Positions 1 to 64,000 of a stretch of 64,000 nucleotides of DNA are shown piece by piece. Numbering within the stretch: position 1 is the stretch's first letter; each line of letters opens with the position of its first letter. The translations under genes were made by a program, and so were the position numbers. The DNA is from a virus. The notes under the pieces were generated by a model, which made no database searches, had not been told where the DNA came from, and saw only the letters and a list, made by a program, of their open reading frames with translations. The DNA lies in IMG/VR virus record IMGVR_UViG_3300017917_004503, positions 87,374 through 151,373 of that record. One strand, 5' to 3'.

Positions 1-603
1 TCAAACGACGAAGGCAACGGAACACAGGGGCAAGCAGAGGTTCAGCAAGTTAAAAAAGCTGTGGATCAGATTTCTAAAGATGGAAGTAAACCTAATGCTG
101 AAACCGGTGATCTAATTAAAAAACTTTTGGGCAGTGACGAGTTTAGAAGGCTTCTAAAATTCCAACAATCTTCTAGTTTTCTTGAAAATTATCAAATGCC
201 ATTGAGCTTTCTGACTGGTGCCCCTATAGGTGAATGGCATTTAACAATAGGAAATCCTTGCAACCCAATTGCCATGATAGGTAATTTGGTGTGTACTGAC
301 GTTAAAATAGACTTTACAGAGGTTTTAGGACCTGATGATTTCCCAACCGGAATAAAGGCTACCTTTACATTAGAACACGGAAGAGATCGAGAAAGAGGCG
401 AGATAGAAAGCATCTTTAACCGAGGCGACGGTCGTCTATATCACTCTGCACAGGAAACCTCTGCAAATCAGCAAAGTTTCACTGCATTTGCAGATACTGC
501 AGGCAATGTTTTAACATACGATTCTCCTGGATCTTTAATGGATGGTTTCTGGAACTCTCAATTAAATACTATCCCAGATCAATTGGGACCAAATAACCCT
601 TAA
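1..603 (+). CDS. 5'-truncated virion/baseplate protein (possibly gp48/gp54-like tail-tube initiator fold)
   Basis: Frame is open from base 1 to TAA at 603; HLTIGNP..PIAMIGNLVCTDVKIDF..LGPDDFP segment; immediately upstream of gp53-like and hub genes. Confidence 0.45.
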   Translation, partial: SNDEGNGTQGQAEVQQVKKAVDQISKDGSKPNAETGDLIKKLLGSDEFRRLLKFQQSSSFLENYQMPLSFLTGAPIGEWHLTIGNPCNPIAMIGNLVCTDVKIDFTEVLGPDDFPTGIKATFTLEHGRDRERGEIESIFNRGDGRLYHSAQETSANQQSFTAFADTAGNVLTYDSPGSLMDGFWNSQLNTIPDQLGPNNP

Positions 604-606
604 TTT

Positions 607-1197
607 ATGGCATTAATGATTGATACTATATCTACTAATAAAAAAGTTTTTAACCCGAATCCGGAATTGAATAGTACAGGAAATTATGGGGTTTGGGATT
701 TGACACAAGGTTCTATAACTTATTCTGGGGTTGGTGTTCAAATACAATCTTTGTTCACTGTTACTGAATATCTACAAATGAGACCCGACTTAATTTCACA
801 AATTAAATTATCAGATCAGGGTAAGATGGGATCGCTTTTAAAGTTTAATTCAATCAGTAATCCCTTTTCTCTTAACGAAGGACAAATTTTGGCAATACCC
901 TCAACTAGAACTATTGATGAAAGTTTCAGAGTTAAAAAAATAGAACAGCAATCAGGTACTTCTAACACTAATACAAATCCAGCAAACACTTTTAAGAAAA
1001 ATCAAGAGCAGAAGAAGTTTAAGGTAAGTGAAGGCAGAAAGAAATTCTTGGATGAGAAAGTAAAAAATCCTCCCGGATTAAATTTACCTCCTAATATGTT
1101 ACAACCAGGAGAATCTACAATTCAAAGGGAGAATGGATTTATAATCTTCGCACCAAATGCTGGAGGTGGTGGGAGTAACACGCCTCAAACCAATTAA
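607..1197 (+). CDS. baseplate wedge protein, T4 gp53/LysM-like
   Basis: RPDLIS...LLKFNSISNPFSLNEGQILAIP matches the LysM-like gp53 pattern; baseplate context. Confidence 0.65.
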   Translation: MALMIDTISTNKKVFNPNPELNSTGNYGVWDLTQGSITYSGVGVQIQSLFTVTEYLQMRPDLISQIKLSDQGKMGSLLKFNSISNPFSLNEGQILAIPSTRTIDESFRVKKIEQQSGTSNTNTNPANTFKKNQEQKKFKVSEGRKKFLDEKVKNPPGLNLPPNMLQPGESTIQRENGFIIFAPNAGGGGSNTPQTN

Positions 1198-1217
1198 TAA
1201 CATCTAATTCTGAATAA

Positions 1218-2777
1218 ATGGAAAGAGATTCTATTATTATTTCTGTGATTGCCAATAATAACGTTAAGCTGGATGAACAAAATCAGGTTGATCGAGCTAA
1301 TGGCTCTGTTGATCAGGAAACCCTGAGGAATGCGAATGAAATATCTGCCCAAATAACGGGTTTAAATGTTCCCTTTATTACTATTAATGGTTATTCTGTG
1401 ACCAATTATTTAACTAGGTTTTCTCTAGATCTTTCAGGTTTTTTACCTGTGATGAAATTTTCTTTTATTGCCGCACAAAACGTTTTCATTTCAGTTAACT
1501 ATCCAAAAGATGGAGATCTGGCTTCTCTTTATATGAGATCGCCGGGAGAAATTTATAAACCGATAAGGATGGATTTTAACATCTTGAGTGTTCATAGTGA
1601 AGTTTCCAGTAAGTATTCAGAAACTGGATCTGATCCTGATGGAAAGGGGATTAATTTAAGATTCAATATAGTAGCAGAATGCAGAGTCCCAGGACTTTAT
1701 TCGAATAGAATCAAATCTTATCCAGTTACCAGTTCTTTCGATACCCTTCTACAGGCAGCACAAGAGATAAATTTGGGGTTTGCTTCTAACGAGAAGACAC
1801 TAGAAGATAACATGACTTGGATTTGCCCTAATTATTCTTTTTTTGACTTTTTTCAAGAGGTCTCAATTAGAGCTTTTAAAGACGATCAAACCAGTTTTTT
1901 TGATTGCTGGATTGATCCGTATTATAATTTGAATTTTGTGAATCTGGGTAATCAATTTGCCTATGAAACAGATCCTCAACAAGAAGTAATGTTTCTTCCT
2001 GGATATACCAATAAAGGGTTGAAAGTTGATTCAGGATACCCCGGTTCTAATACACCAGATTTAATTCAAACCAAATTAGTTTTAACAAACTTTTTCGGAT
2101 CAGCAGAGCTTCCTTTTTATATTAACGGATACACTCTAACCTCTAGAGCAGGAAGTAATGTTAATAGCATGGGGTATATTACTGAAATATCTTTTTATGA
2201 TGAAAATATACTTAAAGAAGATCCTAGTCAAAAGTACATTAAATATGACATCGAATCATTTACAACCGAAAATGTTGGAAGTGGAGCAGTCTTACAAAAA
2301 GGAAGAGCCAGAGATAACGAATACAAAGAAGAAAAAAGAAGAGAGTGGTTAGGCGTTTTAAATTCACAAGTCACACCAGACGATGGGGTTCATCCAAACT
2401 ATCTTCATGCAAAGTTTCAAAATCTTGTAAATATAAACGATTGTACAAAACTAACACTGGAAGTTGAACTTGATAATTATTTTCCTGGTATTTATAGAGG
2501 AATGGTAGTTCCCGTCGCAATTTATATTTTTGACGATGGCACTAGAAAACAAAATGCAGGTAACATTTCAAATTCACAAGATAATACTGGTTCTGGTCCA
2601 ACTAAGGATATTTTTTTATCCGGTAACTATGTTGTTATGGGTATGACAGTAAACTGGTCGTTTAGTTCTGGTGGGATGAGACAATATCTTACTTTGGCCA
2701 AAAGAACTTGGTATCTAAATACATCAGGATCTATACCTAAAGCATTTCCTATTTCTGTCAAAAATAACAAATTTTGA
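1218..2777 (+). CDS. putative baseplate hub protein (gp27/gpD-like)
   Basis: 519 aa, lies between gp53-like and gp5-like genes; C-terminal LSGNYVVMGMTVNW...QYLTLAKR is typical of hub proteins. Confidence 0.55.
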   Translation: MERDSIIISVIANNNVKLDEQNQVDRANGSVDQETLRNANEISAQITGLNVPFITINGYSVTNYLTRFSLDLSGFLPVMKFSFIAAQNVFISVNYPKDGDLASLYMRSPGEIYKPIRMDFNILSVHSEVSSKYSETGSDPDGKGINLRFNIVAECRVPGLYSNRIKSYPVTSSFDTLLQAAQEINLGFASNEKTLEDNMTWICPNYSFFDFFQEVSIRAFKDDQTSFFDCWIDPYYNLNFVNLGNQFAYETDPQQEVMFLPGYTNKGLKVDSGYPGSNTPDLIQTKLVLTNFFGSAELPFYINGYTLTSRAGSNVNSMGYITEISFYDENILKEDPSQKYIKYDIESFTTENVGSGAVLQKGRARDNEYKEEKRREWLGVLNSQVTPDDGVHPNYLHAKFQNLVNINDCTKLTLEVELDNYFPGIYRGMVVPVAIYIFDDGTRKQNAGNISNSQDNTGSGPTKDIFLSGNYVVMGMTVNWSFSSGGMRQYLTLAKRTWYLNTSGSIPKAFPISVKNNKF

Positions 2778-2812
2778 TTTCAGGATAAATATTAAAAATA
2801 ATCACCAAGAAA

Positions 2813-5104
2813 TTGCTTGCAACAGATCAACAAAGAAGTTTATTCCTCAAGGGATTTAAACTTTCAAACCAAGGAAAATATGAAGATCCAACTTATCTAG
2901 GATTTAAGATAGTTTTCGATTTCGGAGTTTTACCTGTGAGAGCTGACGATGGGTTAGCTCCAAGTCCTCTTTTTAGGATAGGAAGTTATGAGGATCAACA
3001 ATTTTTTCCTTTAAATCCATTTGCTCAACCACAGTATTCGTATAAGACTGGTCCTAATATAGCTTATTATTCCGCTGCTGAATACCTCAGACAAAGAGAG
3101 CAAAACTTTCCCCGTGGTGGAAAGAGGGCAGATATGTTGATTCAGTTTCGTAATTTATTAAACGATCTTGTTTCAAATTCACCATGGTTTTTACAATCTA
3201 TCGATGGTTTGGACCAATTGGAAAAAGTAGAGCGTCCAGGATTTCCCACATTGGATATCGGTGGTTTTGATCCACAGAGAACAGGTAATAAGGTATTAAC
3301 TTTCAACACTTTAGAGTCTCTGAATTTAAGAATGACTGCTTTAGCTGATCTTTATAATCAGGCTACTTTTGATTATGATAATATGAGGGAACTAGTCCCT
3401 AGGAATCTCCGAAGATTTACGATGTTTATCTTCGTTCAAGAAATTAGAAATTTCTTTAAAACTTCTAGATTGATTGGTTCTTCTGCAGCTTTAACTTCAC
3501 TCAACAATCTATCTGATCTACTGGGAGCAGGTAATAATCCTGGCAGTAATCTCGGAGCAGCTACTAACATAGCGAATCAGTTTGGACAGGAATTTGGTCA
3601 AGCTAATTCTGGTGGTGGAGGACCATTATCTTCTTTTGTAGGTAACGTATTTAATAATTCTGGTGTTGATAATGACTATGCTATATTCACAAATCAGCAG
3701 GATCAAAGCGGGATTAAGCCAATGCTAATCTATGAATGCAGAAATTGTGAATTTGATTTTAGCGACAGTACACCAATACCTAGCTCTATAAACGTTGGTG
3801 TTGATACAGCTACACCTGTTGGACAGAGCTTTAGAATTTTGGTTGGAAAGGTTAGAAAGAAGAGTCAATATCCAAATATCAGGCAAGATGGAAAGCCCTT
3901 AATTCTTGCTGATAGCTGGGATTCTTCTCGCTCGTCTGTTCAAAAAAATCCACAAGACACGAATGACATCTTATCTATTGGCGAAGAGCTTTTAACTAAC
4001 TTTGTAAGTAATTCACTAAACGATCTTATTAACGAAGGTATAAATAATTATGTTCTACCTGCGATTGCAGGAGCAGATAGATTAGCCTTAGGTAATGTTT
4101 ATAGTTTAGATCCTGGACAGATCTTATCAGATCTATCCTTTAACAATGCACAGAATTTTCTAAATCAATTGGGTAACGTCTCTGAAATTTCACTTCCTAA
4201 TCCACAGACTTTAGGACAAGGTGGACCTCCAGAGAGGGTTTATATTAAACCAACTGGTGACGTTTATGCACAGGTTCCAGGAAGAGATCTTGGTGTTCCT
4301 GAAAGAGTTTACGTTAAGCCTAGTGGAGATTCCTATCCTGATGTACCAGGAAGGGATTTAGGGGTTCCTGGAAGAGTTTATAATACTCCATCTGGTGATG
4401 CCTATCCTGATGTTCCTGGTAAGGATCTCGGTGTTCCAGATAGAGTTTACACTCCACCTTCAGGTGATGCCTATCCTGATGTTCCAGGAAGAGATCTTGG
4501 TGTTCCTGATAGAGTTTATCCTTTACCAACTGGTGATGTCTATCCTGATGTTCCAGGAAGAGACCTCGGTGTTCCAGATAGAGTATATCCACCATCAACC
4601 GGAGATGTTTACACCGACGTACCTGGTAGAGATTTAGGTGTTCCTGATAGGGTTTACGGTAAGCCAGGAGGAGATGTTTATTCGAATGTTCCTGGTACAG
4701 ATTTAGGTGTTCCTGATAGAAATTACAATAAACCTCAGGGAAAGGTTTATCCTGATTCCCAGCCTTCTCCTAAATTAGGTGAATCGCAGGTTTATCCTGA
4801 TTTTATTCCATCATCTCCTATCGATATTTCGTCTCAAAGAGTTTATACAGATACTCCAAAAGTTAGTTACAACGGAGAACTGAGAGATGAATCTAATACT
4901 TTCTCGAGTAATCCTGGAAGAGTCTATCCTGTCAACAAACCTTTTTCTGGTCAGAGTAGAGGAGATATCGGAAAGGCTTATCCTGAGACTACAGGAGATT
5001 TCATAATCGAAAAACCTTTAAATCTAGGAAATCTTAAACCAGAAGACAAATATAATATTAGTCTGGGACAAAACAATCCAGATCCTAATCAATTTGAAGA
5101 TTAA
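2813..5104 (+). CDS. virion structural protein with 23-aa Pro-rich tandem repeats
   Basis: 763-aa ORF (TTG start) in the baseplate cluster, preceded by GATAAATA; N-terminal EDPTYLGF and WFLQSIDGL motifs. Confidence 0.55.
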   Translation: MLATDQQRSLFLKGFKLSNQGKYEDPTYLGFKIVFDFGVLPVRADDGLAPSPLFRIGSYEDQQFFPLNPFAQPQYSYKTGPNIAYYSAAEYLRQREQNFPRGGKRADMLIQFRNLLNDLVSNSPWFLQSIDGLDQLEKVERPGFPTLDIGGFDPQRTGNKVLTFNTLESLNLRMTALADLYNQATFDYDNMRELVPRNLRRFTMFIFVQEIRNFFKTSRLIGSSAALTSLNNLSDLLGAGNNPGSNLGAATNIANQFGQEFGQANSGGGGPLSSFVGNVFNNSGVDNDYAIFTNQQDQSGIKPMLIYECRNCEFDFSDSTPIPSSINVGVDTATPVGQSFRILVGKVRKKSQYPNIRQDGKPLILADSWDSSRSSVQKNPQDTNDILSIGEELLTNFVSNSLNDLINEGINNYVLPAIAGADRLALGNVYSLDPGQILSDLSFNNAQNFLNQLGNVSEISLPNPQTLGQGGPPERVYIKPTGDVYAQVPGRDLGVPERVYVKPSGDSYPDVPGRDLGVPGRVYNTPSGDAYPDVPGKDLGVPDRVYTPPSGDAYPDVPGRDLGVPDRVYPLPTGDVYPDVPGRDLGVPDRVYPPSTGDVYTDVPGRDLGVPDRVYGKPGGDVYSNVPGTDLGVPDRNYNKPQGKVYPDSQPSPKLGESQVYPDFIPSSPIDISSQRVYTDTPKVSYNGELRDESNTFSSNPGRVYPVNKPFSGQSRGDIGKAYPETTGDFIIEKPLNLGNLKPEDKYNISLGQNNPDPNQFED
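4232..4750 (+). repeat. coding tandem repeat, 7 full 69-bp units plus a partial unit (xRVYxxPxGDxYPDVPGRDLGVP)
   Basis: Seven DLGVP copies at 23-aa spacing with synonymous divergence. Confidence 0.9.
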
Positions 5105-5106
5105 TT

Positions 5107-5808
5107 ATGCCGAGTGAAAGAGTCTATTTGGGTCAAATCGTAGATAATAAAGATCCCTTATACCAGGGAAGAGCAAGGGTAAATGTTTTTGGTTTTTTCG
5201 ATGGAATACCGACTGAAGATCTACCTTGGGCAGAGCAGATAGCTGGACTTTCCTTTGATGGAGGATTCGGAGGCGGAAATATCTCTATTCCTAGAATAGG
5301 TACTGTTGTTGCTGTTCATTTTGAGGAGAATAATTACTATAAAATGAATTATCACTACATTAAAGAGATCTCTCCTTCGTTATTAGAAGAGCTTAAACAA
5401 GAAAATTCATACGAGGGTACTCAATCAATAGTCTATGACACCGAAGCTCAGCCAGGCACACTTAAAATGATTTATACGAGGAAAAATGGTTTGGTCTTTC
5501 AATTAGGTGATGCAACAATTCAACTTGATACACAGAATGCTGGAACTGATAAAGAAAAACTCAGAATCAAGATAAAGATGAATGATGATGAGATTAGAAT
5601 GGAGAAGAATGCGGGTAAGCAAAAAGTAATTATCAAGTCTGGAAACATAGAGCTAGGTGAAGAAGCTGTTGAAAAAATTATTTTAGGTAGCACCTTTTTG
5701 GATTTCTTTAATAAGCATACACACCCAACCGGGGTTGGACCATCTGGTGTTCCCGTGATACCTATGATAGATCAAGTTCATTTAAGTCAAGTTTCAAAAA
5801 CTAAATAA
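5107..5808 (+). CDS. baseplate central spike, gp5/VgrG-like OB-fold
   Basis: GQIVDNKDPLYQGRARV, LPWA and IPRIGTVVAVHF OB-fold motifs; C-terminal HTH (FNKHTHP) metal-binding tip; no lysozyme domain. Confidence 0.8.
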   Translation: MPSERVYLGQIVDNKDPLYQGRARVNVFGFFDGIPTEDLPWAEQIAGLSFDGGFGGGNISIPRIGTVVAVHFEENNYYKMNYHYIKEISPSLLEELKQENSYEGTQSIVYDTEAQPGTLKMIYTRKNGLVFQLGDATIQLDTQNAGTDKEKLRIKIKMNDDEIRMEKNAGKQKVIIKSGNIELGEEAVEKIILGSTFLDFFNKHTHPTGVGPSGVPVIPMIDQVHLSQVSKTK

Positions 5809-5809
5809 C

Positions 5810-7516
5810 ATGCCAGCTGATTGGGTATCTTTTATAACAAATGTTTCTAATAAACTTGACGGTCAATCCATTCAAGCTTCTTATGATTCTGCGGGTTCAG
5901 ATGTTGATGATTTTGCAACTTATCTGGCACAACAGTATACAAATGCTACAGTCGGTAAAGCACAATCCCCTTACGGCAATACACATGTGAAGGGTAACGA
6001 ATCCATTTTGATAGCAGGATTTTCCGAGGCTTTTAAGAAACTAGAATCCGAAAGATCCCCTACCTTTGAAGAAAAATCCAAAGATCCTAACTATAAAGAT
6101 TTAAAGGAAGAACCAACTGAGCAACAACTTGAATCGGCTAGATCGAAATTTGATCTAGATTTTTTAGCTTGGGCTGAAGAAAATGGTTCAAACATACCGG
6201 ATTTCATATATTCTCAATTTTTTAGTCAATATCCTGGATTTCCCAATACAGAGGAGCAAAGGGTTCTTGAATTAGCTAGAAGAATTATTAATCAATTTGA
6301 CGGAACTTCAGATTATTTACAATGGATATACACTTTAAAGATACAGAATGATGAGTATAAAACTATATCTAGCAAAGTTTATGATAAAATTTTAGAATTA
6401 ACCAAGGGACTAGGGTCTTCTGAGATAAAAGTCGGGGATGAAGTTCAAGGACTTTCTCTTTATCCTTTGAATCCAAACGGAACTGAAAATAGAAATTCTC
6501 CAAATAAGGGCGGTGAATTGATAAGAGGTAAGGTTTCATCTATTAATAAAATTAAAATACCTCTCTTATCAGGATCTAATATTTATTCAGTGACAGTAAA
6601 TTCAAATGGTAAAAACATAGAAAGAATTTTAGTTCCTGATACTATTCAAAAGAAAATTAATGTCTCTGATTTTCGTAATGTTAGAAACGTGAATTTATCT
6701 AAAAAAATCTTACAAGAAGACCATGTATCTGATCCTAGCAGAATACCTAATTATTTGACATCTAAATTCATTACCCGTTTCACATACGATCCAAACAATG
6801 ATAAAAATCTTTTTTATAGGATAATTAGAGCTACGCTAAATTTAGTTAATTATGATGGGGTTCAAAATTCCATAAACCAAAATCTATCTCCGAATAATGT
6901 ACTTTATAGTGGATCTATTACTAAATTTTTAGACGGAGATTTTACTAATGCACAAATACAAGGCGCTAATATTCTAAGTACTCAGTTCCTTAACAATTCT
7001 AGAAATTATAAAGATTCTCTTAGCGTAAATAATTTTCTAGTATCACTTTCCTCTAAAAAATCCACGTCATATTCAGTTGAAGCCTCGAGATTTCTCCAGC
7101 TTAAAAGATCTTACATTGATTATTTAGTTCAAGAATCTAAAATACAGGATGAATCTGTCAATACTGAAGATCCATATTACAAAATGGCTGATAGTGTTAT
7201 AAAATACTGGATTAGTTGTTTACAACAACCTCTTTCTTCGTCTCCTCCTGTACCACCTTGTACAATATTACCGCCATCAAACGGTGTTTATGTTGGTGTA
7301 TATTATGGATCTATAAAAAAACTAGGAGACAGTTTACGCCGTGCATTTAACGATGGCAAAAGTTTCAAGACTGGTAAAACTGGAAAAATAGTTGCAAGTT
7401 CTTTGGCTTCATCTTTCCAAAAGCATTTACTAGAACTAAAATTTATTTATAATGGTGGTATCCCTACAACAGGTGGACCTGTACCAATGTCAGGATTTGT
7501 TTCGTTAGTTTTTTAA
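5810..7516 (+). CDS. hypothetical virion protein
   Basis: 568-aa ORF starting 1 nt after the spike gene stop; no recognised family. Confidence 0.5.
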   Translation: MPADWVSFITNVSNKLDGQSIQASYDSAGSDVDDFATYLAQQYTNATVGKAQSPYGNTHVKGNESILIAGFSEAFKKLESERSPTFEEKSKDPNYKDLKEEPTEQQLESARSKFDLDFLAWAEENGSNIPDFIYSQFFSQYPGFPNTEEQRVLELARRIINQFDGTSDYLQWIYTLKIQNDEYKTISSKVYDKILELTKGLGSSEIKVGDEVQGLSLYPLNPNGTENRNSPNKGGELIRGKVSSINKIKIPLLSGSNIYSVTVNSNGKNIERILVPDTIQKKINVSDFRNVRNVNLSKKILQEDHVSDPSRIPNYLTSKFITRFTYDPNNDKNLFYRIIRATLNLVNYDGVQNSINQNLSPNNVLYSGSITKFLDGDFTNAQIQGANILSTQFLNNSRNYKDSLSVNNFLVSLSSKKSTSYSVEASRFLQLKRSYIDYLVQESKIQDESVNTEDPYYKMADSVIKYWISCLQQPLSSSPPVPPCTILPPSNGVYVGVYYGSIKKLGDSLRRAFNDGKSFKTGKTGKIVASSLASSFQKHLLELKFIYNGGIPTTGGPVPMSGFVSLVF

Positions 7517-7521
7517 AAACC

Positions 7522-7549
7522 GGAACTTATTGGTGGATATATACTAAGA
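7522..7549 (+). promoter_or_regulatory. putative overlapping promoters: GGAAC-N18-TAAGA and GATATATA (7536-7543)
   Basis: Both motifs recur upstream of other genes in the window. Confidence 0.5.
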
Positions 7550-7575
7550 TTGTTTAACTTCTTAATAAAAAAAAT

Positions 7576-8763
7576 ATGACTGATTTTCTCAAAGAAAACG
7601 AACCAAAAACAAACGACTTTAACTGGGACATTCAAAATGGGATCAAACCCAACAAGAAATTGAAGAGAGTTCCTGCAGGATTCAAGGTGTTCTGTCATGA
7701 ACCTTATGCACAGGCTATGCTAGATTCCTACAACCAATTTTTTTCAGGATCCTCCCAAGTTGATGAATATGCTAAGGATTTATCCGAAGGTATGGTTTAT
7801 TCTTGTAGGATTGTAGTTCTGAAAGAAGACGAGGCACTAGCACAAACTTCGACAGGACAAACTATCTACATTGATCTAAAGAAAGAGAAAAAAGACGCGG
7901 AAAAGCTCAATATTAGCGGCTTAACATTTAACATCGGAGATACAGTTCAGGCTAGGATTAGAGTTTCTAATTCTAACTATTATGGTTCTGTTATTGAATA
8001 TTATATCCACAGCTTGAGACTGGAACTTTTTGAACAAATCAAAAAAGAAAACAGTGCTTATAGAGTAAAAATCGAAAGCATAAATAAGGGCGGATACATC
8101 GTAGATCTTTCTGGTATTAAGTGCTTCTTACCAGGTTCGTTAGCTGCGGCAAACAGAATTACCGATTTTGAATCATATTTAGGTAAAGAAATCCATGTTA
8201 TGATCGAGGGATATGTTGAGTCTAAGGACATTTTTATAGTTTCTTACAAGAAGTATCTTAGTAAAATTATGGAATCTAAGATACAAGAGCTTGATTTAAC
8301 TAAAAAATATAAAGGATTCGTTACTGGAACTAGTGAGTTTGGAGTTTTTGTTGAATGGGAGGAAGTTTACACTGGTCTTATTCATAAAACAGAATTCTTA
8401 GAGGATTCTGAGCTTACTTCAATCCATCCTGGAGACGAGATTGAATTTTACGTTAAAGAGATCAAGGATAACAATCGTCTTACTTTAACTCTAGAGAAAC
8501 CTTTAGAAAGAAATGTAATTATCCAAGATTTAGATAATCAAATTAAAGAAGGATCTATTGAACCACAAGAAGCGCGTATTAAGCACAGAAGAAAAAATGG
8601 AATTCTCGTTGACTTAATTAATCTTGGATTAATGGCCTTAGTCCCTCAGGAAAAGATTGGAAAGAAATCTAAGAATCTTAAACCTGGGGATGATCTGCTA
8701 GTTTTAGTTTATGAAGTTGAACCTTCTAGCGGAAAAATTTACGCTAGAACATTCAATGACTGA
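7576..8763 (+). CDS. rpsA: 30S ribosomal protein S1-like, multiple S1 domains
   Basis: S1 repeats (NKGGYIVDLSGIKCFLPGS; GFVTGTSEFGVFVE...TGLIHKTE); N-terminal DFNWD resembles Bacteroidota RpsA; shorter than cellular S1. Confidence 0.8.
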   Translation: MTDFLKENEPKTNDFNWDIQNGIKPNKKLKRVPAGFKVFCHEPYAQAMLDSYNQFFSGSSQVDEYAKDLSEGMVYSCRIVVLKEDEALAQTSTGQTIYIDLKKEKKDAEKLNISGLTFNIGDTVQARIRVSNSNYYGSVIEYYIHSLRLELFEQIKKENSAYRVKIESINKGGYIVDLSGIKCFLPGSLAAANRITDFESYLGKEIHVMIEGYVESKDIFIVSYKKYLSKIMESKIQELDLTKKYKGFVTGTSEFGVFVEWEEVYTGLIHKTEFLEDSELTSIHPGDEIEFYVKEIKDNNRLTLTLEKPLERNVIIQDLDNQIKEGSIEPQEARIKHRRKNGILVDLINLGLMALVPQEKIGKKSKNLKPGDDLLVLVYEVEPSSGKIYARTFND

Positions 8764-10162
8764 TAATAGAAATCATTTTGATAAACTCAATGCACTAAGC
8801 TCTTCTTTAATAGGATTCGAGTTTGAATTCTATACAAATATGATGAAGGGCAAAGTTGCTGATTCTTTGTCAAAACTTCTAAACAAAAAAGTTCAGGTAT
8901 CGGAGAAATATCACTCAAAATTACCTGTAGACGCTAATACTTTTAAACTGGAGCCTGATTATTCGGGAGGTAGCAACATGATGGAATTCATTACTGGACC
9001 TCTCCCGTATAATGAGGCTATTCCTGTTTTAATAAAGTCACTTAATTGGATCGATGAAAACGGATGGACCAATGACAGATGTGCGTTTCAATTTTCTGTG
9101 AGCTTTGATAAATTCAGAAGGGACGTTAAAGACAGAATAGAAAATCTAGATAAATTAAAATTTATTCTAGGCCTGGATGAGGGATTAATTTATTCGAAGT
9201 TTGGTAACAGAAATAAAAATGTTTATGCTAAATCTATTAAAAGGGTAGTACCTAGAAATAGATTTTCTGTAGTTGAAAATATAACTACTATTGACCCCAA
9301 GATGTTTAAAATTCCTGAGGATAAGTATTATGGCGTCAATTTTACGAAAGCACCCAAAGGATATCTGGAGTTTCGCTACTTAGGTAATAGAGACTACCAG
9401 AAAAAAACTAAAGATATAAGGGAAATAATAGATTATGTTATTCTTTATCTCTATGATCTCCTTAGCCACAGAATTTCTGGATATACGAAGGAAGATTTAA
9501 AGAAATTGCAAGAACTTATGAACCAATACACAAAGGTTGTAAGATCGTTTAGCAATCCAGATTTCTTTTTCAGAAACTACCCAGATTTTCATGTCTTTGT
9601 TGATTTAAAGGGCTGGGATGAGAATATTAAAACATATTTTCCTGTCATAAGGGATAAGATCTTTGATATAATAGTGGAGGGAAACGTTAAATCTTGTTAT
9701 TTTAACTATGACACTACAACAGGTAGATACCAGTTAAAAGAAGCTAGAAGTAGAGAAGCTTTTATATTAGAAGACTTGGATCTCATTTCATGTGACATAA
9801 AAAATGGAATTGTTAAGAATTGTAACATATACGGTTCGAACATTAAAAAATCTTCTTTAGAAGATTGTAATGTTGTTTCCGATAACACTATCAAATCTTC
9901 AAAAATTAAAAATACTATATTAGGTTTTAAAAATGAAGTAGAGGATAGCTTTATCGATTGTGAAGGTAAGAATATCAACTGTAAAATAATAGGCGGTGTT
10001 TTTAGAGCTGGTAATGTTGGAGATCTAGCCGAAATTAGTAAAGAAACACTTAAAGTTAAGGGCTGGGAAGATTTTAGAAAACAGAGATTTGTTACAGATA
10101 GCAGATTAAAGAATTCTAATGATAAATACAATGTTTCCAAATTCGGAAACATGAATTTCTAA
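8756..10162 (+). CDS. putative amidoligase (COOH-NH2 ligase type 2) with C-terminal beta-helix-like repeats
   Basis: GFEFEF, LEPDYSGG..MEFITGPL, KYYGVN and LEFR motifs; IKNC/IKKS/IKSS repeats; ATG at 8756 preferred over 8711. Confidence 0.65.
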   Translation: MTDNRNHFDKLNALSSSLIGFEFEFYTNMMKGKVADSLSKLLNKKVQVSEKYHSKLPVDANTFKLEPDYSGGSNMMEFITGPLPYNEAIPVLIKSLNWIDENGWTNDRCAFQFSVSFDKFRRDVKDRIENLDKLKFILGLDEGLIYSKFGNRNKNVYAKSIKRVVPRNRFSVVENITTIDPKMFKIPEDKYYGVNFTKAPKGYLEFRYLGNRDYQKKTKDIREIIDYVILYLYDLLSHRISGYTKEDLKKLQELMNQYTKVVRSFSNPDFFFRNYPDFHVFVDLKGWDENIKTYFPVIRDKIFDIIVEGNVKSCYFNYDTTTGRYQLKEARSREAFILEDLDLISCDIKNGIVKNCNIYGSNIKKSSLEDCNVVSDNTIKSSKIKNTILGFKNEVEDSFIDCEGKNINCKIIGGVFRAGNVGDLAEISKETLKVKGWEDFRKQRFVTDSRLKNSNDKYNVSKFGNMNF

Positions 10163-10178
10163 AATTAAACATCTAAAA

Positions 10179-10961
10179 ATGACAGAACAAGAGCTTATCC
10201 AAGAAATAGAAGATGCTTTATCGTTTAGCTGTGCTTTACCCTATAATTTAAATCAGGATGAGGTAAAAAGAATAATCAAAAGGGCCAGAGCTTGGTTTTT
10301 GGATAATTATCAATACGCTGTAGAAGATAGAGTTTTTATTTTAGCTAATCAGATATTTCAACATCCAGAGTTTAGACAAACCCGACAAATTAAACTTCCT
10401 GAATCCATAGTTACTGTTTACGAAGTGAGAGAAGTCGGTGGTTATGGAATTTCAGGTAATCCTGATCGTGATTTTAGTGATTCCAAATTGCTTGGTTCTG
10501 AACTTTTACTTTCACCTTTTGTAGGTGACAATCTCGTTTATCGAACTGTAATGTACTCTTATTTTGATCTTGCTAAAGCATATCTTTTAAACACATTTGC
10601 TTTCAAGTGGAATAAAAATAGTAAAAAATTAACAATATTGGGTAGAGATCCGGGAAGATCTGGAAAGGGACAAGCTCAGCTAGCCCAAGGTTTTGGTGTT
10701 GGTGGAACTGATGTTTATATCAGATGCTTCGTATCCCTCAATGACGATGATCTTTTTGCAGATGAACTTTTTATAAGATATTGTATAGCAAAGTCCAAAA
10801 TTGCTTTGGCCAATATGCTTTCTGTTTTTACCTACAATCTTCCAGGAGGTGTTCAGATAAATTCTAGCGACATCAGATCAACAGGAGAAGCTGAATTACA
10901 GGAGGTCATGGATATGATTAATGGTGAAAACACACCTTCTTATTTCTTACAGTGGAATTAA
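10179..10961 (+). CDS. neck protein, T4 gp13-like
   Basis: C-terminal LPGGVQIN motif, size and context. Confidence 0.7.
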   Translation: MTEQELIQEIEDALSFSCALPYNLNQDEVKRIIKRARAWFLDNYQYAVEDRVFILANQIFQHPEFRQTRQIKLPESIVTVYEVREVGGYGISGNPDRDFSDSKLLGSELLLSPFVGDNLVYRTVMYSYFDLAKAYLLNTFAFKWNKNSKKLTILGRDPGRSGKGQAQLAQGFGVGGTDVYIRCFVSLNDDDLFADELFIRYCIAKSKIALANMLSVFTYNLPGGVQINSSDIRSTGEAELQEVMDMINGENTPSYFLQWN

Positions 10962-11026
10962 AATGCTAATATGCTGTGAATATGTGATATTCGCACTATA
11001 TTAAATTTTACCTCGTTTTGGTTTCT

Positions 11027-11034
11027 GATATATA
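11027..11034 (+). promoter_or_regulatory. putative late promoter GATATATA
   Basis: Recurrent intergenic 8-mer resembling T4 late TATAAATA. Confidence 0.55.
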
Positions 11035-11045
11035 ATATCAAAGGT

Positions 11046-11417
11046 ATGAGAGAGATTTATAACAGGGACCCACTAGATCCAAATTACAACCCGTTCCAGA
11101 TTGAAACCACAGATCCGGTTGAGATCTGTGTTGGCCAGCTTAAAATGATGCTTTTATCCAATAAGGGTGAGGTTTTAGGTGATCCCCGATTTGGTCTCAA
11201 TCTTGAGGATCTTATCTTCAATCTAGAACTTTCCGAGACAAGCATTAGAAATGAATTGGATTTATTTCTAAAAACTTATATACCACTCTTTCAGAAACTT
11301 GGTGGTACATACACTTTAAAATTTTTCGCCGGAACCCAAAGAGATATAGCTACATTAGATTTTTCTATACCAGCTAACGGTGGATTGAGCCCGGTTGTTA
11401 CTTTACGAATAACTTAA
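11046..11417 (+). CDS. baseplate wedge subunit, gp25-like
   Basis: KGEVLGDPRFGLNLEDLIF signature; 123 aa; precedes gp6-like gene. Confidence 0.8.
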   Translation: MREIYNRDPLDPNYNPFQIETTDPVEICVGQLKMMLLSNKGEVLGDPRFGLNLEDLIFNLELSETSIRNELDLFLKTYIPLFQKLGGTYTLKFFAGTQRDIATLDFSIPANGGLSPVVTLRIT

Positions 11418-11426
11418 TTGACTATA

Positions 11427-13157
11427 ATGAATATTTTTAAAAAGAACAACATATTAATTAATGGTTTACTAAACGATACTTTCGTTTTTCTTCAAGACAC
11501 TTATAATCAGACTGCTGCCATGTTTACTGTAGCTTCGGCTTGGGGTCAGATTCTTTTTGTTCTTCAAAACCTTTCTCAGATGATCCTGTATTTCATAGAG
11601 GATTCTATAACAGAACTTAATATAGAACAGGCATCAAGAGACTCTTCAATTAGAAGCTTAGCCAGAATAGCTGGATATGATCCTGGAAGAGCATCAACTG
11701 CTCAGGGAGAAGTTATTTTATCCTGGAATAGAAGAGAATCTGATGTCGGTGGAGGTGCAGTTATCATTAACAATAAATCTCAGATAAGATGTGATCAAAA
11801 TGGAAAGGTTTATTCTATGATATTCGGCTCAACCCGTGTTACTCTTCCATTAGCTTCAAGCTCAAGTCCTCTGAGAGTTAAAATAGCACAGGGTGATTTC
11901 CAAACTGCAATTGTAACTGGAACCGGTTTAGCTCTCCAGAGTTTTAACCTACCTTCTGCTAGCGCTGCTTTTCTGGATCAATTTTACGTAGATGTCTATG
12001 TGAACGAAGAAAAATGGAAGATGTTTGATTCTTTATATGATATTCCACTCAACGGTAAAGGATTTATAGTAAGAACCGGTATTCAAGAGGGACTGGACGT
12101 CTATTTCGGAAATTCTAATTTTGGGATGGTTCCTCAGAGAGGAGCCAGAATTAGAATAGAATATCTTCAAACGTCAGGTGTATCTGGAAATGCCGCATCA
12201 ACCAAAGATACTCCGTTGACGTATCGATTTGTATCAACTGGTACCGATTTATTTGGTAGTGAGGTTGACCTTAATAACTATTTGGTGATAGCTAATTCCA
12301 TTGATCCTTCATTTGGATCTAATCCTGAGCCATTAAACCTTGTTAGATTAGTAGCTCCTAAAACATCTAGATCTTTCGTTTTTGCTAATTCTACTAACTA
12401 TGAGATATTCCTTAATAAGCTTGGAATTTTTTCTCAAGTTCAAGCCTTTACGACTTTTGATGATGAGTATTTGGATGATGATAATGTCATTTACATTTAT
12501 CTTGTTCCGGACGTTACCCTAAATATAAGTTCGAATGAAGATTATTTTAGTATTCCAGTATCAAACTTTCTTTTAACCCAACAACAGAGATTAAGTGTCT
12601 TAAACTTAATAGAAGATTCTGGATCTATGATTGCTACGACGGTAGTTAAAATAGTTGAACCTGTTATAACTAGATACGTAGCTAATGTTGTTATTACGAT
12701 GTTTGAAGGATTTGATCCTGAAACCATTAGACAAGAAATCAGAAATAAAATATCCGATTATATGTTAAATCTCAAAAGAAGAGATTTTATACCAAAATCC
12801 GATATGATTGCTATAATAGAGTCAGTTGAGGGAGTTGATTCAGTTTCTTTCTTCTTCGTTGGACAAAAAAATGAAGCTAATCAGATATTAATGAGATCTT
12901 TAACTAATGTTACACCAGCTCAGATGGAACAACAAATAGGACTGAATTCATTCGGTGATATTATAATTGGAAGAAATGAATTGGTTGTTTTAAGAGGTGG
13001 ATGGACAGATAGAAATGGAATAAATTACGAGGAATCTATTACCGCAGGTAAACCTGGACCTTTAAATATTAGTATTTCTAACATAGTTCAGAGAGGATAT
13101 AACTCAGGACTAAATACTGATTTAAAAAGACAAATCATAGCATCATCTACAGTATAA
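11427..13157 (+). CDS. baseplate wedge subunit, gp6/baseplate-J-like
   Basis: ASRDSSIRSLARIAGY, VYFGN..FG.VP..GARIRIEYLQTSG..GN and ESVEGVDSV; ATG at 11427 (TTG 11418 is an alternative). Confidence 0.8.
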   Translation: MNIFKKNNILINGLLNDTFVFLQDTYNQTAAMFTVASAWGQILFVLQNLSQMILYFIEDSITELNIEQASRDSSIRSLARIAGYDPGRASTAQGEVILSWNRRESDVGGGAVIINNKSQIRCDQNGKVYSMIFGSTRVTLPLASSSSPLRVKIAQGDFQTAIVTGTGLALQSFNLPSASAAFLDQFYVDVYVNEEKWKMFDSLYDIPLNGKGFIVRTGIQEGLDVYFGNSNFGMVPQRGARIRIEYLQTSGVSGNAASTKDTPLTYRFVSTGTDLFGSEVDLNNYLVIANSIDPSFGSNPEPLNLVRLVAPKTSRSFVFANSTNYEIFLNKLGIFSQVQAFTTFDDEYLDDDNVIYIYLVPDVTLNISSNEDYFSIPVSNFLLTQQQRLSVLNLIEDSGSMIATTVVKIVEPVITRYVANVVITMFEGFDPETIRQEIRNKISDYMLNLKRRDFIPKSDMIAIIESVEGVDSVSFFFVGQKNEANQILMRSLTNVTPAQMEQQIGLNSFGDIIIGRNELVVLRGGWTDRNGINYEESITAGKPGPLNISISNIVQRGYNSGLNTDLKRQIIASSTV

Positions 13158-13687
13158 TGGAAAACTTTTCACCTTTTTTTCCAGATTCCGAAAGTGGAAT
13201 AAGTTACACGGTTTCTGGTATAAAACCTAAGACGAATAACACTACTTTTTATAAAAGTAATGATGTTTATGATACCGAAGCTCAGGCTTTGGATAGAGCC
13301 TATAATATAGGTTGTTCTGGGTATAGAAGGGTACTAGTAAGTTCACAAGGCCAATATAAATATTCTCCATGTTCCGATGTTGATGTTTATAAAAGCTCTA
13401 TGAAACTGATGCCAAAAATGCCTGTCGATAGAAGATATTATGATTACGATCCAACAGAAAATCCTTATGATGTGAGAGATAGTTTGAATGATAATTTATA
13501 TAATGGATTCGATTACAAAAATGAGATACTAAAAAGAAGTTTATCGAATATAATTTTTAAGGATCCAATAAAAGCTGGGATACTCCACTATTTTAATAGA
13601 GTAGTATTTGGATTGGTTGAAACGACCAAGCAGATAAAGAATTATGTGAACTATACAGTTAAAAACAATAATAGAAGAGTATTTTAA
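13157..13687 (+). CDS. hypothetical baseplate-associated protein
   Basis: Coupled to the gp6-like gene (TAATG overlap); YDTEAQALDRAYNIGCSGY..YSPC motif. Confidence 0.5.
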   Translation: MENFSPFFPDSESGISYTVSGIKPKTNNTTFYKSNDVYDTEAQALDRAYNIGCSGYRRVLVSSQGQYKYSPCSDVDVYKSSMKLMPKMPVDRRYYDYDPTENPYDVRDSLNDNLYNGFDYKNEILKRSLSNIIFKDPIKAGILHYFNRVVFGLVETTKQIKNYVNYTVKNNNRRVF

Positions 13688-13690
13688 GCT

Positions 13691-16600
13691 ATGTCCAATT
13701 TTTTCTATAGAAGACTAGAATTTTTCGATAAAACAGGAAGTCCTTTAAATCTTGATTATGTAGGACCGACCGGACCGACTCCTTTAGATTCGAGATTCAC
13801 TTTCGTGACCGGAGCAACTGCTTCATCTTTGGGGTATTGTTCTGTTAGTCAATTTGATTCTGATCCCGGTTCAATAAGTTTCAACTACACCGATTTTAAC
13901 AATTTCAGTTTAGCTTCTTGGGTTTCAGAAGTTAATGATTTTCTATTGAATGGTGCAGAGGTTTTTTTAAACGGTAGGGTTGCAGGCCAAAATCAGTTTT
14001 CTGGAAAAATCCAGTCTGTGACTGATAATACCACTTTCTTTACAGTTAATTTTTTTCCTGACAGCATACAGGGTCAAAGATTAATAAGTTTAGATAATCA
14101 AATCTTTTTTAATAGCACATATAAATACAGACCTGGCGGTTATTGGAGAGGTAACATTTATTTCGATCCAGTTTCGTCTGGACTTTATGAAAACCAACAA
14201 ATTTTCGTAATCCAGAATTTTGACGTGGTTGGATCAAAATTTTATGGCCACCCGCATACTGGAGTTACAGGTGCAACTGCAGCCAAATGGAGAACCCGCT
14301 GGTATAATGATAGTTACGGCAATACTGATGTTTCTGAAATTATTTTTACCTATAAGATACAAGAAGATCTTTCCGGTGGAGATGGTTATCCCCTTATAGT
14401 TTCGTATCCTAATGTGGTTTACCCTATAGATGTTTATCCAACAGACACTTTAATTTCTGGTGGTTATGTAGAAACTCTTTCTGTAGACTCGTCTGCTTTG
14501 TCAATAAACGTCGCACTTAATGCCAGCGATTTAGCTGCAAACATATATGAGAGAAAATTAATCATAGAAGACATAAGTGCTGGACCGACAGGTCCTATTA
14601 AAGTAGCTGAAATAGATTTTTACGGTGAAGTTGTAGGTGAAGATGAAAGATTCAAAGTCATGTTACAAAACATAGGAAGGGCTTTTTATCCAAGTGACTC
14701 TCTAATTCTAAGAGACCATGATCCATCCGAGCCCTTACCAAATTTTATAGAAATTAATGAAAAGAGAAAAGAACTTCTTTTATCAGGAGAAGAGATTTTT
14801 CCTTATGCTGGAAGTTATAAAGGTCTTATAAGTGCTATCAAATTTTTTGGTTATCAAGATTTGAGAATTAAAGAATATTGGTTAAATCTGGAGTATCAAA
14901 GTTTAAAGCTTGAATCGCCTCTTCAGCAGAATGCACAATTTCTAAATCAAATAAAAAGACAGCAATCAAACGGATATTCTCAATCCTACCAGATTGGTGA
15001 TGTTCTAGATAATCCTAATTCTGGAAAGTATAGAATGGTTCAAACTTATGGACCAGATCAGGATGGGAATTATATTTTAGATGTCTCTAGTGAGGACACA
15101 TTAGTTCCAAGCAGAACTTATAAAAAGACATCTTTGTTTGGTCTTTTTTATGATATTACCAAAACAACTGGTATTGAAGGAGAATTCGGATATCCTGAAG
15201 TTGTTGACGCTTTCCAATTTACACAGGAAGAAGTTTTAATAAAACTTTTTGCACTTAAGGAAAGATTGAAAAGAGACTATCTACCGATTAATGCTAGAAT
15301 AGTTGATATAACAGGAGAAGGAGTTTATTTTAATGTCTATAACACTAAAGCTTGGAGCGACGTTATGGAAAGACCTGATATTGAATCGGGTATTTATGCA
15401 GAGGTCAGGTCAAATCCAGATTTTGGGTTTCTTGAAGATTTAAGAAATTTTGAGATAAGACCCTCAAGCTTAGCAATACAAACTCCAAGCAACTATTATG
15501 ATACTTTTACTATAGACGCTGCTGTTGCAGGTGGAACTGGATCTGCCTTTTTCTTTTCTGGTATTCCTGCTACTGGACCAAACCCAACCTTATCTGTAAC
15601 TGCAGGAAAAACGTATAATTTTAATTTTTTAACCGAAGATTTTGATTTGTTTTTAACAACCAACCAAAATTTAACGCAGTCAGATCCTGTTGGTGTTACT
15701 AATAACGGAGCTACTTCAGGAGGACCAAATCTAACTTGGTATGTTAATCCTCTACAGAGCTCACCTGTCTATTACTATTCTTCGAAGAATAAGTCTTTGT
15801 TGACCGGTTCTATAATCGTTTTACCTTCTGAATTATCTGATCTTGGTAACATCGTTAATCCTCTATCAAATCAACAAATATTTACACCACAGCAGAACGA
15901 ATCGCTTCTTTCTGCCATAGGTAACTTTTATGAACTTAAACAACAAGGACAAATTGTTGAGCTTGGTGATGGTAAATATGATCCACCGTCTTTTATTAAT
16001 CCTACAACGGGAGAACCGTACGAGGTTCCTGTTGGTATGCCTATAATATTAGAACTCATCACTGATGTTTGGACTTGGGACGAGTTGAATATTAATTGGT
16101 CTGCCCTATTAATACCTGTTTTTAGAATAGGAAATAGAGTTCAAAGAAAATCTGACGGAGAATTTGGAAGTGTAACTGCAGTTAATTATTCAACCGGAAT
16201 TTATACAGTACTCCTTGACGATTTAACTGTGATTACTGTGGATGAATCTGAGCTTTTTTCGACCATCCAGAATTATGCTCTTTTAACATGGAAGAATATT
16301 GATTTTTCAAATTTGGTTGAGATTGAATGGATAATAAACAAACCTTCTACCCAATCAGGATCACCTTATAATTTCCAATTTAGAGGATCTATAGTGGACT
16401 TTTATAAGTTAGCCCACTTTGTACCATATACAGGAATTTATCAAGTCACATGTAACATTTATGACGCTTTTAACGCAAAAACCGTTGTTATAAAAAACCA
16501 AGCCATTGTCGTTAATCCTAAAATTGTAGATATCGATGCCTGGACTAGATATAGAGAGGTTGAAGACTACAGATGGACGAACGTTCAAAAATCTTGGTCT

Positions 16601-18892
16601 GATTATGATTCCATTTGGGAGTATCCAGCAGAAGGTGAAACTATCGAACAGCTAGAAAAAAGTATACCTAGTGAGATTCTCGATTTTGCAACATATGGTA
16701 ATAAATCAGAAGAGGGTCAGGATGTTTATGTAAGAGTTCAGGTAGATCCAGTCGGCGCTACTGGTTTTATTAACTTTACTCAATCTGAATTTACTATAAC
16801 CGAGATATCTTCAAATTTAATTATTCCTGGTCAATATGCTTTTGCCAAAGTCTACACGTCGACTCCTCATGGCCTAGTCAATGATCAAGAAGTTAGTATT
16901 TTTAACACAATACCTCAGATAAACGGTAGATGGAATGTAACAGTACCTGACGGAGCAACCTCTGAATTTATCATACCAATTACGATTGATCCTTCATGGA
17001 ATAATGTGTTAATATTATCAACACCAACTAGATTAGCCGTAGATGGAAGCTTTTTCACTAATCAGTATTTAACCCCTTCGGGATCTATCGAGGTTTTTGT
17101 TAATGGTAGATTGATTGGATCCGCAGAGGCAGGAGATAATTTGTACACCACTGTTAATTCTATAGTTTCCTCTATAAATTCACTACGAACATTCCCTGAT
17201 TATTTTGCTTCTTGTACTGTTCCAAGTGAGGATCCAGTAACACTTTTGATTAGTGCTCCAAATGAACTTGGTGCTGATCAAAATGGAGTCGAGTTAACGT
17301 ATAATGTCTCCGGATCTCTATCGGTTTCGTCATATTCTACTGGACTTTCAGGAGGATCTAGCATTACTGAATCCTATGTTTATTGGAGTGAATCTAGTGA
17401 AGAATATCCAAACGCTAACCTAAAATATTGGGGAACTAAAAATCTGGATTGGAATATTTTTACAGAAAATTCATGGGATGACGCTTATGCCCATTCTTGG
17501 TTTGACTTTGAGTTTAATAATGATTGGTTGGGTGGATTTGAACTTCATAATTTGTCTCCTGGAGATTTTGTAAAAGTTAGTACAGCTAATGAATTTTTCC
17601 CCTTTCCTATTGGGATAACAGTTCAGCCGGGTGTTTCTAGCTTAAGTGTTCAAGAATTGGCAGATCAGCTCAATAATTCATCGGACCCAAATATAACTAA
17701 TTTCTACTATAGACCAATACCAAATGAAAATGGAGATTCTGATGTTGATAGTCCACCTATTAATTTAGAAATACAAAACACATTAATACCAGCTTCAGCA
17801 TATTCTCCTGCACTCTCATTGATTGGGGGAAGTGGAGTATTGATAGCTAATTTCACATACACTGGAGGCACAGTTTTATTACCGACAACAACAACCACTA
17901 CTAGTACATCGACTAGTACAACAACGACAACAACTGCACCTCCAACCAGTACGACAACATCGACTTCGACAACATCGACAACATCGACAACAACTGCACC
18001 TCCGACTAGTACGACAACATCGACTTCGACAACATCGACAACGACTATTGCTCCAACGTCTACAACGACATCGACAACATCGACTAGTACGACTACGACA
18101 TTGCCACCAGGAACTTTTACTTTGAGTACTTCTGGAATTTCTAACATCCTTACATCGTATGGATTTGCACAGACTTCTCCTTTCAGTATTTCTTATCTTT
18201 CTGGAACGAACCTTACACCAGGATCACCTGTAACATTTACCCCTACTTTTGGTAACAGTGGTGTTATATTAGCTTCGAGCTCATCGACCACACCATCAAC
18301 ACAACTTGTTTTCCAAACTGCTCCAACGACAGTTAGCGCATCAATGATAACATATCCTGGAGGGGCAATTTACATAGGAACTGTCACAGGTACTGGAACT
18401 ACTAGAAACGTTGTATGGTCTTCTGTTAATTTGGTTGGTATAACTTCTATGGCTGTAAATATTACTGCTTCGACTTTAACAACCACAACTAGTACAAGTA
18501 CCACAACAACAAGTACAAGTACTTCAACCACGACAACTACGACAACGTTAGCCCCAGGAACAGGTAAATTTAAGAACAGTGGATCAATAGTTATGACATC
18601 ATATAGCTTAAATCAGACTGCACCATTTAGCACATCTCTTACATCTGGATCTAATCTAACACCAACTAGTTCTGCAACTTTTAGTGCTTACTTTAACTCT
18701 GGAACCTCTTTACAGTCTTCTGTGACGTTCAATAGTTCTCCTACAACAGTTACCGCTACTTTAACGAGATATCCTTCAGGAACAACAACTAATGGATCTA
18801 TAACAGGAAGCGGAAGTAGTAGAACAATAAGCTGGAGCGCAGTAGATCTTTCAACCTCTACATCTTACCAGATACAGATTGGTGGATCTTAA
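13691..18892 (+). CDS. large baseplate wedge protein (gp7-like) with mucin-like Thr-rich linkers and two C-terminal beta domains
   Basis: FPYAGSYKGLISAIKFFGY..IKEYW resembles the gp7/gpI tail-formation core; follows gp25 and gp6; 1733 aa. Confidence 0.6.
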   Translation: MSNFFYRRLEFFDKTGSPLNLDYVGPTGPTPLDSRFTFVTGATASSLGYCSVSQFDSDPGSISFNYTDFNNFSLASWVSEVNDFLLNGAEVFLNGRVAGQNQFSGKIQSVTDNTTFFTVNFFPDSIQGQRLISLDNQIFFNSTYKYRPGGYWRGNIYFDPVSSGLYENQQIFVIQNFDVVGSKFYGHPHTGVTGATAAKWRTRWYNDSYGNTDVSEIIFTYKIQEDLSGGDGYPLIVSYPNVVYPIDVYPTDTLISGGYVETLSVDSSALSINVALNASDLAANIYERKLIIEDISAGPTGPIKVAEIDFYGEVVGEDERFKVMLQNIGRAFYPSDSLILRDHDPSEPLPNFIEINEKRKELLLSGEEIFPYAGSYKGLISAIKFFGYQDLRIKEYWLNLEYQSLKLESPLQQNAQFLNQIKRQQSNGYSQSYQIGDVLDNPNSGKYRMVQTYGPDQDGNYILDVSSEDTLVPSRTYKKTSLFGLFYDITKTTGIEGEFGYPEVVDAFQFTQEEVLIKLFALKERLKRDYLPINARIVDITGEGVYFNVYNTKAWSDVMERPDIESGIYAEVRSNPDFGFLEDLRNFEIRPSSLAIQTPSNYYDTFTIDAAVAGGTGSAFFFSGIPATGPNPTLSVTAGKTYNFNFLTEDFDLFLTTNQNLTQSDPVGVTNNGATSGGPNLTWYVNPLQSSPVYYYSSKNKSLLTGSIIVLPSELSDLGNIVNPLSNQQIFTPQQNESLLSAIGNFYELKQQGQIVELGDGKYDPPSFINPTTGEPYEVPVGMPIILELITDVWTWDELNINWSALLIPVFRIGNRVQRKSDGEFGSVTAVNYSTGIYTVLLDDLTVITVDESELFSTIQNYALLTWKNIDFSNLVEIEWIINKPSTQSGSPYNFQFRGSIVDFYKLAHFVPYTGIYQVTCNIYDAFNAKTVVIKNQAIVVNPKIVDIDAWTRYREVEDYRWTNVQKSWSDYDSIWEYPAEGETIEQLEKSIPSEILDFATYGNKSEEGQDVYVRVQVDPVGATGFINFTQSEFTITEISSNLIIPGQYAFAKVYTSTPHGLVNDQEVSIFNTIPQINGRWNVTVPDGATSEFIIPITIDPSWNNVLILSTPTRLAVDGSFFTNQYLTPSGSIEVFVNGRLIGSAEAGDNLYTTVNSIVSSINSLRTFPDYFASCTVPSEDPVTLLISAPNELGADQNGVELTYNVSGSLSVSSYSTGLSGGSSITESYVYWSESSEEYPNANLKYWGTKNLDWNIFTENSWDDAYAHSWFDFEFNNDWLGGFELHNLSPGDFVKVSTANEFFPFPIGITVQPGVSSLSVQELADQLNNSSDPNITNFYYRPIPNENGDSDVDSPPINLEIQNTLIPASAYSPALSLIGGSGVLIANFTYTGGTVLLPTTTTTTSTSTSTTTTTTAPPTSTTTSTSTTSTTSTTTAPPTSTTTSTSTTSTTTIAPTSTTTSTTSTSTTTTLPPGTFTLSTSGISNILTSYGFAQTSPFSISYLSGTNLTPGSPVTFTPTFGNSGVILASSSSTTPSTQLVFQTAPTTVSASMITYPGGAIYIGTVTGTGTTRNVVWSSVNLVGITSMAVNITASTLTTTTSTSTTTTSTSTSTTTTTTTLAPGTGKFKNSGSIVMTSYSLNQTAPFSTSLTSGSNLTPTSSATFSAYFNSGTSLQSSVTFNSSPTTVTATLTRYPSGTTTNGSITGSGSSRTISWSAVDLSTSTSYQIQIGGS
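17881..18100 (+). repeat. low-complexity coding repeat (poly-Thr/Ser, TTTSTSTT..APPTS)
   Basis: acaacatcgac-type repeats; a second Thr tract lies at about 18470-18547. Confidence 0.9.
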
Positions 18893-18894
18893 TC

Positions 18895-18922
18895 GGAACT
18901 TTAACTTGCTTTTCTGATAAAA
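18895..18922 (+). promoter_or_regulatory. putative promoter GGAAC-N18-TAAAA
   Basis: Same bipartite motif occurs at 7522, 49577 and 58100. Confidence 0.45.
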
Positions 18923-18928
18923 TTTTTT

Positions 18929-19894
18929 ATGATTAATAAAAAGATTACTTTTATATGCGCACAGCCAGATGTGCCATATTTTCACTGGCAAGTTGAGGTT
19001 TTTTTACATAATGCAATGAAAAACGGTATTAATCCAAATTGGATTGAAATACTTTTTGCTTATGATACAAGCCCTTCGAATGCTGGTGTTTCTTTAGCCT
19101 CTAGATACCCTTATGTTAGGTTCTTTTTTTATAAAAAAACCCCATGCGAGAACTATGGGTATATTCCAATATTAAGACCAGATATTCTTGAGCAACACTT
19201 CGAGAGATTTCCACAGCTTTCTCAAGAACCAATTTTCTATCATGACTCTGATATAATTTTTAGAGAATTACCTGATTTTGAAAGTCTTCTATCTGATGAT
19301 AAATGGTATTTCAGTGACACAGTTTCTTATATTGGATCGAACTATATAAGGAGTAAATCAGAAGAGCTATTTGAGAATATGTGCGAAATAGCAGAGGTTC
19401 CCAAAGAATTAGTGATGGAAAATGAATTAAACTCCGGTGGTGCTCAATATCTAATGAAGGGAATAGATCATTTATTTTGGAGAGATGTGAAGAATGTTTC
19501 TTTAGACCTTTATAAATATATGCTTAAAAGGGAGGAAGACGAAAGAATCACCTTATCTTCGGATCAGCTTCTTCATTATAATCCTATCCAAAAGTGGTGT
19601 GCTGATATGTGGGCCGTTTTTTGGTGTGGTCTTAAAAGAGGGGCACAGATAAGAATATCTAATGAGTTAAGCTTTAGTTGGGGGTCAACTTACGGACAGG
19701 ATGAATGGAATAAGCATAAGATTTATCACAATGCTGGAGTTGTGAATAATCAGGACGGTAAGGTTTTTTACAAAGGAGAATTTATAGATAAATCCCCTTT
19801 CGATCACGATTTTTCACAAATAGATCCACAACATAACACGTACAATTATGTTCAAGCTATTTTATATGCTAAAGAAAAACGTTCTTTAGTATAG
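18929..19894 (+). CDS. GT-A glycosyltransferase resembling peptidyl-Ser/Hyp O-glycosyltransferases (SERGT1/HPAT-like)
   Basis: YFHWQ, YIPILRP, HDSDIIF (DxD), GGAQY, WCADMW and YHNAG in the order seen in GT95/GT96-type enzymes. Confidence 0.65.
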   Translation: MINKKITFICAQPDVPYFHWQVEVFLHNAMKNGINPNWIEILFAYDTSPSNAGVSLASRYPYVRFFFYKKTPCENYGYIPILRPDILEQHFERFPQLSQEPIFYHDSDIIFRELPDFESLLSDDKWYFSDTVSYIGSNYIRSKSEELFENMCEIAEVPKELVMENELNSGGAQYLMKGIDHLFWRDVKNVSLDLYKYMLKREEDERITLSSDQLLHYNPIQKWCADMWAVFWCGLKRGAQIRISNELSFSWGSTYGQDEWNKHKIYHNAGVVNNQDGKVFYKGEFIDKSPFDHDFSQIDPQHNTYNYVQAILYAKEKRSLV

Positions 19895-19907
19895 GTTAAT
19901 TTATCCG

Positions 19908-19915
19908 GATATATA
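19908..19915 (+). promoter_or_regulatory. putative late promoter GATATATA
   Basis: Recurrent intergenic motif. Confidence 0.55.
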
Positions 19916-19936
19916 AAATTAAACATAAATTCCTGA

Positions 19937-21652
19937 ATGGCCCAACAAATAGAACAAGGAGATTACATATTTTACCAAGATGCAACTGTGGGCGGACCAC
20001 CAGTTCTTTGGAACTGGCTTTTTCCTGGTGGAACCCCCACCGGAAGTTCAAATCAAAATCCAATTGTTAGATATCTGGCACCAAACTCTTTAGGGTATAA
20101 TGTTACCCTTTACGTGGAAGACACATATTCAATATATTCGAGTAAAACTGAAAATAATGCCATAGTTGTTGTTCCTGAGAATCTTTCTTCTATATCGTTA
20201 TCTGCTTCGACAGCCAACGCTACACTCAGTGAAACTGTTTTATATACTGTTGCGGGTCCAACAGGAAAGTTGTCTTATTATGATTGGGATTTACCAGGAA
20301 CAGGAGGATTTACTGGACCGACCTCTCAAACGCAATCACTAACAGTCAATAGTTGGTTGGATTTGACTGGTTCTGATGCAGGGTCTTTCTTTTCCATAGC
20401 ATCTTTAGATGCTTCTGTTACTTATTTTTCAGTTACTGGAAATAGTCTTACTGTTACAACACCCATAAATTTTATAAAATCTGGATATTTTGAATCTTTT
20501 AACCTATTAAGTGCAACTGGAGCTTTTCCTTCTCCTACAACTCAGTACACCCAAGCTATTAATACCGTTACGCAAACCAGTTCAATTGGTCTTGGAGGAG
20601 GAGGATATGTCTGGCTTTTTGGACAGCCTTACTATCCTAATGCTATAGAAAATTTGTCATCTCGGGTACAGGGAGAAACTGTAGATTTTTGGTCTTGTAG
20701 TAAAGATTTTGCATTTCCTTTTGGTTCTATAGATGCAGGAAAACTTGAAAATTTACAATTTGTAGCTTCTAAACAGGCATTTGATGTTTTAGGAGTTTCA
20801 CCTACTGGATGGGAGTCTTTAAGCAGATATACTGTGGGTAACTATATGTTTCCGTATGATCTTTCTACATATTTTAATTCTAGTTTTTATTTAGCTGATG
20901 TGAATAGTTTGGTTGCAGGGACACCTATTTCAAATAATGGATATTCATCTTTTAATTCTCTCTTTCTGAATGATGCTTATTATGCCTCACAAAGTTCGGC
21001 TAGCATGTCTGCTAGGTACCCTTCTGTTCAACCAGCAGCATTTCTCCTTAATTTAGATGGTGCAGCAGGGGCAAGTGGATCTCCTGGATTGCAATGTATA
21101 CCCTCACCAACTCTTGTTGGCGGAACTGTAACATTAACACTCACTGTTCAATATAGTACTAATGGAAAAATAAGCGGATATAATCCTGCGTCTGATAATG
21201 TTATAAATATTAATTTTTCACCGCCGGGAAACAGCCCTGATGCTTCTTTATTTTTTGCACAGGATACCATAGGAGGCAGCGGATTTGTAAGCTTGATAAA
21301 TGCAGCTTTAACAAGTGCTGGTCTTGCTTCTAATATAGAAGCTATTGCAAGTCCGAGTTTTTGTTGGTCCCCAGCTTTATATGAATTAACAACGGGCCAA
21401 TATTTCCAAGGATGTAAAATAGTCATCAAAGATGTAGTTGATCCGGGCAACCCACATTTGAAGATAATAAGAGTCAGGGTCCAAGGAAACTCAGGCAGCT
21501 GGAACCCACCATACAATTTATATACGGTAACAGGAAATGCTGGATCCGGAAGTTGGCTTTGTTTTGCTGACGAGTACATTTCTAATCCTTATCAAGAATA
21601 TGACACTCAATCTTTGCCTTTTAGAGGTTTTAAGTTTAGAGGTAACACCTAA
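19937..21652 (+). CDS. PKD-domain virion protein
   Basis: FYQDAT..PVLWNWLFPGGTP..S.NQNPIVRY...YNVTLYV PKD signature; second degenerate PKD (YYDWDLPG). Confidence 0.7.
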   Translation: MAQQIEQGDYIFYQDATVGGPPVLWNWLFPGGTPTGSSNQNPIVRYLAPNSLGYNVTLYVEDTYSIYSSKTENNAIVVVPENLSSISLSASTANATLSETVLYTVAGPTGKLSYYDWDLPGTGGFTGPTSQTQSLTVNSWLDLTGSDAGSFFSIASLDASVTYFSVTGNSLTVTTPINFIKSGYFESFNLLSATGAFPSPTTQYTQAINTVTQTSSIGLGGGGYVWLFGQPYYPNAIENLSSRVQGETVDFWSCSKDFAFPFGSIDAGKLENLQFVASKQAFDVLGVSPTGWESLSRYTVGNYMFPYDLSTYFNSSFYLADVNSLVAGTPISNNGYSSFNSLFLNDAYYASQSSASMSARYPSVQPAAFLLNLDGAAGASGSPGLQCIPSPTLVGGTVTLTLTVQYSTNGKISGYNPASDNVININFSPPGNSPDASLFFAQDTIGGSGFVSLINAALTSAGLASNIEAIASPSFCWSPALYELTTGQYFQGCKIVIKDVVDPGNPHLKIIRVRVQGNSGSWNPPYNLYTVTGNAGSGSWLCFADEYISNPYQEYDTQSLPFRGFKFRGNT

Positions 21653-21669
21653 TTAAAAAACAAATTAAA

Positions 21670-24600
21670 ATGCCCAATAGTACATTATACATAAACGACA
21701 TAGCATTAGACAAAGAACTATTTGTTTGGGCCAGTGGACAAGATATTCGAAAATACACTGGAACGTCCTGGGAATATTATAATAGTTCCAATTCGGCAGT
21801 TCCCCAAGCTTCCCCATATTATTTAGATACCCGAAGCATTTCTATAGATCCCGAAAATAAAGCTTGGGTTGGAGTTGCCCAAGGACCAACATCTGGATTT
21901 AATGAAGTTGCCGTATTTTGGATAAACGCTTCAAATGTAACTGAAGGTGATTTTTGGAATTTCAGTGATCTTGGATCTTTTTCAGAGACCCAAGAAATTT
22001 CTTTAGTTTATGCTTGTCCTTTTGGTGATGACATCTTAGCATTCTCTACTCCTTTGAACGGTGTTGGTGGTACAGGAGCTACAGCTTATACTAGAATATT
22101 TGGTGCCACTGGAGGCAGATTGTTTCATTATCTGAAAGAAACTGACCAATGGAAAGAAACAGCACCTGGATATATTTGGCCTCACATATATTCTATATCG
22201 ACTAAGGGCAATAAAGGAACTGGATATTATTATTATCTAGGAACCAGCGAAGGTCTAATGGTTATACCCCAAGGGGTTTTGAGTACTATAGAGCTATCAA
22301 ACGGATTAAAGTATATTCAACAGGCCACAGTTTATAATTCTCATACCTCTGGAATAATATCCGATAACATCTATTGTTTATCCTTTGATGAGAATGAAAA
22401 TTTGTGGATCGGTACTGATTTAGGTCTTTCTTTTTTTAACGGAGAAAAATTTTGGAATTATCCTCTGAGCGGTCCTGTAACTGCCATACAGAGTAGAGAT
22501 AATGGCCACGTGTTTTATGCGATGGGTGACGGTGAGATGTTTCAAGGAACTGGTATTTGGCATTTCAACGGTACAACCCACACACAGATAAATTCTTCTA
22601 ATTCAGAATTACAAAACAATCAGGTACTAGACTTTAATATTCTGGAGCATAACGTGGTTCAGGGATCTAGGATTTTACATGAAAATTCTTTCTGGGTTCT
22701 CGAATACAATTACCTGTCGTCTCTAGATTATGATTTACCCCATGTTTATGCTTCTTCAAAATATGCTGGAGCAACCGGGTGGAATTTTACGTACTATACC
22801 CCTACTGGTGGTGGACCCGATATACCAAAAGTAAATAAGTACACCTGGACGTATCCTGAATGGCTTGTCTATGATAACGAATATCTTAAAGAAAAACATC
22901 CAGGATTGGATCCAAGAAACCTTTTTCTGACCACTAAGTTACAGGATATTGCAGACGGTAAAGCAGGGGAACAACCATACTGGAATAACTGGCCTTTACC
23001 TTCGTATGAAGAATCAGTAAAGATTGACCAGTTTGCTTCTCCAGCATGGGATGGCCAGATTATGATTTACAATGGGACACAATCCAACGTAAATATAACT
23101 TCTTCAACCGTACAGGAATTTCAAGGATATAAGAAATATTATGTTTCTGGTACAATTCTTCCACCAGCTCAGAATGTTGAAACAGTCGTACAGTTCGGAT
23201 ATTACTCAGACTCTACACCTGCAACTTTGACTGCAACTAATCCATCAATAAACGCTGATTTAAATTCAGTTAACGACACTTTCAGTCAGGGCAAGACCTC
23301 TTTTATAGTTTGTTACTCTGAGTCCGGTACGGTTGATGCTATACTGCCATTTAAAGGGAATAGCACAGAGATCCAATCCCTATGCTCTAGTCCTGATGGT
23401 AATTACATTTACGCAGGAGGAACTTTTAACAAATTTATCGAGGTTGGTGATTTCGTCTGGGGTTCTTCAGCTAATATTTTAGGTGCTTCTGGTCCAACTG
23501 GTGCACCTGTAGGTATCACTAATAATCAATTTTCATCATATGGAGCTACTTCCGACCTTGGTTGGATATACCCTATAACCGATCCTGGAATAACTACGAA
23601 TATTTATTGGACGATGACTGCTTTCCCTGGAGAATTTGAAAATGTTTCTTCCGGATTTGCTGATTTTAAGTTTGGTGGATATCCGTCCGGTACAATAGGA
23701 ACTTGGGAAACGATAGAAAACATCTATCTTAATTACTTGGACAATTTTACAGCAGATCAATCTGCTTTTTTGAATAGTGTTTTAATTGGATCTACTATTA
23801 AAATAACTCTAACAGGTGGTGTAACACAAACTGCCTATTATAGAATTGATGCTTCATCCAATAATTCAGGTAACAGTATAACATATTGGATCACATATCA
23901 AACCGGAGCAAGTGGTCCAGTTGAAGATTATAGCATTGCTCTCGTATCGTTAGATGCTGAGTTTTTCTCTTATAATTCGAATACCTTTCCTTATACTAAA
24001 TTTCAGGACACATTATTAAGTGATTCGTCAGCATTTTTCGTTGCTAAAATAGGTAGAGATTTAGGAAATATTTCAAGTTTTTCTGGTGTTACTGGCGATT
24101 TCAACACCTCTGTTAGAAAGTCATATAGAATAAATGAGTTTAGGCATTTCCCTGTTATTGGGACTTACAATTCAGCAATACAAAACATTACAATCGACGC
24201 ATCTAAATACTATTTGAATATAGGATTTTCCAATAATTCTGCAGTCAACAGATATTCAACACTAAAAAATCTCTGGACTAGAAGCGGTGATTTCATCGAT
24301 GCACCTAGTGAGTTTGGTAGTTCTACATCATCATATTTTATTTCGTATATGAGATTAACCACAGAAAACTTTGATTTGATTGATGTTGAGACCACAACTT
24401 CATCAAGTTTCATTTATCTGAAAGAAATCCAATCATCAAATAGCGAAAATAGTGTTTTGTTAACAGGAGTCTCTAATAACAGCTTCTCTATGTTGGATAT
24501 TGACCTGAATAACCCAATACCTTCTTCATCTTATCCTTTTTATATTATCACCGGACAAGGATCAACCGGATCAACCGGAGCTTTTGTTGATATCGGCGGA

Positions 24601-25680
24601 ACCTCTTCTTATTCTAATTTAAAGAAGATCTCTTGTGACAAGGACAGCAAATCACACTATTATGTCAGTACAGTAACTGGAGACTATGGCCAAGGATTAA
24701 CTGGAAGTTTTTTTGGACAGCAATACGTTTTAGGATCAACCGGTCAGAATTTCTTTGTCTCCGCCAAGATTACTGAACAAGGACAAGTTTTAGATTTGTT
24801 TACTAATTCTACAGGGATCCTTGATAGGAATATGCAAATACTTTCATTTGAAAATCTAAATCAAGATCAGAATTTCATAACATACCAAACAGGAGCTACT
24901 GGAATAACTGGATTTAACATAGGTTTTATTAAAACTAACATGGATGGTAAAAATCTAGATTCTAATAATTTAGGTTTATTTTATGGACCTGTTACTACTA
25001 TAACCGATTCTTCATCTAACATTTTTTCTTCTGGTGCTAATTGGGGTGGACTCACAGGTGGAACTGCTTATGTGAATGTCGGTGCAACATCAGGATTTAA
25101 TTTTCTGAGTAAACAATTTGTTCCTGAACTTGGTATTAATTTAGGAAATGTTATTTCTAGACCTGGCTCAGGAGCTTGGACATGGTGTGACGTACATTCG
25201 ACTGATAATTTTTTGCAGATACCAATATTATCTACAGTAGTTTTCAGTAACTATGCTTCAAATATTTACGGAAAACAAAATAACACATGGGTTCTAAGTA
25301 ATTCCCAAACCGGTGTTGAAATATTAAATGTTAAATCAACACCTTATTTTATTTTCACTTTTACAGAGTCTGGATATTTTACTATTTATAACAAAGTTGA
25401 GGATTCTGCAGGAAATGTGTACGAAATAACAAAACCAGGATTTATCCAGATAGTCGATCATAAGAACGAAAAAAGAGCTGATGATAGAAGACCAGACTTT
25501 GTGGATTCTAACGATTATGGTTATCCTAACGTTCCTTTTTCTGCCAGAGATTACCAAGTAAATAGGCTGAATAAAGATTTAATTATAGAAGAAGCCCAAA
25601 TTCTAGAGTCTAATAAAACACAGTTTGGATCTGGAATAGTTATACCAGGTAATCCTGATTCTACATTTGACTCTGAATAA
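21670..25680 (+). CDS. large virion protein with two-component-regulator (Reg_prop)-type beta-propeller repeats
   Basis: ISDNIYCLSFDENENLWIGTDLGLSFFNG and SISIDPENKAWVG blades; 1336 aa. Confidence 0.6.
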   Translation: MPNSTLYINDIALDKELFVWASGQDIRKYTGTSWEYYNSSNSAVPQASPYYLDTRSISIDPENKAWVGVAQGPTSGFNEVAVFWINASNVTEGDFWNFSDLGSFSETQEISLVYACPFGDDILAFSTPLNGVGGTGATAYTRIFGATGGRLFHYLKETDQWKETAPGYIWPHIYSISTKGNKGTGYYYYLGTSEGLMVIPQGVLSTIELSNGLKYIQQATVYNSHTSGIISDNIYCLSFDENENLWIGTDLGLSFFNGEKFWNYPLSGPVTAIQSRDNGHVFYAMGDGEMFQGTGIWHFNGTTHTQINSSNSELQNNQVLDFNILEHNVVQGSRILHENSFWVLEYNYLSSLDYDLPHVYASSKYAGATGWNFTYYTPTGGGPDIPKVNKYTWTYPEWLVYDNEYLKEKHPGLDPRNLFLTTKLQDIADGKAGEQPYWNNWPLPSYEESVKIDQFASPAWDGQIMIYNGTQSNVNITSSTVQEFQGYKKYYVSGTILPPAQNVETVVQFGYYSDSTPATLTATNPSINADLNSVNDTFSQGKTSFIVCYSESGTVDAILPFKGNSTEIQSLCSSPDGNYIYAGGTFNKFIEVGDFVWGSSANILGASGPTGAPVGITNNQFSSYGATSDLGWIYPITDPGITTNIYWTMTAFPGEFENVSSGFADFKFGGYPSGTIGTWETIENIYLNYLDNFTADQSAFLNSVLIGSTIKITLTGGVTQTAYYRIDASSNNSGNSITYWITYQTGASGPVEDYSIALVSLDAEFFSYNSNTFPYTKFQDTLLSDSSAFFVAKIGRDLGNISSFSGVTGDFNTSVRKSYRINEFRHFPVIGTYNSAIQNITIDASKYYLNIGFSNNSAVNRYSTLKNLWTRSGDFIDAPSEFGSSTSSYFISYMRLTTENFDLIDVETTTSSSFIYLKEIQSSNSENSVLLTGVSNNSFSMLDIDLNNPIPSSSYPFYIITGQGSTGSTGAFVDIGGTSSYSNLKKISCDKDSKSHYYVSTVTGDYGQGLTGSFFGQQYVLGSTGQNFFVSAKITEQGQVLDLFTNSTGILDRNMQILSFENLNQDQNFITYQTGATGITGFNIGFIKTNMDGKNLDSNNLGLFYGPVTTITDSSSNIFSSGANWGGLTGGTAYVNVGATSGFNFLSKQFVPELGINLGNVISRPGSGAWTWCDVHSTDNFLQIPILSTVVFSNYASNIYGKQNNTWVLSNSQTGVEILNVKSTPYFIFTFTESGYFTIYNKVEDSAGNVYEITKPGFIQIVDHKNEKRADDRRPDFVDSNDYGYPNVPFSARDYQVNRLNKDLIIEEAQILESNKTQFGSGIVIPGNPDSTFDSE

Positions 25681-25682
25681 TA

Positions 25683-25714
25683 AAAAAAGGCTAAATTTAA
25701 ATTTAGCCTTTTTT
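25683..25714. terminator. bidirectional intrinsic terminator (perfect 32-bp palindrome)
   Basis: AAAAAAGGCTAAATTT-AAATTTAGCCTTTTTT between convergent genes. Confidence 0.8.
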
Positions 25715-25718
25715 ATTT

Positions 25719-26486
25719 TTAATCCTTTCCTAATTTTGGGTTTTTTTGTTCCCAATCATCAAAAGTTTCCTCTATGATTTTTACTATAGGATCCCTCACT
25801 ATATCAGAAACCGAAAAATTCATAGTACCTATATCTTCTTTGTCGTCAAATAACTTAATTACAAGATCCAGTGCTGACATTCTAGAGTTTTTAATGTCTA
25901 TTTGTTTGGTGTCTCCTGTTATGATCATTTTAGTATCCGTCCCAATTCTAGTCATAGTGGATCTCATGTTTTTCTGAGTTATGTTTTGGGCTTCATCCAC
26001 TATGATTATTGCATTGTCTATCGATCTACCCCTTATATAAGCTAAGGGTAAAACCTCTATGTATCCTTGGTCTAACATTAATTGTGTTAAAGACTCTCCT
26101 ATTAATTTATGAAAATTATCTAGGAAAGAAATAGTAAAAGGGTACATTTTCTCTTTTAGATCTCCTTTTAAAAATCCAACTTCTTCACCCTCTAAAACTG
26201 TTACACTTTTAACTAAGATTATTTTTTTAAATCTTTGATCCGTTTTGAGCAATTTTAGTGCTTGAGCACATGCAAGGTAAGTTTTACCCGTTCCTGCTGG
26301 TCCTGCTGCAATAGTGATTTTGTTTTCATTTATTAGATTTATGAGTTTTTTCTGGTTTTCATTCTTAAACTTGTAATCTAACTTAAGTTTTTGAAGATCG
26401 AATCTAGATCCATGCTGGTTTGGGTTTCCTGAATGAAACGTTTCGTAATACTCTTCATCTGTAATTTTCTTTTTTCTACTTGCCAT
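25719..26486 (-). CDS. phoH: PhoH-family ATPase
   Basis: GPAGTGKT Walker A, LAYIRGRS, IIVDEAQN, TRIG, GDTKQID and DIVR motifs. Confidence 0.93.
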   Translation of the reverse strand: MASRKKKITDEEYYETFHSGNPNQHGSRFDLQKLKLDYKFKNENQKKLINLINENKITIAAGPAGTGKTYLACAQALKLLKTDQRFKKIILVKSVTVLEGEEVGFLKGDLKEKMYPFTISFLDNFHKLIGESLTQLMLDQGYIEVLPLAYIRGRSIDNAIIIVDEAQNITQKNMRSTMTRIGTDTKMIITGDTKQIDIKNSRMSALDLVIKLFDDKEDIGTMNFSVSDIVRDPIVKIIEETFDDWEQKNPKLGKD

Positions 26487-26510
26487 AGAGGTTTCTTTTT
26501 ATTGTTTTTT

Positions 26511-26675
26511 TTATTTCATACCAAAACACCACAACTCCTGATGTTTGGTAGTTTCTTTGGTTAATAAAGGGGAATGTAATTTTTTCTGGATTTTCTTGGA
26601 ATAAAATCCACCTTTTTGACTTAAATGAGTGACTCCGATGTAGATATTACTCAGTTTAATTTTTTTATCTGTCAT
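26511..26675 (-). CDS. possible small hypothetical protein (54 aa, MTDKKIKLSNIYIG...)
   Basis: ATG-to-TAA ORF filling the gap upstream of phoH; below the ORF-track cutoff. Confidence 0.35.
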   Translation of the reverse strand: MTDKKIKLSNIYIGVTHLSQKGGFYSKKIQKKLHSPLLTKETTKHQELWCFGMK

Positions 26676-26698
26676 ATTTAAGTGTTGTCGGAGACATT

Positions 26699-26708
26699 GA
26701 TATATATT
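26699..26708. promoter_or_regulatory. putative divergent late promoter (GATATATA on +, AATATATA on -)
   Basis: Self-complementary TATATA core between divergent genes. Confidence 0.5.
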
Positions 26709-26737
26709 TTACTTAAAAAAGAAATAAAAGATATAAA

Positions 26738-27646
26738 ATGGCAACAGTAAACATTTCAGAAATTTTAGGCTCCGATTCTATTTCTGGATCTAGAACAACT
26801 ATCAATTCCAATTTTTTAATATTACAAAACTGGATCAACGGTTATGTAACTGTATTTGGTGTAGATAGTGTAAATGGCATCCTGGATTTAACAGGGGCTT
26901 CAACCGGAAAAGTAGCAGCAAAAATTGGATCTTTCGATGCTATATCTGTACCAACAACAGGAACAGCAAAAGCAAGCGTTAGTAGTGCTGGTGTGGCTTC
27001 TTTTGTAACGGTGCAAACAACAACACTAACTGCATCTGGAACAGTCACATTCAATGGAAACGTAACATTCGGGAGTTCTTCCATATTTACGGTAGGTGGA
27101 ACTGCTAGTTTCAACGGCTCAACTAGTTTAAACGGAGGCTTAACTTTCGGACCTCTTGGACACGTAGTTAGTACTAACACTACTGCTGCAGGTGGAACTG
27201 GAACTGCATTCCCTGTAAATACGTCTGGAATAGGGGGAGGCGGATATTTAACATCTGTAAATTCTCCTTATGCAATTACAGGATTGGAAGATGTAATTTA
27301 TGCCAATTGCGGACCTACTGGTTTCTATATGAAGGTTGTTGATGGAACTTCTCCGGTTGGTGGTACTTTACCTAACATTCCTCAAGGTACAAGAATTACT
27401 ATAGTAAATACTTCTGCTGCTACAGGTTATATTTATACCGGTGTTACTGGAACATCTAGTTCATATTACACTGGATTTAACACCAGTTCAAGCTATGGAG
27501 GATATTCACCTTCAGGTATAGTGGTAAGTGCAAGCAAATCTTACAGATCATCGATTACCTTGCAATGGGAACCTAGAGTTGGACAGGGTCAAGCAACCCA
27601 GAATGGATCTTGGATAGTCCTCGGAGCAGCTAATGTTACTGTTTAA
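26738..27646 (+). CDS. fibre-like virion protein
   Basis: N-terminal ILGSDS..SRTTINSNF motif (gp9/gp10-like attachment motif); Gly/Ser/Thr-rich beta segments. Confidence 0.55.
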   Translation: MATVNISEILGSDSISGSRTTINSNFLILQNWINGYVTVFGVDSVNGILDLTGASTGKVAAKIGSFDAISVPTTGTAKASVSSAGVASFVTVQTTTLTASGTVTFNGNVTFGSSSIFTVGGTASFNGSTSLNGGLTFGPLGHVVSTNTTAAGGTGTAFPVNTSGIGGGGYLTSVNSPYAITGLEDVIYANCGPTGFYMKVVDGTSPVGGTLPNIPQGTRITIVNTSAATGYIYTGVTGTSSSYYTGFNTSSSYGGYSPSGIVVSASKSYRSSITLQWEPRVGQGQATQNGSWIVLGAANVTV

Positions 27647-27669
27647 CATAGAAAATAAATCATAATAAA

Positions 27670-29871
27670 ATGGCTAAAACCCCATTTATAAGACCTTTAC
27701 AAGTACAGGGTGGAACTTTTTACACATTTTCGTCCTCTGCTGAAGATCTATCTTTTACATTCAATAATTCTGTCGACAAATTCAGATTTTCGAAGTTTGC
27801 ACTTTTGAACATACCCAATATAGACAACAGTGCTTCAACAGACACTAACCTCATTAGATTAAATGGACCAGATAGTGCTTTTTTGGATTGGGCTAATTCT
27901 ACAGGCCAAATTATTACCGGCGATGCAAACGTAGATTTTTCACAGAGTTTCCAAAGTTATTGTCTCAATATAGAATCCACAATTACAGGAGCAGATGAGT
28001 ATGATTCATCCTTAAAACAAAACATTTCAGAGAGAATCTTCTTTAAGTGGCTTAAGGAAATTGGAGCCATTAGATGGAGAGCTGCTAATTCATCTGAGGT
28101 TTCTCCTGCTTTAGATCAAAATACCGTTACTGTTGTTAACGATCTTCCTTTGACCCAGAAAAGATACGTAGAAGGAGATGCAACCGCAGGAACAACGGGA
28201 TCTTATGGTATGACAGGAGCTACCTATAATAGAGTTGTTCAATATATTGGAAATTTAGATATCGTTAATTCGGTGAAAAATTCGAATAACTCTTATTCTG
28301 AAGTTTATGTTTACATCCCAACCAAAGATGGAAATACCCCATATGTTTTATTCAAAAACATTGTTGATGTAAATTATTATCCTGACTACCAATGGACAAA
28401 TAATCCAACTAATCCACTGAATGATGAATATCTTTTCGGCAGGGATTATACTGAAATTAATCCTAGCGGACTGACAACTCTAGCAATCTTTGATGATGAC
28501 GTTTTGGGACAGCCAGTTGCTAGTTATTATGACACTGGAGTTCTAGGAGCAACTGCTGCAGGAAATTGGTATTCTCCAAGGGATACAGCTAATACTTATT
28601 TTAGTGAGGATATTTTTACTGATCCGTCAAACTATATTTTAACTAAAACAGCTAATTCCAATACTTTAAGATATGTTAGAAGTAAATTAGATTCGATAGG
28701 TATAGACTTTAATCCAAACTCATATGAAGGTATAATTTCAAATCCAAACATAAGTACATTAGAAGAATTTAATTCGACTGGAGATGCAGCGGATTTTTCT
28801 TTCAATTGTGTTTTGATCTATTATGATGTTTACGATCCAGCTGAACCTAGTAATTCTGCTACTAATCTTTATGGAGTACTCTTTTTAGATGATGTGAATA
28901 GCACTGGTGGTGAAATTTACATCCCGAGATTTAATAAATATCGTCCTAACCCCGTAACTAAGCTTAACGGTAATTCTTATGGATTGAAGCTAAATCTGAA
29001 ATTTGATACGGACATCGATCAAACAGGTGTCGAACAGGCAATCAATGATTATTCGCCTTTTTCTCTGTCAATGTTCATGGATGCTCTTAATGTCTTACAA
29101 GATGCAAGCTCAACACTTAATAACGCATCTTCAGACTTCATAGAACTGAGTAACAGAGTTACTGCCATAGAAAACATTACCTTGTCTTCTTCGACCGCTT
29201 TAAACTTAGATAAAAGGATCTTAGCTTTAGAGAAAAGCCTAGCAGCAAATCAAGCATTATTTAATAACACCCAATCTATTATGCAGCTGATTGGACAAAA
29301 TTACGATCTTGTTAGGGCAATATTAAATAATCAAACGAGTGTTCAGATCTCATATGACCTAGATCTGATAAAGCAAGGGCCTGGTATAACTGTTGATAGA
29401 TCTATACCTAATCAGGTTGGGATCATAAATGACAATCAGGACTTTAACGTTGGATCAAATGGAGGTTACGGAATACTTACTCAAAACGGAAGTAACGAAA
29501 TTTCCCTTCTTAGATTTTCTAATTACTTTAAGCATGTGAATAATGGTATTCCTCTGACTTTAACCGGAGATTTAACCATAAGATTAAACGATACTGACAT
29601 CCAATGGAAAAGAGGACAAAGATTTAGATTTTCTTTTGGTGATCAAATTTATCCTGGTGATTTCATCATTACATTCTTAACTAACGCTGTTGGATTATAT
29701 CCTTTGACTAATCCATCAGGAGCAAATTATTCTACTGTCATAGTTTCATTAGACGAATCAAACTTTGTTGATTATGATTACCAACCAGTTTTTGATATAG
29801 TTTGTGTCGATGAGATAGCACTTAAATTCCAAGTAGACGCAGTAGGAAAAAGTATAACTAATAATCAATAA
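27670..29871 (+). CDS. virion structural protein with coiled-coil segment
   Basis: 733 aa in the structural cluster; heptad region LSNRVTAIEN..RILALEKSL. Confidence 0.55.
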   Translation: MAKTPFIRPLQVQGGTFYTFSSSAEDLSFTFNNSVDKFRFSKFALLNIPNIDNSASTDTNLIRLNGPDSAFLDWANSTGQIITGDANVDFSQSFQSYCLNIESTITGADEYDSSLKQNISERIFFKWLKEIGAIRWRAANSSEVSPALDQNTVTVVNDLPLTQKRYVEGDATAGTTGSYGMTGATYNRVVQYIGNLDIVNSVKNSNNSYSEVYVYIPTKDGNTPYVLFKNIVDVNYYPDYQWTNNPTNPLNDEYLFGRDYTEINPSGLTTLAIFDDDVLGQPVASYYDTGVLGATAAGNWYSPRDTANTYFSEDIFTDPSNYILTKTANSNTLRYVRSKLDSIGIDFNPNSYEGIISNPNISTLEEFNSTGDAADFSFNCVLIYYDVYDPAEPSNSATNLYGVLFLDDVNSTGGEIYIPRFNKYRPNPVTKLNGNSYGLKLNLKFDTDIDQTGVEQAINDYSPFSLSMFMDALNVLQDASSTLNNASSDFIELSNRVTAIENITLSSSTALNLDKRILALEKSLAANQALFNNTQSIMQLIGQNYDLVRAILNNQTSVQISYDLDLIKQGPGITVDRSIPNQVGIINDNQDFNVGSNGGYGILTQNGSNEISLLRFSNYFKHVNNGIPLTLTGDLTIRLNDTDIQWKRGQRFRFSFGDQIYPGDFIITFLTNAVGLYPLTNPSGANYSTVIVSLDESNFVDYDYQPVFDIVCVDEIALKFQVDAVGKSITNNQ

Positions 29872-29888
29872 TAATAACATAAAAGGAA

Positions 29889-32800
29889 ATGGCAGGAACG
29901 CAAAATTCGATTAGTTCATTAGTAGCACAGTTTCTAAGGCTACAGAAAAATTCCTTGGAAATTACAAACGGCTTGAATGAGGTAGCAGTTTCAACTAACG
30001 AAACTGTTTCTATTGAAGTTTTGGATGAGCAAGGATTACCCAAGACAGTAAATATTCCTTCTTATGGGTACATAAGAGGAGAAATCCAAAGAATAGACAA
30101 CAACATAAGATCTTTAGCTGGAATAGGCGAAACCTATTCGACTGTAAGAAATGCCGATGGTACATATTCTCAAGTTTTTAAAGCCGAACCTCTTAAAGAG
30201 CCAGTAAGAATAACAAATCTGGTTGTACCTAGTACATTTGATGTTAAGGATAATTGGTTTTTTGAAAGCTTTCTGAGTCCTCTGCTTTATGTGAATGTTG
30301 ATGTGACTGGTCAAATACCAGAGGCATCTGACAGAATAGTAGTTAAAAGAATTATTGCAAATACTACTACCGATCAACAAAAGTTTTATTTTGATCAAAA
30401 TTTAAAAGGCAGAAACGATCTATCTTATGATGAATTCATTAATATTCTAAATGATCAAGGCATAGGATATTTTACAGATGAAGATATCGAACAACTTCCT
30501 CTCAGAACTATCAGGTATGTAGGTTCTTTTAGCGTTCTTTCATACTACGACGATGTCGTAAATTTAATAGATGCAAACGGTAATCCTTATCAGGAGACAA
30601 GAAGAAACTATAAACTTGATAAATTAACATATACTGATACCCTAAGCAATATTATAGATGGTAGATCCTTGAATGTTGGTGATAAAATATCAACACAAGA
30701 TGGTTCACAATATCAAGTTACTAAAGTTGATAACGATCAAGCTTCAATTCAGGCTAAACTCGTTTCTGGATTCCAACCAATTTTGCTCGGAGCAGATACT
30801 TTACAAATTTCTTCTACTGACTTTGGACCAAGATACGTTCAGGTTAATGTTGGGTATGATGAAAGACAAGGTGTGTTTTTTAAACCTATAGATGACAATT
30901 TTAACATCGTAGCTGCAATATGGTCTACTGGTATTATATTTTGGAGTAGTGAACTTAGAACCAAAAATCAAAACGGAGAAGTAGTAACTCTAGAAAATTA
31001 TTATCTAACAGAGGTAGCTGATCTTGGTAAAATATTTTTAGGAGCAGCAAAAGAAAAGAAAGTTCCTGCAATAGAAGGGATAAAGCCGGAAGCTCCGGTT
31101 GTGACACAAGATAGTTTTAAGGTAGTACAGATAAACAAACAGGTTACAGATTCTGTTCCTATATCCGTTATAACGGACAAACTTTCTGCTAAAACAGCTT
31201 TACAAAGCGAAATACAATCATTAGATAATGCAATCAATCAATCTAGATTGCAGTTAAATACTGGCTTGGCTATAACAAATCAAGGAGCAGTAACTCTCAC
31301 AAACGTTAGCGATAGTCCAATACTAGGTGCTAATCTAACACCGAATTCGGTAGTTTCTCAGAGAAATACTCCTATTGGTGTTAATACCGAATCAGTTAAA
31401 GCCAACTTAAATAATCTAATAGATCAAAGGATAAAAAAGGTTGAACTCTATGGATCTCTTGTATCTGAAGTTAAAACCCTAACTCAAGACGTACCTCAAA
31501 TAGTAACTCCGCCTAAATATAGAGTAAGAGGATTTTGGCCATTCCCAACCCCTAAAATTAGTCCTTCTACTGGACTACAGCAAGTGATCCAATTTTCGGT
31601 TCGATATAGATACCTTAGCGATAGTGGAGCAGCTCAACCTTCTGAACAGATTGATTTTACTGATAATAACGGATCTAGAAAAAACGCAGCCTTTTCAAAC
31701 TGGACTGAGTATAAAACTGACATTAGAAAAAAGGTTTACGATTCTAACACCGGAACTTATGTTTGGGCTCCTGAAGATACCTCTGATGCAAATGTTCAAA
31801 ATATAAATCAGCTTGATATTGCTATCACTAAAGGTGAAAGATTAGAAATTCAAATAGCATCGATTTCTGAAGCTGGATGGCCAGACAATCCTATCATGTC
31901 TGATTATTCCCCTTCTGTTATAGTTTCTTTCCCTGATAGCTTAAGTGTGAATGGAATATCTCCTGCTTTGCAGACTAACCTTGAAGATTCTGCAGTAGTA
32001 AAAGTTCAAAGTAATTTGAATGCACAAGGATTACCTATCCATTTATCACAACAGTTCGTTTCTGGAGATAAAACATATTTTCACGATTCTAACGGTATAG
32101 CCAGTGGATTCTACACCAATACTGGATCAGTGATAAATTTATTCGACAAGCTTATAGATTTACAGAATCAAATTACACAGCTAAGATCTCAAATCGAGCA
32201 GGCTAAAGGTATCCTCGAAGTTTATATTATCGATTCTAATAACAATAAAATCAAGGTTTCGAGAGGTTCTACGATTAAACTGAATGCTGGATTTTATAAT
32301 GAAATCTTTACCAATCCTTTAACATCGGATGCTGGTAAGATTGCTTCTATTACATATAGTATTCAACTTTACAATCCTCAGGCTTCTCCTGTTGAATTAG
32401 CATCCACAGTTCCTGGAGGACTTGAGACTAGAGTCCCAACAGATCTGACAACAATAAGCGGATATAGCACTAATTTAAGGTATGGAGATGGACCTATTTC
32501 ATTAACCTCAATAGTTCCAACTGATGTTACAGCTTCAACAAGCTTCATACAGGCCCCACCTTATGCTTCTTGTTCTGCTTTTTCACAGTTCATCTATCCT
32601 CGATACAGAAATGTTGGATTCAATCAAGTTTTATATAATAACAATCAGACTGATCTGTCTCAATATTTCACGAACACTTATAGTAATTCCTATACATACA
32701 ATGGTCAATCAGCATCACAGCAAATTAATTTTGGTGTAGCTGGAACATACCCTCAGAATGGACAGATATTCACTCCTTATGATCCTACACTGTACAGTGA

Positions 32801-33533
32801 CTATCTAACAGTAACAGGCGGAACTGCAGCTGCTGTTTGGAACGGAACGTTTACCTCAGGTACAGGAGGAACTGCTAATGGTAGCGGATATCTTTCTGAA
32901 TTCTGTATCCATACGAGCCATCCTTATTTAGTTTCTATTGGATCTAGTTATTCTTTTACTAACTATCCTGATTTGGTAAAACCTTATAATGCAAGTGGAG
33001 TAACTTATGCACCATTCAGACATACCCAAACATTCTGGGGTGATACAAGTTTATCTGTTTACTGGGTTCAACAATCTTTTAGGGAGGTAACTCAAACTTT
33101 CCCTACTGGAGCAACTGCATCAAGAAATGATAGAATGTATCCAGATAAATTAGGGTTTTCTTCAAATGATGAATATCTAATTGGTAAATTCTCTTGTGGT
33201 GCATATTTATATTTAGGACCAGTAACTTTAAGTGCTGTTCAAGTTCCTGGTACAACTGCGATGAGTATTAGATTCCTCGGTGACGGAGATAGCAATGCGA
33301 TAAACGTCCCTCTTATTTACCAATTTAGAGCCGTTGATAAATTAGGGTATATTGGTGGTTGGAGAAAGGCAGGAAACCTTTCTAACATCACGTATACAAA
33401 GAAGATTGGAATTGACATCCAGGTTAAGGGCGAAGATATATTCTCATTCGATGTTCAGGTAACAGGAGCATACCAAAATGATACGTTAGTTGCACCTAAT
33501 TTCGATAGTGGAGTAAAGGCGCTAAATTTTTAA
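29889..33533 (+). CDS. large virion structural protein
   Basis: 1214 aa with coiled coils and an Fn3-like segment; structural cluster. Confidence 0.55.
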   Translation: MAGTQNSISSLVAQFLRLQKNSLEITNGLNEVAVSTNETVSIEVLDEQGLPKTVNIPSYGYIRGEIQRIDNNIRSLAGIGETYSTVRNADGTYSQVFKAEPLKEPVRITNLVVPSTFDVKDNWFFESFLSPLLYVNVDVTGQIPEASDRIVVKRIIANTTTDQQKFYFDQNLKGRNDLSYDEFINILNDQGIGYFTDEDIEQLPLRTIRYVGSFSVLSYYDDVVNLIDANGNPYQETRRNYKLDKLTYTDTLSNIIDGRSLNVGDKISTQDGSQYQVTKVDNDQASIQAKLVSGFQPILLGADTLQISSTDFGPRYVQVNVGYDERQGVFFKPIDDNFNIVAAIWSTGIIFWSSELRTKNQNGEVVTLENYYLTEVADLGKIFLGAAKEKKVPAIEGIKPEAPVVTQDSFKVVQINKQVTDSVPISVITDKLSAKTALQSEIQSLDNAINQSRLQLNTGLAITNQGAVTLTNVSDSPILGANLTPNSVVSQRNTPIGVNTESVKANLNNLIDQRIKKVELYGSLVSEVKTLTQDVPQIVTPPKYRVRGFWPFPTPKISPSTGLQQVIQFSVRYRYLSDSGAAQPSEQIDFTDNNGSRKNAAFSNWTEYKTDIRKKVYDSNTGTYVWAPEDTSDANVQNINQLDIAITKGERLEIQIASISEAGWPDNPIMSDYSPSVIVSFPDSLSVNGISPALQTNLEDSAVVKVQSNLNAQGLPIHLSQQFVSGDKTYFHDSNGIASGFYTNTGSVINLFDKLIDLQNQITQLRSQIEQAKGILEVYIIDSNNNKIKVSRGSTIKLNAGFYNEIFTNPLTSDAGKIASITYSIQLYNPQASPVELASTVPGGLETRVPTDLTTISGYSTNLRYGDGPISLTSIVPTDVTASTSFIQAPPYASCSAFSQFIYPRYRNVGFNQVLYNNNQTDLSQYFTNTYSNSYTYNGQSASQQINFGVAGTYPQNGQIFTPYDPTLYSDYLTVTGGTAAAVWNGTFTSGTGGTANGSGYLSEFCIHTSHPYLVSIGSSYSFTNYPDLVKPYNASGVTYAPFRHTQTFWGDTSLSVYWVQQSFREVTQTFPTGATASRNDRMYPDKLGFSSNDEYLIGKFSCGAYLYLGPVTLSAVQVPGTTAMSIRFLGDGDSNAINVPLIYQFRAVDKLGYIGGWRKAGNLSNITYTKKIGIDIQVKGEDIFSFDVQVTGAYQNDTLVAPNFDSGVKALNF

Positions 33534-33556
33534 TAAAATAAACTTGAGCTTCAAAT

Positions 33557-36500
33557 ATGTCTCAATCAAAGCTTTTCGATTATAATTCTTCTTTTTCTGT
33601 AATCAGAACGAATCCTAAACTTGCCGGTAATTTTAAAATAACGGTCGATTCTGATGGCGGGGTTTGGTTTAATTCAATGAATGTTAATCCTATTCTCTCA
33701 CAGGATAAGTACAAAAAATTCAATATCTCTGGTGACAATACTTATGCTTCAGATATTAACAAGTTTTTCGATGAAGGTAAGTTATCATCAGATATAATCT
33801 TTCAGGTTGGTAAATTTACTGATGGTGAAAATCAATCGGCTCAGCAGTTTGCCGAACAGTATGATTTTTTTTATGCTAGTGGTGCTCAGGCCTTAATAGA
33901 TAAAAATTACGGGGAAGATTTTAGTTATTTTGCACCTTTGTGGGTTAAGAATGAAATCCCAGATTTCTTTGTAATCTTTAAAGTCTCTGATCCTTTAGAT
34001 TATCCTTATTCTCAAAATGTAACCGATATCCAAGAAAATCTTAATTACATAGTTATCCAAGATTATACTTCTACTGAAAACTTTGTAGTTTCATACGGAA
34101 AAGATTCTGCAGGTAATGATTTATTTTTTGGCAATGGAGAGGTTTTTCAAGGAAAGATTAATCTTTCATCATATCAAATAATTAGTGGAACCGGTAAGGT
34201 TGCAGTTTATGATGAGTTATATTACCTACCGGACGTCAATGACATTTCTTCTACTTTTACACAAAAGATTCTTAATAAAGCAACTGTTATAAAAACATTC
34301 GATCTGAGAGAAAATACAAAAATTGGTAATTATATCAGATCTATTTTCAATAACCCTGGTTTTTCTAAATCTCCTCTTGAGGTTAGTTGGGGATATGATT
34401 CTTATACTTATTTTAAAGGTGCCAGCATTACTGAAGGAGTATACACAAAAAAAGGTGAGCTTCTAAATGACTACTTTTCAACATCTGCATCAGATGGTAT
34501 GATAGATTTTGAGGATTACTTAACTTCTGGATTTTCTAGAAATAATATAGTCTGTCCTAATTTATTAAATTTAGAATTTCTTTTTAATGACGATGAATCT
34601 GAACTGTATACGATTAATAGATACCTTGGATTTTATGTTTCTCGAAACGATGTTGCTCAATTTAGAATGAATGGTCAATTCTTCTACGAATTTAGAAACC
34701 TTGAAGGGAATGATAATCTACCTAAACCAACAAGAAATGATTTTGGATACTATTACAACAACTATTCTAAAATTTTCGGTGCAACTTCTGGAATTAGATT
34801 GTTTTATGAAAACGCAACAGGATTTTTGCCTGGATCAAATAACGTCAATTTGTTAGATTCAGATAAACTCTTTTATGTTACTGATAAAAATGACAACTTC
34901 TACAGTCTTAAAAGATCTGAAAGTTATGTCGTATCTGGTGTTACTGGTCCTGAATATTCTTATGGACCTTATGACTACTCATTAGGTTCATTCTCAGCTA
35001 CAGGATCAACTGGTGCAACTTCTGGATCAATTGTAATTCAGAATACAACAGCTAACATAAATTGGTTTACTGGTACAGATGATAAGGTAGCAACAATACT
35101 TGGTTCTAGGCCAGATTCTGCTGGTAGATCTTATATAGAGATTAAATTTTTAGAAAACTATAACGAGACCCAGCCTTTAACCCTAAAATTGTATTGGCCA
35201 AACGGATCCCAAAAAGAAGGACCTAGAAAGTTTGATATTATTAGAAGCGGTGATTTTTCTTCAATTTTAATCTGGACAGCTGGATCGTATTATTCAACTG
35301 GAAATTCTTATTATTTCAACGCTTCTACCGGAACAACATTCGAAGTAGCTGATGCTTTAGCTTCTGTTATAAAAGATTTAGATCAAGTAACAATAGATAG
35401 CGGACAAAATGAAAATTCTTCGATAATAAGGGTTAAAAATCCCGGGACATTCGGTAACGAATCTTATTCTCTATCGGTTTTTGATGATTATGATTCTTTT
35501 AAGAGTAAATTCAAAGGGACATGGAACAATACAACATCATATTTATTAGGCGATATTGTAAATTATTTAGGTAATTATTATGAAGCTTTATCTTCTGTTG
35601 TTCCACCTACTGGAGGTACGACAACGTCTCCTGATTCTAATGCTTCTTGGTCTACATATTATACTTTCTCGACATCTGGATTAATAGAGATTAATGGTAT
35701 AGATGCTTCTTTACTTAATCAGGACGTCAACTTTATAGGTGGCACACAAACAAGTAATACCAGGATAATATTTTCAGCAGAAAGAAAAGATCAGGTTCAG
35801 ATCGGTAATTATATAAAAACAAACTCAGGCTATTCTAGAATCGATAGCGTAACCAAATATGTTGATGATGCTATATTAGATGCAAATAATCAAGTTGTTG
35901 GATTTGATAATTTTTCGTATTGGTTAGTTGCTAATGTAGAGGATAATAATAGTATTATTGAATTAGGTTCGAATCAATCTTTTAACGTTTATCAATATGC
36001 ACAATCATCGTTGGGTGTATTCACATTCTTTGATGTAAAAGAATTTGATTTTGATTTCTGGAGTTCTAATTATAACTACACTCCAAACCCTGAAACCTAT
36101 AAATATTTTCAAATCCAGGCTAATACGGAGGGAGTTATTGAACCAAATATACCTTATTTTGTAAAGCGTGGACAAATAAGTTATGGTGGAAATATCTATA
36201 ATCAAGGTAATTTATTTTACGGTGTAACAGGATACACATCCTTTGAAGTTTCAGATCCTAGCTTAAATACTCCTTTCGATCAAATTCTTTCTGCCCAATC
36301 TAATTTTGCGACATCTCAGCAAATCTCAGTTTCTTCTAATGTTGTAGTTTTTCCAGCTCAGTATTCTGATGTTATTTATAATTCTTCCACTACTTCATAC
36401 GATAACATTGGTTATCAGACTGATATGAATTCATTTAATGGATTCATTGGAATACAGGGTATTTTATTGGATCCACAAAATATAGACCCAACTAAGGAAG

Positions 36501-39106
36501 AAATTTTTGCTTATGGTAAGTTGAAAACTGAATACGAATACTTAAAAGAGAACTTCACAGTACAAAGATCGAATATATCAAGAATTGTACCTTATATTAA
36601 CAAATGGGGTTCTTCTATAGGGACTGATTCGAGAGGAAATAGATATAGACTGAACATTAGTCCAGCTTTTTCACCTACCAATTTTTCTCCAAGTTTTGAA
36701 AAGATAACACCAGATCCCAAATATCTAACACACGAATGGTTTTTACTTGAAACACCTCCTAGATATTTTCCTCTGGATTATATGAATGAACAAAACAGCT
36801 ATCTATCGGGTCCCATAGATCTGGATAGAGCAAGAAGTGTAGATCCGAATGATAATCTTTACCTTTCTTCTTATTTTACAGTCGAACCCGAAGACTATGA
36901 AGCTGCCTTTAGAGATACCAGTAATTACACCAAAGAGTTCTTTACTAATTTTCAGTTTAATCAAGCTTCAGGTTATTATGAAACTATATTTAGAGGATGT
37001 AAGATAGTTTTAAAGAAAAGATCTGATGTTGTTACGGAGGGATTGGAAGAATCAGACCGATATATCAGAGGATATAGAGGATATGAGGATTATAAATTTG
37101 CTGCACTATTGAGAGCAGTGGAAGAAGATGACACAACTATACAATCACCTGTCAAATACCAAGTGATAGAAAACACTGAACAAAAATTTGTTTTATTCGT
37201 TTGTGATATAGTTATCAGAGAGCAGAGGGCTTTTGATTTAGGTGTTACTGGTCCTACCGGATTAACGGGTCCAAACCCAACCATAGATTACACGTTCTTA
37301 TACTCTGTAGATTCTAAATTGAAAGCTGTAAATCCTCCGCAAAACGGACAGGCTTTCACCAGTGTTGATGATATCAAATTGAGTTGCTCTTTAGATCTTT
37401 CTTTAGGCTCTTCTAGCTTTGTTAATGAAACTAGCAGTCCTGGTATAATAAACATATACAGAAATCCTGAATATGAAACAGATCTAAGAGAAGAAATTCA
37501 TGTTTTTTATGTTGAAAATTCATCAGGATCAACCGGAGGTCCTAGCTCAACTGGTAAAGCAAGTTTTACTGTACCTTCTATTTCAAGCACATATCCTTGG
37601 CCTACTGGAGTTGGCCCAAGTTATGTTGAGTTTGGAAAGGTTGCAACGGCTTCAAATTATGTGTTCTCTATTCCTTTTTCTCTAGTGACCCCTAATATAG
37701 TTCCTATTGGTCCTTCTTCTGTATATAGAAATAAACCAGTTTTCCAGAAAGAGGGTGGGGATTCTTATTATAAATCTTTATTAGGAAGAATTTCGGTAGC
37801 TTACATTTCGGATAAATTTAATAGAAGCTCTCCGTATATTTCTTATACAACTTACGATTTAGACAACCAAACTGGACAAGAAGTTATAACATCAAATAAC
37901 TTTGAACTGTATTTTGAAAAACCTACTAAGATTACTAAAATTACTGGAAGTACTCCCGTTGTATCCTTTAATGGACCTCAGATATTAAGAGGTTCTAGAA
38001 GTATAACTGGATATAACATTATCCAAAATAACAGATCTATTCCTTCTATTATGATTAGATATTCTGGAGACTATGAACCTTTGACCAGAAAGATAATCTA
38101 CTTTGATAAGGATAAATCCGATACTTTAATTGGGTCTAATAATGTTGATTTGTCTTTTAGAAATTGCAACTTTGCACCTAATAAAAAATATTTTGGAGTA
38201 TCTAGAAATTTAAATTACACCAAGGTTTCTTTGGGTAATAATATATTATCTTCTGCTACTAAATTTCCAGAAGGTGCTAGATACCCTTACATAGGTATAA
38301 CACCAATCTCTTATAAAGACTTTAATTTATTTTCTTCATCTTGGGATCCTGGATATTATAATAGATATGATTCTGCAACTAGAATGAGAAAAGTGGCAGG
38401 AACAAGAAGCATGAAAGAATTTAAAACTTTCTTTGGTTCTAAGATAATGCAAACTCCTGATCCTGTTTCTGTAAATAATTATATTACACTTCAAGTTTCT
38501 AGAACTTCTGGTGATAGTAGGGTAAGCGTTTTAAATGATCAGATACTTTCTTCTGTTAAGACCATTCAAGAGATAAATAAAAACAATTCAGGAACCGGTA
38601 TTGGATCTTTTGGACCATATCTTTCAAGCGTTGATTATAACAAGCTAGATCAAGCAATTTTTCCAAACGTTGAAATTTTTTGGCAATGGTTTGAAAATGA
38701 GAGAAAGATTAAAGGAGTAATTAGGCTAGATAGAATGCTAAGAAGATTCCTTTTAAATAGTGGTATAAAACAAGTTTTTGTTGATAATATGATAACTGAA
38801 TTTGGTGTTGGAAATCCCAAATCAATTAACGATGATGTTAATGAGTATATCGATTTAAACGTGAATCCTATTTATCAAGGAGATGTGTTTAATTTATATG
38901 TAAAGAAAACTGCCTCTGAGACAATTCCTACCATTCAGATAGTTAGAGGAGATATAGCCACTGTGGATAAATATAAGATGGAATATTTCGAGGATACGAA
39001 CTATAAATTAACTAAGCAGAGTAACCTCATTTATGAATTCGAGTATTCGACTGAGTCTAATTTTTATTACTCGATTTTGTTTAATTTCAGAATAACCAAA
39101 ATTTAA
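33557..39106 (+). CDS. very large virion structural protein with a CBM5/12-like insert
   Basis: 1849 aa; WNNTTSYLLGDIVNYLGNYYEA...PDSNASW insert. Confidence 0.55.
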   Translation: MSQSKLFDYNSSFSVIRTNPKLAGNFKITVDSDGGVWFNSMNVNPILSQDKYKKFNISGDNTYASDINKFFDEGKLSSDIIFQVGKFTDGENQSAQQFAEQYDFFYASGAQALIDKNYGEDFSYFAPLWVKNEIPDFFVIFKVSDPLDYPYSQNVTDIQENLNYIVIQDYTSTENFVVSYGKDSAGNDLFFGNGEVFQGKINLSSYQIISGTGKVAVYDELYYLPDVNDISSTFTQKILNKATVIKTFDLRENTKIGNYIRSIFNNPGFSKSPLEVSWGYDSYTYFKGASITEGVYTKKGELLNDYFSTSASDGMIDFEDYLTSGFSRNNIVCPNLLNLEFLFNDDESELYTINRYLGFYVSRNDVAQFRMNGQFFYEFRNLEGNDNLPKPTRNDFGYYYNNYSKIFGATSGIRLFYENATGFLPGSNNVNLLDSDKLFYVTDKNDNFYSLKRSESYVVSGVTGPEYSYGPYDYSLGSFSATGSTGATSGSIVIQNTTANINWFTGTDDKVATILGSRPDSAGRSYIEIKFLENYNETQPLTLKLYWPNGSQKEGPRKFDIIRSGDFSSILIWTAGSYYSTGNSYYFNASTGTTFEVADALASVIKDLDQVTIDSGQNENSSIIRVKNPGTFGNESYSLSVFDDYDSFKSKFKGTWNNTTSYLLGDIVNYLGNYYEALSSVVPPTGGTTTSPDSNASWSTYYTFSTSGLIEINGIDASLLNQDVNFIGGTQTSNTRIIFSAERKDQVQIGNYIKTNSGYSRIDSVTKYVDDAILDANNQVVGFDNFSYWLVANVEDNNSIIELGSNQSFNVYQYAQSSLGVFTFFDVKEFDFDFWSSNYNYTPNPETYKYFQIQANTEGVIEPNIPYFVKRGQISYGGNIYNQGNLFYGVTGYTSFEVSDPSLNTPFDQILSAQSNFATSQQISVSSNVVVFPAQYSDVIYNSSTTSYDNIGYQTDMNSFNGFIGIQGILLDPQNIDPTKEEIFAYGKLKTEYEYLKENFTVQRSNISRIVPYINKWGSSIGTDSRGNRYRLNISPAFSPTNFSPSFEKITPDPKYLTHEWFLLETPPRYFPLDYMNEQNSYLSGPIDLDRARSVDPNDNLYLSSYFTVEPEDYEAAFRDTSNYTKEFFTNFQFNQASGYYETIFRGCKIVLKKRSDVVTEGLEESDRYIRGYRGYEDYKFAALLRAVEEDDTTIQSPVKYQVIENTEQKFVLFVCDIVIREQRAFDLGVTGPTGLTGPNPTIDYTFLYSVDSKLKAVNPPQNGQAFTSVDDIKLSCSLDLSLGSSSFVNETSSPGIINIYRNPEYETDLREEIHVFYVENSSGSTGGPSSTGKASFTVPSISSTYPWPTGVGPSYVEFGKVATASNYVFSIPFSLVTPNIVPIGPSSVYRNKPVFQKEGGDSYYKSLLGRISVAYISDKFNRSSPYISYTTYDLDNQTGQEVITSNNFELYFEKPTKITKITGSTPVVSFNGPQILRGSRSITGYNIIQNNRSIPSIMIRYSGDYEPLTRKIIYFDKDKSDTLIGSNNVDLSFRNCNFAPNKKYFGVSRNLNYTKVSLGNNILSSATKFPEGARYPYIGITPISYKDFNLFSSSWDPGYYNRYDSATRMRKVAGTRSMKEFKTFFGSKIMQTPDPVSVNNYITLQVSRTSGDSRVSVLNDQILSSVKTIQEINKNNSGTGIGSFGPYLSSVDYNKLDQAIFPNVEIFWQWFENERKIKGVIRLDRMLRRFLLNSGIKQVFVDNMITEFGVGNPKSINDDVNEYIDLNVNPIYQGDVFNLYVKKTASETIPTIQIVRGDIATVDKYKMEYFEDTNYKLTKQSNLIYEFEYSTESNFYYSILFNFRITKI

Positions 39107-39108
39107 AA

Positions 39109-40659
39109 ATGCCAAGTACTAATATACAAACAATTTTATATTCTGATAATACAGATCAGACCATAGACAAGCTCAATAATAATTTCGATGAAATTGTTGA
39201 GCTTCATGGAGGTACTATAGGTACTATAGGTCCAACTGGAAGTCCAGGTGCTCTAGGAGAAAGAGGAATCCCAGGATCAACCGGAATATCTGGACCAAGA
39301 GGAACAAGATGGTTTATTTCAACATCTGCTCCTGCAGGACCTGCTCAGGAGGGAGATTATTGGATAGATTCGGATTCCAGTCAAATATACCAATTATATT
39401 CTTCCGGCTGGATATTTACAGGTTTTAATGTTAATATTTCGGGTGATCTATTTCAATCTATACTTACACAGCTTCCACCCTCTTCCGGATATGCTGGAGG
39501 GACTGGAATATCTGTAGGAATGGATCAGGTGTTACCTAATAATTATCTATACACTTTAAGTGACGTAACACCCGAATTTGGTATAACCAACCAAACTTTG
39601 TCGAAATTTCTAATCGCAACAAATTCTACAGAGAATGATGCTCCGCTTTTAGAATTTTCTAAAAGTAATGTTGAAAGTGGACAGATCTCTGATTATTCTA
39701 AACATCCTGTTTTTACGTGGCCGAATGTTAATCCCTCTGATAATTCTTTAGAGTTAACAGTTCCAGGAGGGAGTTTTTCAATGGGTCTTTCTGGAGGAAC
39801 GAAAGCCGGATTTAATAATTTTAGTCTGGATTCTCAGGGACCAATTGTAATTGATTATGGAGCTACTTCATCAAGTGGAATATACTCTACTGGAGGTTTT
39901 TCTTTCGATGCTTCTTCTGGAAGATTTAATATCACTAGCCAATTTTTAAGAATACTTGGTGGATCCGGAGAATTTAGAAATCCAATTTCTTCTACAGCAA
40001 CACTAAATGAAAGCAATCCATCGGTTACTGTTTCGATAGGAGGAACCTCCGGATTATTAAGCACGAGATCTGGTGATTCTCATTCAACTATTTCGCATAA
40101 CGTTAATCACATTTCATTAGAAACAACGTCATCGACACAATTTTCGCTTAACACAAAAGGTAAGCTAACTACAAAAAAGACAGTAGAGGGTATAACGTAC
40201 GCAAGTCAAACTCCCGGTGTTACTGGTACAGTGAGTGCAGATTTCGTTAACTGGTATCTAATATCCAAACCTGGATCTTCAGTTTCTTCTTCAGTTCTTA
40301 GCAATGGTAATACCATGATTATAAGTCCTTCTGTTTCAAGTGGAAAAATTGGGGTTGGATTTTACACAAATCCATCTGATTATTTTGGATGGGGTAGCAC
40401 AGCAGGCGTCTTAGCTGGTGAGTCGATGGATGTGAAAGTTTTTCTTTCTTCTGAGAACTTTTCTCAAACATACGGCGGAATAAGCTATCTTGGCGTTGGA
40501 GCTACTTCTGGATCAATAGTCAATAAGGTTTCTTTGCCTTTTAGGGCTTCTGCAATAGATTTTACTATAGCCAAAGGAGTTACCGGTGGACAGGTTACCA
40601 CTGTGTATTATACAGCTTACGGAATAACTGGAGGATCAGGGGGATCTTTTACTTTCTGA
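39109..40659 (+). CDS. collagen-segment tail fibre protein, paralog 1
   Basis: KLNNNFDEI, 10 G-X-Y triplets, GDYWID. Confidence 0.65.
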   Translation: MPSTNIQTILYSDNTDQTIDKLNNNFDEIVELHGGTIGTIGPTGSPGALGERGIPGSTGISGPRGTRWFISTSAPAGPAQEGDYWIDSDSSQIYQLYSSGWIFTGFNVNISGDLFQSILTQLPPSSGYAGGTGISVGMDQVLPNNYLYTLSDVTPEFGITNQTLSKFLIATNSTENDAPLLEFSKSNVESGQISDYSKHPVFTWPNVNPSDNSLELTVPGGSFSMGLSGGTKAGFNNFSLDSQGPIVIDYGATSSSGIYSTGGFSFDASSGRFNITSQFLRILGGSGEFRNPISSTATLNESNPSVTVSIGGTSGLLSTRSGDSHSTISHNVNHISLETTSSTQFSLNTKGKLTTKKTVEGITYASQTPGVTGTVSADFVNWYLISKPGSSVSSSVLSNGNTMIISPSVSSGKIGVGFYTNPSDYFGWGSTAGVLAGESMDVKVFLSSENFSQTYGGISYLGVGATSGSIVNKVSLPFRASAIDFTIAKGVTGGQVTTVYYTAYGITGGSGGSFTF

Positions 40660-40665
40660 TATATA
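40658..40665 (+). promoter_or_regulatory. putative late promoter GATATATA
   Basis: Recurrent motif overlapping the upstream stop codon. Confidence 0.45.
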
Positions 40666-40688
40666 CTTAAAGATCAAGATTCTATAAA

Positions 40689-42698
40689 ATGCCAGATTTA
40701 AAATTGTTAAGAATAGAACAAGGTGATAGCCAGAAGAATTTAGCTGACAAAGTTAATCAAAATTTTTCTGACATTATTGCTTTTGGTGGTGGACCCTATG
40801 GAAAAGTAGGTAAACAGGGACCACAGGGTGATCAAGGAATAACCGGCCCAGTTGGACCGTATGGATCGCTTGGATATAGAGGCAGCATATGGACTGTTGG
40901 CCCAACACAGCCTTCTGCTACCGGAGGGTTTAATGGCGACTATTGGATTAACCCTGAAAATTTTAATTCTGTTTATATTCTTAATTCTGGTTCATGGTCA
41001 CCTTATGGATTTAATCTACTCGGTCAAGATTTATTTAGAATTTATGAACCAGTAACAACGTCTTCTGGAAACTCTACATATTCTGGCTATTATATTTCAT
41101 CTATTAATCCACAGCAGAATACTCTAGTTTTAAGTGATAATATTGTAGCTAACGACTCAGTTACAGCAAATCCGCAGTATTCTAAAGTTGTTATTTCTAT
41201 AGATGGTGGTGCAACAGGTAAGAACTTAATGGAGTTTACAAAAAGCGAGTATGTTGATAATACTTCTTTTAGAAGTTCTACACCCAGATTTTTCTGGAGC
41301 GATAGATCTTTAACTAATTACAATCTTTCTTTCCTAAGTGGAGGATCTTTATTTTTCGATCTTTCGTCAAATCTCTCTTTGCAATCTAAGGCTTTTGGGT
41401 ATAATCTAAATTTTAGAAGTTCAGGGATGATCCTGAATCTAAACTCTTCACTCGGATTTTCTGCTAGATCTTCTGGAGGAAATATCATATTAGATTTCAA
41501 AACAACAGGGACTGCTAATTTTTCAGCTGGCAATATCAGATATTCATCTAGTTTATTTACCATGCCTGTTAATTTTGTGATCACCTCACAGAGCACAGAC
41601 TCGCTTCCTGCATTATGGTTATCGAATTCTAATTCTTCCGTTAGTGGATTTAGACACAAATCTAACATCCAACCGAATAGAAGTTCTAGACTTTTTCGAG
41701 CTTACGATGTTGCTTCTGCATCATCAATGTTTGAAGTTTTGGGCGACGGAGAGGTCTATTTAAACAGAAAGGTAAGTTCAATACAACCAAGCCAATCTGT
41801 TTCAAAAGGAGGAACAGGAACTGTTTATATTGGAGCAACTTCATCTGTTTCTGTTGGCTGGTATGCAGTAATCCCGACGATTGCCATTACCTCCTCTGTT
41901 ACTAATACTGTAAATTGTAATAACGGTTCTAATTTTGTAATAACACCAACATCGACTGGACCATCCAGTGCAACTGGTATTTATTTATGGACACCTTCAA
42001 CAGGTGGAGGTATTAACACCAATCCTGGATGGCTAAATCTAATCAATAATCAAAATTCTGAGTCTATAAGTTTTACTGTTAGAACAGATTCAGAAAGTAA
42101 ATTGGTTAGATTTATAGGCTTAGGACTTGGACAGACTTATGATGTTTTACCTCCTGGAGAATATATCTCTTCCACCGGAAACGGAGGATTTGTGGATCTG
42201 ACAGGAAACAATTCAATCGGCGCTTCTCATATAGACTTTACGATTATAAACTTATACGGTCAGAGTGCAGTAGCTAACAACAGATGGTTTAAGGTTTACT
42301 ATAGTGCTTATGGAGGAAATTTAGGTTCAGTTAAATGTGGTGTTCTTTACACCCCACCTTTTAGTGCTTATATTAACACTGGATCTATCTATATGACAGA
42401 TTCATCTCTGAGCCAAACTCTTCCTTTTTCTAGTACTATTTTAGCAACAGGTACACCTATAACACCTGGGCAATCTAGAAACTTTACACCTCCTTCTTTC
42501 CCAAGTGGAAGTGCCTTTAGTGCAACAGCTACTTTTTCATCTGCACCGACAACAGTAACTGCTACTCTGATAAGGTATCCATCTGGAACATCTACAAACG
42601 GTACTATTAGTGGATCTGGAACTAGCAGAACTATTACTTGGAGTGGAATAGATTTATCTACTTCTACTGCCTATGTGGTTAGAATTGGTGGATCTTAA
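40689..42698 (+). CDS. collagen-segment tail fibre protein, paralog 2, with extra C-terminal domain
   Basis: KVNQNFSDI, 10 G-X-Y triplets, GDYWIN; C-terminus homologous to that of the 13691 protein. Confidence 0.65.
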   Translation: MPDLKLLRIEQGDSQKNLADKVNQNFSDIIAFGGGPYGKVGKQGPQGDQGITGPVGPYGSLGYRGSIWTVGPTQPSATGGFNGDYWINPENFNSVYILNSGSWSPYGFNLLGQDLFRIYEPVTTSSGNSTYSGYYISSINPQQNTLVLSDNIVANDSVTANPQYSKVVISIDGGATGKNLMEFTKSEYVDNTSFRSSTPRFFWSDRSLTNYNLSFLSGGSLFFDLSSNLSLQSKAFGYNLNFRSSGMILNLNSSLGFSARSSGGNIILDFKTTGTANFSAGNIRYSSSLFTMPVNFVITSQSTDSLPALWLSNSNSSVSGFRHKSNIQPNRSSRLFRAYDVASASSMFEVLGDGEVYLNRKVSSIQPSQSVSKGGTGTVYIGATSSVSVGWYAVIPTIAITSSVTNTVNCNNGSNFVITPTSTGPSSATGIYLWTPSTGGGINTNPGWLNLINNQNSESISFTVRTDSESKLVRFIGLGLGQTYDVLPPGEYISSTGNGGFVDLTGNNSIGASHIDFTIINLYGQSAVANNRWFKVYYSAYGGNLGSVKCGVLYTPPFSAYINTGSIYMTDSSLSQTLPFSSTILATGTPITPGQSRNFTPPSFPSGSAFSATATFSSAPTTVTATLIRYPSGTSTNGTISGSGTSRTITWSGIDLSTSTAYVVRIGGS

Positions 42699-42726
42699 TA
42701 AATAAATTAGAACAAAGTATTTAGAC

Positions 42727-44457
42727 ATGCACTTTAACATAAAACATATTTTCAAAGGAGAATCTGAATCTGAAATAGTTAAAAAGATTAATTATAACTT
42801 CGATCAGATTATATCTTTTGCTGTCGGTCCAGACGGACAAGGTGGTCCAAAGGGTTCTTTAGGAATACCTGGACCAGCGGGTAAAAAAGGAGCAACTGGA
42901 CCAACTGGAACTAGATCAAGTCTTTTTACTAAACAGGATACATCACCTGCCACTGGGGATTCCAATCCATATGATTATTGGATAGATTCATCTTCGAGTG
43001 ATTATAGCATATATTCTTATGGTGTAACTGGATCTGGCTCGTGGTCTTTCACTGGTTATTCTTTATTCTCTTCTCCATATTTTAATGTATACGACGGAAT
43101 AGTAGGACCAGGAGGAGCTACTGATAAGTTTGCGATAGCTTTTAAAAATGGAGCATCGTTTCTTGTTGATAACGGTCTTTCGGTTTCTGATGCTAGCTTA
43201 ATAATATCCGATGGAACTATTACATCTTCTAATGGAAATCCGAATCGTTCTAAACTTGTGATTGCGACCGAAGATCAAACTTCTAGACCTATATTAGCCT
43301 TTGCTAAAACTGGTTCATCTAACTCAGGAATACCTTCTTTCTATTGGACAAATAGTGGTAATTCTACGAATTTATCTTTTAGAAGCACCGGTGATTTTTA
43401 CATATCGTCACTTTTAGGCTTAACCGTAGATTCATATACCGCAAGTTCTATTTTGAATGGTAACTCTGCTTCAATCACTTCGACGAGTGATATTACGATA
43501 GGTGGAACCGGCGATTTTTTCCTAAATACTAATACGACTGTTGGTGTTGGTTCTAATTTCATCGTTAGCTCTGGTAACTTAACTTTCAGTAGCACATCTT
43601 TTAGAAGTTCGAATCCTGTAAAGATTACAAATACTTCACAAACGTCGGGGTATGTGTTTGATACTACAAAAAACTCGACTGCATTTCTTTCTTATTCAGG
43701 TGTAGAAATATACGGTGGTAGTTTTGCAACAAAAATGTTTGAATTTAGAGATAGTAATAATGCAACTATTTTCTCTAGTAGCGTAAAGGGACCAGTTCAA
43801 ACCAACAATTATGGACAAACGACATTTGGATCTACCGGCGGTTTACCTGCAGGAGGAACTGCTGGTCCATATTTTTATCATGTTAAAAGATCTACTGAAT
43901 ATAGGCAAAGTACATATTCACTATTTTGTTTAGGTGCTAATAATATTGCAACGACATCAAGTACTTTAGTTTCGGGTACAATAAGGAACGTCTTTGACAT
44001 TTCAAACCCTGAATCATTTTTAACTGATACTATTATAATTACACCAACCACGTACGAGTCTCCGTCCACATCAACTGTTTATGTAAGAATACCTAGTTAT
44101 TTTGCATCAACCTTACCTGGTGTTTATTATTCAAACACTTCTTGTAATTATAGGATTATACTTAATGATGAATCAGGATCTCCAACATATTCTTTAGGTG
44201 GATTAGTTTTTACTTATTATAATTATCCTTCTCTTTTTAATTACTACTTTACCAGTGATTATTACGTTCCTTTTAATTCCTCTTCTACATGCTATTATGT
44301 TGATTTATTTTTTGCACCAGCTGCTAGTTCAACTAATGCAAATCCTAGAATTTTTTGGAAAACGTGCGATGGTAGATCTGGATACCTAACTACAACAAAT
44401 AAAAATACTGTTGGTACTTTCTCTGCTTCTGGAACAACGTTTAGCGGAAGTGCATAA
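42727..44457 (+). CDS. collagen-segment tail fibre protein, paralog 3
   Basis: KINYNFDQI, 10 G-X-Y triplets, YDYWID. Confidence 0.65.
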   Translation: MHFNIKHIFKGESESEIVKKINYNFDQIISFAVGPDGQGGPKGSLGIPGPAGKKGATGPTGTRSSLFTKQDTSPATGDSNPYDYWIDSSSSDYSIYSYGVTGSGSWSFTGYSLFSSPYFNVYDGIVGPGGATDKFAIAFKNGASFLVDNGLSVSDASLIISDGTITSSNGNPNRSKLVIATEDQTSRPILAFAKTGSSNSGIPSFYWTNSGNSTNLSFRSTGDFYISSLLGLTVDSYTASSILNGNSASITSTSDITIGGTGDFFLNTNTTVGVGSNFIVSSGNLTFSSTSFRSSNPVKITNTSQTSGYVFDTTKNSTAFLSYSGVEIYGGSFATKMFEFRDSNNATIFSSSVKGPVQTNNYGQTTFGSTGGLPAGGTAGPYFYHVKRSTEYRQSTYSLFCLGANNIATTSSTLVSGTIRNVFDISNPESFLTDTIIITPTTYESPSTSTVYVRIPSYFASTLPGVYYSNTSCNYRIILNDESGSPTYSLGGLVFTYYNYPSLFNYYFTSDYYVPFNSSSTCYYVDLFFAPAASSTNANPRIFWKTCDGRSGYLTTTNKNTVGTFSASGTTFSGSA

Positions 44458-44494
44458 AATTATCAGATATAATTTAAAATAAATATATAAAAAG

Positions 44495-44764
44495 ATGATC
44501 GAACTAAACAAAGAAGAAAAAAATAAAATTCTTGATTTATCTAGAGATTTTATTAGAATCCACGGAGAATTACTTTCTGTTGAGGAATCAATTAAAAAGC
44601 TGGAAGCTAAATCTTTGGATCTTATCGCACAGCTTGAGGAATGCCGAACCACAGATAAGCAATTTTCAGATCAGCTAAAAGAAAAATATGGTCCAGGACG
44701 TTTAGATGTCAATGGATTATGTTGGAAAAATGAAGAAACTTTAATTTATGAAGAACTTAGGTAA
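44495..44764 (+). CDS. small coiled-coil protein
   Basis: 89-aa heptad pattern ending LKEKYGPGRLD. Confidence 0.55.
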   Translation: MIELNKEEKNKILDLSRDFIRIHGELLSVEESIKKLEAKSLDLIAQLEECRTTDKQFSDQLKEKYGPGRLDVNGLCWKNEETLIYEELR

Positions 44765-45581
44765 CATATTAAAAGCCTTAACCAGTCGAGGATCTCTTGT
44801 AATGGTTATCATTTTACTATTCTTTTTGTTCATGAGACAGTGTAATGAAACTGCTCACTTAGAAGCCGAGGTTAGAAGAGAACATAATAATTATTTGGCC
44901 CAGTTAGATAGTGTCAGAACAATTAAAAGTGAGAATGGTCATTTGATACAGGAGAAATCTACTTTCCAATTAAAAATCTCTGAATTGTCATCTGAACAAA
45001 AGGATCTAATAAAAAGACTTGAATTGAAAAGTAATGGTAGAGGAACAACACCTAAGAGCGTAATTCAAACTGTTGGTAACATTAAGGACGATAAGATTTT
45101 TGTAAAATCGAGTGTTTCTAAAGATACTAGTGGTTTAGAAACGATAAACTTTGTCTATGAACCAACTTTACCAGGAAAGAATAGATTGAAAATTACAGGA
45201 AAGACTCCTTATGAAATTAATTTGAAAAGAAATCCTAATGACTCTTTAAATTATATTACATCGATAATACCAGGTACAACTAATCTTTCATTAGAACAGA
45301 GTATTGATATAGTAACAGCTATTTACCAGGATCCTAAAACAAAAAGATTAATGACCAGGGTAACTACCGACTACCCAAATCTCACATTTAGCGATATTAA
45401 TTCTTTTGAGGTAACCGACAATCCCGAAACGAGAAAGGCTCTAAAATCTGCAAGAAAGGAATTTGGCCTTGGGATTCATCTTGGTTATGGTATATCTGGA
45501 TCTTCGACAGGAATGAATCCCGGTATTTATTTAGGATTTGGTCTTCATTACTCTCCGAAGTTTTTACAATTTGGAAAATAA
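44748..45581 (+). CDS. membrane-anchored coiled-coil protein, putative spanin-like
   Basis: N-terminal TM helix ending RQC, coiled coil, and C-terminal amphipathic beta hairpin (GLGIHLGYG..IYLGFGLHY). Confidence 0.45.
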   Translation: MKNLGNILKALTSRGSLVMVIILLFFLFMRQCNETAHLEAEVRREHNNYLAQLDSVRTIKSENGHLIQEKSTFQLKISELSSEQKDLIKRLELKSNGRGTTPKSVIQTVGNIKDDKIFVKSSVSKDTSGLETINFVYEPTLPGKNRLKITGKTPYEINLKRNPNDSLNYITSIIPGTTNLSLEQSIDIVTAIYQDPKTKRLMTRVTTDYPNLTFSDINSFEVTDNPETRKALKSARKEFGLGIHLGYGISGSSTGMNPGIYLGFGLHYSPKFLQFGK

Positions 45582-45592
45582 AATTTTAAAAA

Positions 45593-47878
45593 ATGTCATT
45601 TAGCAGCACTTCAAAATATGTCCAACTTACTCCGTATCTTCTTATGGAGTACATGTATGCTGACGAACCACAACCCGAATCCTATTTTGTTAATAGTGGA
45701 CCTGTAACAGTTGGATATCAGAAGCTGATAAATGGGTATGCGTCCAATAGTGTTCAAGTATTCAATCCTAATTCTGATTTTGATATAACACATAACACTG
45801 CTAATAATAGTGTGGTACAGATTGCTACAAATTCTTTTGTGACACTTGATTCTAATCTAATCATACCTTTTAATGATTACTCTGAGAAGTTAACAGATAC
45901 CAACAATCTACCCATCACATTTCCTTCTAATTTATCTGTAGTATATGATACTGTTAGATACCATATTAGAGCAGGATATACCTTGAATAACACAGATGGA
46001 ATAATTTTACAAATCGAATTGCAAGATCAAAACCTGAGTTATGTTACAATTTCACAAATCTTGCTACAGAAAGGAACCCAACAGGAATATACCCTAAATC
46101 CGAATCCTGTAACAATTGGATCAAATATTTATGATAAATATTTTGAAATAAAAATTCCAAATTCGCTAGATATGAACAACAAATATCTAGCGGCTTCAAG
46201 TAGTTTTAAACCACAAACACTAGCCTCTTTAATCAGTCAAAGTGGAAATGGATTTGTTTACGGAGCTCCTATGAGAATTGGGGTTTGGCAGGTTCAAAGT
46301 ACTATCGATTTTGAAGGATATTCTAGATATGATTCTGCTAGAATTGCTTTATTGTCTCTTGAAGCTGAAGATCCTTTTTCGAATATAGGTGCTACAATCA
46401 AAATTTCAGATCAAGGTCAGTTTTTTGAATACTATGCAACCGATAATGAAGGATTTATTGAGGATTTCATACTGTTTCAGAATTCAATTGGGAATAGCTA
46501 TTATATTAGTCACAAGATAGAAGTCCTAGAACAAATAGGAACTGCAGTTATACAAACATCTAGCTTTGAATCTATTCAAACGACAGCATATGATTCACCC
46601 AATTATTATCGTCCAATAGTTAGGAATGCAGCTTATTCAGTTTCTTTTACATTGAGATACACTATGTCTTTAATTAATAATGTTGATCAAAGTAGAGTAA
46701 TAAGAATATCTTCATACACATCAGATAATCCTGCTAACTGGGGATTGACAATAACTCAAATACAGCTACAAAATCTTCCTCAGGTACAGAAAATCTATAA
46801 TAGAGTTTATGACCAACCTTCGATAACTATGGGTAACAATGGGTCACTTCAACCTAGAGAGATTCTAAAATATACTAATGTTTTCATTCAGCAGAATTAC
46901 GTAACAGCAACAAGTAATAATCTAACTTTTTCTTCAGGTACTTTGGCAGAGTCAGTGGGAACAACTTCAGTTACTGCTGTCGGATCTGGTAAATTAACTA
47001 TTTCAATTTCACCTTTTGATAACTATTATAAATTCAAATTTATAAAGAATGTAGCGAACGGAACACCTTCTGCTATTGATTTGAGTGATAGTGGATTATT
47101 TAAACTTGCATTTCTCGACAAGGCAGGAAATAAAACTTATATCCCTGCTTTAGCAGACTTAACGATAGCCAGACCATCTTCGGGAGAACTTGCTTTTAAG
47201 ATTGACGAGTCAACCTCAGGTAAAATTCTACAGTTTACTGATAGAAGATTTTTCATAACCAACGGTGGAGGTGCTACTGGTTCAGTCTCAAGTCCTCCAG
47301 CTACACAATTAGCAGCAGCAACTACTGGAACTACTCCTGAAGCTGCGAGAAGAACCGCAGCAATTGTAAATTCTGTTGCTTCGGTTACCAATCAGTCAAC
47401 TTCAGTTTTATATTGGGGATACTGGAAAAAAGACGGAGAATCTGACGTTGTGGTTCCAACTACACCGGCTCCTCCTGTTTCATCTGGATCTGGAGCAAGA
47501 GTTCTAGGAACAATCGGTGGAGTTACAAATGCTCCTAAACCAGCAATAAGCCAAATAGCACCTCCAGCTTCTCAAACTATTTCAGATGTCAGAATATCTG
47601 ATGGCGGGCCTCAGGCTAAACCTAGTTTAACAGGCAGCGCTTTAATTTCTGCACTATCAGCTCAAATTGATGGATATAAAGCAACCGGATGGGCTGATCA
47701 AACAATAATAACATATTTTTTAACCCCAGGTAGAGCTGGATATTTACAGTATCCTGGATTAACAAAAGAACAATTTGTTACTGCTGCTGAAGGGATATTA
47801 GCTCCTTCTAGCTTACAGTCTCTTGTTAGTCCTAACAGAGGGAAAAGAAATGGTGGATCTACTGTTGGTCCAGTTTAA
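45593..47878 (+). CDS. hypothetical virion protein with Pro/Ala/Thr-rich C-terminal linker
   Basis: 761-aa ORF in the structural cluster. Confidence 0.5.
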   Translation: MSFSSTSKYVQLTPYLLMEYMYADEPQPESYFVNSGPVTVGYQKLINGYASNSVQVFNPNSDFDITHNTANNSVVQIATNSFVTLDSNLIIPFNDYSEKLTDTNNLPITFPSNLSVVYDTVRYHIRAGYTLNNTDGIILQIELQDQNLSYVTISQILLQKGTQQEYTLNPNPVTIGSNIYDKYFEIKIPNSLDMNNKYLAASSSFKPQTLASLISQSGNGFVYGAPMRIGVWQVQSTIDFEGYSRYDSARIALLSLEAEDPFSNIGATIKISDQGQFFEYYATDNEGFIEDFILFQNSIGNSYYISHKIEVLEQIGTAVIQTSSFESIQTTAYDSPNYYRPIVRNAAYSVSFTLRYTMSLINNVDQSRVIRISSYTSDNPANWGLTITQIQLQNLPQVQKIYNRVYDQPSITMGNNGSLQPREILKYTNVFIQQNYVTATSNNLTFSSGTLAESVGTTSVTAVGSGKLTISISPFDNYYKFKFIKNVANGTPSAIDLSDSGLFKLAFLDKAGNKTYIPALADLTIARPSSGELAFKIDESTSGKILQFTDRRFFITNGGGATGSVSSPPATQLAAATTGTTPEAARRTAAIVNSVASVTNQSTSVLYWGYWKKDGESDVVVPTTPAPPVSSGSGARVLGTIGGVTNAPKPAISQIAPPASQTISDVRISDGGPQAKPSLTGSALISALSAQIDGYKATGWADQTIITYFLTPGRAGYLQYPGLTKEQFVTAAEGILAPSSLQSLVSPNRGKRNGGSTVGPV

Positions 47879-47892
47879 AAAAATAATATAAG

Positions 47893-48441
47893 ATGATTTT
47901 AAATCCAAAAGGCAGTAGTTTTTATTTCAATTTTCCTAAAGGCTTTTTTTCTGAAAGAGTTGTTTCCAAATACACTAAATACATCGAGAAACAGCCTTCT
48001 CCCTTCGAAAACGTTCCGCAGTACGTGAATAGTACTATACAGTCGATTTCATTCCCTAGCTTAAATATTGACAGCGTTGAGCAAGTAAGACCTTTGGGCA
48101 AGAAGGTTAGCTATAAAAGTTCTACTCCTCTGCAGGATTTATTTTCTAAAGACATAAGTATAAATTTTAAGGCTGCTGATGGATTCGTTAATTATTTTAT
48201 AATGCTTGACACTGTTCTTGATTTTTTAAATTTTGGAAATCCTCAAGTCTTTATTCAAACTTTGCCATTAAGGGTTATGGATGGTGAAGGAAACATAGTA
48301 TTCTCTGTTGAATTCCAGGAAGTTATTTTTACTTCTTTTAGTGGATTAGAGCTCAATTACACATCAAATAACCCATCTTATACTGGCTTTACGTTGGGAT
48401 TCACATGTAACTATTTAGACGTAAAGTTTGAAGCTAAATAA
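47893..48441 (+). CDS. tail tube-fold protein (gp3 tail completion / gp19-like)
   Basis: QSISFPSLNI...LRVMD..GNIV.SVEF....TSFSGLELNY...FTLGF pattern; 182 aa. Confidence 0.55.
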   Translation: MILNPKGSSFYFNFPKGFFSERVVSKYTKYIEKQPSPFENVPQYVNSTIQSISFPSLNIDSVEQVRPLGKKVSYKSSTPLQDLFSKDISINFKAADGFVNYFIMLDTVLDFLNFGNPQVFIQTLPLRVMDGEGNIVFSVEFQEVIFTSFSGLELNYTSNNPSYTGFTLGFTCNYLDVKFEAK

Positions 48442-48443
48442 GA

Positions 48444-48451
48444 GATATATA
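48444..48451 (+). promoter_or_regulatory. putative late promoter GATATATA
   Basis: Recurrent intergenic motif. Confidence 0.55.
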
Positions 48452-48470
48452 GTAAAACAAATTATATAAA

Positions 48471-48710
48471 ATGAAAAAGTTTTCAGAAATTAAAGAGTTG
48501 AACGAAATGAAATACGGACAATTCTTAGGTGATTCTAAAGATCAAATGAAAAATCTTTTGGTTGCAGCTGCAGGAAATGATCAGAGAGTTCTTAATGATC
48601 TAGTTTCTAGTTTAACTGACGATCAAATGAAAAAATGCTTTGATAAGTTATCCAAAGTTTATGGATATACCGGTTCTATTGGTCAAATTGTTCACCCTGC
48701 AGTTAATTAA
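48471..48710 (+). CDS. small protein with capsid-targeting-like N-terminus
   Basis: MKKFSEIKELNE resembles T4 internal protein leader MKTYQEFIAE. Confidence 0.5.
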   Translation: MKKFSEIKELNEMKYGQFLGDSKDQMKNLLVAAAGNDQRVLNDLVSSLTDDQMKKCFDKLSKVYGYTGSIGQIVHPAVN

Positions 48711-48713
48711 TAT

Positions 48714-49439
48714 ATGTCATTTAAACAAAATCTAGTAGGTATTGACTTTTCTATCAATTCCCCATCTTTTTGCTGTTACAAGGACGGGAAATACACCTGG
48801 GGATCTTTAACAAGATCCGATAGAAGCTCAGAGTCATTAATGAAAAATTCAAAAAAGCCATTTTCAATACTAGATTCTCATCCTGACTTTGAATTGTGCT
48901 TTTTAGATAAGAACGAGCTTCCCGAAGAATATTCGGCTAGAGAAAGAGTTAAAATTACTTATTTTGAAGATATTGTTAACTCACTTTGGTCTTCGATAGA
49001 GAGAATTATGGGAGGATCTGAATTTCAAGTTGCTATGGAGGGTTTAAGTTTCTCTTCGAACGGTAACGCATTAATTGATATTTCCATGGCAACTGCACTA
49101 CTTCGTCAAAGAATAATAAATAGAGTAGGGACTGAAAATTTTCACGTTTTCTCTCCAACATCTATTAAAAAGTTTGCTTTCAAGGGTAATGCCAAGAAGG
49201 ATGAACTTTATGAAGCTTTGATAAAATTTGAGGAGACTGGAACAAATTTGGTATCTCTTACTACTATATTGGAAGAAAACAAGATTGAGTGGATTACACC
49301 TAAGAAAGTGGTGAATAAACCAGTCGATGATATTGTGGATTCAACTTGGATTACATTGTATTTAAAAAGTAAATTGGAGGAATTTTATGGAATTGAGGAA
49401 ATTTTGGAACAACAAATCGCGTCAATTGACGCAATCTAA
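48714..49439 (+). CDS. RuvC/RNase H-fold nuclease (putative Holliday junction resolvase)
   Basis: VGIDFS, AMEG, PTSIKKFA..GNAKKDE and DDIVDS acidic catalytic motifs. Confidence 0.75.
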   Translation: MSFKQNLVGIDFSINSPSFCCYKDGKYTWGSLTRSDRSSESLMKNSKKPFSILDSHPDFELCFLDKNELPEEYSARERVKITYFEDIVNSLWSSIERIMGGSEFQVAMEGLSFSSNGNALIDISMATALLRQRIINRVGTENFHVFSPTSIKKFAFKGNAKKDELYEALIKFEETGTNLVSLTTILEENKIEWITPKKVVNKPVDDIVDSTWITLYLKSKLEEFYGIEEILEQQIASIDAI

Positions 49440-49576
49440 CAGATCGTATTCGGAAAGATCTTATTCCGGTTTATCATTTTTCGATCAAAAAATCTTTTCT
49501 TTTCATTTTTCAAATTTTAATGGATACATTTCTTTGCATCCCGATATAATTCTGTGTATAATTATTAAATAATCTA

Positions 49577-49603
49577 GGAACATTTTCAAAATAACAACTA
49601 AAA
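49577..49603 (+). promoter_or_regulatory. putative promoter GGAAC-N17-TAAAA
   Basis: Recurrent bipartite motif upstream of the SSB gene. Confidence 0.45.
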
Positions 49604-49623
49604 AAATAAATTTTTAAAAAATC

Positions 49624-50634
49624 ATGAGTAATTTAGACATCTTTAATTTGGACGCTGATGCGTTCGTAACTAAACCACAATCACAATCAGGAGGAAAGGA
49701 TTTAGATCTTTACAAACCTTATCCAGAAGACGGAAAGGACGGAGTTTACAAATCTCTTATCAGATTCGTACCGAATCCTGTTAATGCAGCAAAATCCAAG
49801 GTTCACAAGTACTACGTTTATTTGACTGATCCTTCTTCCGGGAACTCTTTCTCTGTAGATTGTCCTTCAACAGTTGGTAAAAAATCAATTCTAAAAGACC
49901 TTTTCTGGAAGCTCAAGAACTCACATTCTGCAGCAGACCAAGAACTTTCTAAAAAATTTGCCAGAAAGGAAGATTATTATTCTTTAGTTCAAATCGTTCA
50001 AGATAAAAATAAACCTGAGCTTGAAGGTAAAATCATGATCTTCAAATTTGGTAAGAAACTAAATGATTTGATCGAAGCCCAGTTAAAACCTGAATATGGA
50101 GATTCTTGTAACCCTTATGATTTATTTGAGGGTAGAGAGTTTGCAATTCATGTTAGAAAAGTTGGCGAATGGAATAACTACGATCTTTGCTCTTTTGTAG
50201 GCGAAAGAACTCCTATTAAAATTAATGGTGTTCCTATGCAGAAAAATCAAGATGATATGAAATCGATCATTGATTATTTAAACGAAGGTCCTAAGAATCT
50301 AACATCTTTTGATTATAAAGATTGGGACGATGAAACCCATGAAAAGGTTTTGGGAGTTATTAAAAGCACTGTCCCTGAAGCAAGAATAGTTAATGAGATC
50401 ATCTCTGGTGCTAACGCATCTACTTCTAAATCAACTTCTACTCCGAGCACACCGCCAGCTAACCCTAGCCCTAGCTCTAATCCTAAACCATCTGAGGTTT
50501 CTAATGACTTCTACGCTGAAGCTAACATGACTAAGGTTGGATCTAATAAAAACGATTCAGCTCCACCTTCTCCTCAGAGATCAACCCCGAATTCTTCGAT
50601 GTCATCTTTAGAGGATCTATATAACGATCTATAA
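49624..50634 (+). CDS. single-stranded DNA-binding protein, T4 gp32-like
   Basis: LIRFVP, PELEGKIMIFKFGKKL, NPYDLFEG, NNYD and acidic C-terminal tail. Confidence 0.85.
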   Translation: MSNLDIFNLDADAFVTKPQSQSGGKDLDLYKPYPEDGKDGVYKSLIRFVPNPVNAAKSKVHKYYVYLTDPSSGNSFSVDCPSTVGKKSILKDLFWKLKNSHSAADQELSKKFARKEDYYSLVQIVQDKNKPELEGKIMIFKFGKKLNDLIEAQLKPEYGDSCNPYDLFEGREFAIHVRKVGEWNNYDLCSFVGERTPIKINGVPMQKNQDDMKSIIDYLNEGPKNLTSFDYKDWDDETHEKVLGVIKSTVPEARIVNEIISGANASTSKSTSTPSTPPANPSPSSNPKPSEVSNDFYAEANMTKVGSNKNDSAPPSPQRSTPNSSMSSLEDLYNDL

Positions 50635-50647
50635 AAAATTTCAAATC

Positions 50648-50679
50648 AGGACAGTTCTATAACGGGACTGTCCTTTTTT
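50648..50679 (+). terminator. intrinsic terminator
   Basis: AGGACAGTTC / GGACTGTCCT stem followed by a T run. Confidence 0.7.
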
Positions 50680-50687
50680 AATTTAAG

Positions 50688-51752
50688 ATGGAAGTAGAAA
50701 AAATCGAAAGATTTGTTCATGAAATTCTTGTTAAAGAATTTCACAACAATCCGGGGAAACAAAATGTTTTCAAGGCAGGAAATCGCTTGAATTTTTCTTG
50801 TCCATATTGTGGAGATTCTATAGATCCCAGAAAGAAGAGAGGAAACTTCTATTTAGATACTCTTGCATACAAATGCTATAACGGAGGATGTGGTATATTT
50901 AAAGATCTATTAAGTTTTTTCAGAGATTTTGGATTTTATAATAAACTATCATCTGATGATAAGAATGATGTTAAAGCCATCTTAGATGAGAATAGAAACA
51001 AGAGGAGAACCATTTACGGGAAGGTTGATATTTCATATTTTTTTGAAAATGACATTTCCAATATTCTCATAGACAGAAAGTATTTCATGGAATCTCTAAA
51101 GCTTCAAGAAGTTTATGGCTCTAAGATCCAGAAATACATTCAGAGAAGAGGTCAAAAATTAGATTCTAGATTTGCTTGGGATCCTAAGTATGAGAGACTC
51201 TATCTTTTTAATCTTACTCCCGATGATAAAATATTGGGACTTCAAGTTAGAAATATGGATTCTTTTAAAGGATCTAGTAAATATTTAACATATAAACTCA
51301 GCGGGATTTATGAAAAAATCTTAAAAATTAACGATGAGAAAATCATCGAAGAAGCAAAGACTGTAGATCCAATCTCTCATGTTTTTGGTATCGGATTTTT
51401 AGATTTTGGCCTTGATATTACAGTTTTTGAAGGTCCAATGGATTCTTGGCTTTGGCCGAATTCTGTTGGATTGTGCTCAGTTGAAAACCGATTTCCATTC
51501 GAAGTTGAAAACGTTCGATTTTGGTATGACTGGGATAAAGCAGGTAATGACAAATCAGTTGAATTGTTAAGTAAGGGCCAAAGCGTTTTTAATTGGGGAA
51601 AATTTCTAGAAGAGAATGATATAACTAAGAATAGAAAATGGGATTTGAATGACCTTGTCATACATCTTAGATCGACTGGAAAAAAAATAAAAAGATTTGA
51701 AAAATATTTTACAGATGATGCACTTGACCTTGGATACTTTATTGACAAATGA
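50688..51752 (+). CDS. DNA primase, T4 gp61-like
   Basis: CPYCGDS...KCYNGGC Zn ribbon; TOPRIM FEGPMDS and DWDKAG. Confidence 0.85.
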   Translation: MEVEKIERFVHEILVKEFHNNPGKQNVFKAGNRLNFSCPYCGDSIDPRKKRGNFYLDTLAYKCYNGGCGIFKDLLSFFRDFGFYNKLSSDDKNDVKAILDENRNKRRTIYGKVDISYFFENDISNILIDRKYFMESLKLQEVYGSKIQKYIQRRGQKLDSRFAWDPKYERLYLFNLTPDDKILGLQVRNMDSFKGSSKYLTYKLSGIYEKILKINDEKIIEEAKTVDPISHVFGIGFLDFGLDITVFEGPMDSWLWPNSVGLCSVENRFPFEVENVRFWYDWDKAGNDKSVELLSKGQSVFNWGKFLEENDITKNRKWDLNDLVIHLRSTGKKIKRFEKYFTDDALDLGYFIDK

Positions 51753-51990
51753 TCCTAGCTCTGGCTTAGATATGACTGGTGAATGGGAAGAAGAATGTAA
51801 CATTCGAAATTCTCCTAAAATGAAATTTCCATTGAAGCTCATAGATGATTCTATGGAAAAAGTAGATCTAACGTTTGGAGAACCTGAATTAAAAGATCCA
51901 GAACCCAAAAAGAAAAAAAAGTTACAAGATCACAAAATTATAAATGTTGGACAGGGTTCCAAAAAAGAAAAAAAGAAAAGATTATTCTAA
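51742..51990 (+). CDS. small basic hypothetical protein
   Basis: Fills the gap between primase and UvsY; start uncertain (TTG 51742 or ATG 51772). Confidence 0.4.
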   Translation: MTNDPSSGLDMTGEWEEECNIRNSPKMKFPLKLIDDSMEKVDLTFGEPELKDPEPKKKKKLQDHKIINVGQGSKKEKKKRLF

Positions 51991-52433
51991 TGTCAACAGA
52001 AAAAACAGATTTTAATAAACTCTTTGAACAAGAGAGATCAGAGTGGAAAGAAAACATTCAGGTTATAGCCCTTCAAATGAAAGATATCAAAACTCTTGCT
52101 AAAGCTCAGGTTGATCTTTTTAGTCAGAGACAGATTTTACTTGAATATAGTTATAAACTAGCCTCAATAGTTACTAAACTAAATTCTAAACTAAGTTCAG
52201 AAAAAGCTAAAAAATTAAGAGAATATTCTGAAAGAACTGATGTTAGATATGGTTCGACAGAAAAAAACGTTTTGATCGAGGGTGATTTAACGGAGATCTC
52301 CGAAAAAATAGAACTTGTGGAGGGACATAGAAAATTTTTAGATCAAACTGTGCAAACTGTTGACCATATGCTTTACGCAATAAAAAATAGGATTGCACTG
52401 GAAGATTATCTAAGAGGATCTACAGTAAAATAA
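51990..52433 (+). CDS. uvsY: recombination mediator, UvsY-like
   Basis: Helical 147 aa ending YAIKNRIALEDY; adjacent to UvsW as in T4-like phages. Confidence 0.6.
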   Translation: MSTEKTDFNKLFEQERSEWKENIQVIALQMKDIKTLAKAQVDLFSQRQILLEYSYKLASIVTKLNSKLSSEKAKKLREYSERTDVRYGSTEKNVLIEGDLTEISEKIELVEGHRKFLDQTVQTVDHMLYAIKNRIALEDYLRGSTVK

Positions 52434-52465
52434 GTGTAAATTTAGATTTACCGAAGTAAAATTAA

Positions 52466-54007
52466 ATGATTAAGTTTCAAATTACAGAAGACCAGCAATG
52501 GATGCTATTAACGGAGGCATTGGATGAGGTTGAAAAAAAGCAAATTGAGATTTCACTGACCCAAAAAATCCACAATTTTTATTTCCATCCTCTTGTTAAA
52601 AAGAAGATATGGGATGGTAGTATATGCTTTATAGAGAAAAAGGGTACATCCTGGAGAATCCCTATTGGTCTATGGCGGGAGGTCCTACAAATAGGAGATT
52701 CTTACAACATAAAAATTGAAATTGAAGGTCTCGATAATCTCATTTTTTCAGAATTGACTTTGGAGGATTTTACTGATTGGGTTAATAAATTTTTCGATGG
52801 GTCAGATAAACCACCGAGAGATTATCAAATAGAAACCGCTTGGAAAATAATAAGGTTTAGATATTCAGTTTCAGAAGTTGCAACTTCCTCTGGCAAAACA
52901 TTAATATCTTTTATGGTTTTTGCTTGGCTTAAACAATTTGGATATATTCGAAAATTTCTTATGATAGTACCAAGCACGAATTTAGTTTTTCAGGGCAGCG
53001 ACGATTTCATAGATTATGGCATAGATAAATTGGGATCCAAAATACAGCAAATAGGTGGAGGATCAAAACTAAGAGATGGGTGTGATGTTGTTATTGGAAC
53101 TTTTCAATCCCTTGTTAAACAAGATCCTGAATTTTTTGATGAAGTTGATCTAGTTTTTGTCGATGAAGCTCATCACACAAATAGCATGTCAATAAAAAAG
53201 ATAGTTGCTAATTGTATGAAGTCTAAATGGAGATTTGGACTTACCGGAACTTTAACTAAAAAAGGAACTGCAGATTATCTAACAGTTCAGCAATTTCTCG
53301 GTCCTTTGATTGTAGAGATCCCACCAAGCTTTTTATTTGCCAATAACTACGCTACTCCTGTGAATATTAAAATCGTTCAAATGGATTGGTTAGAGACAGA
53401 ATACAAGAATAAGCTTGCTGATTTAAAACAGAATAATAAGAACAGTCCAACTGAAAATAAACTAGAGGGAAATGAATTCTATAATATAGAAAGGAAACTT
53501 GTCGTTGAAAGCCGGAAGAGGTTAAACTTTGTAGTTGATTTCATCAATAAAACCTCTAAAAATTCTTTGGTCTTATTTCAATCTGTAAAAGACGAGTATG
53601 GTAAACAGATCTGGAATATGTTAAGAGAAAAAAGCTCAGAAAAGGAAGTGTTTTATGTTGATGGTGAAACTAGTGAAAATCTAAGAGAAGAATTCAAATC
53701 TAGAATGGCATCAGGAACCAATAAAATTCTGGTCGCTACTTACGGAACTTTTTCTACAGGTATTTCGATAAATAACCTTCATAATATTTTTTTAGTAGAG
53801 TCTTACAAAAGTGAGGTTTTGATTAAACAAAGCTTAGGAAGAGGTATGAGAAAAATGGACGGGAAAGAAAAAGTAAACGTTATAGATTTTGTTGATGATT
53901 TTTCTACACCTAAATATCAAAATTATCTCATGAAGCACAGTGAAGCAAGAATACAGATATATCAGAAAGAAGGTTTCGAGTACAAGATATTTAAAGTAAA
54001 ACTTTAA
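52466..54007 (+). CDS. uvsW: SF2 DNA helicase UvsW
   Basis: WDG.I, PRDYQ, ATSSGKT, DEAH, GLTGT, FSTGISI and QSLGRGMR. Confidence 0.9.
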   Translation: MIKFQITEDQQWMLLTEALDEVEKKQIEISLTQKIHNFYFHPLVKKKIWDGSICFIEKKGTSWRIPIGLWREVLQIGDSYNIKIEIEGLDNLIFSELTLEDFTDWVNKFFDGSDKPPRDYQIETAWKIIRFRYSVSEVATSSGKTLISFMVFAWLKQFGYIRKFLMIVPSTNLVFQGSDDFIDYGIDKLGSKIQQIGGGSKLRDGCDVVIGTFQSLVKQDPEFFDEVDLVFVDEAHHTNSMSIKKIVANCMKSKWRFGLTGTLTKKGTADYLTVQQFLGPLIVEIPPSFLFANNYATPVNIKIVQMDWLETEYKNKLADLKQNNKNSPTENKLEGNEFYNIERKLVVESRKRLNFVVDFINKTSKNSLVLFQSVKDEYGKQIWNMLREKSSEKEVFYVDGETSENLREEFKSRMASGTNKILVATYGTFSTGISINNLHNIFLVESYKSEVLIKQSLGRGMRKMDGKEKVNVIDFVDDFSTPKYQNYLMKHSEARIQIYQKEGFEYKIFKVKL

Positions 54008-54014
54008 AATTTTG

Positions 54015-54022
54015 GATATATA
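54015..54022 (+). promoter_or_regulatory. putative late promoter GATATATA
   Basis: Recurrent intergenic motif. Confidence 0.55.
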
Positions 54023-54038
54023 AAAGAAAAAACTCGGA

Positions 54039-54569
54039 ATGAGACTCGAAAAATTTGATAATTTTACATCTAAAATTCAAGAAAATGAATATAGCTACTA
54101 TGGAGGAAATACTTCTTTTAGTCGCTGGCTAAGAAGAATTGATGATAAACTTGATAGTGAATATAGAAGTTTAAAGGGCGACGATAAACCTTCTAATGAT
54201 TTAGGAGCTAGAACCCTAAAGATGGCTTCCGCTGGTATTCCGCTCTTTTCTAGACTGATAACTAGCGGTGGTGCAGCTATAGCTGATTTCTTTTTTAAGG
54301 GAAAGGACAGATCTAGATATTCTAGAATGTCTAAACAAGAGCTCAGAAAACATAAAAAAGATGTTTTGGAAGATTGGGAGGAAGAGACCATTAAAAACAA
54401 AAAGGTTACCGAAAAAGACGCCGAGGAATTTTATAAATCTGGTGTTCTAAAAGGAAAGAAATATTTTGGTGAAAAATACGATCCAAGAACTCCCGAAGGA
54501 GACGATCAAAAAGAATACACTGAATACTTTACTTCAGCTATGAAAAAATATTACCAATCTCTCAAATAA
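54039..54569 (+). CDS. hypothetical protein with capsid-targeting-like N-terminus
   Basis: MRLEKFDNFTSKIQENE leader. Confidence 0.5.
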   Translation: MRLEKFDNFTSKIQENEYSYYGGNTSFSRWLRRIDDKLDSEYRSLKGDDKPSNDLGARTLKMASAGIPLFSRLITSGGAAIADFFFKGKDRSRYSRMSKQELRKHKKDVLEDWEEETIKNKKVTEKDAEEFYKSGVLKGKKYFGEKYDPRTPEGDDQKEYTEYFTSAMKKYYQSLK

Positions 54570-54571
54570 CT

Positions 54572-55504
54572 ATGCCAAAAAGAATATTAAATTTTTCACA
54601 TTTTGAAAGAATTTTTGAGGGAGGATCTGCAATCAAATCATCTAGGAGAATTCGTGAGGATGAGTTTGAAAAAACGCTAGAGACCATACAAGATTTACTT
54701 TTTCCTATTATCGGAATGGATCCTGAAAAAATGGGCAAAGAATATATTGTGATTGGAAGTATAGGTAAAAAGAAAGAAGCCTCTGATACTTCTGGCGATC
54801 TTGATATAGGTTATGATGGAGTTTCTTTTGCTAGAAGACAAGGAATTAGCTATAAAGAATGCTCAAAGAGAATGTATGAACTTATTTCGCAATCTCTTCC
54901 CGAAGTTTTAGGCTATGATATTGAAATTAAATATATGCCAGGTCTAAATATTACTAGTTTGGGATGGCCTATAGAGGGTGAGGAAAATAAAGGTGTGGTT
55001 CAACTTGACCTTATACCTTTATCTGATATGGATTGGGCTAAATTTATTTATTACTCCCCTGACTATAAAAAATCCGAGAGCAAATATAAATCTGCCCATC
55101 GTAATTGGCTTCTGGCTTCAATACTTTCAGCTAGAAAAAATGTCATAGAAAGAGACGAAGAAGGAGAGATAATGGATTATGAAAAACCTGTTTTAATTCT
55201 TAGCGATGGAATTTATTGGCATAAAAAGTCATATAAAGGATCTAGGATTCCTAGATTAAAACACTCTAAAAAAATTGAGGGAAGCGAAAGATTTATTACC
55301 AACGATCCTCAAGAATTTATAGACTTTACACTAGGTCCAGGATATACCCAGGAGGATGTTAAAACTTTTGAACAGGTTCTAAAGATTATAGAAGATCCTA
55401 AATTTGAACTTCATGATCAATTACCAGAAATAAAGGAAACTTTTCTCCAGTACTTAGAAAGAGTTGGATTGGAAATACCATCCGAAATAAATAGAATAGC
55501 ATAA
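54572..55504 (+). CDS. Pol-beta-superfamily nucleotidyltransferase-like protein
   Basis: GSIGKK...SGDLDIG (GS + DxD) and VQLDL (third Asp). Confidence 0.6.
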   Translation: MPKRILNFSHFERIFEGGSAIKSSRRIREDEFEKTLETIQDLLFPIIGMDPEKMGKEYIVIGSIGKKKEASDTSGDLDIGYDGVSFARRQGISYKECSKRMYELISQSLPEVLGYDIEIKYMPGLNITSLGWPIEGEENKGVVQLDLIPLSDMDWAKFIYYSPDYKKSESKYKSAHRNWLLASILSARKNVIERDEEGEIMDYEKPVLILSDGIYWHKKSYKGSRIPRLKHSKKIEGSERFITNDPQEFIDFTLGPGYTQEDVKTFEQVLKIIEDPKFELHDQLPEIKETFLQYLERVGLEIPSEINRIA

Positions 55505-55524
55505 AAGGACCAAATTTTAAAAAT

Positions 55525-57546
55525 ATGTCAGGAATAAGCCATTTATATGATCTTTATAATAAGAAAGGAAAGGAGTTCATCAATGAACTTTTTACCAATT
55601 ATGTAACGGTAAACGAAAAAATGGACGGCTCTGCTTTCATGTTTGAGAGAGACCCAGAGACGGGAAAATTTACGTTTTATAAAAGAGATCAAAGAACTCC
55701 TATCACACTTATAGATAGGACACTCATGAAATATTATGAGAAACCCATTCAATACATAGAATCACTTCCTGTTCATATAATTAAGGAAATTCCCAGAGGC
55801 TGGAGATTCGGATTGGAATATTTCGCTAATAATGCCCCTGTTGAGATAGTCTATGACGAAATCCCTAAAAACAATCTCATTTTATCTTACATCCATAAAA
55901 GAGACGAAGATGGAAAAATTAGAGGAACCATACAAGAAAAAGAAAGTTTAGATAACTGGGCAGATCTTCTAGGTGTTGAAAGACCGCCTATTATCTTTCA
56001 GGGTTATCTAAATGATGAACAAAAAAGACAGATTGTAGATTTTCTTCAAACCCCTTTCGAAGATTTGTTACAAGAATATAAAACCAAAAGTTTTGTAGCT
56101 TTTATAGTTGGAGTTCTTAATCCTGAATTAAAGAAGACTGCTTTAAATTTTGATCTTGAAAAACCTATCGAAGGTATAGTTTTTAGATTCGGAGACGAAT
56201 CATCTGATAAAGAACCAATTCTATCCAAGATGGTTGATCCGATTTTCACAGAAATGGCTAAAAATAAAGCTAGAAAAAAGATAGATGAAAAACCAAGCGA
56301 TTTTCTAGGCTTAACCCTTTTAGATGTTATGAATTTCATCTTAGAAAAAGGCGTCAATAGTTTTGAATCTCGAGGTAAAACAGAGGATCAAAGATACATT
56401 TCTTTTATATCTGATGTTTTTTCCAAATTTCTTGATGAGTATGCTTATAAATACAAAGGGGCCGATTTTCAAGAACCTGAATATCTGAAGAAGGATGAAT
56501 TCAGACTTAATAAGTCACTTATAAACGATAAAAGGGTTTTAAGCTATCTTGATCAAGATGAATCCTTCGAATCCCTCTTTAAGCTTATTTTAAACTCTTT
56601 TAGGAAGATTAAGAAGAGATCCGGAGGAATAATTACCCCTGGTATAATAAATCAATTTAATGATGTTGTAAAGGACATAGAAAAGAAAGTCTCTGTGGAT
56701 CAACCAAAGCTTCAAATAATGGAATCCGAATTACCTTCTTTTATGGACTTTAAAAAGTTGAATTTTCCAGACAAGAAGGTAGAATATGTTACTTCGGAAA
56801 ACGAAGATCCAAAAGATGACCATTTTTACTCTTATAATGAATTCATAACTGCTTTAGAAACAATAGACACAACTCCTAAAAAAGAGGTTGTTGTTAATGA
56901 AGTTGACGAATCTGACAAAAAAGATCTCAAGGAGGTTAATCTTATAGTTGGTAGATTCCAGCCTTTTCATAATGGTCATTTAAAAATGGCAAAAGTTATG
57001 AAGGAAAAAAATGATTTACCTAGCATAGTTGCTGTTATACATCCTGGACACAACAAATCAGGAAAATCTCCATTTCCTCAGGATCTAGTTTCCAAATACA
57101 TGGAAAGTGTTGTTAAGGAAAATCCTGATGTGATCGAGGGTTTTTATATGTCACCTCGTGGACTTCTAGGAGTTCTTTACGGTAAAGCTAAAGAACTTGG
57201 ATATTCAATTAAAGCCATAGCAGCTGGGGATGATCGTTTAGATGACTATAAAAAGCAAGCTGAGTATCTTAAAAAAGCAGGTGGAGATTTCCCGGATGAT
57301 ATAGAAGTAGTTGAAACCCCTCGAACTACTAGTGGGACTGAAGTTAGAAACCATCTACAAAATGAAGACTATTTAGCTTTTAAAAAATCAGTTCCATCTG
57401 GAGTTTCTGCACTTTATAATCAACTCCTTTCTTCCGTAACTGGAAAATCTATACAAGAATCTGAACAAGTTCTACTAACAGAAAGCGATAAAGCCATAAA
57501 GCAAATGAAAAAGCTTTCCTCCGTTAAAAAAAATAACTCAAAATGA
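55525..57546 (+). CDS. fusion of an RNA/DNA-ligase-like adenylation domain and a HIGH-family cytidylyl/adenylyltransferase
   Basis: EKMDGS (motif I), EGIVF (motif IV) and SKMVD in the N-terminal part; GRFQPFHNGH, GDDR and SGTEVR in the C-terminal part. Confidence 0.7.
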   Translation: MSGISHLYDLYNKKGKEFINELFTNYVTVNEKMDGSAFMFERDPETGKFTFYKRDQRTPITLIDRTLMKYYEKPIQYIESLPVHIIKEIPRGWRFGLEYFANNAPVEIVYDEIPKNNLILSYIHKRDEDGKIRGTIQEKESLDNWADLLGVERPPIIFQGYLNDEQKRQIVDFLQTPFEDLLQEYKTKSFVAFIVGVLNPELKKTALNFDLEKPIEGIVFRFGDESSDKEPILSKMVDPIFTEMAKNKARKKIDEKPSDFLGLTLLDVMNFILEKGVNSFESRGKTEDQRYISFISDVFSKFLDEYAYKYKGADFQEPEYLKKDEFRLNKSLINDKRVLSYLDQDESFESLFKLILNSFRKIKKRSGGIITPGIINQFNDVVKDIEKKVSVDQPKLQIMESELPSFMDFKKLNFPDKKVEYVTSENEDPKDDHFYSYNEFITALETIDTTPKKEVVVNEVDESDKKDLKEVNLIVGRFQPFHNGHLKMAKVMKEKNDLPSIVAVIHPGHNKSGKSPFPQDLVSKYMESVVKENPDVIEGFYMSPRGLLGVLYGKAKELGYSIKAIAAGDDRLDDYKKQAEYLKKAGGDFPDDIEVVETPRTTSGTEVRNHLQNEDYLAFKKSVPSGVSALYNQLLSSVTGKSIQESEQVLLTESDKAIKQMKKLSSVKKNNSK

Positions 57547-58097
57547 AAAGATTAATATCAAATTTCTTAGACTTTAAAATTAATTCCAAATCTGTTAACG
57601 AGTCGGATGGTTTTGGTACCTCGTCATTCCTCTTAAGAAAACAGAGTGACGTGTATAACTATTTTTTCAATATTGAATCTGAAGAAACTAAAGAATCTAT
57701 CGGATTTCATTTAATTATAGGAAAATATTCTGGAAATGAAACAGTTGAAGGTCCTAAAAACTCGTATTGCGTTTTGACTCTCAATCAGATCTCACATGAG
57801 TTAATAGAGGATATTGCGATAGATAAAGAAGATGTTCCACAGTCAAACGATATGCAATTTACAGCAAAGGGCAACGACGTTTCGAGAATTATGGAATACG
57901 TCTCCAAATGTATTTTGAATTACCTGGAACTTAATCCTAAGATATTCATCATTTATGACGAAATACAAAACAACCTTACGTTCAAAGGAAAGGGAGAATA
58001 TCTCGAATTTATGAAGTCTATTATACTCTCATATCTCGGTCCTAAATGGTCAGTTCAACAGGGTTCATCAAAGAAATCTGTAATAATCAGTAGATAA
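57543..58097 (+). CDS. hypothetical protein with capsid-targeting-like N-terminus
   Basis: MKRLISNFLDFKINSKSVNE leader; ATGA overlap with the previous gene. Confidence 0.55.
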   Translation: MKRLISNFLDFKINSKSVNESDGFGTSSFLLRKQSDVYNYFFNIESEETKESIGFHLIIGKYSGNETVEGPKNSYCVLTLNQISHELIEDIAIDKEDVPQSNDMQFTAKGNDVSRIMEYVSKCILNYLELNPKIFIIYDEIQNNLTFKGKGEYLEFMKSIILSYLGPKWSVQQGSSKKSVIISR

Positions 58098-58099
58098 AT

Positions 58100-58127
58100 G
58101 AAACATTTTGGGATTTATCACATAAAA
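58100..58127 (+). promoter_or_regulatory. putative promoter GAAAC-N18-TAAAA
   Basis: Variant of the recurrent bipartite motif. Confidence 0.4.
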
Positions 58128-58151
58128 AATTAAAATCTAATATTTAAAATC

Positions 58152-58331
58152 ATGGAAAAATTCGAACAGATCAAAACGTTGATCGAACAAACACAAGGCG
58201 ACATTGACAAATTTTTTAGTAAAGGCAACAGCTCAGCAGGTACAAGAGTTAGACAAGCTATGCAGGAATTAAAAAAACTTGCCCAAGAAGTAAGAATCGA
58301 AGTTCAAGAAGCAAAAAACAAAAACGTCTAA
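58152..58331 (+). CDS. histone H1-like protein (Hc1 family), 59 aa
   Basis: Translated by hand: MEKFEQIKTLIEQTQGDIDKFFSKGNSSAGTRVRQAMQELKKLAQEVRIEVQEAKNKNV; KGN.AGTR.R signature; absent from the ORF track. Confidence 0.85.
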   Translation: MEKFEQIKTLIEQTQGDIDKFFSKGNSSAGTRVRQAMQELKKLAQEVRIEVQEAKNKNV

Positions 58332-58359
58332 TTTTTCAAACCCTTAAAAAATATATAAG

Positions 58360-58599
58360 ATGAGCTATTACAAAGTAGTCGTAAATTTCGAATCTGGTGA
58401 AGTAAACAAAAACGGTGATCCAGTACACAAAAAAGCAGAATTTTTAGTTTCAGCAGAATCTGTAATAGAGGTTGAAAAGAAAGTCGCTGATTATATGGAT
58501 GGTACCACCGGAGGATCTGAAACTATCCAGATCTCAAAAACAAAAATAGAAGCTGTCATTTTTGACAAAGACAAGTACCATGAGCAACTCCTCAACTAA
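58360..58599 (+). CDS. DUF4494-like protein
   Basis: YYKVVV...EFLVSAESVIEVEKKV...ISKTKIEAV pattern. Confidence 0.6.
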   Translation: MSYYKVVVNFESGEVNKNGDPVHKKAEFLVSAESVIEVEKKVADYMDGTTGGSETIQISKTKIEAVIFDKDKYHEQLLN

Positions 58600-58753
58600 G
58601 TCTGCGGAAACGAGTTCGTATCCTCCTCCAAAGACAATCAGAAAGATCCAAAAAGGAGATAAAGGATATGCTTTCGTAAAGAAAGCTTTCAGTAAGGCCT
58701 TTGAAAACCAAATATTGAGTTTTCAAGATTGGTTAAAAAAAGAACCCATCTAA
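58580..58753 (+). CDS. small hypothetical protein (paralog A)
   Basis: SAETSSYPPP..IQKGDKGY; similar to the next ORF. Confidence 0.55.
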   Translation: MSNSSTKSAETSSYPPPKTIRKIQKGDKGYAFVKKAFSKAFENQILSFQDWLKKEPI

Positions 58754-58999
58754 ATGTCAAAGAAAGAACAAAGTGCAGAAACTAGTTTTTATGCTCCTCC
58801 TCAATCTCCTATTGCTATTCAACCAGGTGATACTGGATTTAAATTAATAGGTAAAGGATATAACAGATTCATCTGGACCTTTGGTGATTGGTATAAGAAG
58901 AAGAAAAAAATAATAGATCCCGATAAAAACTGGGATTTAGCTTCTAAACCAATAACTCCAAAGGAATGGGAGAAAAAACAAAAAGACCTATATCTATAG
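58754..58999 (+). CDS. small hypothetical protein (paralog B)
   Basis: SAETSFYAPP..IQPGDTGF. Confidence 0.6.
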   Translation: MSKKEQSAETSFYAPPQSPIAIQPGDTGFKLIGKGYNRFIWTFGDWYKKKKKIIDPDKNWDLASKPITPKEWEKKQKDLYL

Positions 59000-59008
59000 G
59001 TCTTTTTT
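58980..59008 (+). terminator. putative terminator hairpin
   Basis: AAAAAGACCTATA-TC-TATAGGTCTTTTT. Confidence 0.6.
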
Positions 59009-59027
59009 GTTGATATATAGCTATACA

Positions 59028-59834
59028 ATGGCAACTCCTAAGAAAGATTTTAAATCGACCTTAAAATTCTGTAAAAATTGCGGAGAACCGCTTGAATTAA
59101 AAGTATCCAGAGATCTAATAAGAAAAAATTTCTGTTCTAGAAGATGTAATGGGATTTTTAGAGGCAAAAAAGCATTTGAAGATCCTGTATTTAGAGAAAA
59201 ATTCATCTCATCTTCACACACTTTGGATGTGAACATGAAAAGATCCGAGAAAATGAAACGTGAAAATCATCCTTTATGGGTCGGAATGGATCTTAGAAAT
59301 TGTCTAAATTGTAATAAGGAATTCTCTTGCAGAAAAACGAAGAATAATAAATACTGTAGCCTTTCTTGCTCACTAAAAAAAATTCATCAGGATAATATAG
59401 GGGACAAAGTTGAAAAAATAGAGTATTCTTGTATTATCTGTGGAAATCCTTTCAAAAGAAGTATAAACTATAAATATAATCCACTCTATTGTTCTTATAG
59501 GTGTAATGGAATAGACAGATGCAAAAAAAGTAAAAAGAGTAGAACAGACATAGAAATTTTATTAGCCGGTATTTTAGAATCGATGAACCTCGATTTCATA
59601 GAACAGATAAATGTTAAGAATGTCTCGGTTGTTGATTTTTTACTTGATGATCTGATAATTTTTGCTGATGGCGAATACTGGCACAATTTACCAGGAAGAC
59701 TAGATAGAGATAAAGAACAAACCGAAAAACTTGAAAGATTGGGCTATAAGGTCTTTAGATTTTCTGGGGGTCAGATAAAAAATAACCCTGAATACATAAA
59801 AGAAAAAATATATAATTATTATGAATCAAATTAA
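59028..59834 (+). CDS. Zn-ribbon repeat plus Vsr/DUF559-type endonuclease (putative free-standing homing endonuclease)
   Basis: Three CxxC...[FY]CSxxC modules; DF...DGEYWH...RD...LGYKVFRF nuclease domain; ATG at 59028. Confidence 0.75.
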   Translation: MATPKKDFKSTLKFCKNCGEPLELKVSRDLIRKNFCSRRCNGIFRGKKAFEDPVFREKFISSSHTLDVNMKRSEKMKRENHPLWVGMDLRNCLNCNKEFSCRKTKNNKYCSLSCSLKKIHQDNIGDKVEKIEYSCIICGNPFKRSINYKYNPLYCSYRCNGIDRCKKSKKSRTDIEILLAGILESMNLDFIEQINVKNVSVVDFLLDDLIIFADGEYWHNLPGRLDRDKEQTEKLERLGYKVFRFSGGQIKNNPEYIKEKIYNYYESN

Positions 59835-60219
59835 CGAAAAGTCCGTTAGCTCTGCACAACAAGCTCTAATGGGACAGGCTTATGCAATCAAGATTGGTTC
59901 TTTAGATCCTATGGACGTAGATCCTAAATACAGAAAACAGATCTTAGACTTAGTAAAAAACATGACTAAGAAAGAACTAGAGAAGTTTGCCAAAACCAAA
60001 CATAAAGACCTTCCGCATCACGTCGACGAGTCTGAAGATGTCAATAATGAGATGGAGGTTAGTTTAGAGCCTGTTGGTTCTTCAGATATGCCTAAGTTTG
60101 TACCGAAGGGACCCGGAAAAATAGTTCCTTTTCTAGATCCAGATTCTAAACAAAAGCTTAAAGGTAAGAAGAATTTGCAGAATTTGAAAGATTATAGAGA
60201 TTGGATCAACCAAAAATAA
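59821..60219 (+). CDS. DUF3008-like protein
   Basis: SVSSAQQALMG.A...MTKKELEKFAKTKHKDLP. Confidence 0.6.
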   Translation: MNQINEKSVSSAQQALMGQAYAIKIGSLDPMDVDPKYRKQILDLVKNMTKKELEKFAKTKHKDLPHHVDESEDVNNEMEVSLEPVGSSDMPKFVPKGPGKIVPFLDPDSKQKLKGKKNLQNLKDYRDWINQK

Positions 60220-60294
60220 TTTCTGAACTTATAGTTAGTGGCTAAATTTCCATCTAATTTTAAAATAGGTTAGAATAAAGAATATATAATATAC

Positions 60295-60720
60295 GTGAAG
60301 CATTTACTTGAATATTCTAAATATGAACCGGAGGAGGAGTATAAATCTGACTCGAGGAGAAAGATCAATCTGGACGTCGTGAGAGAATTTCCCGAATATA
60401 GAATGATTTTGGATCTTGGATTTAAGGATGTAACTTCACACCAGCAAGAACTAAATAACACCTTGAAATTTACCAGAACTACTGACGTACAAAGAGAAAG
60501 AGGTCACGGTAAAGTTTTTTACACAATACATCCAACTGGAATTGTCCGTAGATATAATCCGGTAAAGAATAGAAAAAATCCTGCTGAATTAGATGAAGGT
60601 AACGGTAATGATTTGAGAGATTTCGGTAAACCGTTCAAAAGAGCTATCGATTATGTCAAAGGACTTAAATACCTTTTACAATATCTAAAGAGAAAAGAAC
60701 AAAAAGGAGATTATCGATAA
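60295..60720 (+). CDS. hypothetical protein
   Basis: GTG start after AATATATA; MKHLLEYSKYE leader. Confidence 0.55.
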   Translation: MKHLLEYSKYEPEEEYKSDSRRKINLDVVREFPEYRMILDLGFKDVTSHQQELNNTLKFTRTTDVQRERGHGKVFYTIHPTGIVRRYNPVKNRKNPAELDEGNGNDLRDFGKPFKRAIDYVKGLKYLLQYLKRKEQKGDYR

Positions 60721-60947
60721 TGTGCAATTGTACCAACAGCAGAGAAGTAATTCAAACCCACAAGAATTCTTCAAAACCTTTAAGTCCATTGATCAATAAG
60801 TGGATCATAGATAATATGGGTAGAAAATTATTAGTGCAAGAATCTATCTATGATATATACAATGATATAATCGGATACATAACCAAAAATTCTGACGGCC
60901 AAACCATAAGAATTTTTGAATCCAACGTAAAACAAATTTTAGACTAA
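60720..60947 (+). CDS. hypothetical protein
   Basis: TAATG coupling with the previous gene; 75 aa. Confidence 0.5.
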   Translation: MCNCTNSREVIQTHKNSSKPLSPLINKWIIDNMGRKLLVQESIYDIYNDIIGYITKNSDGQTIRIFESNVKQILD

Positions 60948-60948
60948 T

Positions 60949-61404
60949 ATGTTCCACCCAACCGGAAATTCACCAAAAGGAAAAACCCTCATATGTATGG
61001 AGGATGTCGAAAACGAATTAGATGATATTATTGACGAATGCGAACCTTCCAAGATGGTTGAAGGTATCACAAACTGGCTTAATGAACAGGGATATTGTGT
61101 AGAATGCTGGCAAATGAAAGAATATCTGAAAGCCAAAGGACTAAGCGAAGAAACTGTTAATGAAGATATGGCTGCTGCAGCACCCGCTCCAGGATTAGCA
61201 ACACTAGGTACAGTATCTGGTATGGGCAATCCAGCACCTCCAAGTTCGGCCGGAGCCACAAACGCAGGATTCTATAATCCTGCAAATCAAGGATCTGGTG
61301 ATAAGTTTCCATCTCTCACCGTAGGAACTCCTGCGGCAAAATCTAAAAAAGGAAGAAGCGTAGCTACCTTTTTAGATTTCATTAAGAAGAGAAAGAAATC
61401 GTAA
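60949..61404 (+). CDS. hypothetical protein (acidic N-terminal part, Ala/Gly/Pro-rich linker)
   Basis: 151-aa ORF with VNED site and C-terminal VATFLDFIKK. Confidence 0.55.
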   Translation: MFHPTGNSPKGKTLICMEDVENELDDIIDECEPSKMVEGITNWLNEQGYCVECWQMKEYLKAKGLSEETVNEDMAAAAPAPGLATLGTVSGMGNPAPPSSAGATNAGFYNPANQGSGDKFPSLTVGTPAAKSKKGRSVATFLDFIKKRKKS

Positions 61405-61424
61405 AAAATAGCAAATATTTCGAC

Positions 61425-61453
61425 AAAATGTCCACCATCGGTGGACATTTTTT
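61425..61453 (+). terminator. intrinsic terminator / inverted repeat upstream of dnaK
   Basis: AAAATGTCCACC-ATC-GGTGGACATTTTTT. Confidence 0.65.
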
Positions 61454-61559
61454 CTTGTATGGGGGTTTGGAATCTTTTTTGATGTGAATTCTAAGATTAT
61501 TAACATCTAAAAAGAAATCTTTACAAGAAAAAACAGTAAAAATAAAATAAAATAAACAT

Positions 61560-63449
61560 ATGTCAAAAGTAATAGGAATCGACTTAGGAACCACGAATTC
61601 GTGCGTTTCAGTAATTGAAGGATCTTCACCAGTTGTGATAGTGAATTCTGAAGGTAAAAGAACAACCCCTAGCGTTGTTTCATTTAAGGATAACGAGATT
61701 AAGGTTGGGGATCCAGCTAAGAGACAATCGGTTACAAATCCAGAAAACACCATTTACTCAGTCAAAAGATTTATTGGGTCTAAGTTCACTGAGGTTAAAA
61801 AAGAAGCTAAGAAAATGCCTTATAAGGTAAAGGAGGGCGAATCACAAAAAGTAATCATTGAAACCAACAATAGAAAATACGTTCCCCAAGAAATTTCTGC
61901 TATAGTTTTACAAAACTTGAAAAGAACAGCGGAAGAATATTTAGGTGACAGCGTCACAAAAGCAGTTATCACTGTTCCTGCCTATTTTAATGATAGTCAA
62001 AGACAAGCTACAAAAGAAGCCGGAGAAATTGCAGGTTTGGAAGTTCTTAGAATTATAAACGAGCCAACTGCAGCAGCTTTAGCTTATGGCCTTGATAAAG
62101 GAGACAAAGATATGAAAGTTGCAGTCTATGACTTAGGAGGAGGTACTTTCGACGTATCTATTCTTGAAATCGGATCTGGTGTTTTTGAAGTTTTATCTAC
62201 TAATGGAGACACACATCTCGGTGGTGATAATTTCGATGAGAAGATAATCGATTGGATCGTTGAAGAATTCAAGACTGAGTCTGGTATAGACACATCTAAA
62301 GACCCAATGGCATACCAAAGAATCAGAGAAGCAGCGGAAAAGGCTAAGATTGAATTATCTTCTTCTTCTGAGACTGAAATCAACTTACCATATTTAACTG
62401 CAGATTCAAGCGGACCTAAACACTTCGTCAAGAAAATCACCAGAGCAGCTTTTGAAGCTATGTGTTCGGATCTTATTGACAAAACGCTTGCACCTTGCAA
62501 AAAAGCCTTAAATGATGCAGGATTAAAAGCGTCAGATATTGACGAAGTTATTTTAGTTGGCGGATCAACTAGAATACCTAAAGTACAGGATGAGGTTGAA
62601 AAACTTTTCGGTAAGAAGCCATCTAAAAACGTAAATCCTGATGAAGTAGTAGCAATCGGTGCTGCTATCCAAGGAGGGGTTTTAGCAGGAGAGATTAAAG
62701 ACGTACTTCTTTTAGATGTAACCCCACTTTCCCTCGGTATTGAAACTATGGGCGGAGTTTTCACCAAACTGATTGAGTCCAATTCGACAATACCAATTAC
62801 AAAGAGTGAAATATTCTCTACTGCGGTAGATAATCAACATGCGGTTGATATTCACGTTTTGCAAGGCGAAAGACCTATGGCAGCTGATAATAGAACACTT
62901 GGTAAATTTCAATTAACCGACATTCCCCCAGCAATGAGGGGTGTACCTAAAATTGAAGTAACATTTGATATTGACGCAAATGGCATTATCAGCGTTTCTG
63001 CCAAGGATCAAGGAACAGGAAAGAAACAAAACATTCGAATTGAATCAGGAAGTAAATTAACACAAGATGAGATTGAAAAGATGAAGAGAGAAGCTGTTGA
63101 AAATGACGAAGCTGATAAGAAGAGATTGAAAAAATCCCAAATCTCCAACACAGCAGATTCGCTTTGCTTCCAGACCGAAAAAGCCCTTGATGATGTGAGT
63201 GAGAAGATCGAAGATGATGAGAAAGAGAAAATTAAAACTTTGGTTGATGAGCTAAGAAAACTAAAAGACGGAGATGACATTGACGCCACTGAATCCAAAA
63301 TGAAGGAACTTAGCGATAAAATGAATGAAGTAATGACCAAAGTTTACGCAGCTGAGTCACAAAATAATGAAAAGACTGAAACTGGTGAAGCAAGTGAGAA
63401 TGTGAATGTTGAGGATGCTGAATTCGAGGAAGTTACGGATAAAAATTAA
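61560..63449 (+). CDS. dnaK: chaperone DnaK (Hsp70)
   Basis: [48 protein letters not shown] and NPDEVVA. Confidence 0.97.
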
Positions 63450-63468
63450 TAATCGATTACATAATATT

Positions 63469-63495
63469 AAAGCCGGGTATAACCCGGCTTTTTTT
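63469..63495 (+). terminator. intrinsic terminator
   Basis: AAAGCCGGGT-ATA-ACCCGGCTTT plus T run. Confidence 0.85.
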
Positions 63496-63505
63496 GTTTG
63501 GTGGG

Positions 63506-63513
63506 GATATATA
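63506..63513 (+). promoter_or_regulatory. putative late promoter GATATATA
   Basis: Recurrent intergenic motif. Confidence 0.55.
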
Positions 63514-63533
63514 CAAAAACACTATTAGATTAA

Positions 63534-64000
63534 ATGCAAACTTTCAAACATTTTAAGGAAAATACAAACGAGGGCTTTGAAGTTGAATCGATCCAGATCT
63601 CAGCTTCACCAGAAGTAACTCAACCTAAAACTCTTGCTCCTGATATTGTCGAGGCTATCGAAAAAAGAATAGCAGGAGAATACGTAGCTCACTACACTTA
63701 CAGAAACGCAGCTAATTGGTGCAAAAATGCGAACTATAAAAAAGCAGCAGCTTTCTTTGAAGCCGAGGCGGCTTATGAATTGGATCACGCTAAAATGCTT
63801 CAGGATTATTTAACACAGTGGAACGTGATTCCTAAAATGCTTCCAGTTGATTCTAATCTTTGCTTCACATCATTGGTTCACATTATTGATGAAGCTTACG
63901 ATGTTGAATATAATCTTTTGAAGAATTATTCGGCAATGCAGATTGCTCTTTGCGAAGCACATCCAGCAACTTTCAATTTCATTCAGAAATTTGTTGATAT
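63534..64000 (+). CDS. ferritin-like protein, 3'-truncated
   Basis: Translated by hand: MQTFKHFKENTNE...RIAGEYVAHYTYRNAANWC..YKKAAAFFEAEAAYELDHAKMLQDYL...EAYDVEY...ATFNFIQKFVD; non-heme ferritin pattern; runs off the window. Confidence 0.8.
   Translation, partial: MQTFKHFKENTNEGFEVESIQISASPEVTQPKTLAPDIVEAIEKRIAGEYVAHYTYRNAANWCKNANYKKAAAFFEAEAAYELDHAKMLQDYLTQWNVIPKMLPVDSNLCFTSLVHIIDEAYDVEYNLLKNYSAMQIALCEAHPATFNFIQKFVD

Follow-up and report, generated by a model that had tools for sequence, protein, structure and literature searches.

A Gly-x-Thr-Gly tetrapeptide accumulated in unrelated outer virion proteins of one clade of uncultured jumbo myophages

The window analysed here is 64,000 nucleotides of viral DNA (IMG/VR record IMGVR_UViG_3300017917_004503, positions 87,374 to 151,373). 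The genes described below lie between nt 13691 and 47878 on the + strand and are mostly named by their first nucleotide. The block opens with a 1733-aa baseplate-peripheral protein (13691..18892; 5 G-x-T-G and 4 GAT[SA]), which carries poly-Thr (mucin-like) tracts at nt 17819-18166 and 18416-18610 and ends in a duplicated domain of ~105 aa common to ORF 40689. It is followed by ORF321, a predicted glycosyltransferase of GT-A fold (18929..19894) with no copy of the motif, and by a 571-aa protein with a weak PKD-like match (19937..21652; 2 G-x-T-G). Twelve G-x-T-G (1.1 expected) and 3 GAT[SA] were found in a 1336-aa virion protein (21670..25680), with seven sites falling within residues 964-1127 at a spacing of ~50-60 aa (for example GSTGSTG, nt 24559-24579). 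The next gene encodes a 302-aa protein rich in Gly, Thr and Ser (26738..27646; 3 G-x-T-G against 1.0 expected, not significant alone). A 733-aa protein (27670..29871) has 2 G-x-T-G and 1 GATA, at positions that are opposite gaps or non-motif residues in the sister genome G016. An internal negative example, which also served as clade marker, is the 1214-aa conserved virion protein (phrog_29329; 29889..33533), with no G-x-T-G and 1 GATA. Seven G-x-T-G (0.6 expected) are present in a 1849-aa protein (33557..39106), including GVTGPTGLTGP at nt 37241-37273; several of its sites are kept across four orthologues with x variable.

Three fibre genes follow. The 516-aa fibre (39109..40659; 6 G-x-T-G) consists of a collagen-like segment at residues 35-67 and a beta-rich body, and its non-collagen sites at residues 130, 370, 490 (nt 40576-40587) and 505 are conserved across a family of 92 members. 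Its 669-aa paralogue (40689..42698) has 3 G-x-T-G and 1 GATS, and 5 G-x-T-G were counted in a 576-aa fibre with an N-terminal part paralogous to 39109 (42727..44457). A 761-aa protein (45593..47878; 1 G-x-T-G, not enriched) ends the motif-rich block. Uninterrupted Gly-X-Y of ~10 or more triplets, as in PF01391 collagen, was found only in residues ~35-67 of 39109, 40689 and 42727.

In the 14 ORFs of nt 13691-47878, 46 copies of G-x-T-G were counted where 8.0 are expected, and none of the other a.bc patterns, 8000 in all, deviates as strongly (z 13.4). GAT[SA] was seen 14 times (0.75 expected) and G.TG.T 13 times (0.8 expected). The excess was retained per ORF under global and 30-residue local shuffles (21670, 12 vs 1.1-1.5; 33557, 7 vs 0.6; 39109, 6 vs 1.0-1.2), which rules out Gly/Thr composition alone as its source. 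Every string quoted in the preliminary description was recovered from its ORF. That description had placed the motif outside collagen runs. This is correct for long runs, and does not apply to the ~40% of sites in short Gly-X-Y register: of the 46 sites, 28 stand alone, lacking Gly at both -3 and +6 (6.5 expected), and the remaining 18 lie in register in runs of 2-4 triplets, short of the long runs of a PF01391 triple helix. Contig-wide, the motif-bearing virion set has 80 copies against 19.8 expected, and all other ORFs have 10 against 5.7, which confirms the rarity noted earlier for the neck, gp6-like, hub and enzyme proteins.

The motif takes the form G-[V/A/P/G/S/L]-T-[G, sometimes A or S]. 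Position x is often Val, Ile or Leu, and never charged or aromatic. The enrichment is specific for Thr: within nt 13691-47878, G.SG was counted 15 times against 10.3 expected, and other residues at the Thr position are near or below 2x. The same was seen in 12 non-redundant relatives (observed/expected: G.TG 216/52.8, G.SG 61/57, G.VG 9/35.8, G.NG 11/43.4), where Ser is neutral, isosteric Val is depleted and so is Asn. The dipeptide NG occurs about as often as expected (0.96-1.11), which rules out a deamidation-proof stand-in for Asn-Gly turns. Within the motif, codons are used much as over the genes as a whole (Gly p 0.19, Thr p 0.03); codons as varied as in the rest of the genes rule out a DNA-level word and place the signal at the level of the protein.

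All-versus-all hhalign of the carriers (run with -norealign) returned only known paralogies, and, between families, flanks of ±10 residues resembled each other no more than those of random anchors did (z 0.56), which rules out a hidden domain or micro-module common to the carriers. Because the carriers are unrelated at profile level and their flanks dissimilar, the conserved unit is the bare tetrapeptide. Scatter over otherwise unrelated outer virion proteins, proposed from the first inspection, is thus borne out, as is selection at the protein level: motif Thr is conserved among orthologues at 0.81 against 0.47 for background Thr (Fisher p 0.002), and members of the 92-member fibre family carry a mean of 6.1 G-x-T-G (0.9 expected). 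In that family, sites hold down to 40% identity and their counts are under-dispersed (variance 1.0 vs 1.93). Two subfamilies have their sites at different loops and keep the number. Orthologue alignments show new sites arising via small loop insertions (for example G--G to GGTG), and they also contain in-register indels (GVTGPTGLTG vs GYTGG---TG); in sister orthologues, the site positions are gaps or unalignable loops. At least 10 unrelated outer virion proteins have gained and kept the motif, at the protein level, in parts that are exposed or variable. The carriers are fibres, proteins of the baseplate periphery and the tail sheath; in the sheath the motif is in the outer region, with six of six sites outside the conserved core (residues 734-1103).

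Enrichment of 4-6x was found in every member of one monophyletic clade (100/97 support). In the sister, outer and distant clades, G-x-T-G is at ~0-1.3x expectation. Genome G006 of the enriched clade has 67 copies against 24.2 expected and the sister genome G016 has 28 against 24.1; across large ORFs of the sister clades (43,859 aa), the dipeptide TG is at 0.99x. Only this one clade is enriched. It consists of uncultured jumbo myophages, and the hosts of its known relatives are Bacteroidota. In T4, PAU, PTm1, MaF61 and LR756500, G.TG is at expectation, which rules out a trait common to phage fibres in general. G-x-S-G was considered as a counterpart in the sister clade, and it is not enriched there once runs of at least three triplets are masked.

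Glycosyltransferase genes adjoin the virion genes. The AF2 model of ORF321 (pLDDT 94.9) was matched by Foldseek with probability 1.00 to the UGGT catalytic domain, WbbM, and GT6 and GT8 enzymes; 334 matches had E<=1e-3, led by GT24, GT6 and GT8 enzymes. A Rossmann-like fold and a DxD-type motif, H105-D106-x-D108, invariant across 30 homologues, mark the modelled protein as a genuine GT-A glycosyltransferase. ORF321 has no Pfam match at E<=0.01 and no match to the HPAT/GT95 profile PF23452 at E<=10, in a search run without a positive control; in the Atlas, one neighbouring cluster has HPAT/GT95 in only 10%. The preliminary description was thus right that the window encodes a glycosyltransferase, and this gene, inside the baseplate operon, is probably the one it meant. 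Its further proposal, that the motif is the acceptor sequon of that enzyme, was not supported for any enzyme identified here, as none varies together with the motif outside the one clade. Homologues of ORF321 also occur in sister and outer clades without G.TG enrichment, and the strongest signal near it, in every clade where it occurs, is poly-Thr (T.TT, z 15-41). Presence of ORF321 is therefore not sufficient, and its conserved partner is the poly-Thr tract.

Upstream GT1 and GT9 genes adjoin collagen-like fibres; the GT9-family gene was identified by PF01075 (E 3e-7). The pair tracks (GSS/GTS)n fibres. GT1 and GT9 are absent from two complete genomes of the enriched clade, G010 and G011, where searches with PF01075 and the GT9 protein found nothing, and GT9-like genes occur in the non-enriched genomes G002, G015, G016 and G018, so the pair is not supported as the motif enzyme. 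Relatives encode several GT2 genes. A clade-restricted 426-aa GT2-domain protein is found in 7/7 enriched and 0/6 non-enriched genomes, a pattern that is uninformative as a marker, being shared by 64% of genes (64% of G006 genes are without a G016 homologue); as a candidate enzyme it is only a lead. Since the enriched genomes form a single clade, each co-occurrence test has N=1.

Our tentative best guess is that the motif is a putative Thr modification site recognised in trans, with an intrinsic structural element ranked only slightly lower. G-x-T-G would be read most likely as an O-linked (glycosylation) acceptor at Thr, and short tandem copies (GVTGPTGLTG) and the collagen-like N-terminal segments of the three fibres would represent this site at higher density. 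The acting enzyme would probably not be ORF321 alone, with its poly-Thr partner, and not GT1/GT9, partnered with the (GSS/GTS)n fibres. The requirement for Thr, the unrelated carriers, the restriction to one clade, the upkeep and turnover of sites and their location at strand ends and in loops speak for it, and the GT-A gene in the baseplate operon, GT1/GT9 beside the fibres and the GT2 genes of relatives provide a glycosylation context for such a sequon. Several observations count against it: no enzyme co-varies with the motif; G.SG is not enriched, although Ser is accepted by most O-glycosyltransferases, SgtA among them; the motif is not avoided in non-virion proteins; and at least one site, in the major capsid protein, is an old structural turn, with S-P-T-G in T4 gp23 at the position homologous to G-P-T-G in the enriched clade. 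The sister copy of this protein also has three sites, and the capsid does not discriminate as a polarising case. A more specific version, which we regard as rather doubtful, is that virions are sugar-coated by a phage-encoded enzyme reading a minimal Gly-x-Thr-Gly sequon, which selection would have planted convergently in exposed loops of at least 10 unrelated outer proteins, alongside two further acceptor types, poly-Thr with GT-A and (Gly-Ser-Ser)n with GT1 and GT9.

It is also quite possible that G-x-T-G and GAT(S/A)(G) merely punctuate the beta-strands of beta-rich outer virion proteins, as the turn, beta-arc or polyproline-II (mini-collagen) element that this lineage prefers, with Thr and Gly serving backbone geometry and no reader in trans. 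The flanks are beta-type, and in the AF2 model of the 516-aa fibre, which had no significant fold match in Foldseek, sites are at strand ends and hairpin loops, including predicted two-residue hairpin positions. A hairpin-like unit recurs in residues 1009-1145 of ORF 21670. [P/A/S]-T-G suits the classic type I turn plus G1 bulge, and the T4 capsid site is compatible with such a role. The 18 sites in Gly-X-Y register, the excess of G.TG.T, the true collagen-like N-termini of three fibres, the lack of a co-varying enzyme and of avoidance in non-virion proteins fit this explanation as well. Against it, a generic turn should not be clade-specific, and G.TG shows no excess in the beta-rich fibres, sheaths and baseplate proteins of T4, PAU, PTm1, MaF61, LR756500 or the sister clades. 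The residues Val, Ile and Leu, frequent at x, are disfavoured at i+1 of type I turns. Contexts assigned by DSSP to four fibre sites vary: two of four are in loops, and the other two begin a strand. Turnover of positions with the number kept, and the creation of sites by loop insertions, also speak against a purely structural role.

Docking without covalent modification, in which the tetrapeptide binds a clade-specific decoration or cement protein, an assembly chaperone or a host-surface ligand, is improbable. It shares the evidence for a modification site, namely that outer proteins bear a short linear motif which is specific to the clade, independent of context and maintained in number, but no candidate partner was found, four residues including two Gly offer little binding energy, and the sites are at very different places of the virion (sheath, baseplate, fibres). 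Still less probable is a non-adaptive by-product, the seeding by mutation or recombination of harmless and hence persisting Gly-X-Thr patches from collagen-like genes into loops of structural genes: triplet-repeat coding DNA is abundant in the genome and orthologues differ by in-register indels, but the long repeats encode GSS/GTS rather than G-x-T, motif codons are varied, Thr in the motif is more strongly constrained than Thr in the background, sites persist across the 92-member family, and G010 and G011 are enriched without the (GSS/GTS)n DNA pattern.

Convergently selected short linear motifs are rare in phage structural proteins, and G-x-T-G is statistically unambiguous and phylogenetically sharp. 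If its Thr is modified, it would be a simple searchable sequon for phage virion glycosylation, bearing on phage stability, host recognition, immune visibility and annotation of jumbo-phage glycosyltransferases. Were virions coated with glycans in this way, the motif would be the first sequon to be defined for protein O-glycosylation in any bacteriophage, and the coat would be the phage counterpart of the glycan shield known from eukaryotic viruses. A purely structural motif would be a lineage-specific turn or polyproline-II "dialect", of help in modelling otherwise unannotatable giant virion proteins. Either way, three hydroxy-amino-acid features have been separated, and two given likely enzyme partners (poly-Thr, GT-A; (GSS/GTS)n, GT1 and GT9).

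The closest parallels considered are the spore proteins BclA of Bacillus anthracis and BclA3 of Clostridioides difficile, which have O-glycosylated collagen-like regions of Gly-Pro-Thr. SgtA, encoded by an adjacent gene, places O-GlcNAc on Thr of the BclA3 GPT repeats (PMC7157674). As in BclA/BclA3, the putative acceptor Thr is at Y of Gly-X-Thr and is followed by Gly, surface fibres combine a collagen-like stalk with a globular head, and glycosyltransferase genes adjoin the fibre genes. Unlike the long GPT arrays of those proteins, most phage sites are single tetrapeptides or 2-4 triplets in globular beta-rich proteins; the contig's own long arrays are GSS/GTS rather than GPT, and have Ser at Y and either Ser or Thr at X. 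SgtA also accepts Ser, whereas phage G.SG is not enriched.

Aah and TibC, GT9-related enzymes (BAHT) of autotransporter heptosylation, recognise a short strand-loop-strand structural motif and not a long sequon. A GT9-family gene (PF01075) likewise lies beside the phage fibre genes, and site contexts resemble strand-loop-strand. Unlike for an Aah/TibC substrate, GT9 does not accompany the motif, being missing from G010 and G011 and present in non-enriched genomes.

Glycosylation sites in mycobacteriophages are reported to lie in C-terminal extensions of capsid and tail-tube proteins. Their virions are glycosylated by phage-encoded glycosyltransferases (PMC11256854), which act on the phage's own structural proteins, as would be the case here. 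They differ in having no defined tetrapeptide over many proteins, and the hosts and phage lineages are unrelated.

Micro-motifs of T-even fibres, the His boxes (GxHxH) and the glycine-rich motifs of the gp38 adhesin, are purely structural (metal binding, polyglycine-II packing). They resemble G-x-T-G in being short and lineage-specific and in recurring in several tail-fibre proteins; T4 fibres have no G.TG excess. The T-even motifs sit in paralogous repeat segments, whereas G-x-T-G recurs in carriers that are unrelated at profile level and within dissimilar flanks.

The 14 open reading frames (ORFs) of the motif-rich block at window positions 13691-47878, which encode outer virion proteins, contain 46 Gly-x-Thr-Gly (G.TG) motifs against 8.0 expected from the composition of each protein. 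Of the 8000 possible a.bc patterns, G.TG is the strongest outlier (z 13.4). The enrichment noted by eye in the preliminary description thus exceeds composition, and it persists per protein under shuffling of whole proteins and of 30-residue blocks. TG, G.T and G..G are each raised only ~1.6x, almost all of it from G.TG itself; the excess is a three-position effect. It is also Thr-specific, with G.SG found 15 times (10.3 expected) in the same ORFs. Counts over 12 non-redundant relatives were 216 (52.8 expected) for G.TG, 61 (57) for G.SG, 9 (35.8) for G.VG and 11 (43.4) for G.NG. Position x is V, A, P, G, S or L and never charged, aromatic or Asn/Asp; the residue after Thr is enriched for Gly (4x) and Ala (2-3x). 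GAT[SA], the second motif, is seen 14 times where 0.75 would be expected, all strings originally quoted are present, and codon usage at the motif is the same as elsewhere in the genes, in agreement with the varied codons first described. The description of the sites as lying outside collagen runs applies if long runs are meant: 28 sites are isolated (6.5 expected), and the other 18 lie within short runs of 2-4 Gly-X-Y triplets. Depletion of G.NG and G.VG (about 0.25x each) was seen in virion proteins of the enriched clade, a monophyletic clade of uncultured jumbo myophages with G.TG excess (loci L074-L133). G.NG is low in two sister clades too, without Thr excess there.

Counted over the entire contig, the set of virion proteins bearing the motif holds 80 sites (19.8 expected) and all other ORFs hold 10 (5.7 expected). 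Beyond the window the carriers include the tail sheath, all six of whose sites fall outside its conserved core (residues 734-1103), along with one Mtd_N, one PKD and one LamG protein and the collagen-like fibres. The carriers are otherwise unrelated, as first proposed: paralogues are limited to ORFs 39109, 40689 and 42727 (named by start position), and the C-terminal domain of ORF 13691 resembles that of ORF 40689. When the profiles of 11 orthologue-based families were compared with one another, no further relationship reached a probability of 40%, and flanks of ±10 residues around sites were no more alike across families than those of anchors drawn at random from the same proteins (z 0.56). 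What is conserved is therefore the tetrapeptide alone, set in unrelated contexts. A C-terminal module is shared by the 1733-aa protein (ORF 13691-18892) and the 669-aa fibre: their final ~105 residues are 58% identical (18575-18892 and 42375-42698), and residues 1482-1592 of the 1733-aa protein are a second, weaker copy.

G.TG was at expectation in T4 gp7, 10, 12, 18, 34, 37 and wac, and in the large virion ORFs of PAU, PTm1, MaF61 and LR756500. The clade survey used 80 IMG/VR loci recovered via the gene for ORF321, an encoded glycosyltransferase (18929-19894). Every locus with 4-6x enrichment falls within one clade (17 rows, support 100/97); no enrichment was found in the sister clade (20 rows) or in more distant clades among these loci. 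Of two complete genomes compared, the relative G006 has 67 sites (24.2 expected) and the sister genome G016 has 28 (24.1 expected). Aligned with G016 orthologues, most non-collagen sites of the enriched clade fall on gaps or in unalignable variable regions. The enrichment thus arose once in the sampled data and is located in lineage-specific, variable parts of the proteins.

Many sites are kept in orthologues from related contigs (45-85% identity), where x varies but G, T and G do not. Conservation of the motif Thr was 0.81 against 0.47 for background Thr (p 0.002; orthologues at ~66% identity). The 92-member family of the 516-aa fibre (ORF 39109-40659), reaching down to ~40% identity, has 6.1 sites per protein against 0.9 expected, with conserved non-collagen sites at residues 130 (GGTG), 370, 490 and 505 and with Thr most often replaced by Ser. 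Site number in this family is under-dispersed (variance 1.0 vs 1.93, neighbouring columns merged) because two subfamilies bear sites in different loops; this is suggestive of selection on site number, and is essentially one phylogenetic contrast. The alternative loop sets are columns 77/364/534 and 134/443/664 of the family alignment; presence of sites in one set correlates negatively with presence in the other, and the totals are similar. Small loop insertions create new sites, for example G--G to GGTG.

Three glycosyltransferases are encoded on the contig: ORF321, a GT1/GT4-type gene and a GT9 heptosyltransferase-like gene. ORF321 has no Pfam match, and its placement in the HPAT family was not upheld. 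Its model (pLDDT 94.9) has a GT-A fold, with the UGGT catalytic domain, WbbM, GT6 and GT8 enzymes as best structural matches, and contains an invariant H-D-x-D motif. Its gene sits within the baseplate/fibre operon, immediately downstream of that for the 1733-aa protein, which carries mucin-like poly-Thr/Ser/Pro tracts at 17819-18166 and 18416-18610. T.TT is one of the two strongest local patterns (z 15-41) in 5/5 sampled ORF321-bearing clades, G.TG-enriched or not. The proposal that G-x-T-G is the acceptor for ORF321 is accordingly disfavoured: the dominant neighbouring signal is poly-Thr, in non-enriched clades also. Its prominence beside ORF321 in all clades suggests that the natural partner of the enzyme is the mucin-like tract, not G-x-T-G. 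The pair of ORF321 and poly-Thr tract is kept far beyond the G-x-T-G clade.

The GT1 and GT9 genes lie outside the window (contig 31.3-33.5 kb), just after three (Gly-Ser/Thr-Ser)n collagen-like fibre genes (fibre genes and pair together, G000:C1:21288-33488). GT1 homologues adjoin Ser-rich collagen-like proteins in ~20/40 IMG/VR loci (L019-L058). G010 and G011, which are complete, terminally redundant and enriched, have neither GT1 nor GT9 nor the (GSS/GTS)n DNA pattern but keep the G.TG enrichment; GT9-like genes are present in non-enriched G002, G015, G016 and G018. This distribution does not support the pair as the enzymes acting on G.TG and indicates that it tracks Ser-rich fibres. One 966-aa ORF holds both GT1 and GT9 parts in G007 and G008. 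Several GT2 genes occur in every jumbo relative, whether enriched or not. One 426-aa GT2-domain protein was found in 7/7 enriched and 0/6 non-enriched genomes, a pattern that carries no weight as a motif marker because 64% of the genes of G006 have no homologue in G016. This protein is 75-83% identical across the seven enriched genomes (L161:1014-2291, equal to G006:C1:140013-141290), and synteny would place its gene past the end of the contig.

G.TG may be a modification site recognised in trans, a putative role that we rate a little short of an even chance. It would account for the confinement to one clade and to outer proteins, for a tetrapeptide that is independent of its context, for the need for Thr with Ser tolerated in its place, for site turnover at kept number and for site creation via loop insertions. 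BclA3, with its Gly-Pro-Thr acceptors, offers a precedent (PMC7157674). However, no enzyme is tied to the motif, G.SG shows no enrichment, and the motif is not avoided in cytoplasmic proteins. An intrinsic structural element is a close, only slightly less likely alternative, and would account for the triplet register, the beta-type flanks and the missing enzyme correlate. In the AF2 model of the 516-aa fibre, confident for residues ~330-516 only, GVTG-370 starts a strand, GVTG-490 comes after one and GITG-505 spans a two-residue hairpin; the predicted contexts are near strand ends and not uniform. Foldseek gave no significant fold match with this model. A structural role would also explain one capsid site, G-P-T-G in the clade and S-P-T-G at the homologous position of T4 gp23, so that at least this capsid G-P-T-G is an ancient structural turn. 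It leaves unexplained why comparable proteins of other phages, the sister clade included, give no signal. Non-covalent docking, initially raised as binding of a decoration protein, is improbable, and a neutral by-product more so still.

The contig (151,373 bp, GC 34.5%, CheckV completeness ~52%) ends with the 64 kb window. This holds a structural module of T4 type (sheath fragment, hub and neck proteins, gp6-like wedge), followed by a block of very large virion proteins without annotation and then by tube, gp32, helicase and Hsp70 genes. No near-identical phage was found in GenBank. The gp6-like and 1214-aa proteins match an uncultured 462-kb phage, Lak Prevotella megaphages and jumbo phages of Tenacibaculum, Chryseobacterium, Flavobacterium and Sphingomonas at 25-37% identity; judged from these relatives only, the host probably belongs to the Bacteroidota. 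Amid the structural genes, 7576-8763 (+) encodes a 395-aa protein containing S1 RNA-binding domains (PF00575, E 5e-15). Midway through the block of fibre genes, a PhoH-like ATPase (PF02562, E 2e-64) is encoded on the other strand, at 25719-26486 (-). A 673-aa protein at 55525-57546 (+) has a C-terminal cytidylyltransferase-like domain and a ~470-aa N-terminal part, and a full-length Hsp70/DnaK (PF00012, E 8e-260) is found among phage genes at 61560-63449 (+).

Follow-up and report, generated by a model that had tools for sequence, protein, structure and literature searches.

The stretch of DNA analyzed here (the window) comprises the final 64 kb of a viral record of 151 kb from IMG/VR, and since that record was estimated by CheckV to be about 52% complete, its source is a large phage. 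Positions 18929 to 19894 on the plus strand hold an open reading frame of 321 amino acids that begins with ATG and has no rival open reading frame of at least 60 amino acids on either strand. The features of the locus that bear on its function are listed below.

11418 to 13157, plus strand: baseplate wedge subunit (phrog_219; E value, 6e-29), two genes 5' of the enzyme gene
13691 to 18892, plus strand: baseplate-module protein of 1733 amino acids, the predicted acceptor, with two Thr/Ser tracts
17876 to 18109, plus strand: Thr/Ser tract 1, residues 1396 to 1473 (47 T and 16 S of 78 residues, with Pro/Ala spacers)
18110 to 18460, plus strand: inter-tract domain of 117 amino acids, a homolog of the domain at the C terminus (43% identity; E value, 2e-23)
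18461 to 18556, plus strand: Thr/Ser tract 2, residues 1591 to 1622 (20 T and 6 S of 32 residues)
18557 to 18889, plus strand: C-terminal domain of 111 amino acids, a paralog of the 117-amino-acid inter-tract domain
18893 to 18928: gap of 36 nt between the acceptor gene and the enzyme gene, with no terminator, sigma-70-like site, or exact GATATATA
18929 to 19894, plus strand: stand-alone GT-A glycosyltransferase of 321 amino acids (PHROG 4417, fold model, DxD at D106/D108)
40689 to 44457: tail-fiber genes, by PHROG match

The enzyme locus is part of a tail/baseplate module. The gene lies within a late structural block, distant from the replication genes, and the genes that flank it are rich in serine and threonine (S+T fractions of 0.20 to 0.28 versus a genome mean of 0.16). 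Much of what a first-pass annotation had read from these letters was borne out, including a stand-alone GT-A enzyme with a DxD motif inside a virion module (on which the open reading frame, the fold model, and the PHROGs of the module agree), an upstream gene with Thr/Ser tracts that stops 36 nt before the enzyme open reading frame, and Ser/Thr-rich virion surroundings, in which the analysis matched baseplate wedge and tail-fiber PHROGs. A megablast search with the 13 kb around the enzyme gene found no match among isolated phages.

The tract protein and the intergenic gap

The N-terminal 1390 amino acids of the 1733-amino-acid protein are similar to unannotated proteins from large phages of Bacteroidota, and the two tracts lie near its C terminus, the first of them encoded in part by a 60-nt tandem repeat (2.1 copies, 95% match). 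The 111-amino-acid C-terminal domain is presumably displayed at the end of tract 2. A strict poly-Thr/Ser tract, defined as at least 12 serine or threonine residues in 15 with at least 6 threonines, was present in 1 of the 129 genes of the 151-kb record, which is the gene at position -1 relative to the enzyme gene; within the 64-kb window, the 1733-amino-acid protein alone contains one.

The enzyme gene had been credited with its own promoter-like motif, a claim that found no support. A sigma-70 scan found no site in the 36-nt gap, and the site counts (5, with 5.2 expected after shuffling) were at chance level. The recurrent upstream motif GATATATA occurs in 10 copies in the window, all on the plus strand, where 4.2 are expected, and it is missing from the gap, which contains only a degenerate variant. 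Because promoter signals were not found in the gap, co-transcription of the enzyme with the upstream gene would be at least as likely as transcription from a promoter of its own.

Sequence family and fold of the enzyme

The enzyme matched PHROG 4417 over its full length (E value, 7.1e-62; residues 7 to 314 on profile positions 2 to 291 of 293), a group annotated as being of unknown function. The family has 1827 members when redundancy is reduced to 90% identity, or 822 clusters when the cutoff is lowered to 50%, so the open reading frame is real, far beyond chance. The only functional names among the relatives listed were "prophage pi2 protein 34" and one truncated "Glycosyl transferas...", and the Gram-positive branch, recovered in a homolog search from a Lacticaseibacillus prophage member, consisted mostly of unannotated, hypothetical proteins. 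Two standout matches were obtained in BFVD, to an uncultured Caudovirales protein and to Orf49 of Lactobacillus phage LP65, neither of which is functionally named; the remaining BFVD matches were weak and were to other GT-A transferases. Pfam contained no family for the enzyme domain, whether in the window protein, in 49 stand-alone relatives, or in 77 fused relatives, and a sequence search of the PDB with the enzyme gave no match. TALE-repeat proteins, the sole PDB profile matches, were rejected as an artifact in which about a dozen sub-threshold repeats, each with an i-E value above 200, had been summed.

The five motifs noted at the outset as those of a GT-A enzyme (YFHWQ, YIPILRP, HDSD, GGAQY, and WCADMW) were all found, and their positions coincide with family columns that vary little or not at all. 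In an alignment of 49 sequences, these columns include W20, Y78, D106, D108, G171, Q173, W223, M227, and W228. Further residues that are invariant or nearly so are Y134, Q221, G270, F280, and K282. The DxD motif itself (D106/D108) is invariant in the 49 and in a set of 148 relatives, and beyond it some 20 further positions are strictly conserved in the family. H267 is likewise invariant or nearly so among the relatives and is a candidate for the third metal ligand, which in GT8 enzymes such as LgtC and glycogenin is a conserved histidine near the C terminus. The protein lacks a signal peptide and membrane segments, and strand beta-1 begins at residue 7, which predicts that the enzyme is soluble and cytoplasmic.

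An AlphaFold model for which 49 diverse relatives served as the alignment (pLDDT, 96.0; pTM, 0.93) and structure searches agree on a Rossmann-like GT-A fold, in which the DxD is the metal/nucleotide-sugar motif after the fourth strand and is aligned by hhalign to the corresponding motif of GT8 proteins. Among solved structures, the closest in fold are retaining GT8/GT24/GT6-type enzymes, with TM-scores of about 0.45, and the structural neighbors include glycogenin, the Skp1 alpha-galactosyltransferase Gat1, LgtC, the UGGT catalytic domain, the LARGE1 xylosyltransferase domain, GlyE, and XXYLT1. Although GT8-type retaining enzymes are the closest structural neighbors, the GT8 sequence model (PF01501) matched neither the window protein at an E value of ≤10 nor the 49 relatives at an E value of ≤1, and hhalign against six bona fide GT8 proteins reached a probability of only 45% over 90 columns. 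The enzyme family differs from the retaining GT8/GT24/GT6 group in that it is matched by no Pfam glycosyltransferase model and has conserved motifs of its own. Enzymes that act on lipopolysaccharide (LPS) or O antigen (LgtC and WbbM) lie within one Z unit of the top structural match, as do protein-directed enzymes, and because of this tie the modeled fold does not settle the acceptor. Structural matching had been proposed as a check on the earlier reading; it upheld a DxD GT-A fold and did not separate protein-directed from LPS-directed enzymes.

A kinship with the plant enzymes HPAT (GT95) and SERGT1 (GT96) had also been proposed. These are DxD enzymes that add the first sugar to a peptide hydroxyl in Ser/Hyp-rich extended tracts, and their motifs, as given in the first-pass annotation, run in the order YFDWQ, NKP, DxD, and W..EMY. 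The chemistry is the same as that proposed for the phage enzyme; however, the plant enzymes are type II membrane-anchored, Golgi-lumenal proteins, whereas the phage enzyme would be cytoplasmic, has no membrane anchor, and belongs to bacterial hosts. The comparison was made by sequence model and anchor, there being no solved HPAT/SERGT1 structure among the PDB matches, and the kinship failed on both counts. The HPAT model (PF23452) matched nothing at an E value of ≤10 in the window protein, the 151-kb record, or five homolog-bearing genomes, and among relatives it matched 1 of 49 (E value, 0.23) and none of 77 fused forms at an E value of ≤0.01. Of the best 30 named ESM-Atlas clusters, 22 belonged to a set in which HPAT was the only recurrent Pfam family, found on 10% of the members of an example cluster from that set, and these language-model neighbors may provide a weak lead toward HPAT.

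Poly-threonine tracts and fused relatives across genomes

The loci compared were 80 viral ones, 80 from bacterial and archaeal genomes, and those of isolated phages. The family has two parts, stand-alone forms in phages and prophages (about 290 to 395 amino acids) and fused forms. Among 114 stand-alone homolog loci (from IMG/VR, GTDB genomes, and isolates), the gene at position -1 was scored in 112, and in 76 of these it was on the same strand as the enzyme gene and encoded a strict poly-Thr/Ser tract. Such tracts were found in 29 of 966 of all other neighbors (3%) and in 8 of 545 downstream genes. The coupling to position -1 compared with other neighbors had an odds ratio of 68 and a Fisher P value of 6e-64, which overstates independence because the loci are related by descent. 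Safer figures are the enzyme clusters in which the pairing was kept (34 of 55, at 70% identity) and the 19 mutually unrelated families into which the -1 proteins fell once the tract was masked; that so many unrelated partners occur indicates that the enzyme tracks the tract and not one particular partner gene.

At the small end of the partner range are siphophage major tail proteins of 200 amino acids whose last 20 to 25 residues are almost pure threonine, as in phiFL1A gp50 and in prophages of Staphylococcus aureus, Gracilibacillus, Virgibacillus, and Clostridium luticellarii. At the large end are baseplate proteins of 1600 to 1800 amino acids. In several Bacillota prophages, the gene at position -6, which corresponds to the position of the phiFL1A major head protein, also encodes a terminal poly-threonine, and the major tail protein of the laboratory Enterococcus phage VPE25 has ten consecutive threonines at its end. 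Relaxing the threshold to runs of T6 to T9 added about nine loci. About a quarter to a third of the stand-alone loci had no neighboring tract, and about ten loci, closely related to one another, had multi-transferase clusters instead. The coupling across 19 families gives strong comparative support to the O-glycosylation of Thr/Ser-rich virion proteins put forward in the first-pass annotation. It could also be that the adjacency reflects co-transfer of a cassette instead of a relation between enzyme and substrate.

The fused relatives are 450 to 1160 amino acids long, and in nearly all of those examined the enzyme domain is N-terminal and is followed by a second transferase or a tailoring domain. 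The fusion partners in 77 fused relatives included Glyco_transf_7C (11 cases), GT6 (3), and GT25 (2), and further partners were GT2, Gly_transf_sug, a methyltransferase, and one radical SAM/SPASM domain. The 49 fused forms whose neighborhoods were compared are found mostly on chromosomes of Chitinophaga, Pedobacter, Mucilaginibacter, Sphingobacterium, and Elizabethkingia and make up almost one branch in the family tree. A strict tract was present in 1 of the 445 neighbors of these cellular forms. The neighbors included C39-peptidase ABC exporters (at 28 of the 49 loci), HlyD proteins (at 20), GT2 enzymes (17), VKOR-thioredoxin proteins (17), thioredoxin/AhpC proteins (14), and sometimes a radical SAM enzyme. 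A LanC-like protein was identified by BLAST at 20 loci, mostly at position +1 to the fused gene, with Pfam E values that ranged from 1e-11 to marginal. Small open reading frames whose products have Cys-rich cores behind a conserved double-glycine leader were present at 24 of the 49 loci; 18 of 31 cores had a Thr-Thr pair no more than 10 residues from the predicted site of cleavage (4.0 expected by shuffling), and one Chitinophaga core ended in a Thr/Pro-rich tail.

By analogy, the fused loci have the architecture of glycocin-type peptide clusters. Known clusters of this type include those of sublancin (SunS) and enterocin F4-9 (EnfC), in which the transferases are GT2-family enzymes of Bacillota (PMC8620827). 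The likeness of the fused Bacteroidota loci lies in a precursor with a double-glycine leader, a C39-ABC exporter, thiol-disulfide proteins, and a glycosyltransferase. In contrast to the known clusters, no GT2 model matches the enzyme domain, with GT2 occurring only as a separate fused or neighboring domain, and the fused domain is often joined to a second transferase and adjoins a LanC-like protein. The literature searched on Bacteroidetes glycocins described no clusters like these. The occurrence of Thr-Thr cores in glycocin-like clusters suggests that the conserved job of the enzyme domain is to act on peptide threonines, and this context supports the action on peptide hydroxyls that had been proposed for the phage enzyme.

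In 46 of the 114 stand-alone loci, one of the genes at positions +1 to +3 was a homolog of the C-terminal domain found in fused relatives, and within the flanks examined the other 68 lacked any such second transferase. The 64-kb window contains no separate gene of this sort. Outside the window, positions 584 to 8444 of the source record contain a cluster of transferase and sugar-nucleotide genes, as follows.

Within 584 to 8444 of the source record: epimerase/dehydratase fused to a C-methyltransferase
Within 584 to 8444 of the source record: HAD-nucleotidyltransferase
Within 584 to 8444 of the source record: GT6 enzyme, matching a fused C-terminal domain (E value, 1e-13)
Within 584 to 8444 of the source record: GT7C-like enzyme, matching a fused C-terminal domain (E value, 7e-33)
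Within 584 to 8444 of the source record: GDP-mannose 4,6-dehydratase

By the logic of the fusions, the GT6 and GT7C-like enzymes are likely chain extenders. The cluster could instead serve modification of DNA or of the host surface.

Proposed function and relation to known glycosylation systems

Taken together, the comparative sequence evidence favors, with a probability of roughly 0.7, a phage protein O-glycosyltransferase that starts sugar chains on the poly-threonine tracts of virion proteins, here the two tracts of the upstream baseplate-module protein. The fold, the conserved DxD, the gene adjacency, the coupling to tracts, and the fusion partners are observed, and we infer the scheme below, which covers what is modified, that the enzyme starts the chains, which linkage and sugar are used, and how the phage benefits. 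The enzyme gene and the acceptor gene would probably be co-transcribed, and a cytoplasmic, metal-dependent DxD GT-A enzyme would glycosylate the hydroxyl groups of threonine (and serine), with a nucleotide-sugar as the donor. Its targets would be poly-Thr/Ser tracts of phage structural proteins, modified before or during assembly, and in this phage the acceptors would be about 89 Ser/Thr residues in the two tracts near the C terminus of the 1733-amino-acid protein. The linkage is predicted to be alpha since the nearest folds are those of retaining enzymes. With the enzyme acting as the tract-recognizing initiator, the GT6-like and GT7C-like transferases encoded at 584 to 8444 of the record may then extend the chain with phage-made nucleotide sugars. 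The product would be mucin-like, with stiff, hydrated, protease-resistant stalks that bear the two small terminal domains. Mucin-type and serine-rich-repeat adhesins carry dense O-glycans on long Ser/Thr tracts, which make them stiff, protease-resistant stalks, and the enzymes involved are ppGalNAc-transferases of GT27 or GtfA/B and GT8 enzymes such as GlyE. The proposed scheme resembles these systems in that further GT-A enzymes lengthen what an initiating enzyme has begun; it differs in that their initiators belong to GT27 and GT4 and that their acceptors are secreted cell proteins and not cytoplasmically assembled virus particles.

The same virion pathway could operate with the enzyme as an extender, the first sugar being added to threonine by another phage or host enzyme. 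Many of the structural neighbors (GlyE, Gat1, LARGE1, UGGT, XXYLT1, and LgtC) do add to existing glycans, and the phage has two more transferases, but it is the enzyme domain that is constant beside the tract genes, whereas the second transferase varies (GT7C, GT2, GT6, or GT25) or is absent. The N-terminal position of the enzyme domain in most fusions examined and the 68 of 114 loci with no second transferase of those kinds in their flanks also speak for an initiator, and we consider an extending role unlikely. A more distant alternative is that the target lies outside the virion, either in host polysaccharide, teichoic acid, or LPS (for exclusion or receptor masking) or in the phage DNA, and that the adjacency to poly-threonine is incidental. 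Phage glycosyltransferases are best known for the modification of DNA and O antigen (PMC12619734), LgtC and WbbM are close in fold, and the nucleotide-sugar cluster of the record fits either use. Against a target of this kind, which we regard as improbable, the coupling to -1 poly-threonine over 19 unrelated families would be hard to account for, the enzyme has no membrane segment, its gene is placed among late structural genes far from those for replication, and the cellular relatives are found in peptide-export clusters and not in polysaccharide loci.

It is very improbable that the protein carries out a sugar-phosphate or other non-glycosidic transfer to threonine, in the manner of Stealth/GNPT-like enzymes, or that it is an inactive assembly factor that binds the tracts. 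Structural matches to the former lie 4 to 5 Z units below those to GT8-type enzymes, and the Stealth match was not significant; the strict DxD and about 20 other conserved positions argue for catalysis and thus against the latter.

Glycosylation of virions by phage enzymes is known from the mycobacteriophages Che8, Corndog, and Myrna, which modify their own capsid and tail-tube proteins, with Che8 gp108 to gp110 and Corndog gp38 as the genes in question (Freeman et al. 2023, via PMC12363180 and PMC12619734). Virion glycosylation is not known to have been demonstrated outside the mycobacteriophages, in which it alters recognition by antibodies (Freeman et al. 2023, via PMC12363180). Glycostaining of ten phages found nothing in a study that does not state whether they carry the enzyme gene (PMC12894461). 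The candidate acceptors in Bacillota prophages, the C termini of the major tail protein and of the product of the gene at the major capsid position, resemble the mycobacteriophage case, although there the glycans have been demonstrated on the capsid and tail-tube subunits and here the tracts are candidate acceptors. The tracts in the window are internal stalks of a baseplate protein, unlike the mycobacteriophage acceptor sites.

The enzymes differ as well. Che8 gp108 to gp110 are a GT2 protein with a methyltransferase, a GT2-like protein, and a GT25 protein, all unrelated to the PHROG 4417 family (hhalign probability for gp110, 0.05%), and a tblastn search recovered 75 phage records with a homolog of the enzyme, none of them from a Mycobacterium phage. 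The C termini of the Che8 capsid and tail proteins have no poly-threonine tract, and the Che8 glycosylation genes are at the right end of the genome, far from the capsid and tail genes, whereas here the enzyme gene adjoins that of the predicted acceptor. The first-pass statement that no such system had been described was thus too broad with respect to virion glycosylation as such and stands for the enzymes, which are unrelated to those of the mycobacteriophages, and for the acceptor sites, which are different. The literature searched on phage virion glycosylation contained no description of the PHROG 4417 family or of its pairing with poly-threonine. What most likely is new relative to known virion glycosylation is a different, unclassified enzyme family, a different acceptor signal, the tight pairing of enzyme and substrate genes, and a host range that is far wider.

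There is about an even chance that PHROG 4417 and its fused relatives make up a new, unclassified family that adds the first sugar to peptide threonines, with widespread use by phages and with O-glycosylated peptides as the product in Bacteroidota. If so, phages whose hosts are Bacteroidota, Bacillota, and others would carry mucin-like glycosylated tracts on their tails, baseplates, and capsids, virion O-glycosylation would be widespread beyond the mycobacteriophages, and Bacteroidota would make a new class of O-glycosylated, disulfide-rich secreted peptides. If the genomic context has been read correctly, sugar-coated threonine tracts would be present on many phages of Enterococcus, Staphylococcus, Listeria, lactobacilli, and Bacteroidota, and the carriers would include laboratory and therapy-relevant phages, prophages, and large environmental phages. 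The acceptor signal would be simple and recognizable. Cultured carriers such as the Enterococcus phages VPE25 and phiFL1A and Chryseobacterium phage MA9V-3 would permit a direct test of the hypothesis. A function would be provided for more than 1800 proteins that have no functional names in the sources searched, and data on phages, from the proteomics and cryo-EM maps of virions to their stability, adsorption, and recognition by the immune system, would be read differently.

Baseplate-module protein and its surroundings

The 1,733-residue protein encoded directly upstream of the glycosyltransferase, its predicted acceptor, ends in two paralogous domains of ~115 residues that share 43% identity, each placed directly after a Thr tract.

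18110-18460, first paralogous domain
18557-18889, second paralogous domain

Its N-terminal 1,390 residues (window 13691-17860) have similar, unannotated counterparts in Lak megaphages (Prevotella) and in phages of Tenacibaculum, Chryseobacterium, and Flavobacterium, which points to a host within the Bacteroidota.

The window contains 10 copies of GATATATA, all on the plus strand, versus 4.2 expected (positions 7536, 11027, 19908, 26699, 40658, 48444, 54015, 59012, 60852, and 63506). Start codons lie ~20 to 35 nt downstream of at least 7 of these, and the motif is probably a phage promoter element; no copy was found upstream of the glycosyltransferase gene (window 18929-19894). The plus-strand structural block is interrupted by one of very few sizeable minus-strand open reading frames.

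25719-26486, minus strand, PhoH-like ATPase gene (phrog_170, E = 4e-70)

Sugar-nucleotide genes of the source record

The source record (L167) also holds a sugar-nucleotide and transferase cluster at 584-8444, ~79 to 87 kb upstream of the window start, with genes encoding the following proteins.

875-residue epimerase/dehydratase fused to a C-methyltransferase
HAD-nucleotidyltransferase
GT6 enzyme
GT7C-like enzyme
GDP-mannose 4,6-dehydratase

This gene content suggests that the phage makes a 6-deoxy sugar, possibly one that is also C-methylated.

Neighbors of the stand-alone enzymes

In enzyme-carrying Bacillota phages and prophages, short and almost pure poly-Thr C-terminal tails occur on the major tail protein and on the product of the gene at the major-capsid position.

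L003 (phiFL1A), gp45 and gp50
L144 and L160-L164, genes at positions -6 and -1
L168 (VPE25), 6650-7267, major tail protein

These two sets of tails, as candidate sites, parallel the pair of C-terminal positions at which glycosylation has been reported in mycobacteriophages, but the enzymes responsible there are unrelated to the one discussed here. A sub-group of closely related stand-alone enzymes of 313 to 314 residues (L041, L047, L049-L051, L055, L060, L065, L069, and L073) had no poly-Thr neighbor within 6 kb of the enzyme gene; second transferase genes are found at +2/+3 instead.

Peptide clusters around the fused transferase

In Bacteroidota chromosomes, a fused form of the glycosyltransferase lies at the center of glycocin-like peptide clusters.

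L088, 2188-2382, plus strand, small precursor with double-glycine leader
L143, 3645-3851, plus strand, small precursor with double-glycine leader
L090-L154, 29 more small precursor open reading frames

The precursors have conserved double-glycine leaders and Cys-rich cores, usually opened by a Thr-Thr motif, and adjoin genes for a C39-ABC exporter, HlyD, VKOR/thioredoxin, LanC-like proteins, and at times radical SAM proteins. These clusters may represent a class of O-glycosylated peptides so far undescribed.

What the first reader, a model, noticed from the sequence alone, without database searches (positions are those of the whole stretch)
39109..44457. Three tandem paralogous fibre genes with exactly in-register collagen segments: possible heterotrimeric collagen fibre
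Seen: each protein has NxNF, exactly 8 residues, then 10 G-X-Y triplets ending in Arg (39211-39300, 40791-40880, 42826-42915), then DYWI and SK..I......[LM].F.K....P.F.W motifs, despite strong divergence elsewhere. Known: collagen helices need three chains, and phage collagen fibres are generally described as homotrimers. Inference: three genes with conserved register suggest a 1:1:1 heterotrimer with three different distal heads.
Basis: partly seen in the sequence, partly recalled or inferred. Interest (0 to 1): 0.7.

Follow-up and report, generated by a model that had tools for sequence, protein, structure and literature searches.

The report
Three paralogous collagen-stalk phage tail fibres
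A large environmental phage carries three neighbouring, related tail-fibre genes that all begin with the same short collagen-like stalk. That stalk length is an old, family-wide feature also found in one-gene and two-gene relatives, so it does not show that the three proteins join into one mixed fibre.

Summary
Three tandem genes (516, 669 and 576 aa; 27-29% identical) sit in the baseplate/tail module of a jumbo phage contig of about 151 kb. Each has NxNF, an 8-residue spacer, a Gly-X-Y run, then W...DYWI and shared motifs to about residue 205. One correction: A and B have 11 triplets, and only C has 10.

The A-B-C set, in that order, is kept in 36 related viral contigs and in two much more distant ones. 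However, the 8-residue spacer and 11-triplet stalk are family-wide. About 30 sister contigs carry one such gene, which must form a homotrimer if it forms collagen at all. One clade has two genes. One outlier has a pair with 14 triplets each, and one has a single gene with 8 triplets and an S74 chaperone.

A conserved promoter-like motif (GATATATA) also separates A from B-C in all 28 distinct triads.

Most likely these are three separate homotrimeric, tailspike-like fibres sharing a proximal module (about 0.5). An ABC heterotrimer is not excluded (about 0.3); weak charge patterns are compatible with it. First readers in this scan noted the same triad on two other genomes.

The parts
39109..40659 (+). 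Fibre paralogue A (516 aa). It starts 3 nt after the stop of the 1849-aa baseplate gene. Its length is the most conserved of the three (512-532 aa in 26 of 28 orthologues).
39151..39201 (+). Predicted N-terminal amphipathic helix of A (residues 15-31) carrying the K-x-N-x-N-F motif. Among orthologues, the N-terminal 34 residues are the best conserved part of each paralogue (64-72% identity).
39211..39309 (+). Collagen-like run of A: 11 G-X-Y triplets (residues 35-67).
39310..39462 (+). Post-collagen 'neck' of A (residues 68-118; W68, DYWI 83-86, W101). It is a small beta module and the most confident part of the models (pLDDT 73-89).
40658..40665 (+). GATATATA promoter-like motif overlapping the stop codon of A, 24 nt before the start of B. 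It is present at this junction in all 28 distinct triads.
40689..42698 (+). Fibre paralogue B (669 aa). The core is about 555 aa, plus a C-terminal extension of about 110 aa found in only 4 of 28 orthologues.
40791..40889 (+). Collagen-like run of B: 11 G-X-Y triplets.
42727..44457 (+). Fibre paralogue C (576 aa). In relatives it is the most variable in length (548-1159 aa) and in added distal domains.
42826..42915 (+). Collagen-like run of C: 10 G-X-Y triplets. The 11th position reads SSL here.
44495..44764 (+). Conserved 89-aa ORF directly after the last fibre gene. The one hit examined in each matching locus lies downstream of the last fibre gene, in loci with 1, 2 or 3 fibre genes. Its role is unknown; an assembly factor is only a guess.
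33557..39106 (+). 1849-aa protein upstream, in the baseplate gene block (context). Its homologue precedes the fibre gene or genes in every related locus. Its size does not rise with fibre copy number.

Best explanation
A, B and C are three paralogous tail-fibre or tailspike-like proteins of a jumbo phage, probably infecting Bacteroidota. Each has a conserved proximal module of about 215-225 residues: a short N-terminal helix, a fixed-length collagen-like stalk of 11 triplets, a small beta 'neck', and a conserved stretch after it. A beta-rich distal part follows.

Shown: the module, with the same spacer and triplet count, is ancestral to the whole family. The genes expanded stepwise from one, to two (an A/B-type plus a C-type), to three. 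A lies in one apparent operon with the giant baseplate gene, while B and C follow a conserved promoter-like motif.

Inferred: each protein forms its own homotrimer, as the single-gene ancestor must have done. The N-terminal helix and collagen stalk dock on the baseplate and act as a fixed-length spacer. Paralogue-specific N-termini direct each trimer to its own site. The three distal parts, C the most variable, give the phage three different surface-binding or glycan-degrading activities.
For: The genes lie between baseplate genes and a tail-tube gene: a wedge-subunit PHROG hit at 11418-13157 and a tube hit at 47893-48441. PHROG tail-fibre families match the collagen-plus-neck region.

Single-gene relatives have the same 8-residue spacer and 11 triplets in the same synteny. 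A single-gene relative in the 462-kb phage LR756500 ends in a Peptidase_S74 intramolecular chaperone (E 3.9e-14). Some single-gene forms carry a Phage Tail Collar domain. Both domains are known from homotrimeric fibres.

Copy number varies among 1, 2 and 3, with an independent duplication in L094. This is typical of expansions of receptor-binding protein genes.

Distal lengths vary independently: A 512-532 aa, B about 555 or about 668 aa, C 548-1159 aa, with Hint or beta-propeller additions on C only.

GATATATA sits between A and B in 28 of 28 triads and before the single gene in the four sister-clade loci checked. It is absent before A and between B and C, so A and B-C are probably not expressed equally.

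The neck's best, though weak, fold matches are trimerisation modules of homotrimers.
Against: No oligomeric state was measured or modelled. All three genes are strictly retained in the same order over deep divergence, with congruent subtrees. That fits an obligate complex at least as well. Right after a full-length duplication of a homotrimer gene, the copies must have co-assembled. The first ~205 residues have stayed collinear. The baseplate protein upstream shows no size gain that would suggest new docking sites. Predicted self charge pairs in AAA, BBB and CCC are about zero. The N-terminus of A is strongly acidic (mean -4.5) and the stalk of C basic (mean +3.1), which would disfavour homotrimers electrostatically.
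Confidence: 0.5

Rival explanations
1. One reading: one chain each of A, B and C zip into a single heterotrimeric collagen stalk and neck, giving one fibre with three different distal parts. In this reading the single-gene homotrimer became an obligate heterotrimer by two duplications (S3, then X2C or XC2, then ABC), as happened for C1q and archaeal PCNA.
For: All three genes are kept in fixed order in 36 triad loci (28 distinct) and in the distant L090 and L093, with no triad missing one intact member. The subtrees are congruent. The first ~205 residues are collinear, with identical spacing from NxNF to the first Gly and from the first Gly to W68. The mean charges of A, B and C (N-terminus -4.5, -1.4, +0.6; stalk +1.2, +1.0, +3.1) average to the single-gene values (-1.9, +1.6). 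A mixed trimer would therefore keep the ancestral total charge. The in-register B-A-C arrangement has the best mean charge-pair score of 27 compositions and of 150 register/offset combinations (1.75 against about 0 for homotrimers). It is the top ABC-type order in 17 of 28 phages. In a triplet-shuffle control, 2 of 500 shuffles reached the observed value. One C orthologue (L032) carries a mid-helix Gly-to-Ala break, which one chain of three would tolerate better. The upstream baseplate protein is no larger in triads than in single-gene phages.
Against: The register argument is void because the register is ancestral. The charge-pair signal rests mainly on one contact, C-Y7 Lys to B-X9 Asp. That contact is absent in this window and in the distant triads L090 and L093, and the test was not corrected for shared ancestry. 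A conserved promoter-like motif separates A from B-C. Distal parts differ by up to 600 residues. One- and two-gene relatives function without the full set. No heterotrimeric phage fibre turned up in the paper library.
Confidence: 0.3
2. A branched assembly. A, the constant-length paralogue co-transcribed with the giant baseplate protein, is a built-in baseplate fibre or adaptor. The B and C homotrimers hang from it or from each other, as in the multi-tailspike complexes of phage CBA120 or the branched fibres of phiKp24.
For: A is in the baseplate operon, while B and C share a separate promoter-like unit and are nearly abutting (2-16 nt apart in most relatives). The length of A is constant while B and C vary. 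The N-termini are conserved in a paralogue-specific way.
Against: All three have the same proximal module, whereas known branched systems use different adaptor domains on each partner. No docking domain was detected in A. Nothing was tested directly.
Confidence: 0.12

Closest known systems
Collagen-like phage and prophage fibre proteins: Staphylococcus phage 80alpha FibU gp68 (PMC7048315), E. coli O157 prophage collagen-like proteins (PMC3368898), Streptococcus prophage hyaluronidase, and Bacillus BclA as a non-phage case
   Same: A short uninterrupted G-X-Y run is flanked by non-collagen domains in a virion fibre or surface filament. The family profile hits 80alpha gp68 (E 2.7e-5), BclA (E 4.9e-6) and a hyaluronoglucosaminidase chain (E 0.031) through this segment.
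   Different: Similarity beyond the G-X-Y run is at most marginal: the hyaluronoglucosaminidase hit (E 0.031) spans profile positions 34-129. Here the run is N-terminal, fixed at 11 triplets with a fixed 8-residue spacer across the family. It is preceded by a K-x-N-x-N-F helix, and the gene occurs as a conserved set of three paralogues.
Complement C1q A/B/C (from general knowledge, not tested here)
   Same: Three tandem paralogous genes, each with a short N-terminal region, an in-register collagen segment and its own C-terminal part. This is the natural model for the heterotrimer reading.
   Different: No gC1q domain or any detectable homology was found. C1q chain selection is made by the gC1q heads, and no equivalent selective domain is identified here. 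One- and two-gene relatives also exist.
Multi-fibre or multi-tailspike sets of large phages, such as the phiKp24 hyperbranched fibres (PMC9700779) and CBA120 TSP1-4 (PDB 7rej, 5w6f appear among weak fold hits)
   Same: Several paralogous or modular homotrimeric receptor-binding proteins are encoded side by side next to baseplate genes. Distal parts are variable, and the middle region looks like a beta-helix.
   Different: Those proteins use distinct N-terminal adaptor domains and lack a shared collagen stalk. Fold similarity here is weak (Z 3.8-4.5).
Multiplexin (collagen XV/XVIII) trimerisation domain, PDB 3n3f and 9bnb
   Same: A compact domain of about 55 residues sits directly after a collagen helix. 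It is the top structural match for residues 62-119 (Z 4.2-4.3, with 49-53 of 53-57 residues aligned).
   Different: The score is weak and within the range of chance. Foldseek E is above 1, and there is no sequence similarity. Treat it as a lead only.

Membership tests
Collagen triple-helix repeat (Pfam PF01391) | Uninterrupted Gly-X-Y repeats | tested here: met
   11, 11 and 10 consecutive triplets. The family profile matches animal collagens through this segment.
Collagen triple-helix repeat (Pfam PF01391) | Score above Pfam's gathering threshold (27.2 bits) | tested here: not met
   A scores 19.9 bits, C 16.1 bits, and B gives no hit. The run is shorter than the 60-residue model.
Collagen triple-helix repeat (Pfam PF01391) | Three chains actually form a triple helix | not testable with these tools
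   Only monomer models were available. The segment is modelled as extended, with pLDDT 31-75.
Phage tail fibre / tailspike | Encoded in the tail/baseplate module | tested here: met
   Baseplate wedge PHROG hit at 11418-13157. Tail tube PHROG hit at 47893-48441. The synteny is kept in all relatives.
Phage tail fibre / tailspike | Sequence or fold match to characterised fibre or spike domains | tested here: inconclusive
   PHROG tail-fibre hits (best E 8.3e-8) cover only the collagen and neck region. Fold hits to tailspike beta-helices and a capsid spike reach Z 3.5-5.7 on a low-confidence model.
Phage tail fibre / tailspike | Homotrimeric assembly | not testable with these tools
   No multimer prediction was available. 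The inference rests on the single-gene relatives.
Heterotrimeric collagens of the C1q type | Three paralogous chains with matched collagen register | tested here: met
Heterotrimeric collagens of the C1q type | All chains always co-occur in relatives | tested here: not met
   Related loci carry one gene (about 30 distinct loci), two genes (L086-L089, L094) or three.
Heterotrimeric collagens of the C1q type | A chain-selective non-collagen trimerisation domain (gC1q, NC1 or similar) | tested here: inconclusive
   No Pfam hit to such domains. The neck resembles a homotrimerising multiplexin domain only weakly.
Heterotrimeric collagens of the C1q type | 1:1:1 co-assembly | not testable with these tools
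   Only crude charge-pair counts were possible.
Fibres with a C-terminal S74 intramolecular chaperone | Peptidase_S74 domain at the C-terminus | tested here: not met
   Absent from A, B and C. Present in the single-gene relative in LR756500 (E 3.9e-14).

The most novel reading that the evidence does not exclude
A, B and C form an obligate 1:1:1 heterotrimeric collagen-stalked fibre. It would have evolved from a homotrimer through a two-gene stage, each chain having specialised for its own position at an asymmetric baseplate docking site and carrying its own distal domain. That would be the first heterotrimeric fibre described in a phage, and a compact natural ABC collagen register of only 33 residues.
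Probability: 0.3. Interest if true: 0.75.

Novelty: new member of a known kind. Interest (0 to 1): 0.42.

Why it matters
This is a widespread but uncharacterised fibre family of environmental jumbo phages: 395 cluster representatives score below E 1e-30 against the profile (a count that includes long collagen proteins matching only the collagen stretch), and every close homologue of A is unnamed or 'hypothetical' in its source. Its collagen stalk has a strikingly invariant length. That points to a molecular-ruler role at the baseplate. The family preserves all three stages (one, two and three genes) of a homotrimer gene expansion. This makes it a clean natural system for asking whether duplicated trimer subunits segregate into separate homotrimers or lock into a heterotrimer. 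If the heterotrimer reading were true, it would add a new assembly principle for phage receptor-binding proteins and a short natural template for register-specific collagen design. If the ordinary reading is true, the finding is a useful annotation and not a surprise.

Tried and rejected
- Nucleotide and protein searches of A against 50,697 phage records found nothing. Only the upstream giant protein links the window to Lak, Tenacibaculum PTm1 and 'huge phage' records.
- PTm1 lacks a fibre gene beside its homologue, so it gave no information.
- A profile search of PDB sequences returned only collagens and collagen-like segments.
- Foldseek against the PDB gave no hit at E <= 0.001 for either model. 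VIA-align gave only Z < 6.
- The full-length monomer model of A was poor (mean pLDDT 56.7).
- The predicted C-Y7 Lys to B-X9 Asp pair was checked as a heterotrimer signature. It is absent in this window and in the distant triads, and shows no covariation.
- I considered that equal triplet counts in the L094 pair (14 and 14) support co-assembly. I rejected it as independent evidence, because that pair comes from its own duplication and single-gene phages also hold the count fixed.
Context of more distant members and expression data could therefore not be obtained.
- Paper searches found no described heterotrimeric phage fibre.
Full report
**What is there.** The window is the last 64 kb of a 151-kb viral record estimated to be about half complete, with about 35% G+C.

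Three adjacent + strand ORFs lie at 39109-40659 (A, 516 aa), 40689-42698 (B, 669 aa) and 42727-44457 (C, 576 aa). They are paralogues. A finds B at E 1.1e-14 and C at E 7.2e-9, and nothing else in the record. Identity is 27-29% over the whole length.

All three have K-x-N-x-N-F, exactly 8 residues, a Gly-X-Y run, then W, DYWI, W, SK, F.K and P.F.W in register to about residue 205.

A and B have 11 triplets (39211-39309 and 40791-40889). C has 10 (42826-42915), and the conserved Arg is the Y residue of triplet 10.

**Context.** The genes sit at the end of a block of very large genes next to a baseplate-wedge homologue (11418-13157). They lie shortly before a tail-tube homologue (47893-48441).

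The 1849-aa protein just upstream has distant homologues in Lak megaphages, Tenacibaculum jumbo phages and 'huge phage' assemblies.

PHROG tail-fibre families match only the collagen-plus-neck stretch (best E 8.3e-8). Pfam's Collagen model scores below its threshold.

**Relatives.** A pattern scan of viral contigs gave 80 loci.

- Thirty-six of them (28 distinct) carry A, B and C in the same order. All have the 8-residue spacer.
- A and B always have 11 triplets. C has 10 or 11, because the 11th Gly is Ala or Ser in about half.
- One C orthologue (L032) has a Gly-to-Ala break at triplet 6.
- Lengths are A 512-532 aa (two outliers), B about 555-582 or about 668 aa, and C 548-1159 aa.
- About 30 further distinct loci have a single gene of 730-1300 aa. 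It has the same spacer and the same 11 triplets, in the same synteny. It is homologous to A only over the first ~225 residues.
- In the 462-kb phage LR756500 the homologue of the 1849-aa protein is followed by one 1789-aa fibre. It has 8 triplets and a C-terminal Peptidase_S74 chaperone.
- A profile search of 1.8 billion representatives found 395 proteins at E < 1e-30. Of 99 with the N-terminal module, 97 have the 8-residue spacer, and nearly all have 11 triplets (10 in C-types).
- Following up intermediate members showed a clade with two genes, one A/B-like and one C-like (L086-L089). It also showed two very distant triads (L090, L093) and a contig with two paralogues that both have 14 triplets (L094).

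**History.** In trees of the first 215 residues, A, B and C are each one clade (support 98-100) with congruent internal branching.

- The single-gene clade is separate.
- A and B group together (support 86), with the first gene of the two-gene clade at their base.
- The C-like genes of the two-gene clade and the distant triads join C.
- The L094 pair is an independent duplication.

So the family went from one gene to two to three, and the stalk length predates all of this. These were quick trees with SH-aLRT support only, and the deepest order is not firmly resolved.

**Structure.** Monomer AlphaFold2 models are confident only for three parts:

- a helix at residues 15-31 (pLDDT about 90);
- the beta 'neck' at 68-110 (pLDDT 73-89);
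- a C-terminal beta-sandwich at about 370-516 (pLDDT 70-89).

The middle is poorly modelled and looks like a beta-helix.

Fold searches gave only weak matches. For the neck these were the collagen XV/XVIII trimerisation domain (Z 4.2-4.3) and neck modules of homotrimeric tailspikes. For the C-terminus the best was a phage capsid spike (Z 5.7). For the middle they were pectate-lyase or autotransporter-like helices (Z 3.5-5.3). These are leads, not assignments.

**Regulation.** GATATATA occurs 10 times in the window against 4.2 expected. All copies are on the + strand, and most lie 19-40 nt before a start codon.

One copy overlaps the stop of A, 24 nt before B. The same motif is at the A-B junction in 28 of 28 distinct triads. 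It lies before the single gene in the four sister-clade loci checked. A one-mismatch variant lies before the first gene of the two-gene clade.

It is absent before A, which abuts the giant baseplate gene. It is also absent between B and C, which lie 2-16 nt apart in most relatives and 28 nt here.

By analogy with the T4 late promoter TATAAATA (my own knowledge) I read it as a late promoter. On that reading A is expressed with the baseplate genes, and B-C have an extra promoter. This is inference.

**Homotrimers or heterotrimer.** The points for separate homotrimers are:

- The module works as a homotrimer in single-gene relatives.
- Copy number varies between lineages.
- Distal parts vary independently, and C carries lineage-specific Hint or beta-propeller additions.
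- The promoter-like motif splits the set.
- Every characterised phage fibre known to me is homotrimeric, and the paper library holds no counter-example.

The points for a heterotrimer are:

- The three genes are strictly co-retained in order over deep divergence.
- The proximal ~205 residues are collinear.
- The baseplate protein does not grow with copy number.
- Charge is partitioned. The N-terminus of A averages -4.5 and C +0.6. The stalk of C averages +3.1. The three-chain mean equals the single-gene value.
- A crude count of axial and lateral charge pairs ranks in-register B-A-C first of 27 compositions and of 150 offset combinations (mean 1.75). Homotrimers score about 0. In a triplet-shuffle control, 2 of 500 shuffles reached the observed value.

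That last signal comes mostly from one contact, which is missing in this window and in the distant triads. It was not corrected for shared ancestry, so I weight it lightly.

Compared with the single-gene stalks, which are rich in Pro and Gln, the A, B and C stalks have about half the proline and more charged residues. B and C also carry about two aromatic or His residues each. This fits either relaxed or re-specialised helices.

**Verdict.** The register argument for a heterotrimer fails, because the register is ancestral and family-wide.

I rate three separate homotrimeric fibres sharing a proximal module at about 0.5. I rate an ABC heterotrimer at about 0.3 and a branched assembly at about 0.1. 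None of these can be settled without multimer modelling or biochemistry.

First readers in this scan flagged the same triad on two other genomes with the same unverified idea.

Noticed in passing
window 40658-40665, also 7536, 11027, 19908, 26699, 48444, 54015, 59012, 60852, 63506: GATATATA occurs 10 times, all on the + strand, mostly 19-40 nt upstream of start codons. Its position relative to the fibre genes is conserved across relatives whose proteins are only about 45% identical. It is probably a late-promoter element.
   Followed up: partly
L039:13436-15769, L016:13364-15664, L014:13263-15806 (C orthologues): Some C orthologues end in a Hint/intein-like domain at the extreme C-terminus (AXH/Hint/PT-HINT hits, E down to 9e-13). 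This suggests self-cleavage at the fibre tip. The window's own C lacks it.
   Followed up: no
L030:5666-9142: This C orthologue is 1159 aa and carries a DUF5122 beta-propeller repeat. It is an example of distal-domain swapping restricted to C.
   Followed up: no
window 44495-44764: An 89-aa ORF directly after the last fibre gene is conserved in relatives with one, two or three fibre genes (54 hits). In each matching locus listed, the hit lies downstream of the last fibre gene. No family hit and no known function.
   Followed up: partly
L032:4253-6226: The collagen run of this C orthologue has a mid-helix Gly-to-Ala substitution at triplet 6 (GIS-APA-GRR).
   Followed up: no
L094:7938-12641: A distant contig has two tandem fibre paralogues of its own duplication. 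Both have 14 G-X-Y triplets, not 11.
   Followed up: partly
L023:11593-13341: Here the B gene lacks its N-terminal module (the ORF starts at 11887). The near-identical contig L079 has it intact. This is possibly a frameshift or an assembly error.
   Followed up: no
window 45593-47878: A 761-aa protein with no family hit lies just before the tail-tube gene and is conserved downstream of the fibres in all relatives. By position it may be the tail sheath; this was not tested.
   Followed up: no
one search hits such as P0032, P0049, P0004: The stretch made of the last collagen triplets plus the neck (profile positions 34-108) also ends the long collagen regions of many much larger proteins in metagenomes. 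The neck therefore looks like a general cap for collagen-like segments.
   Followed up: no
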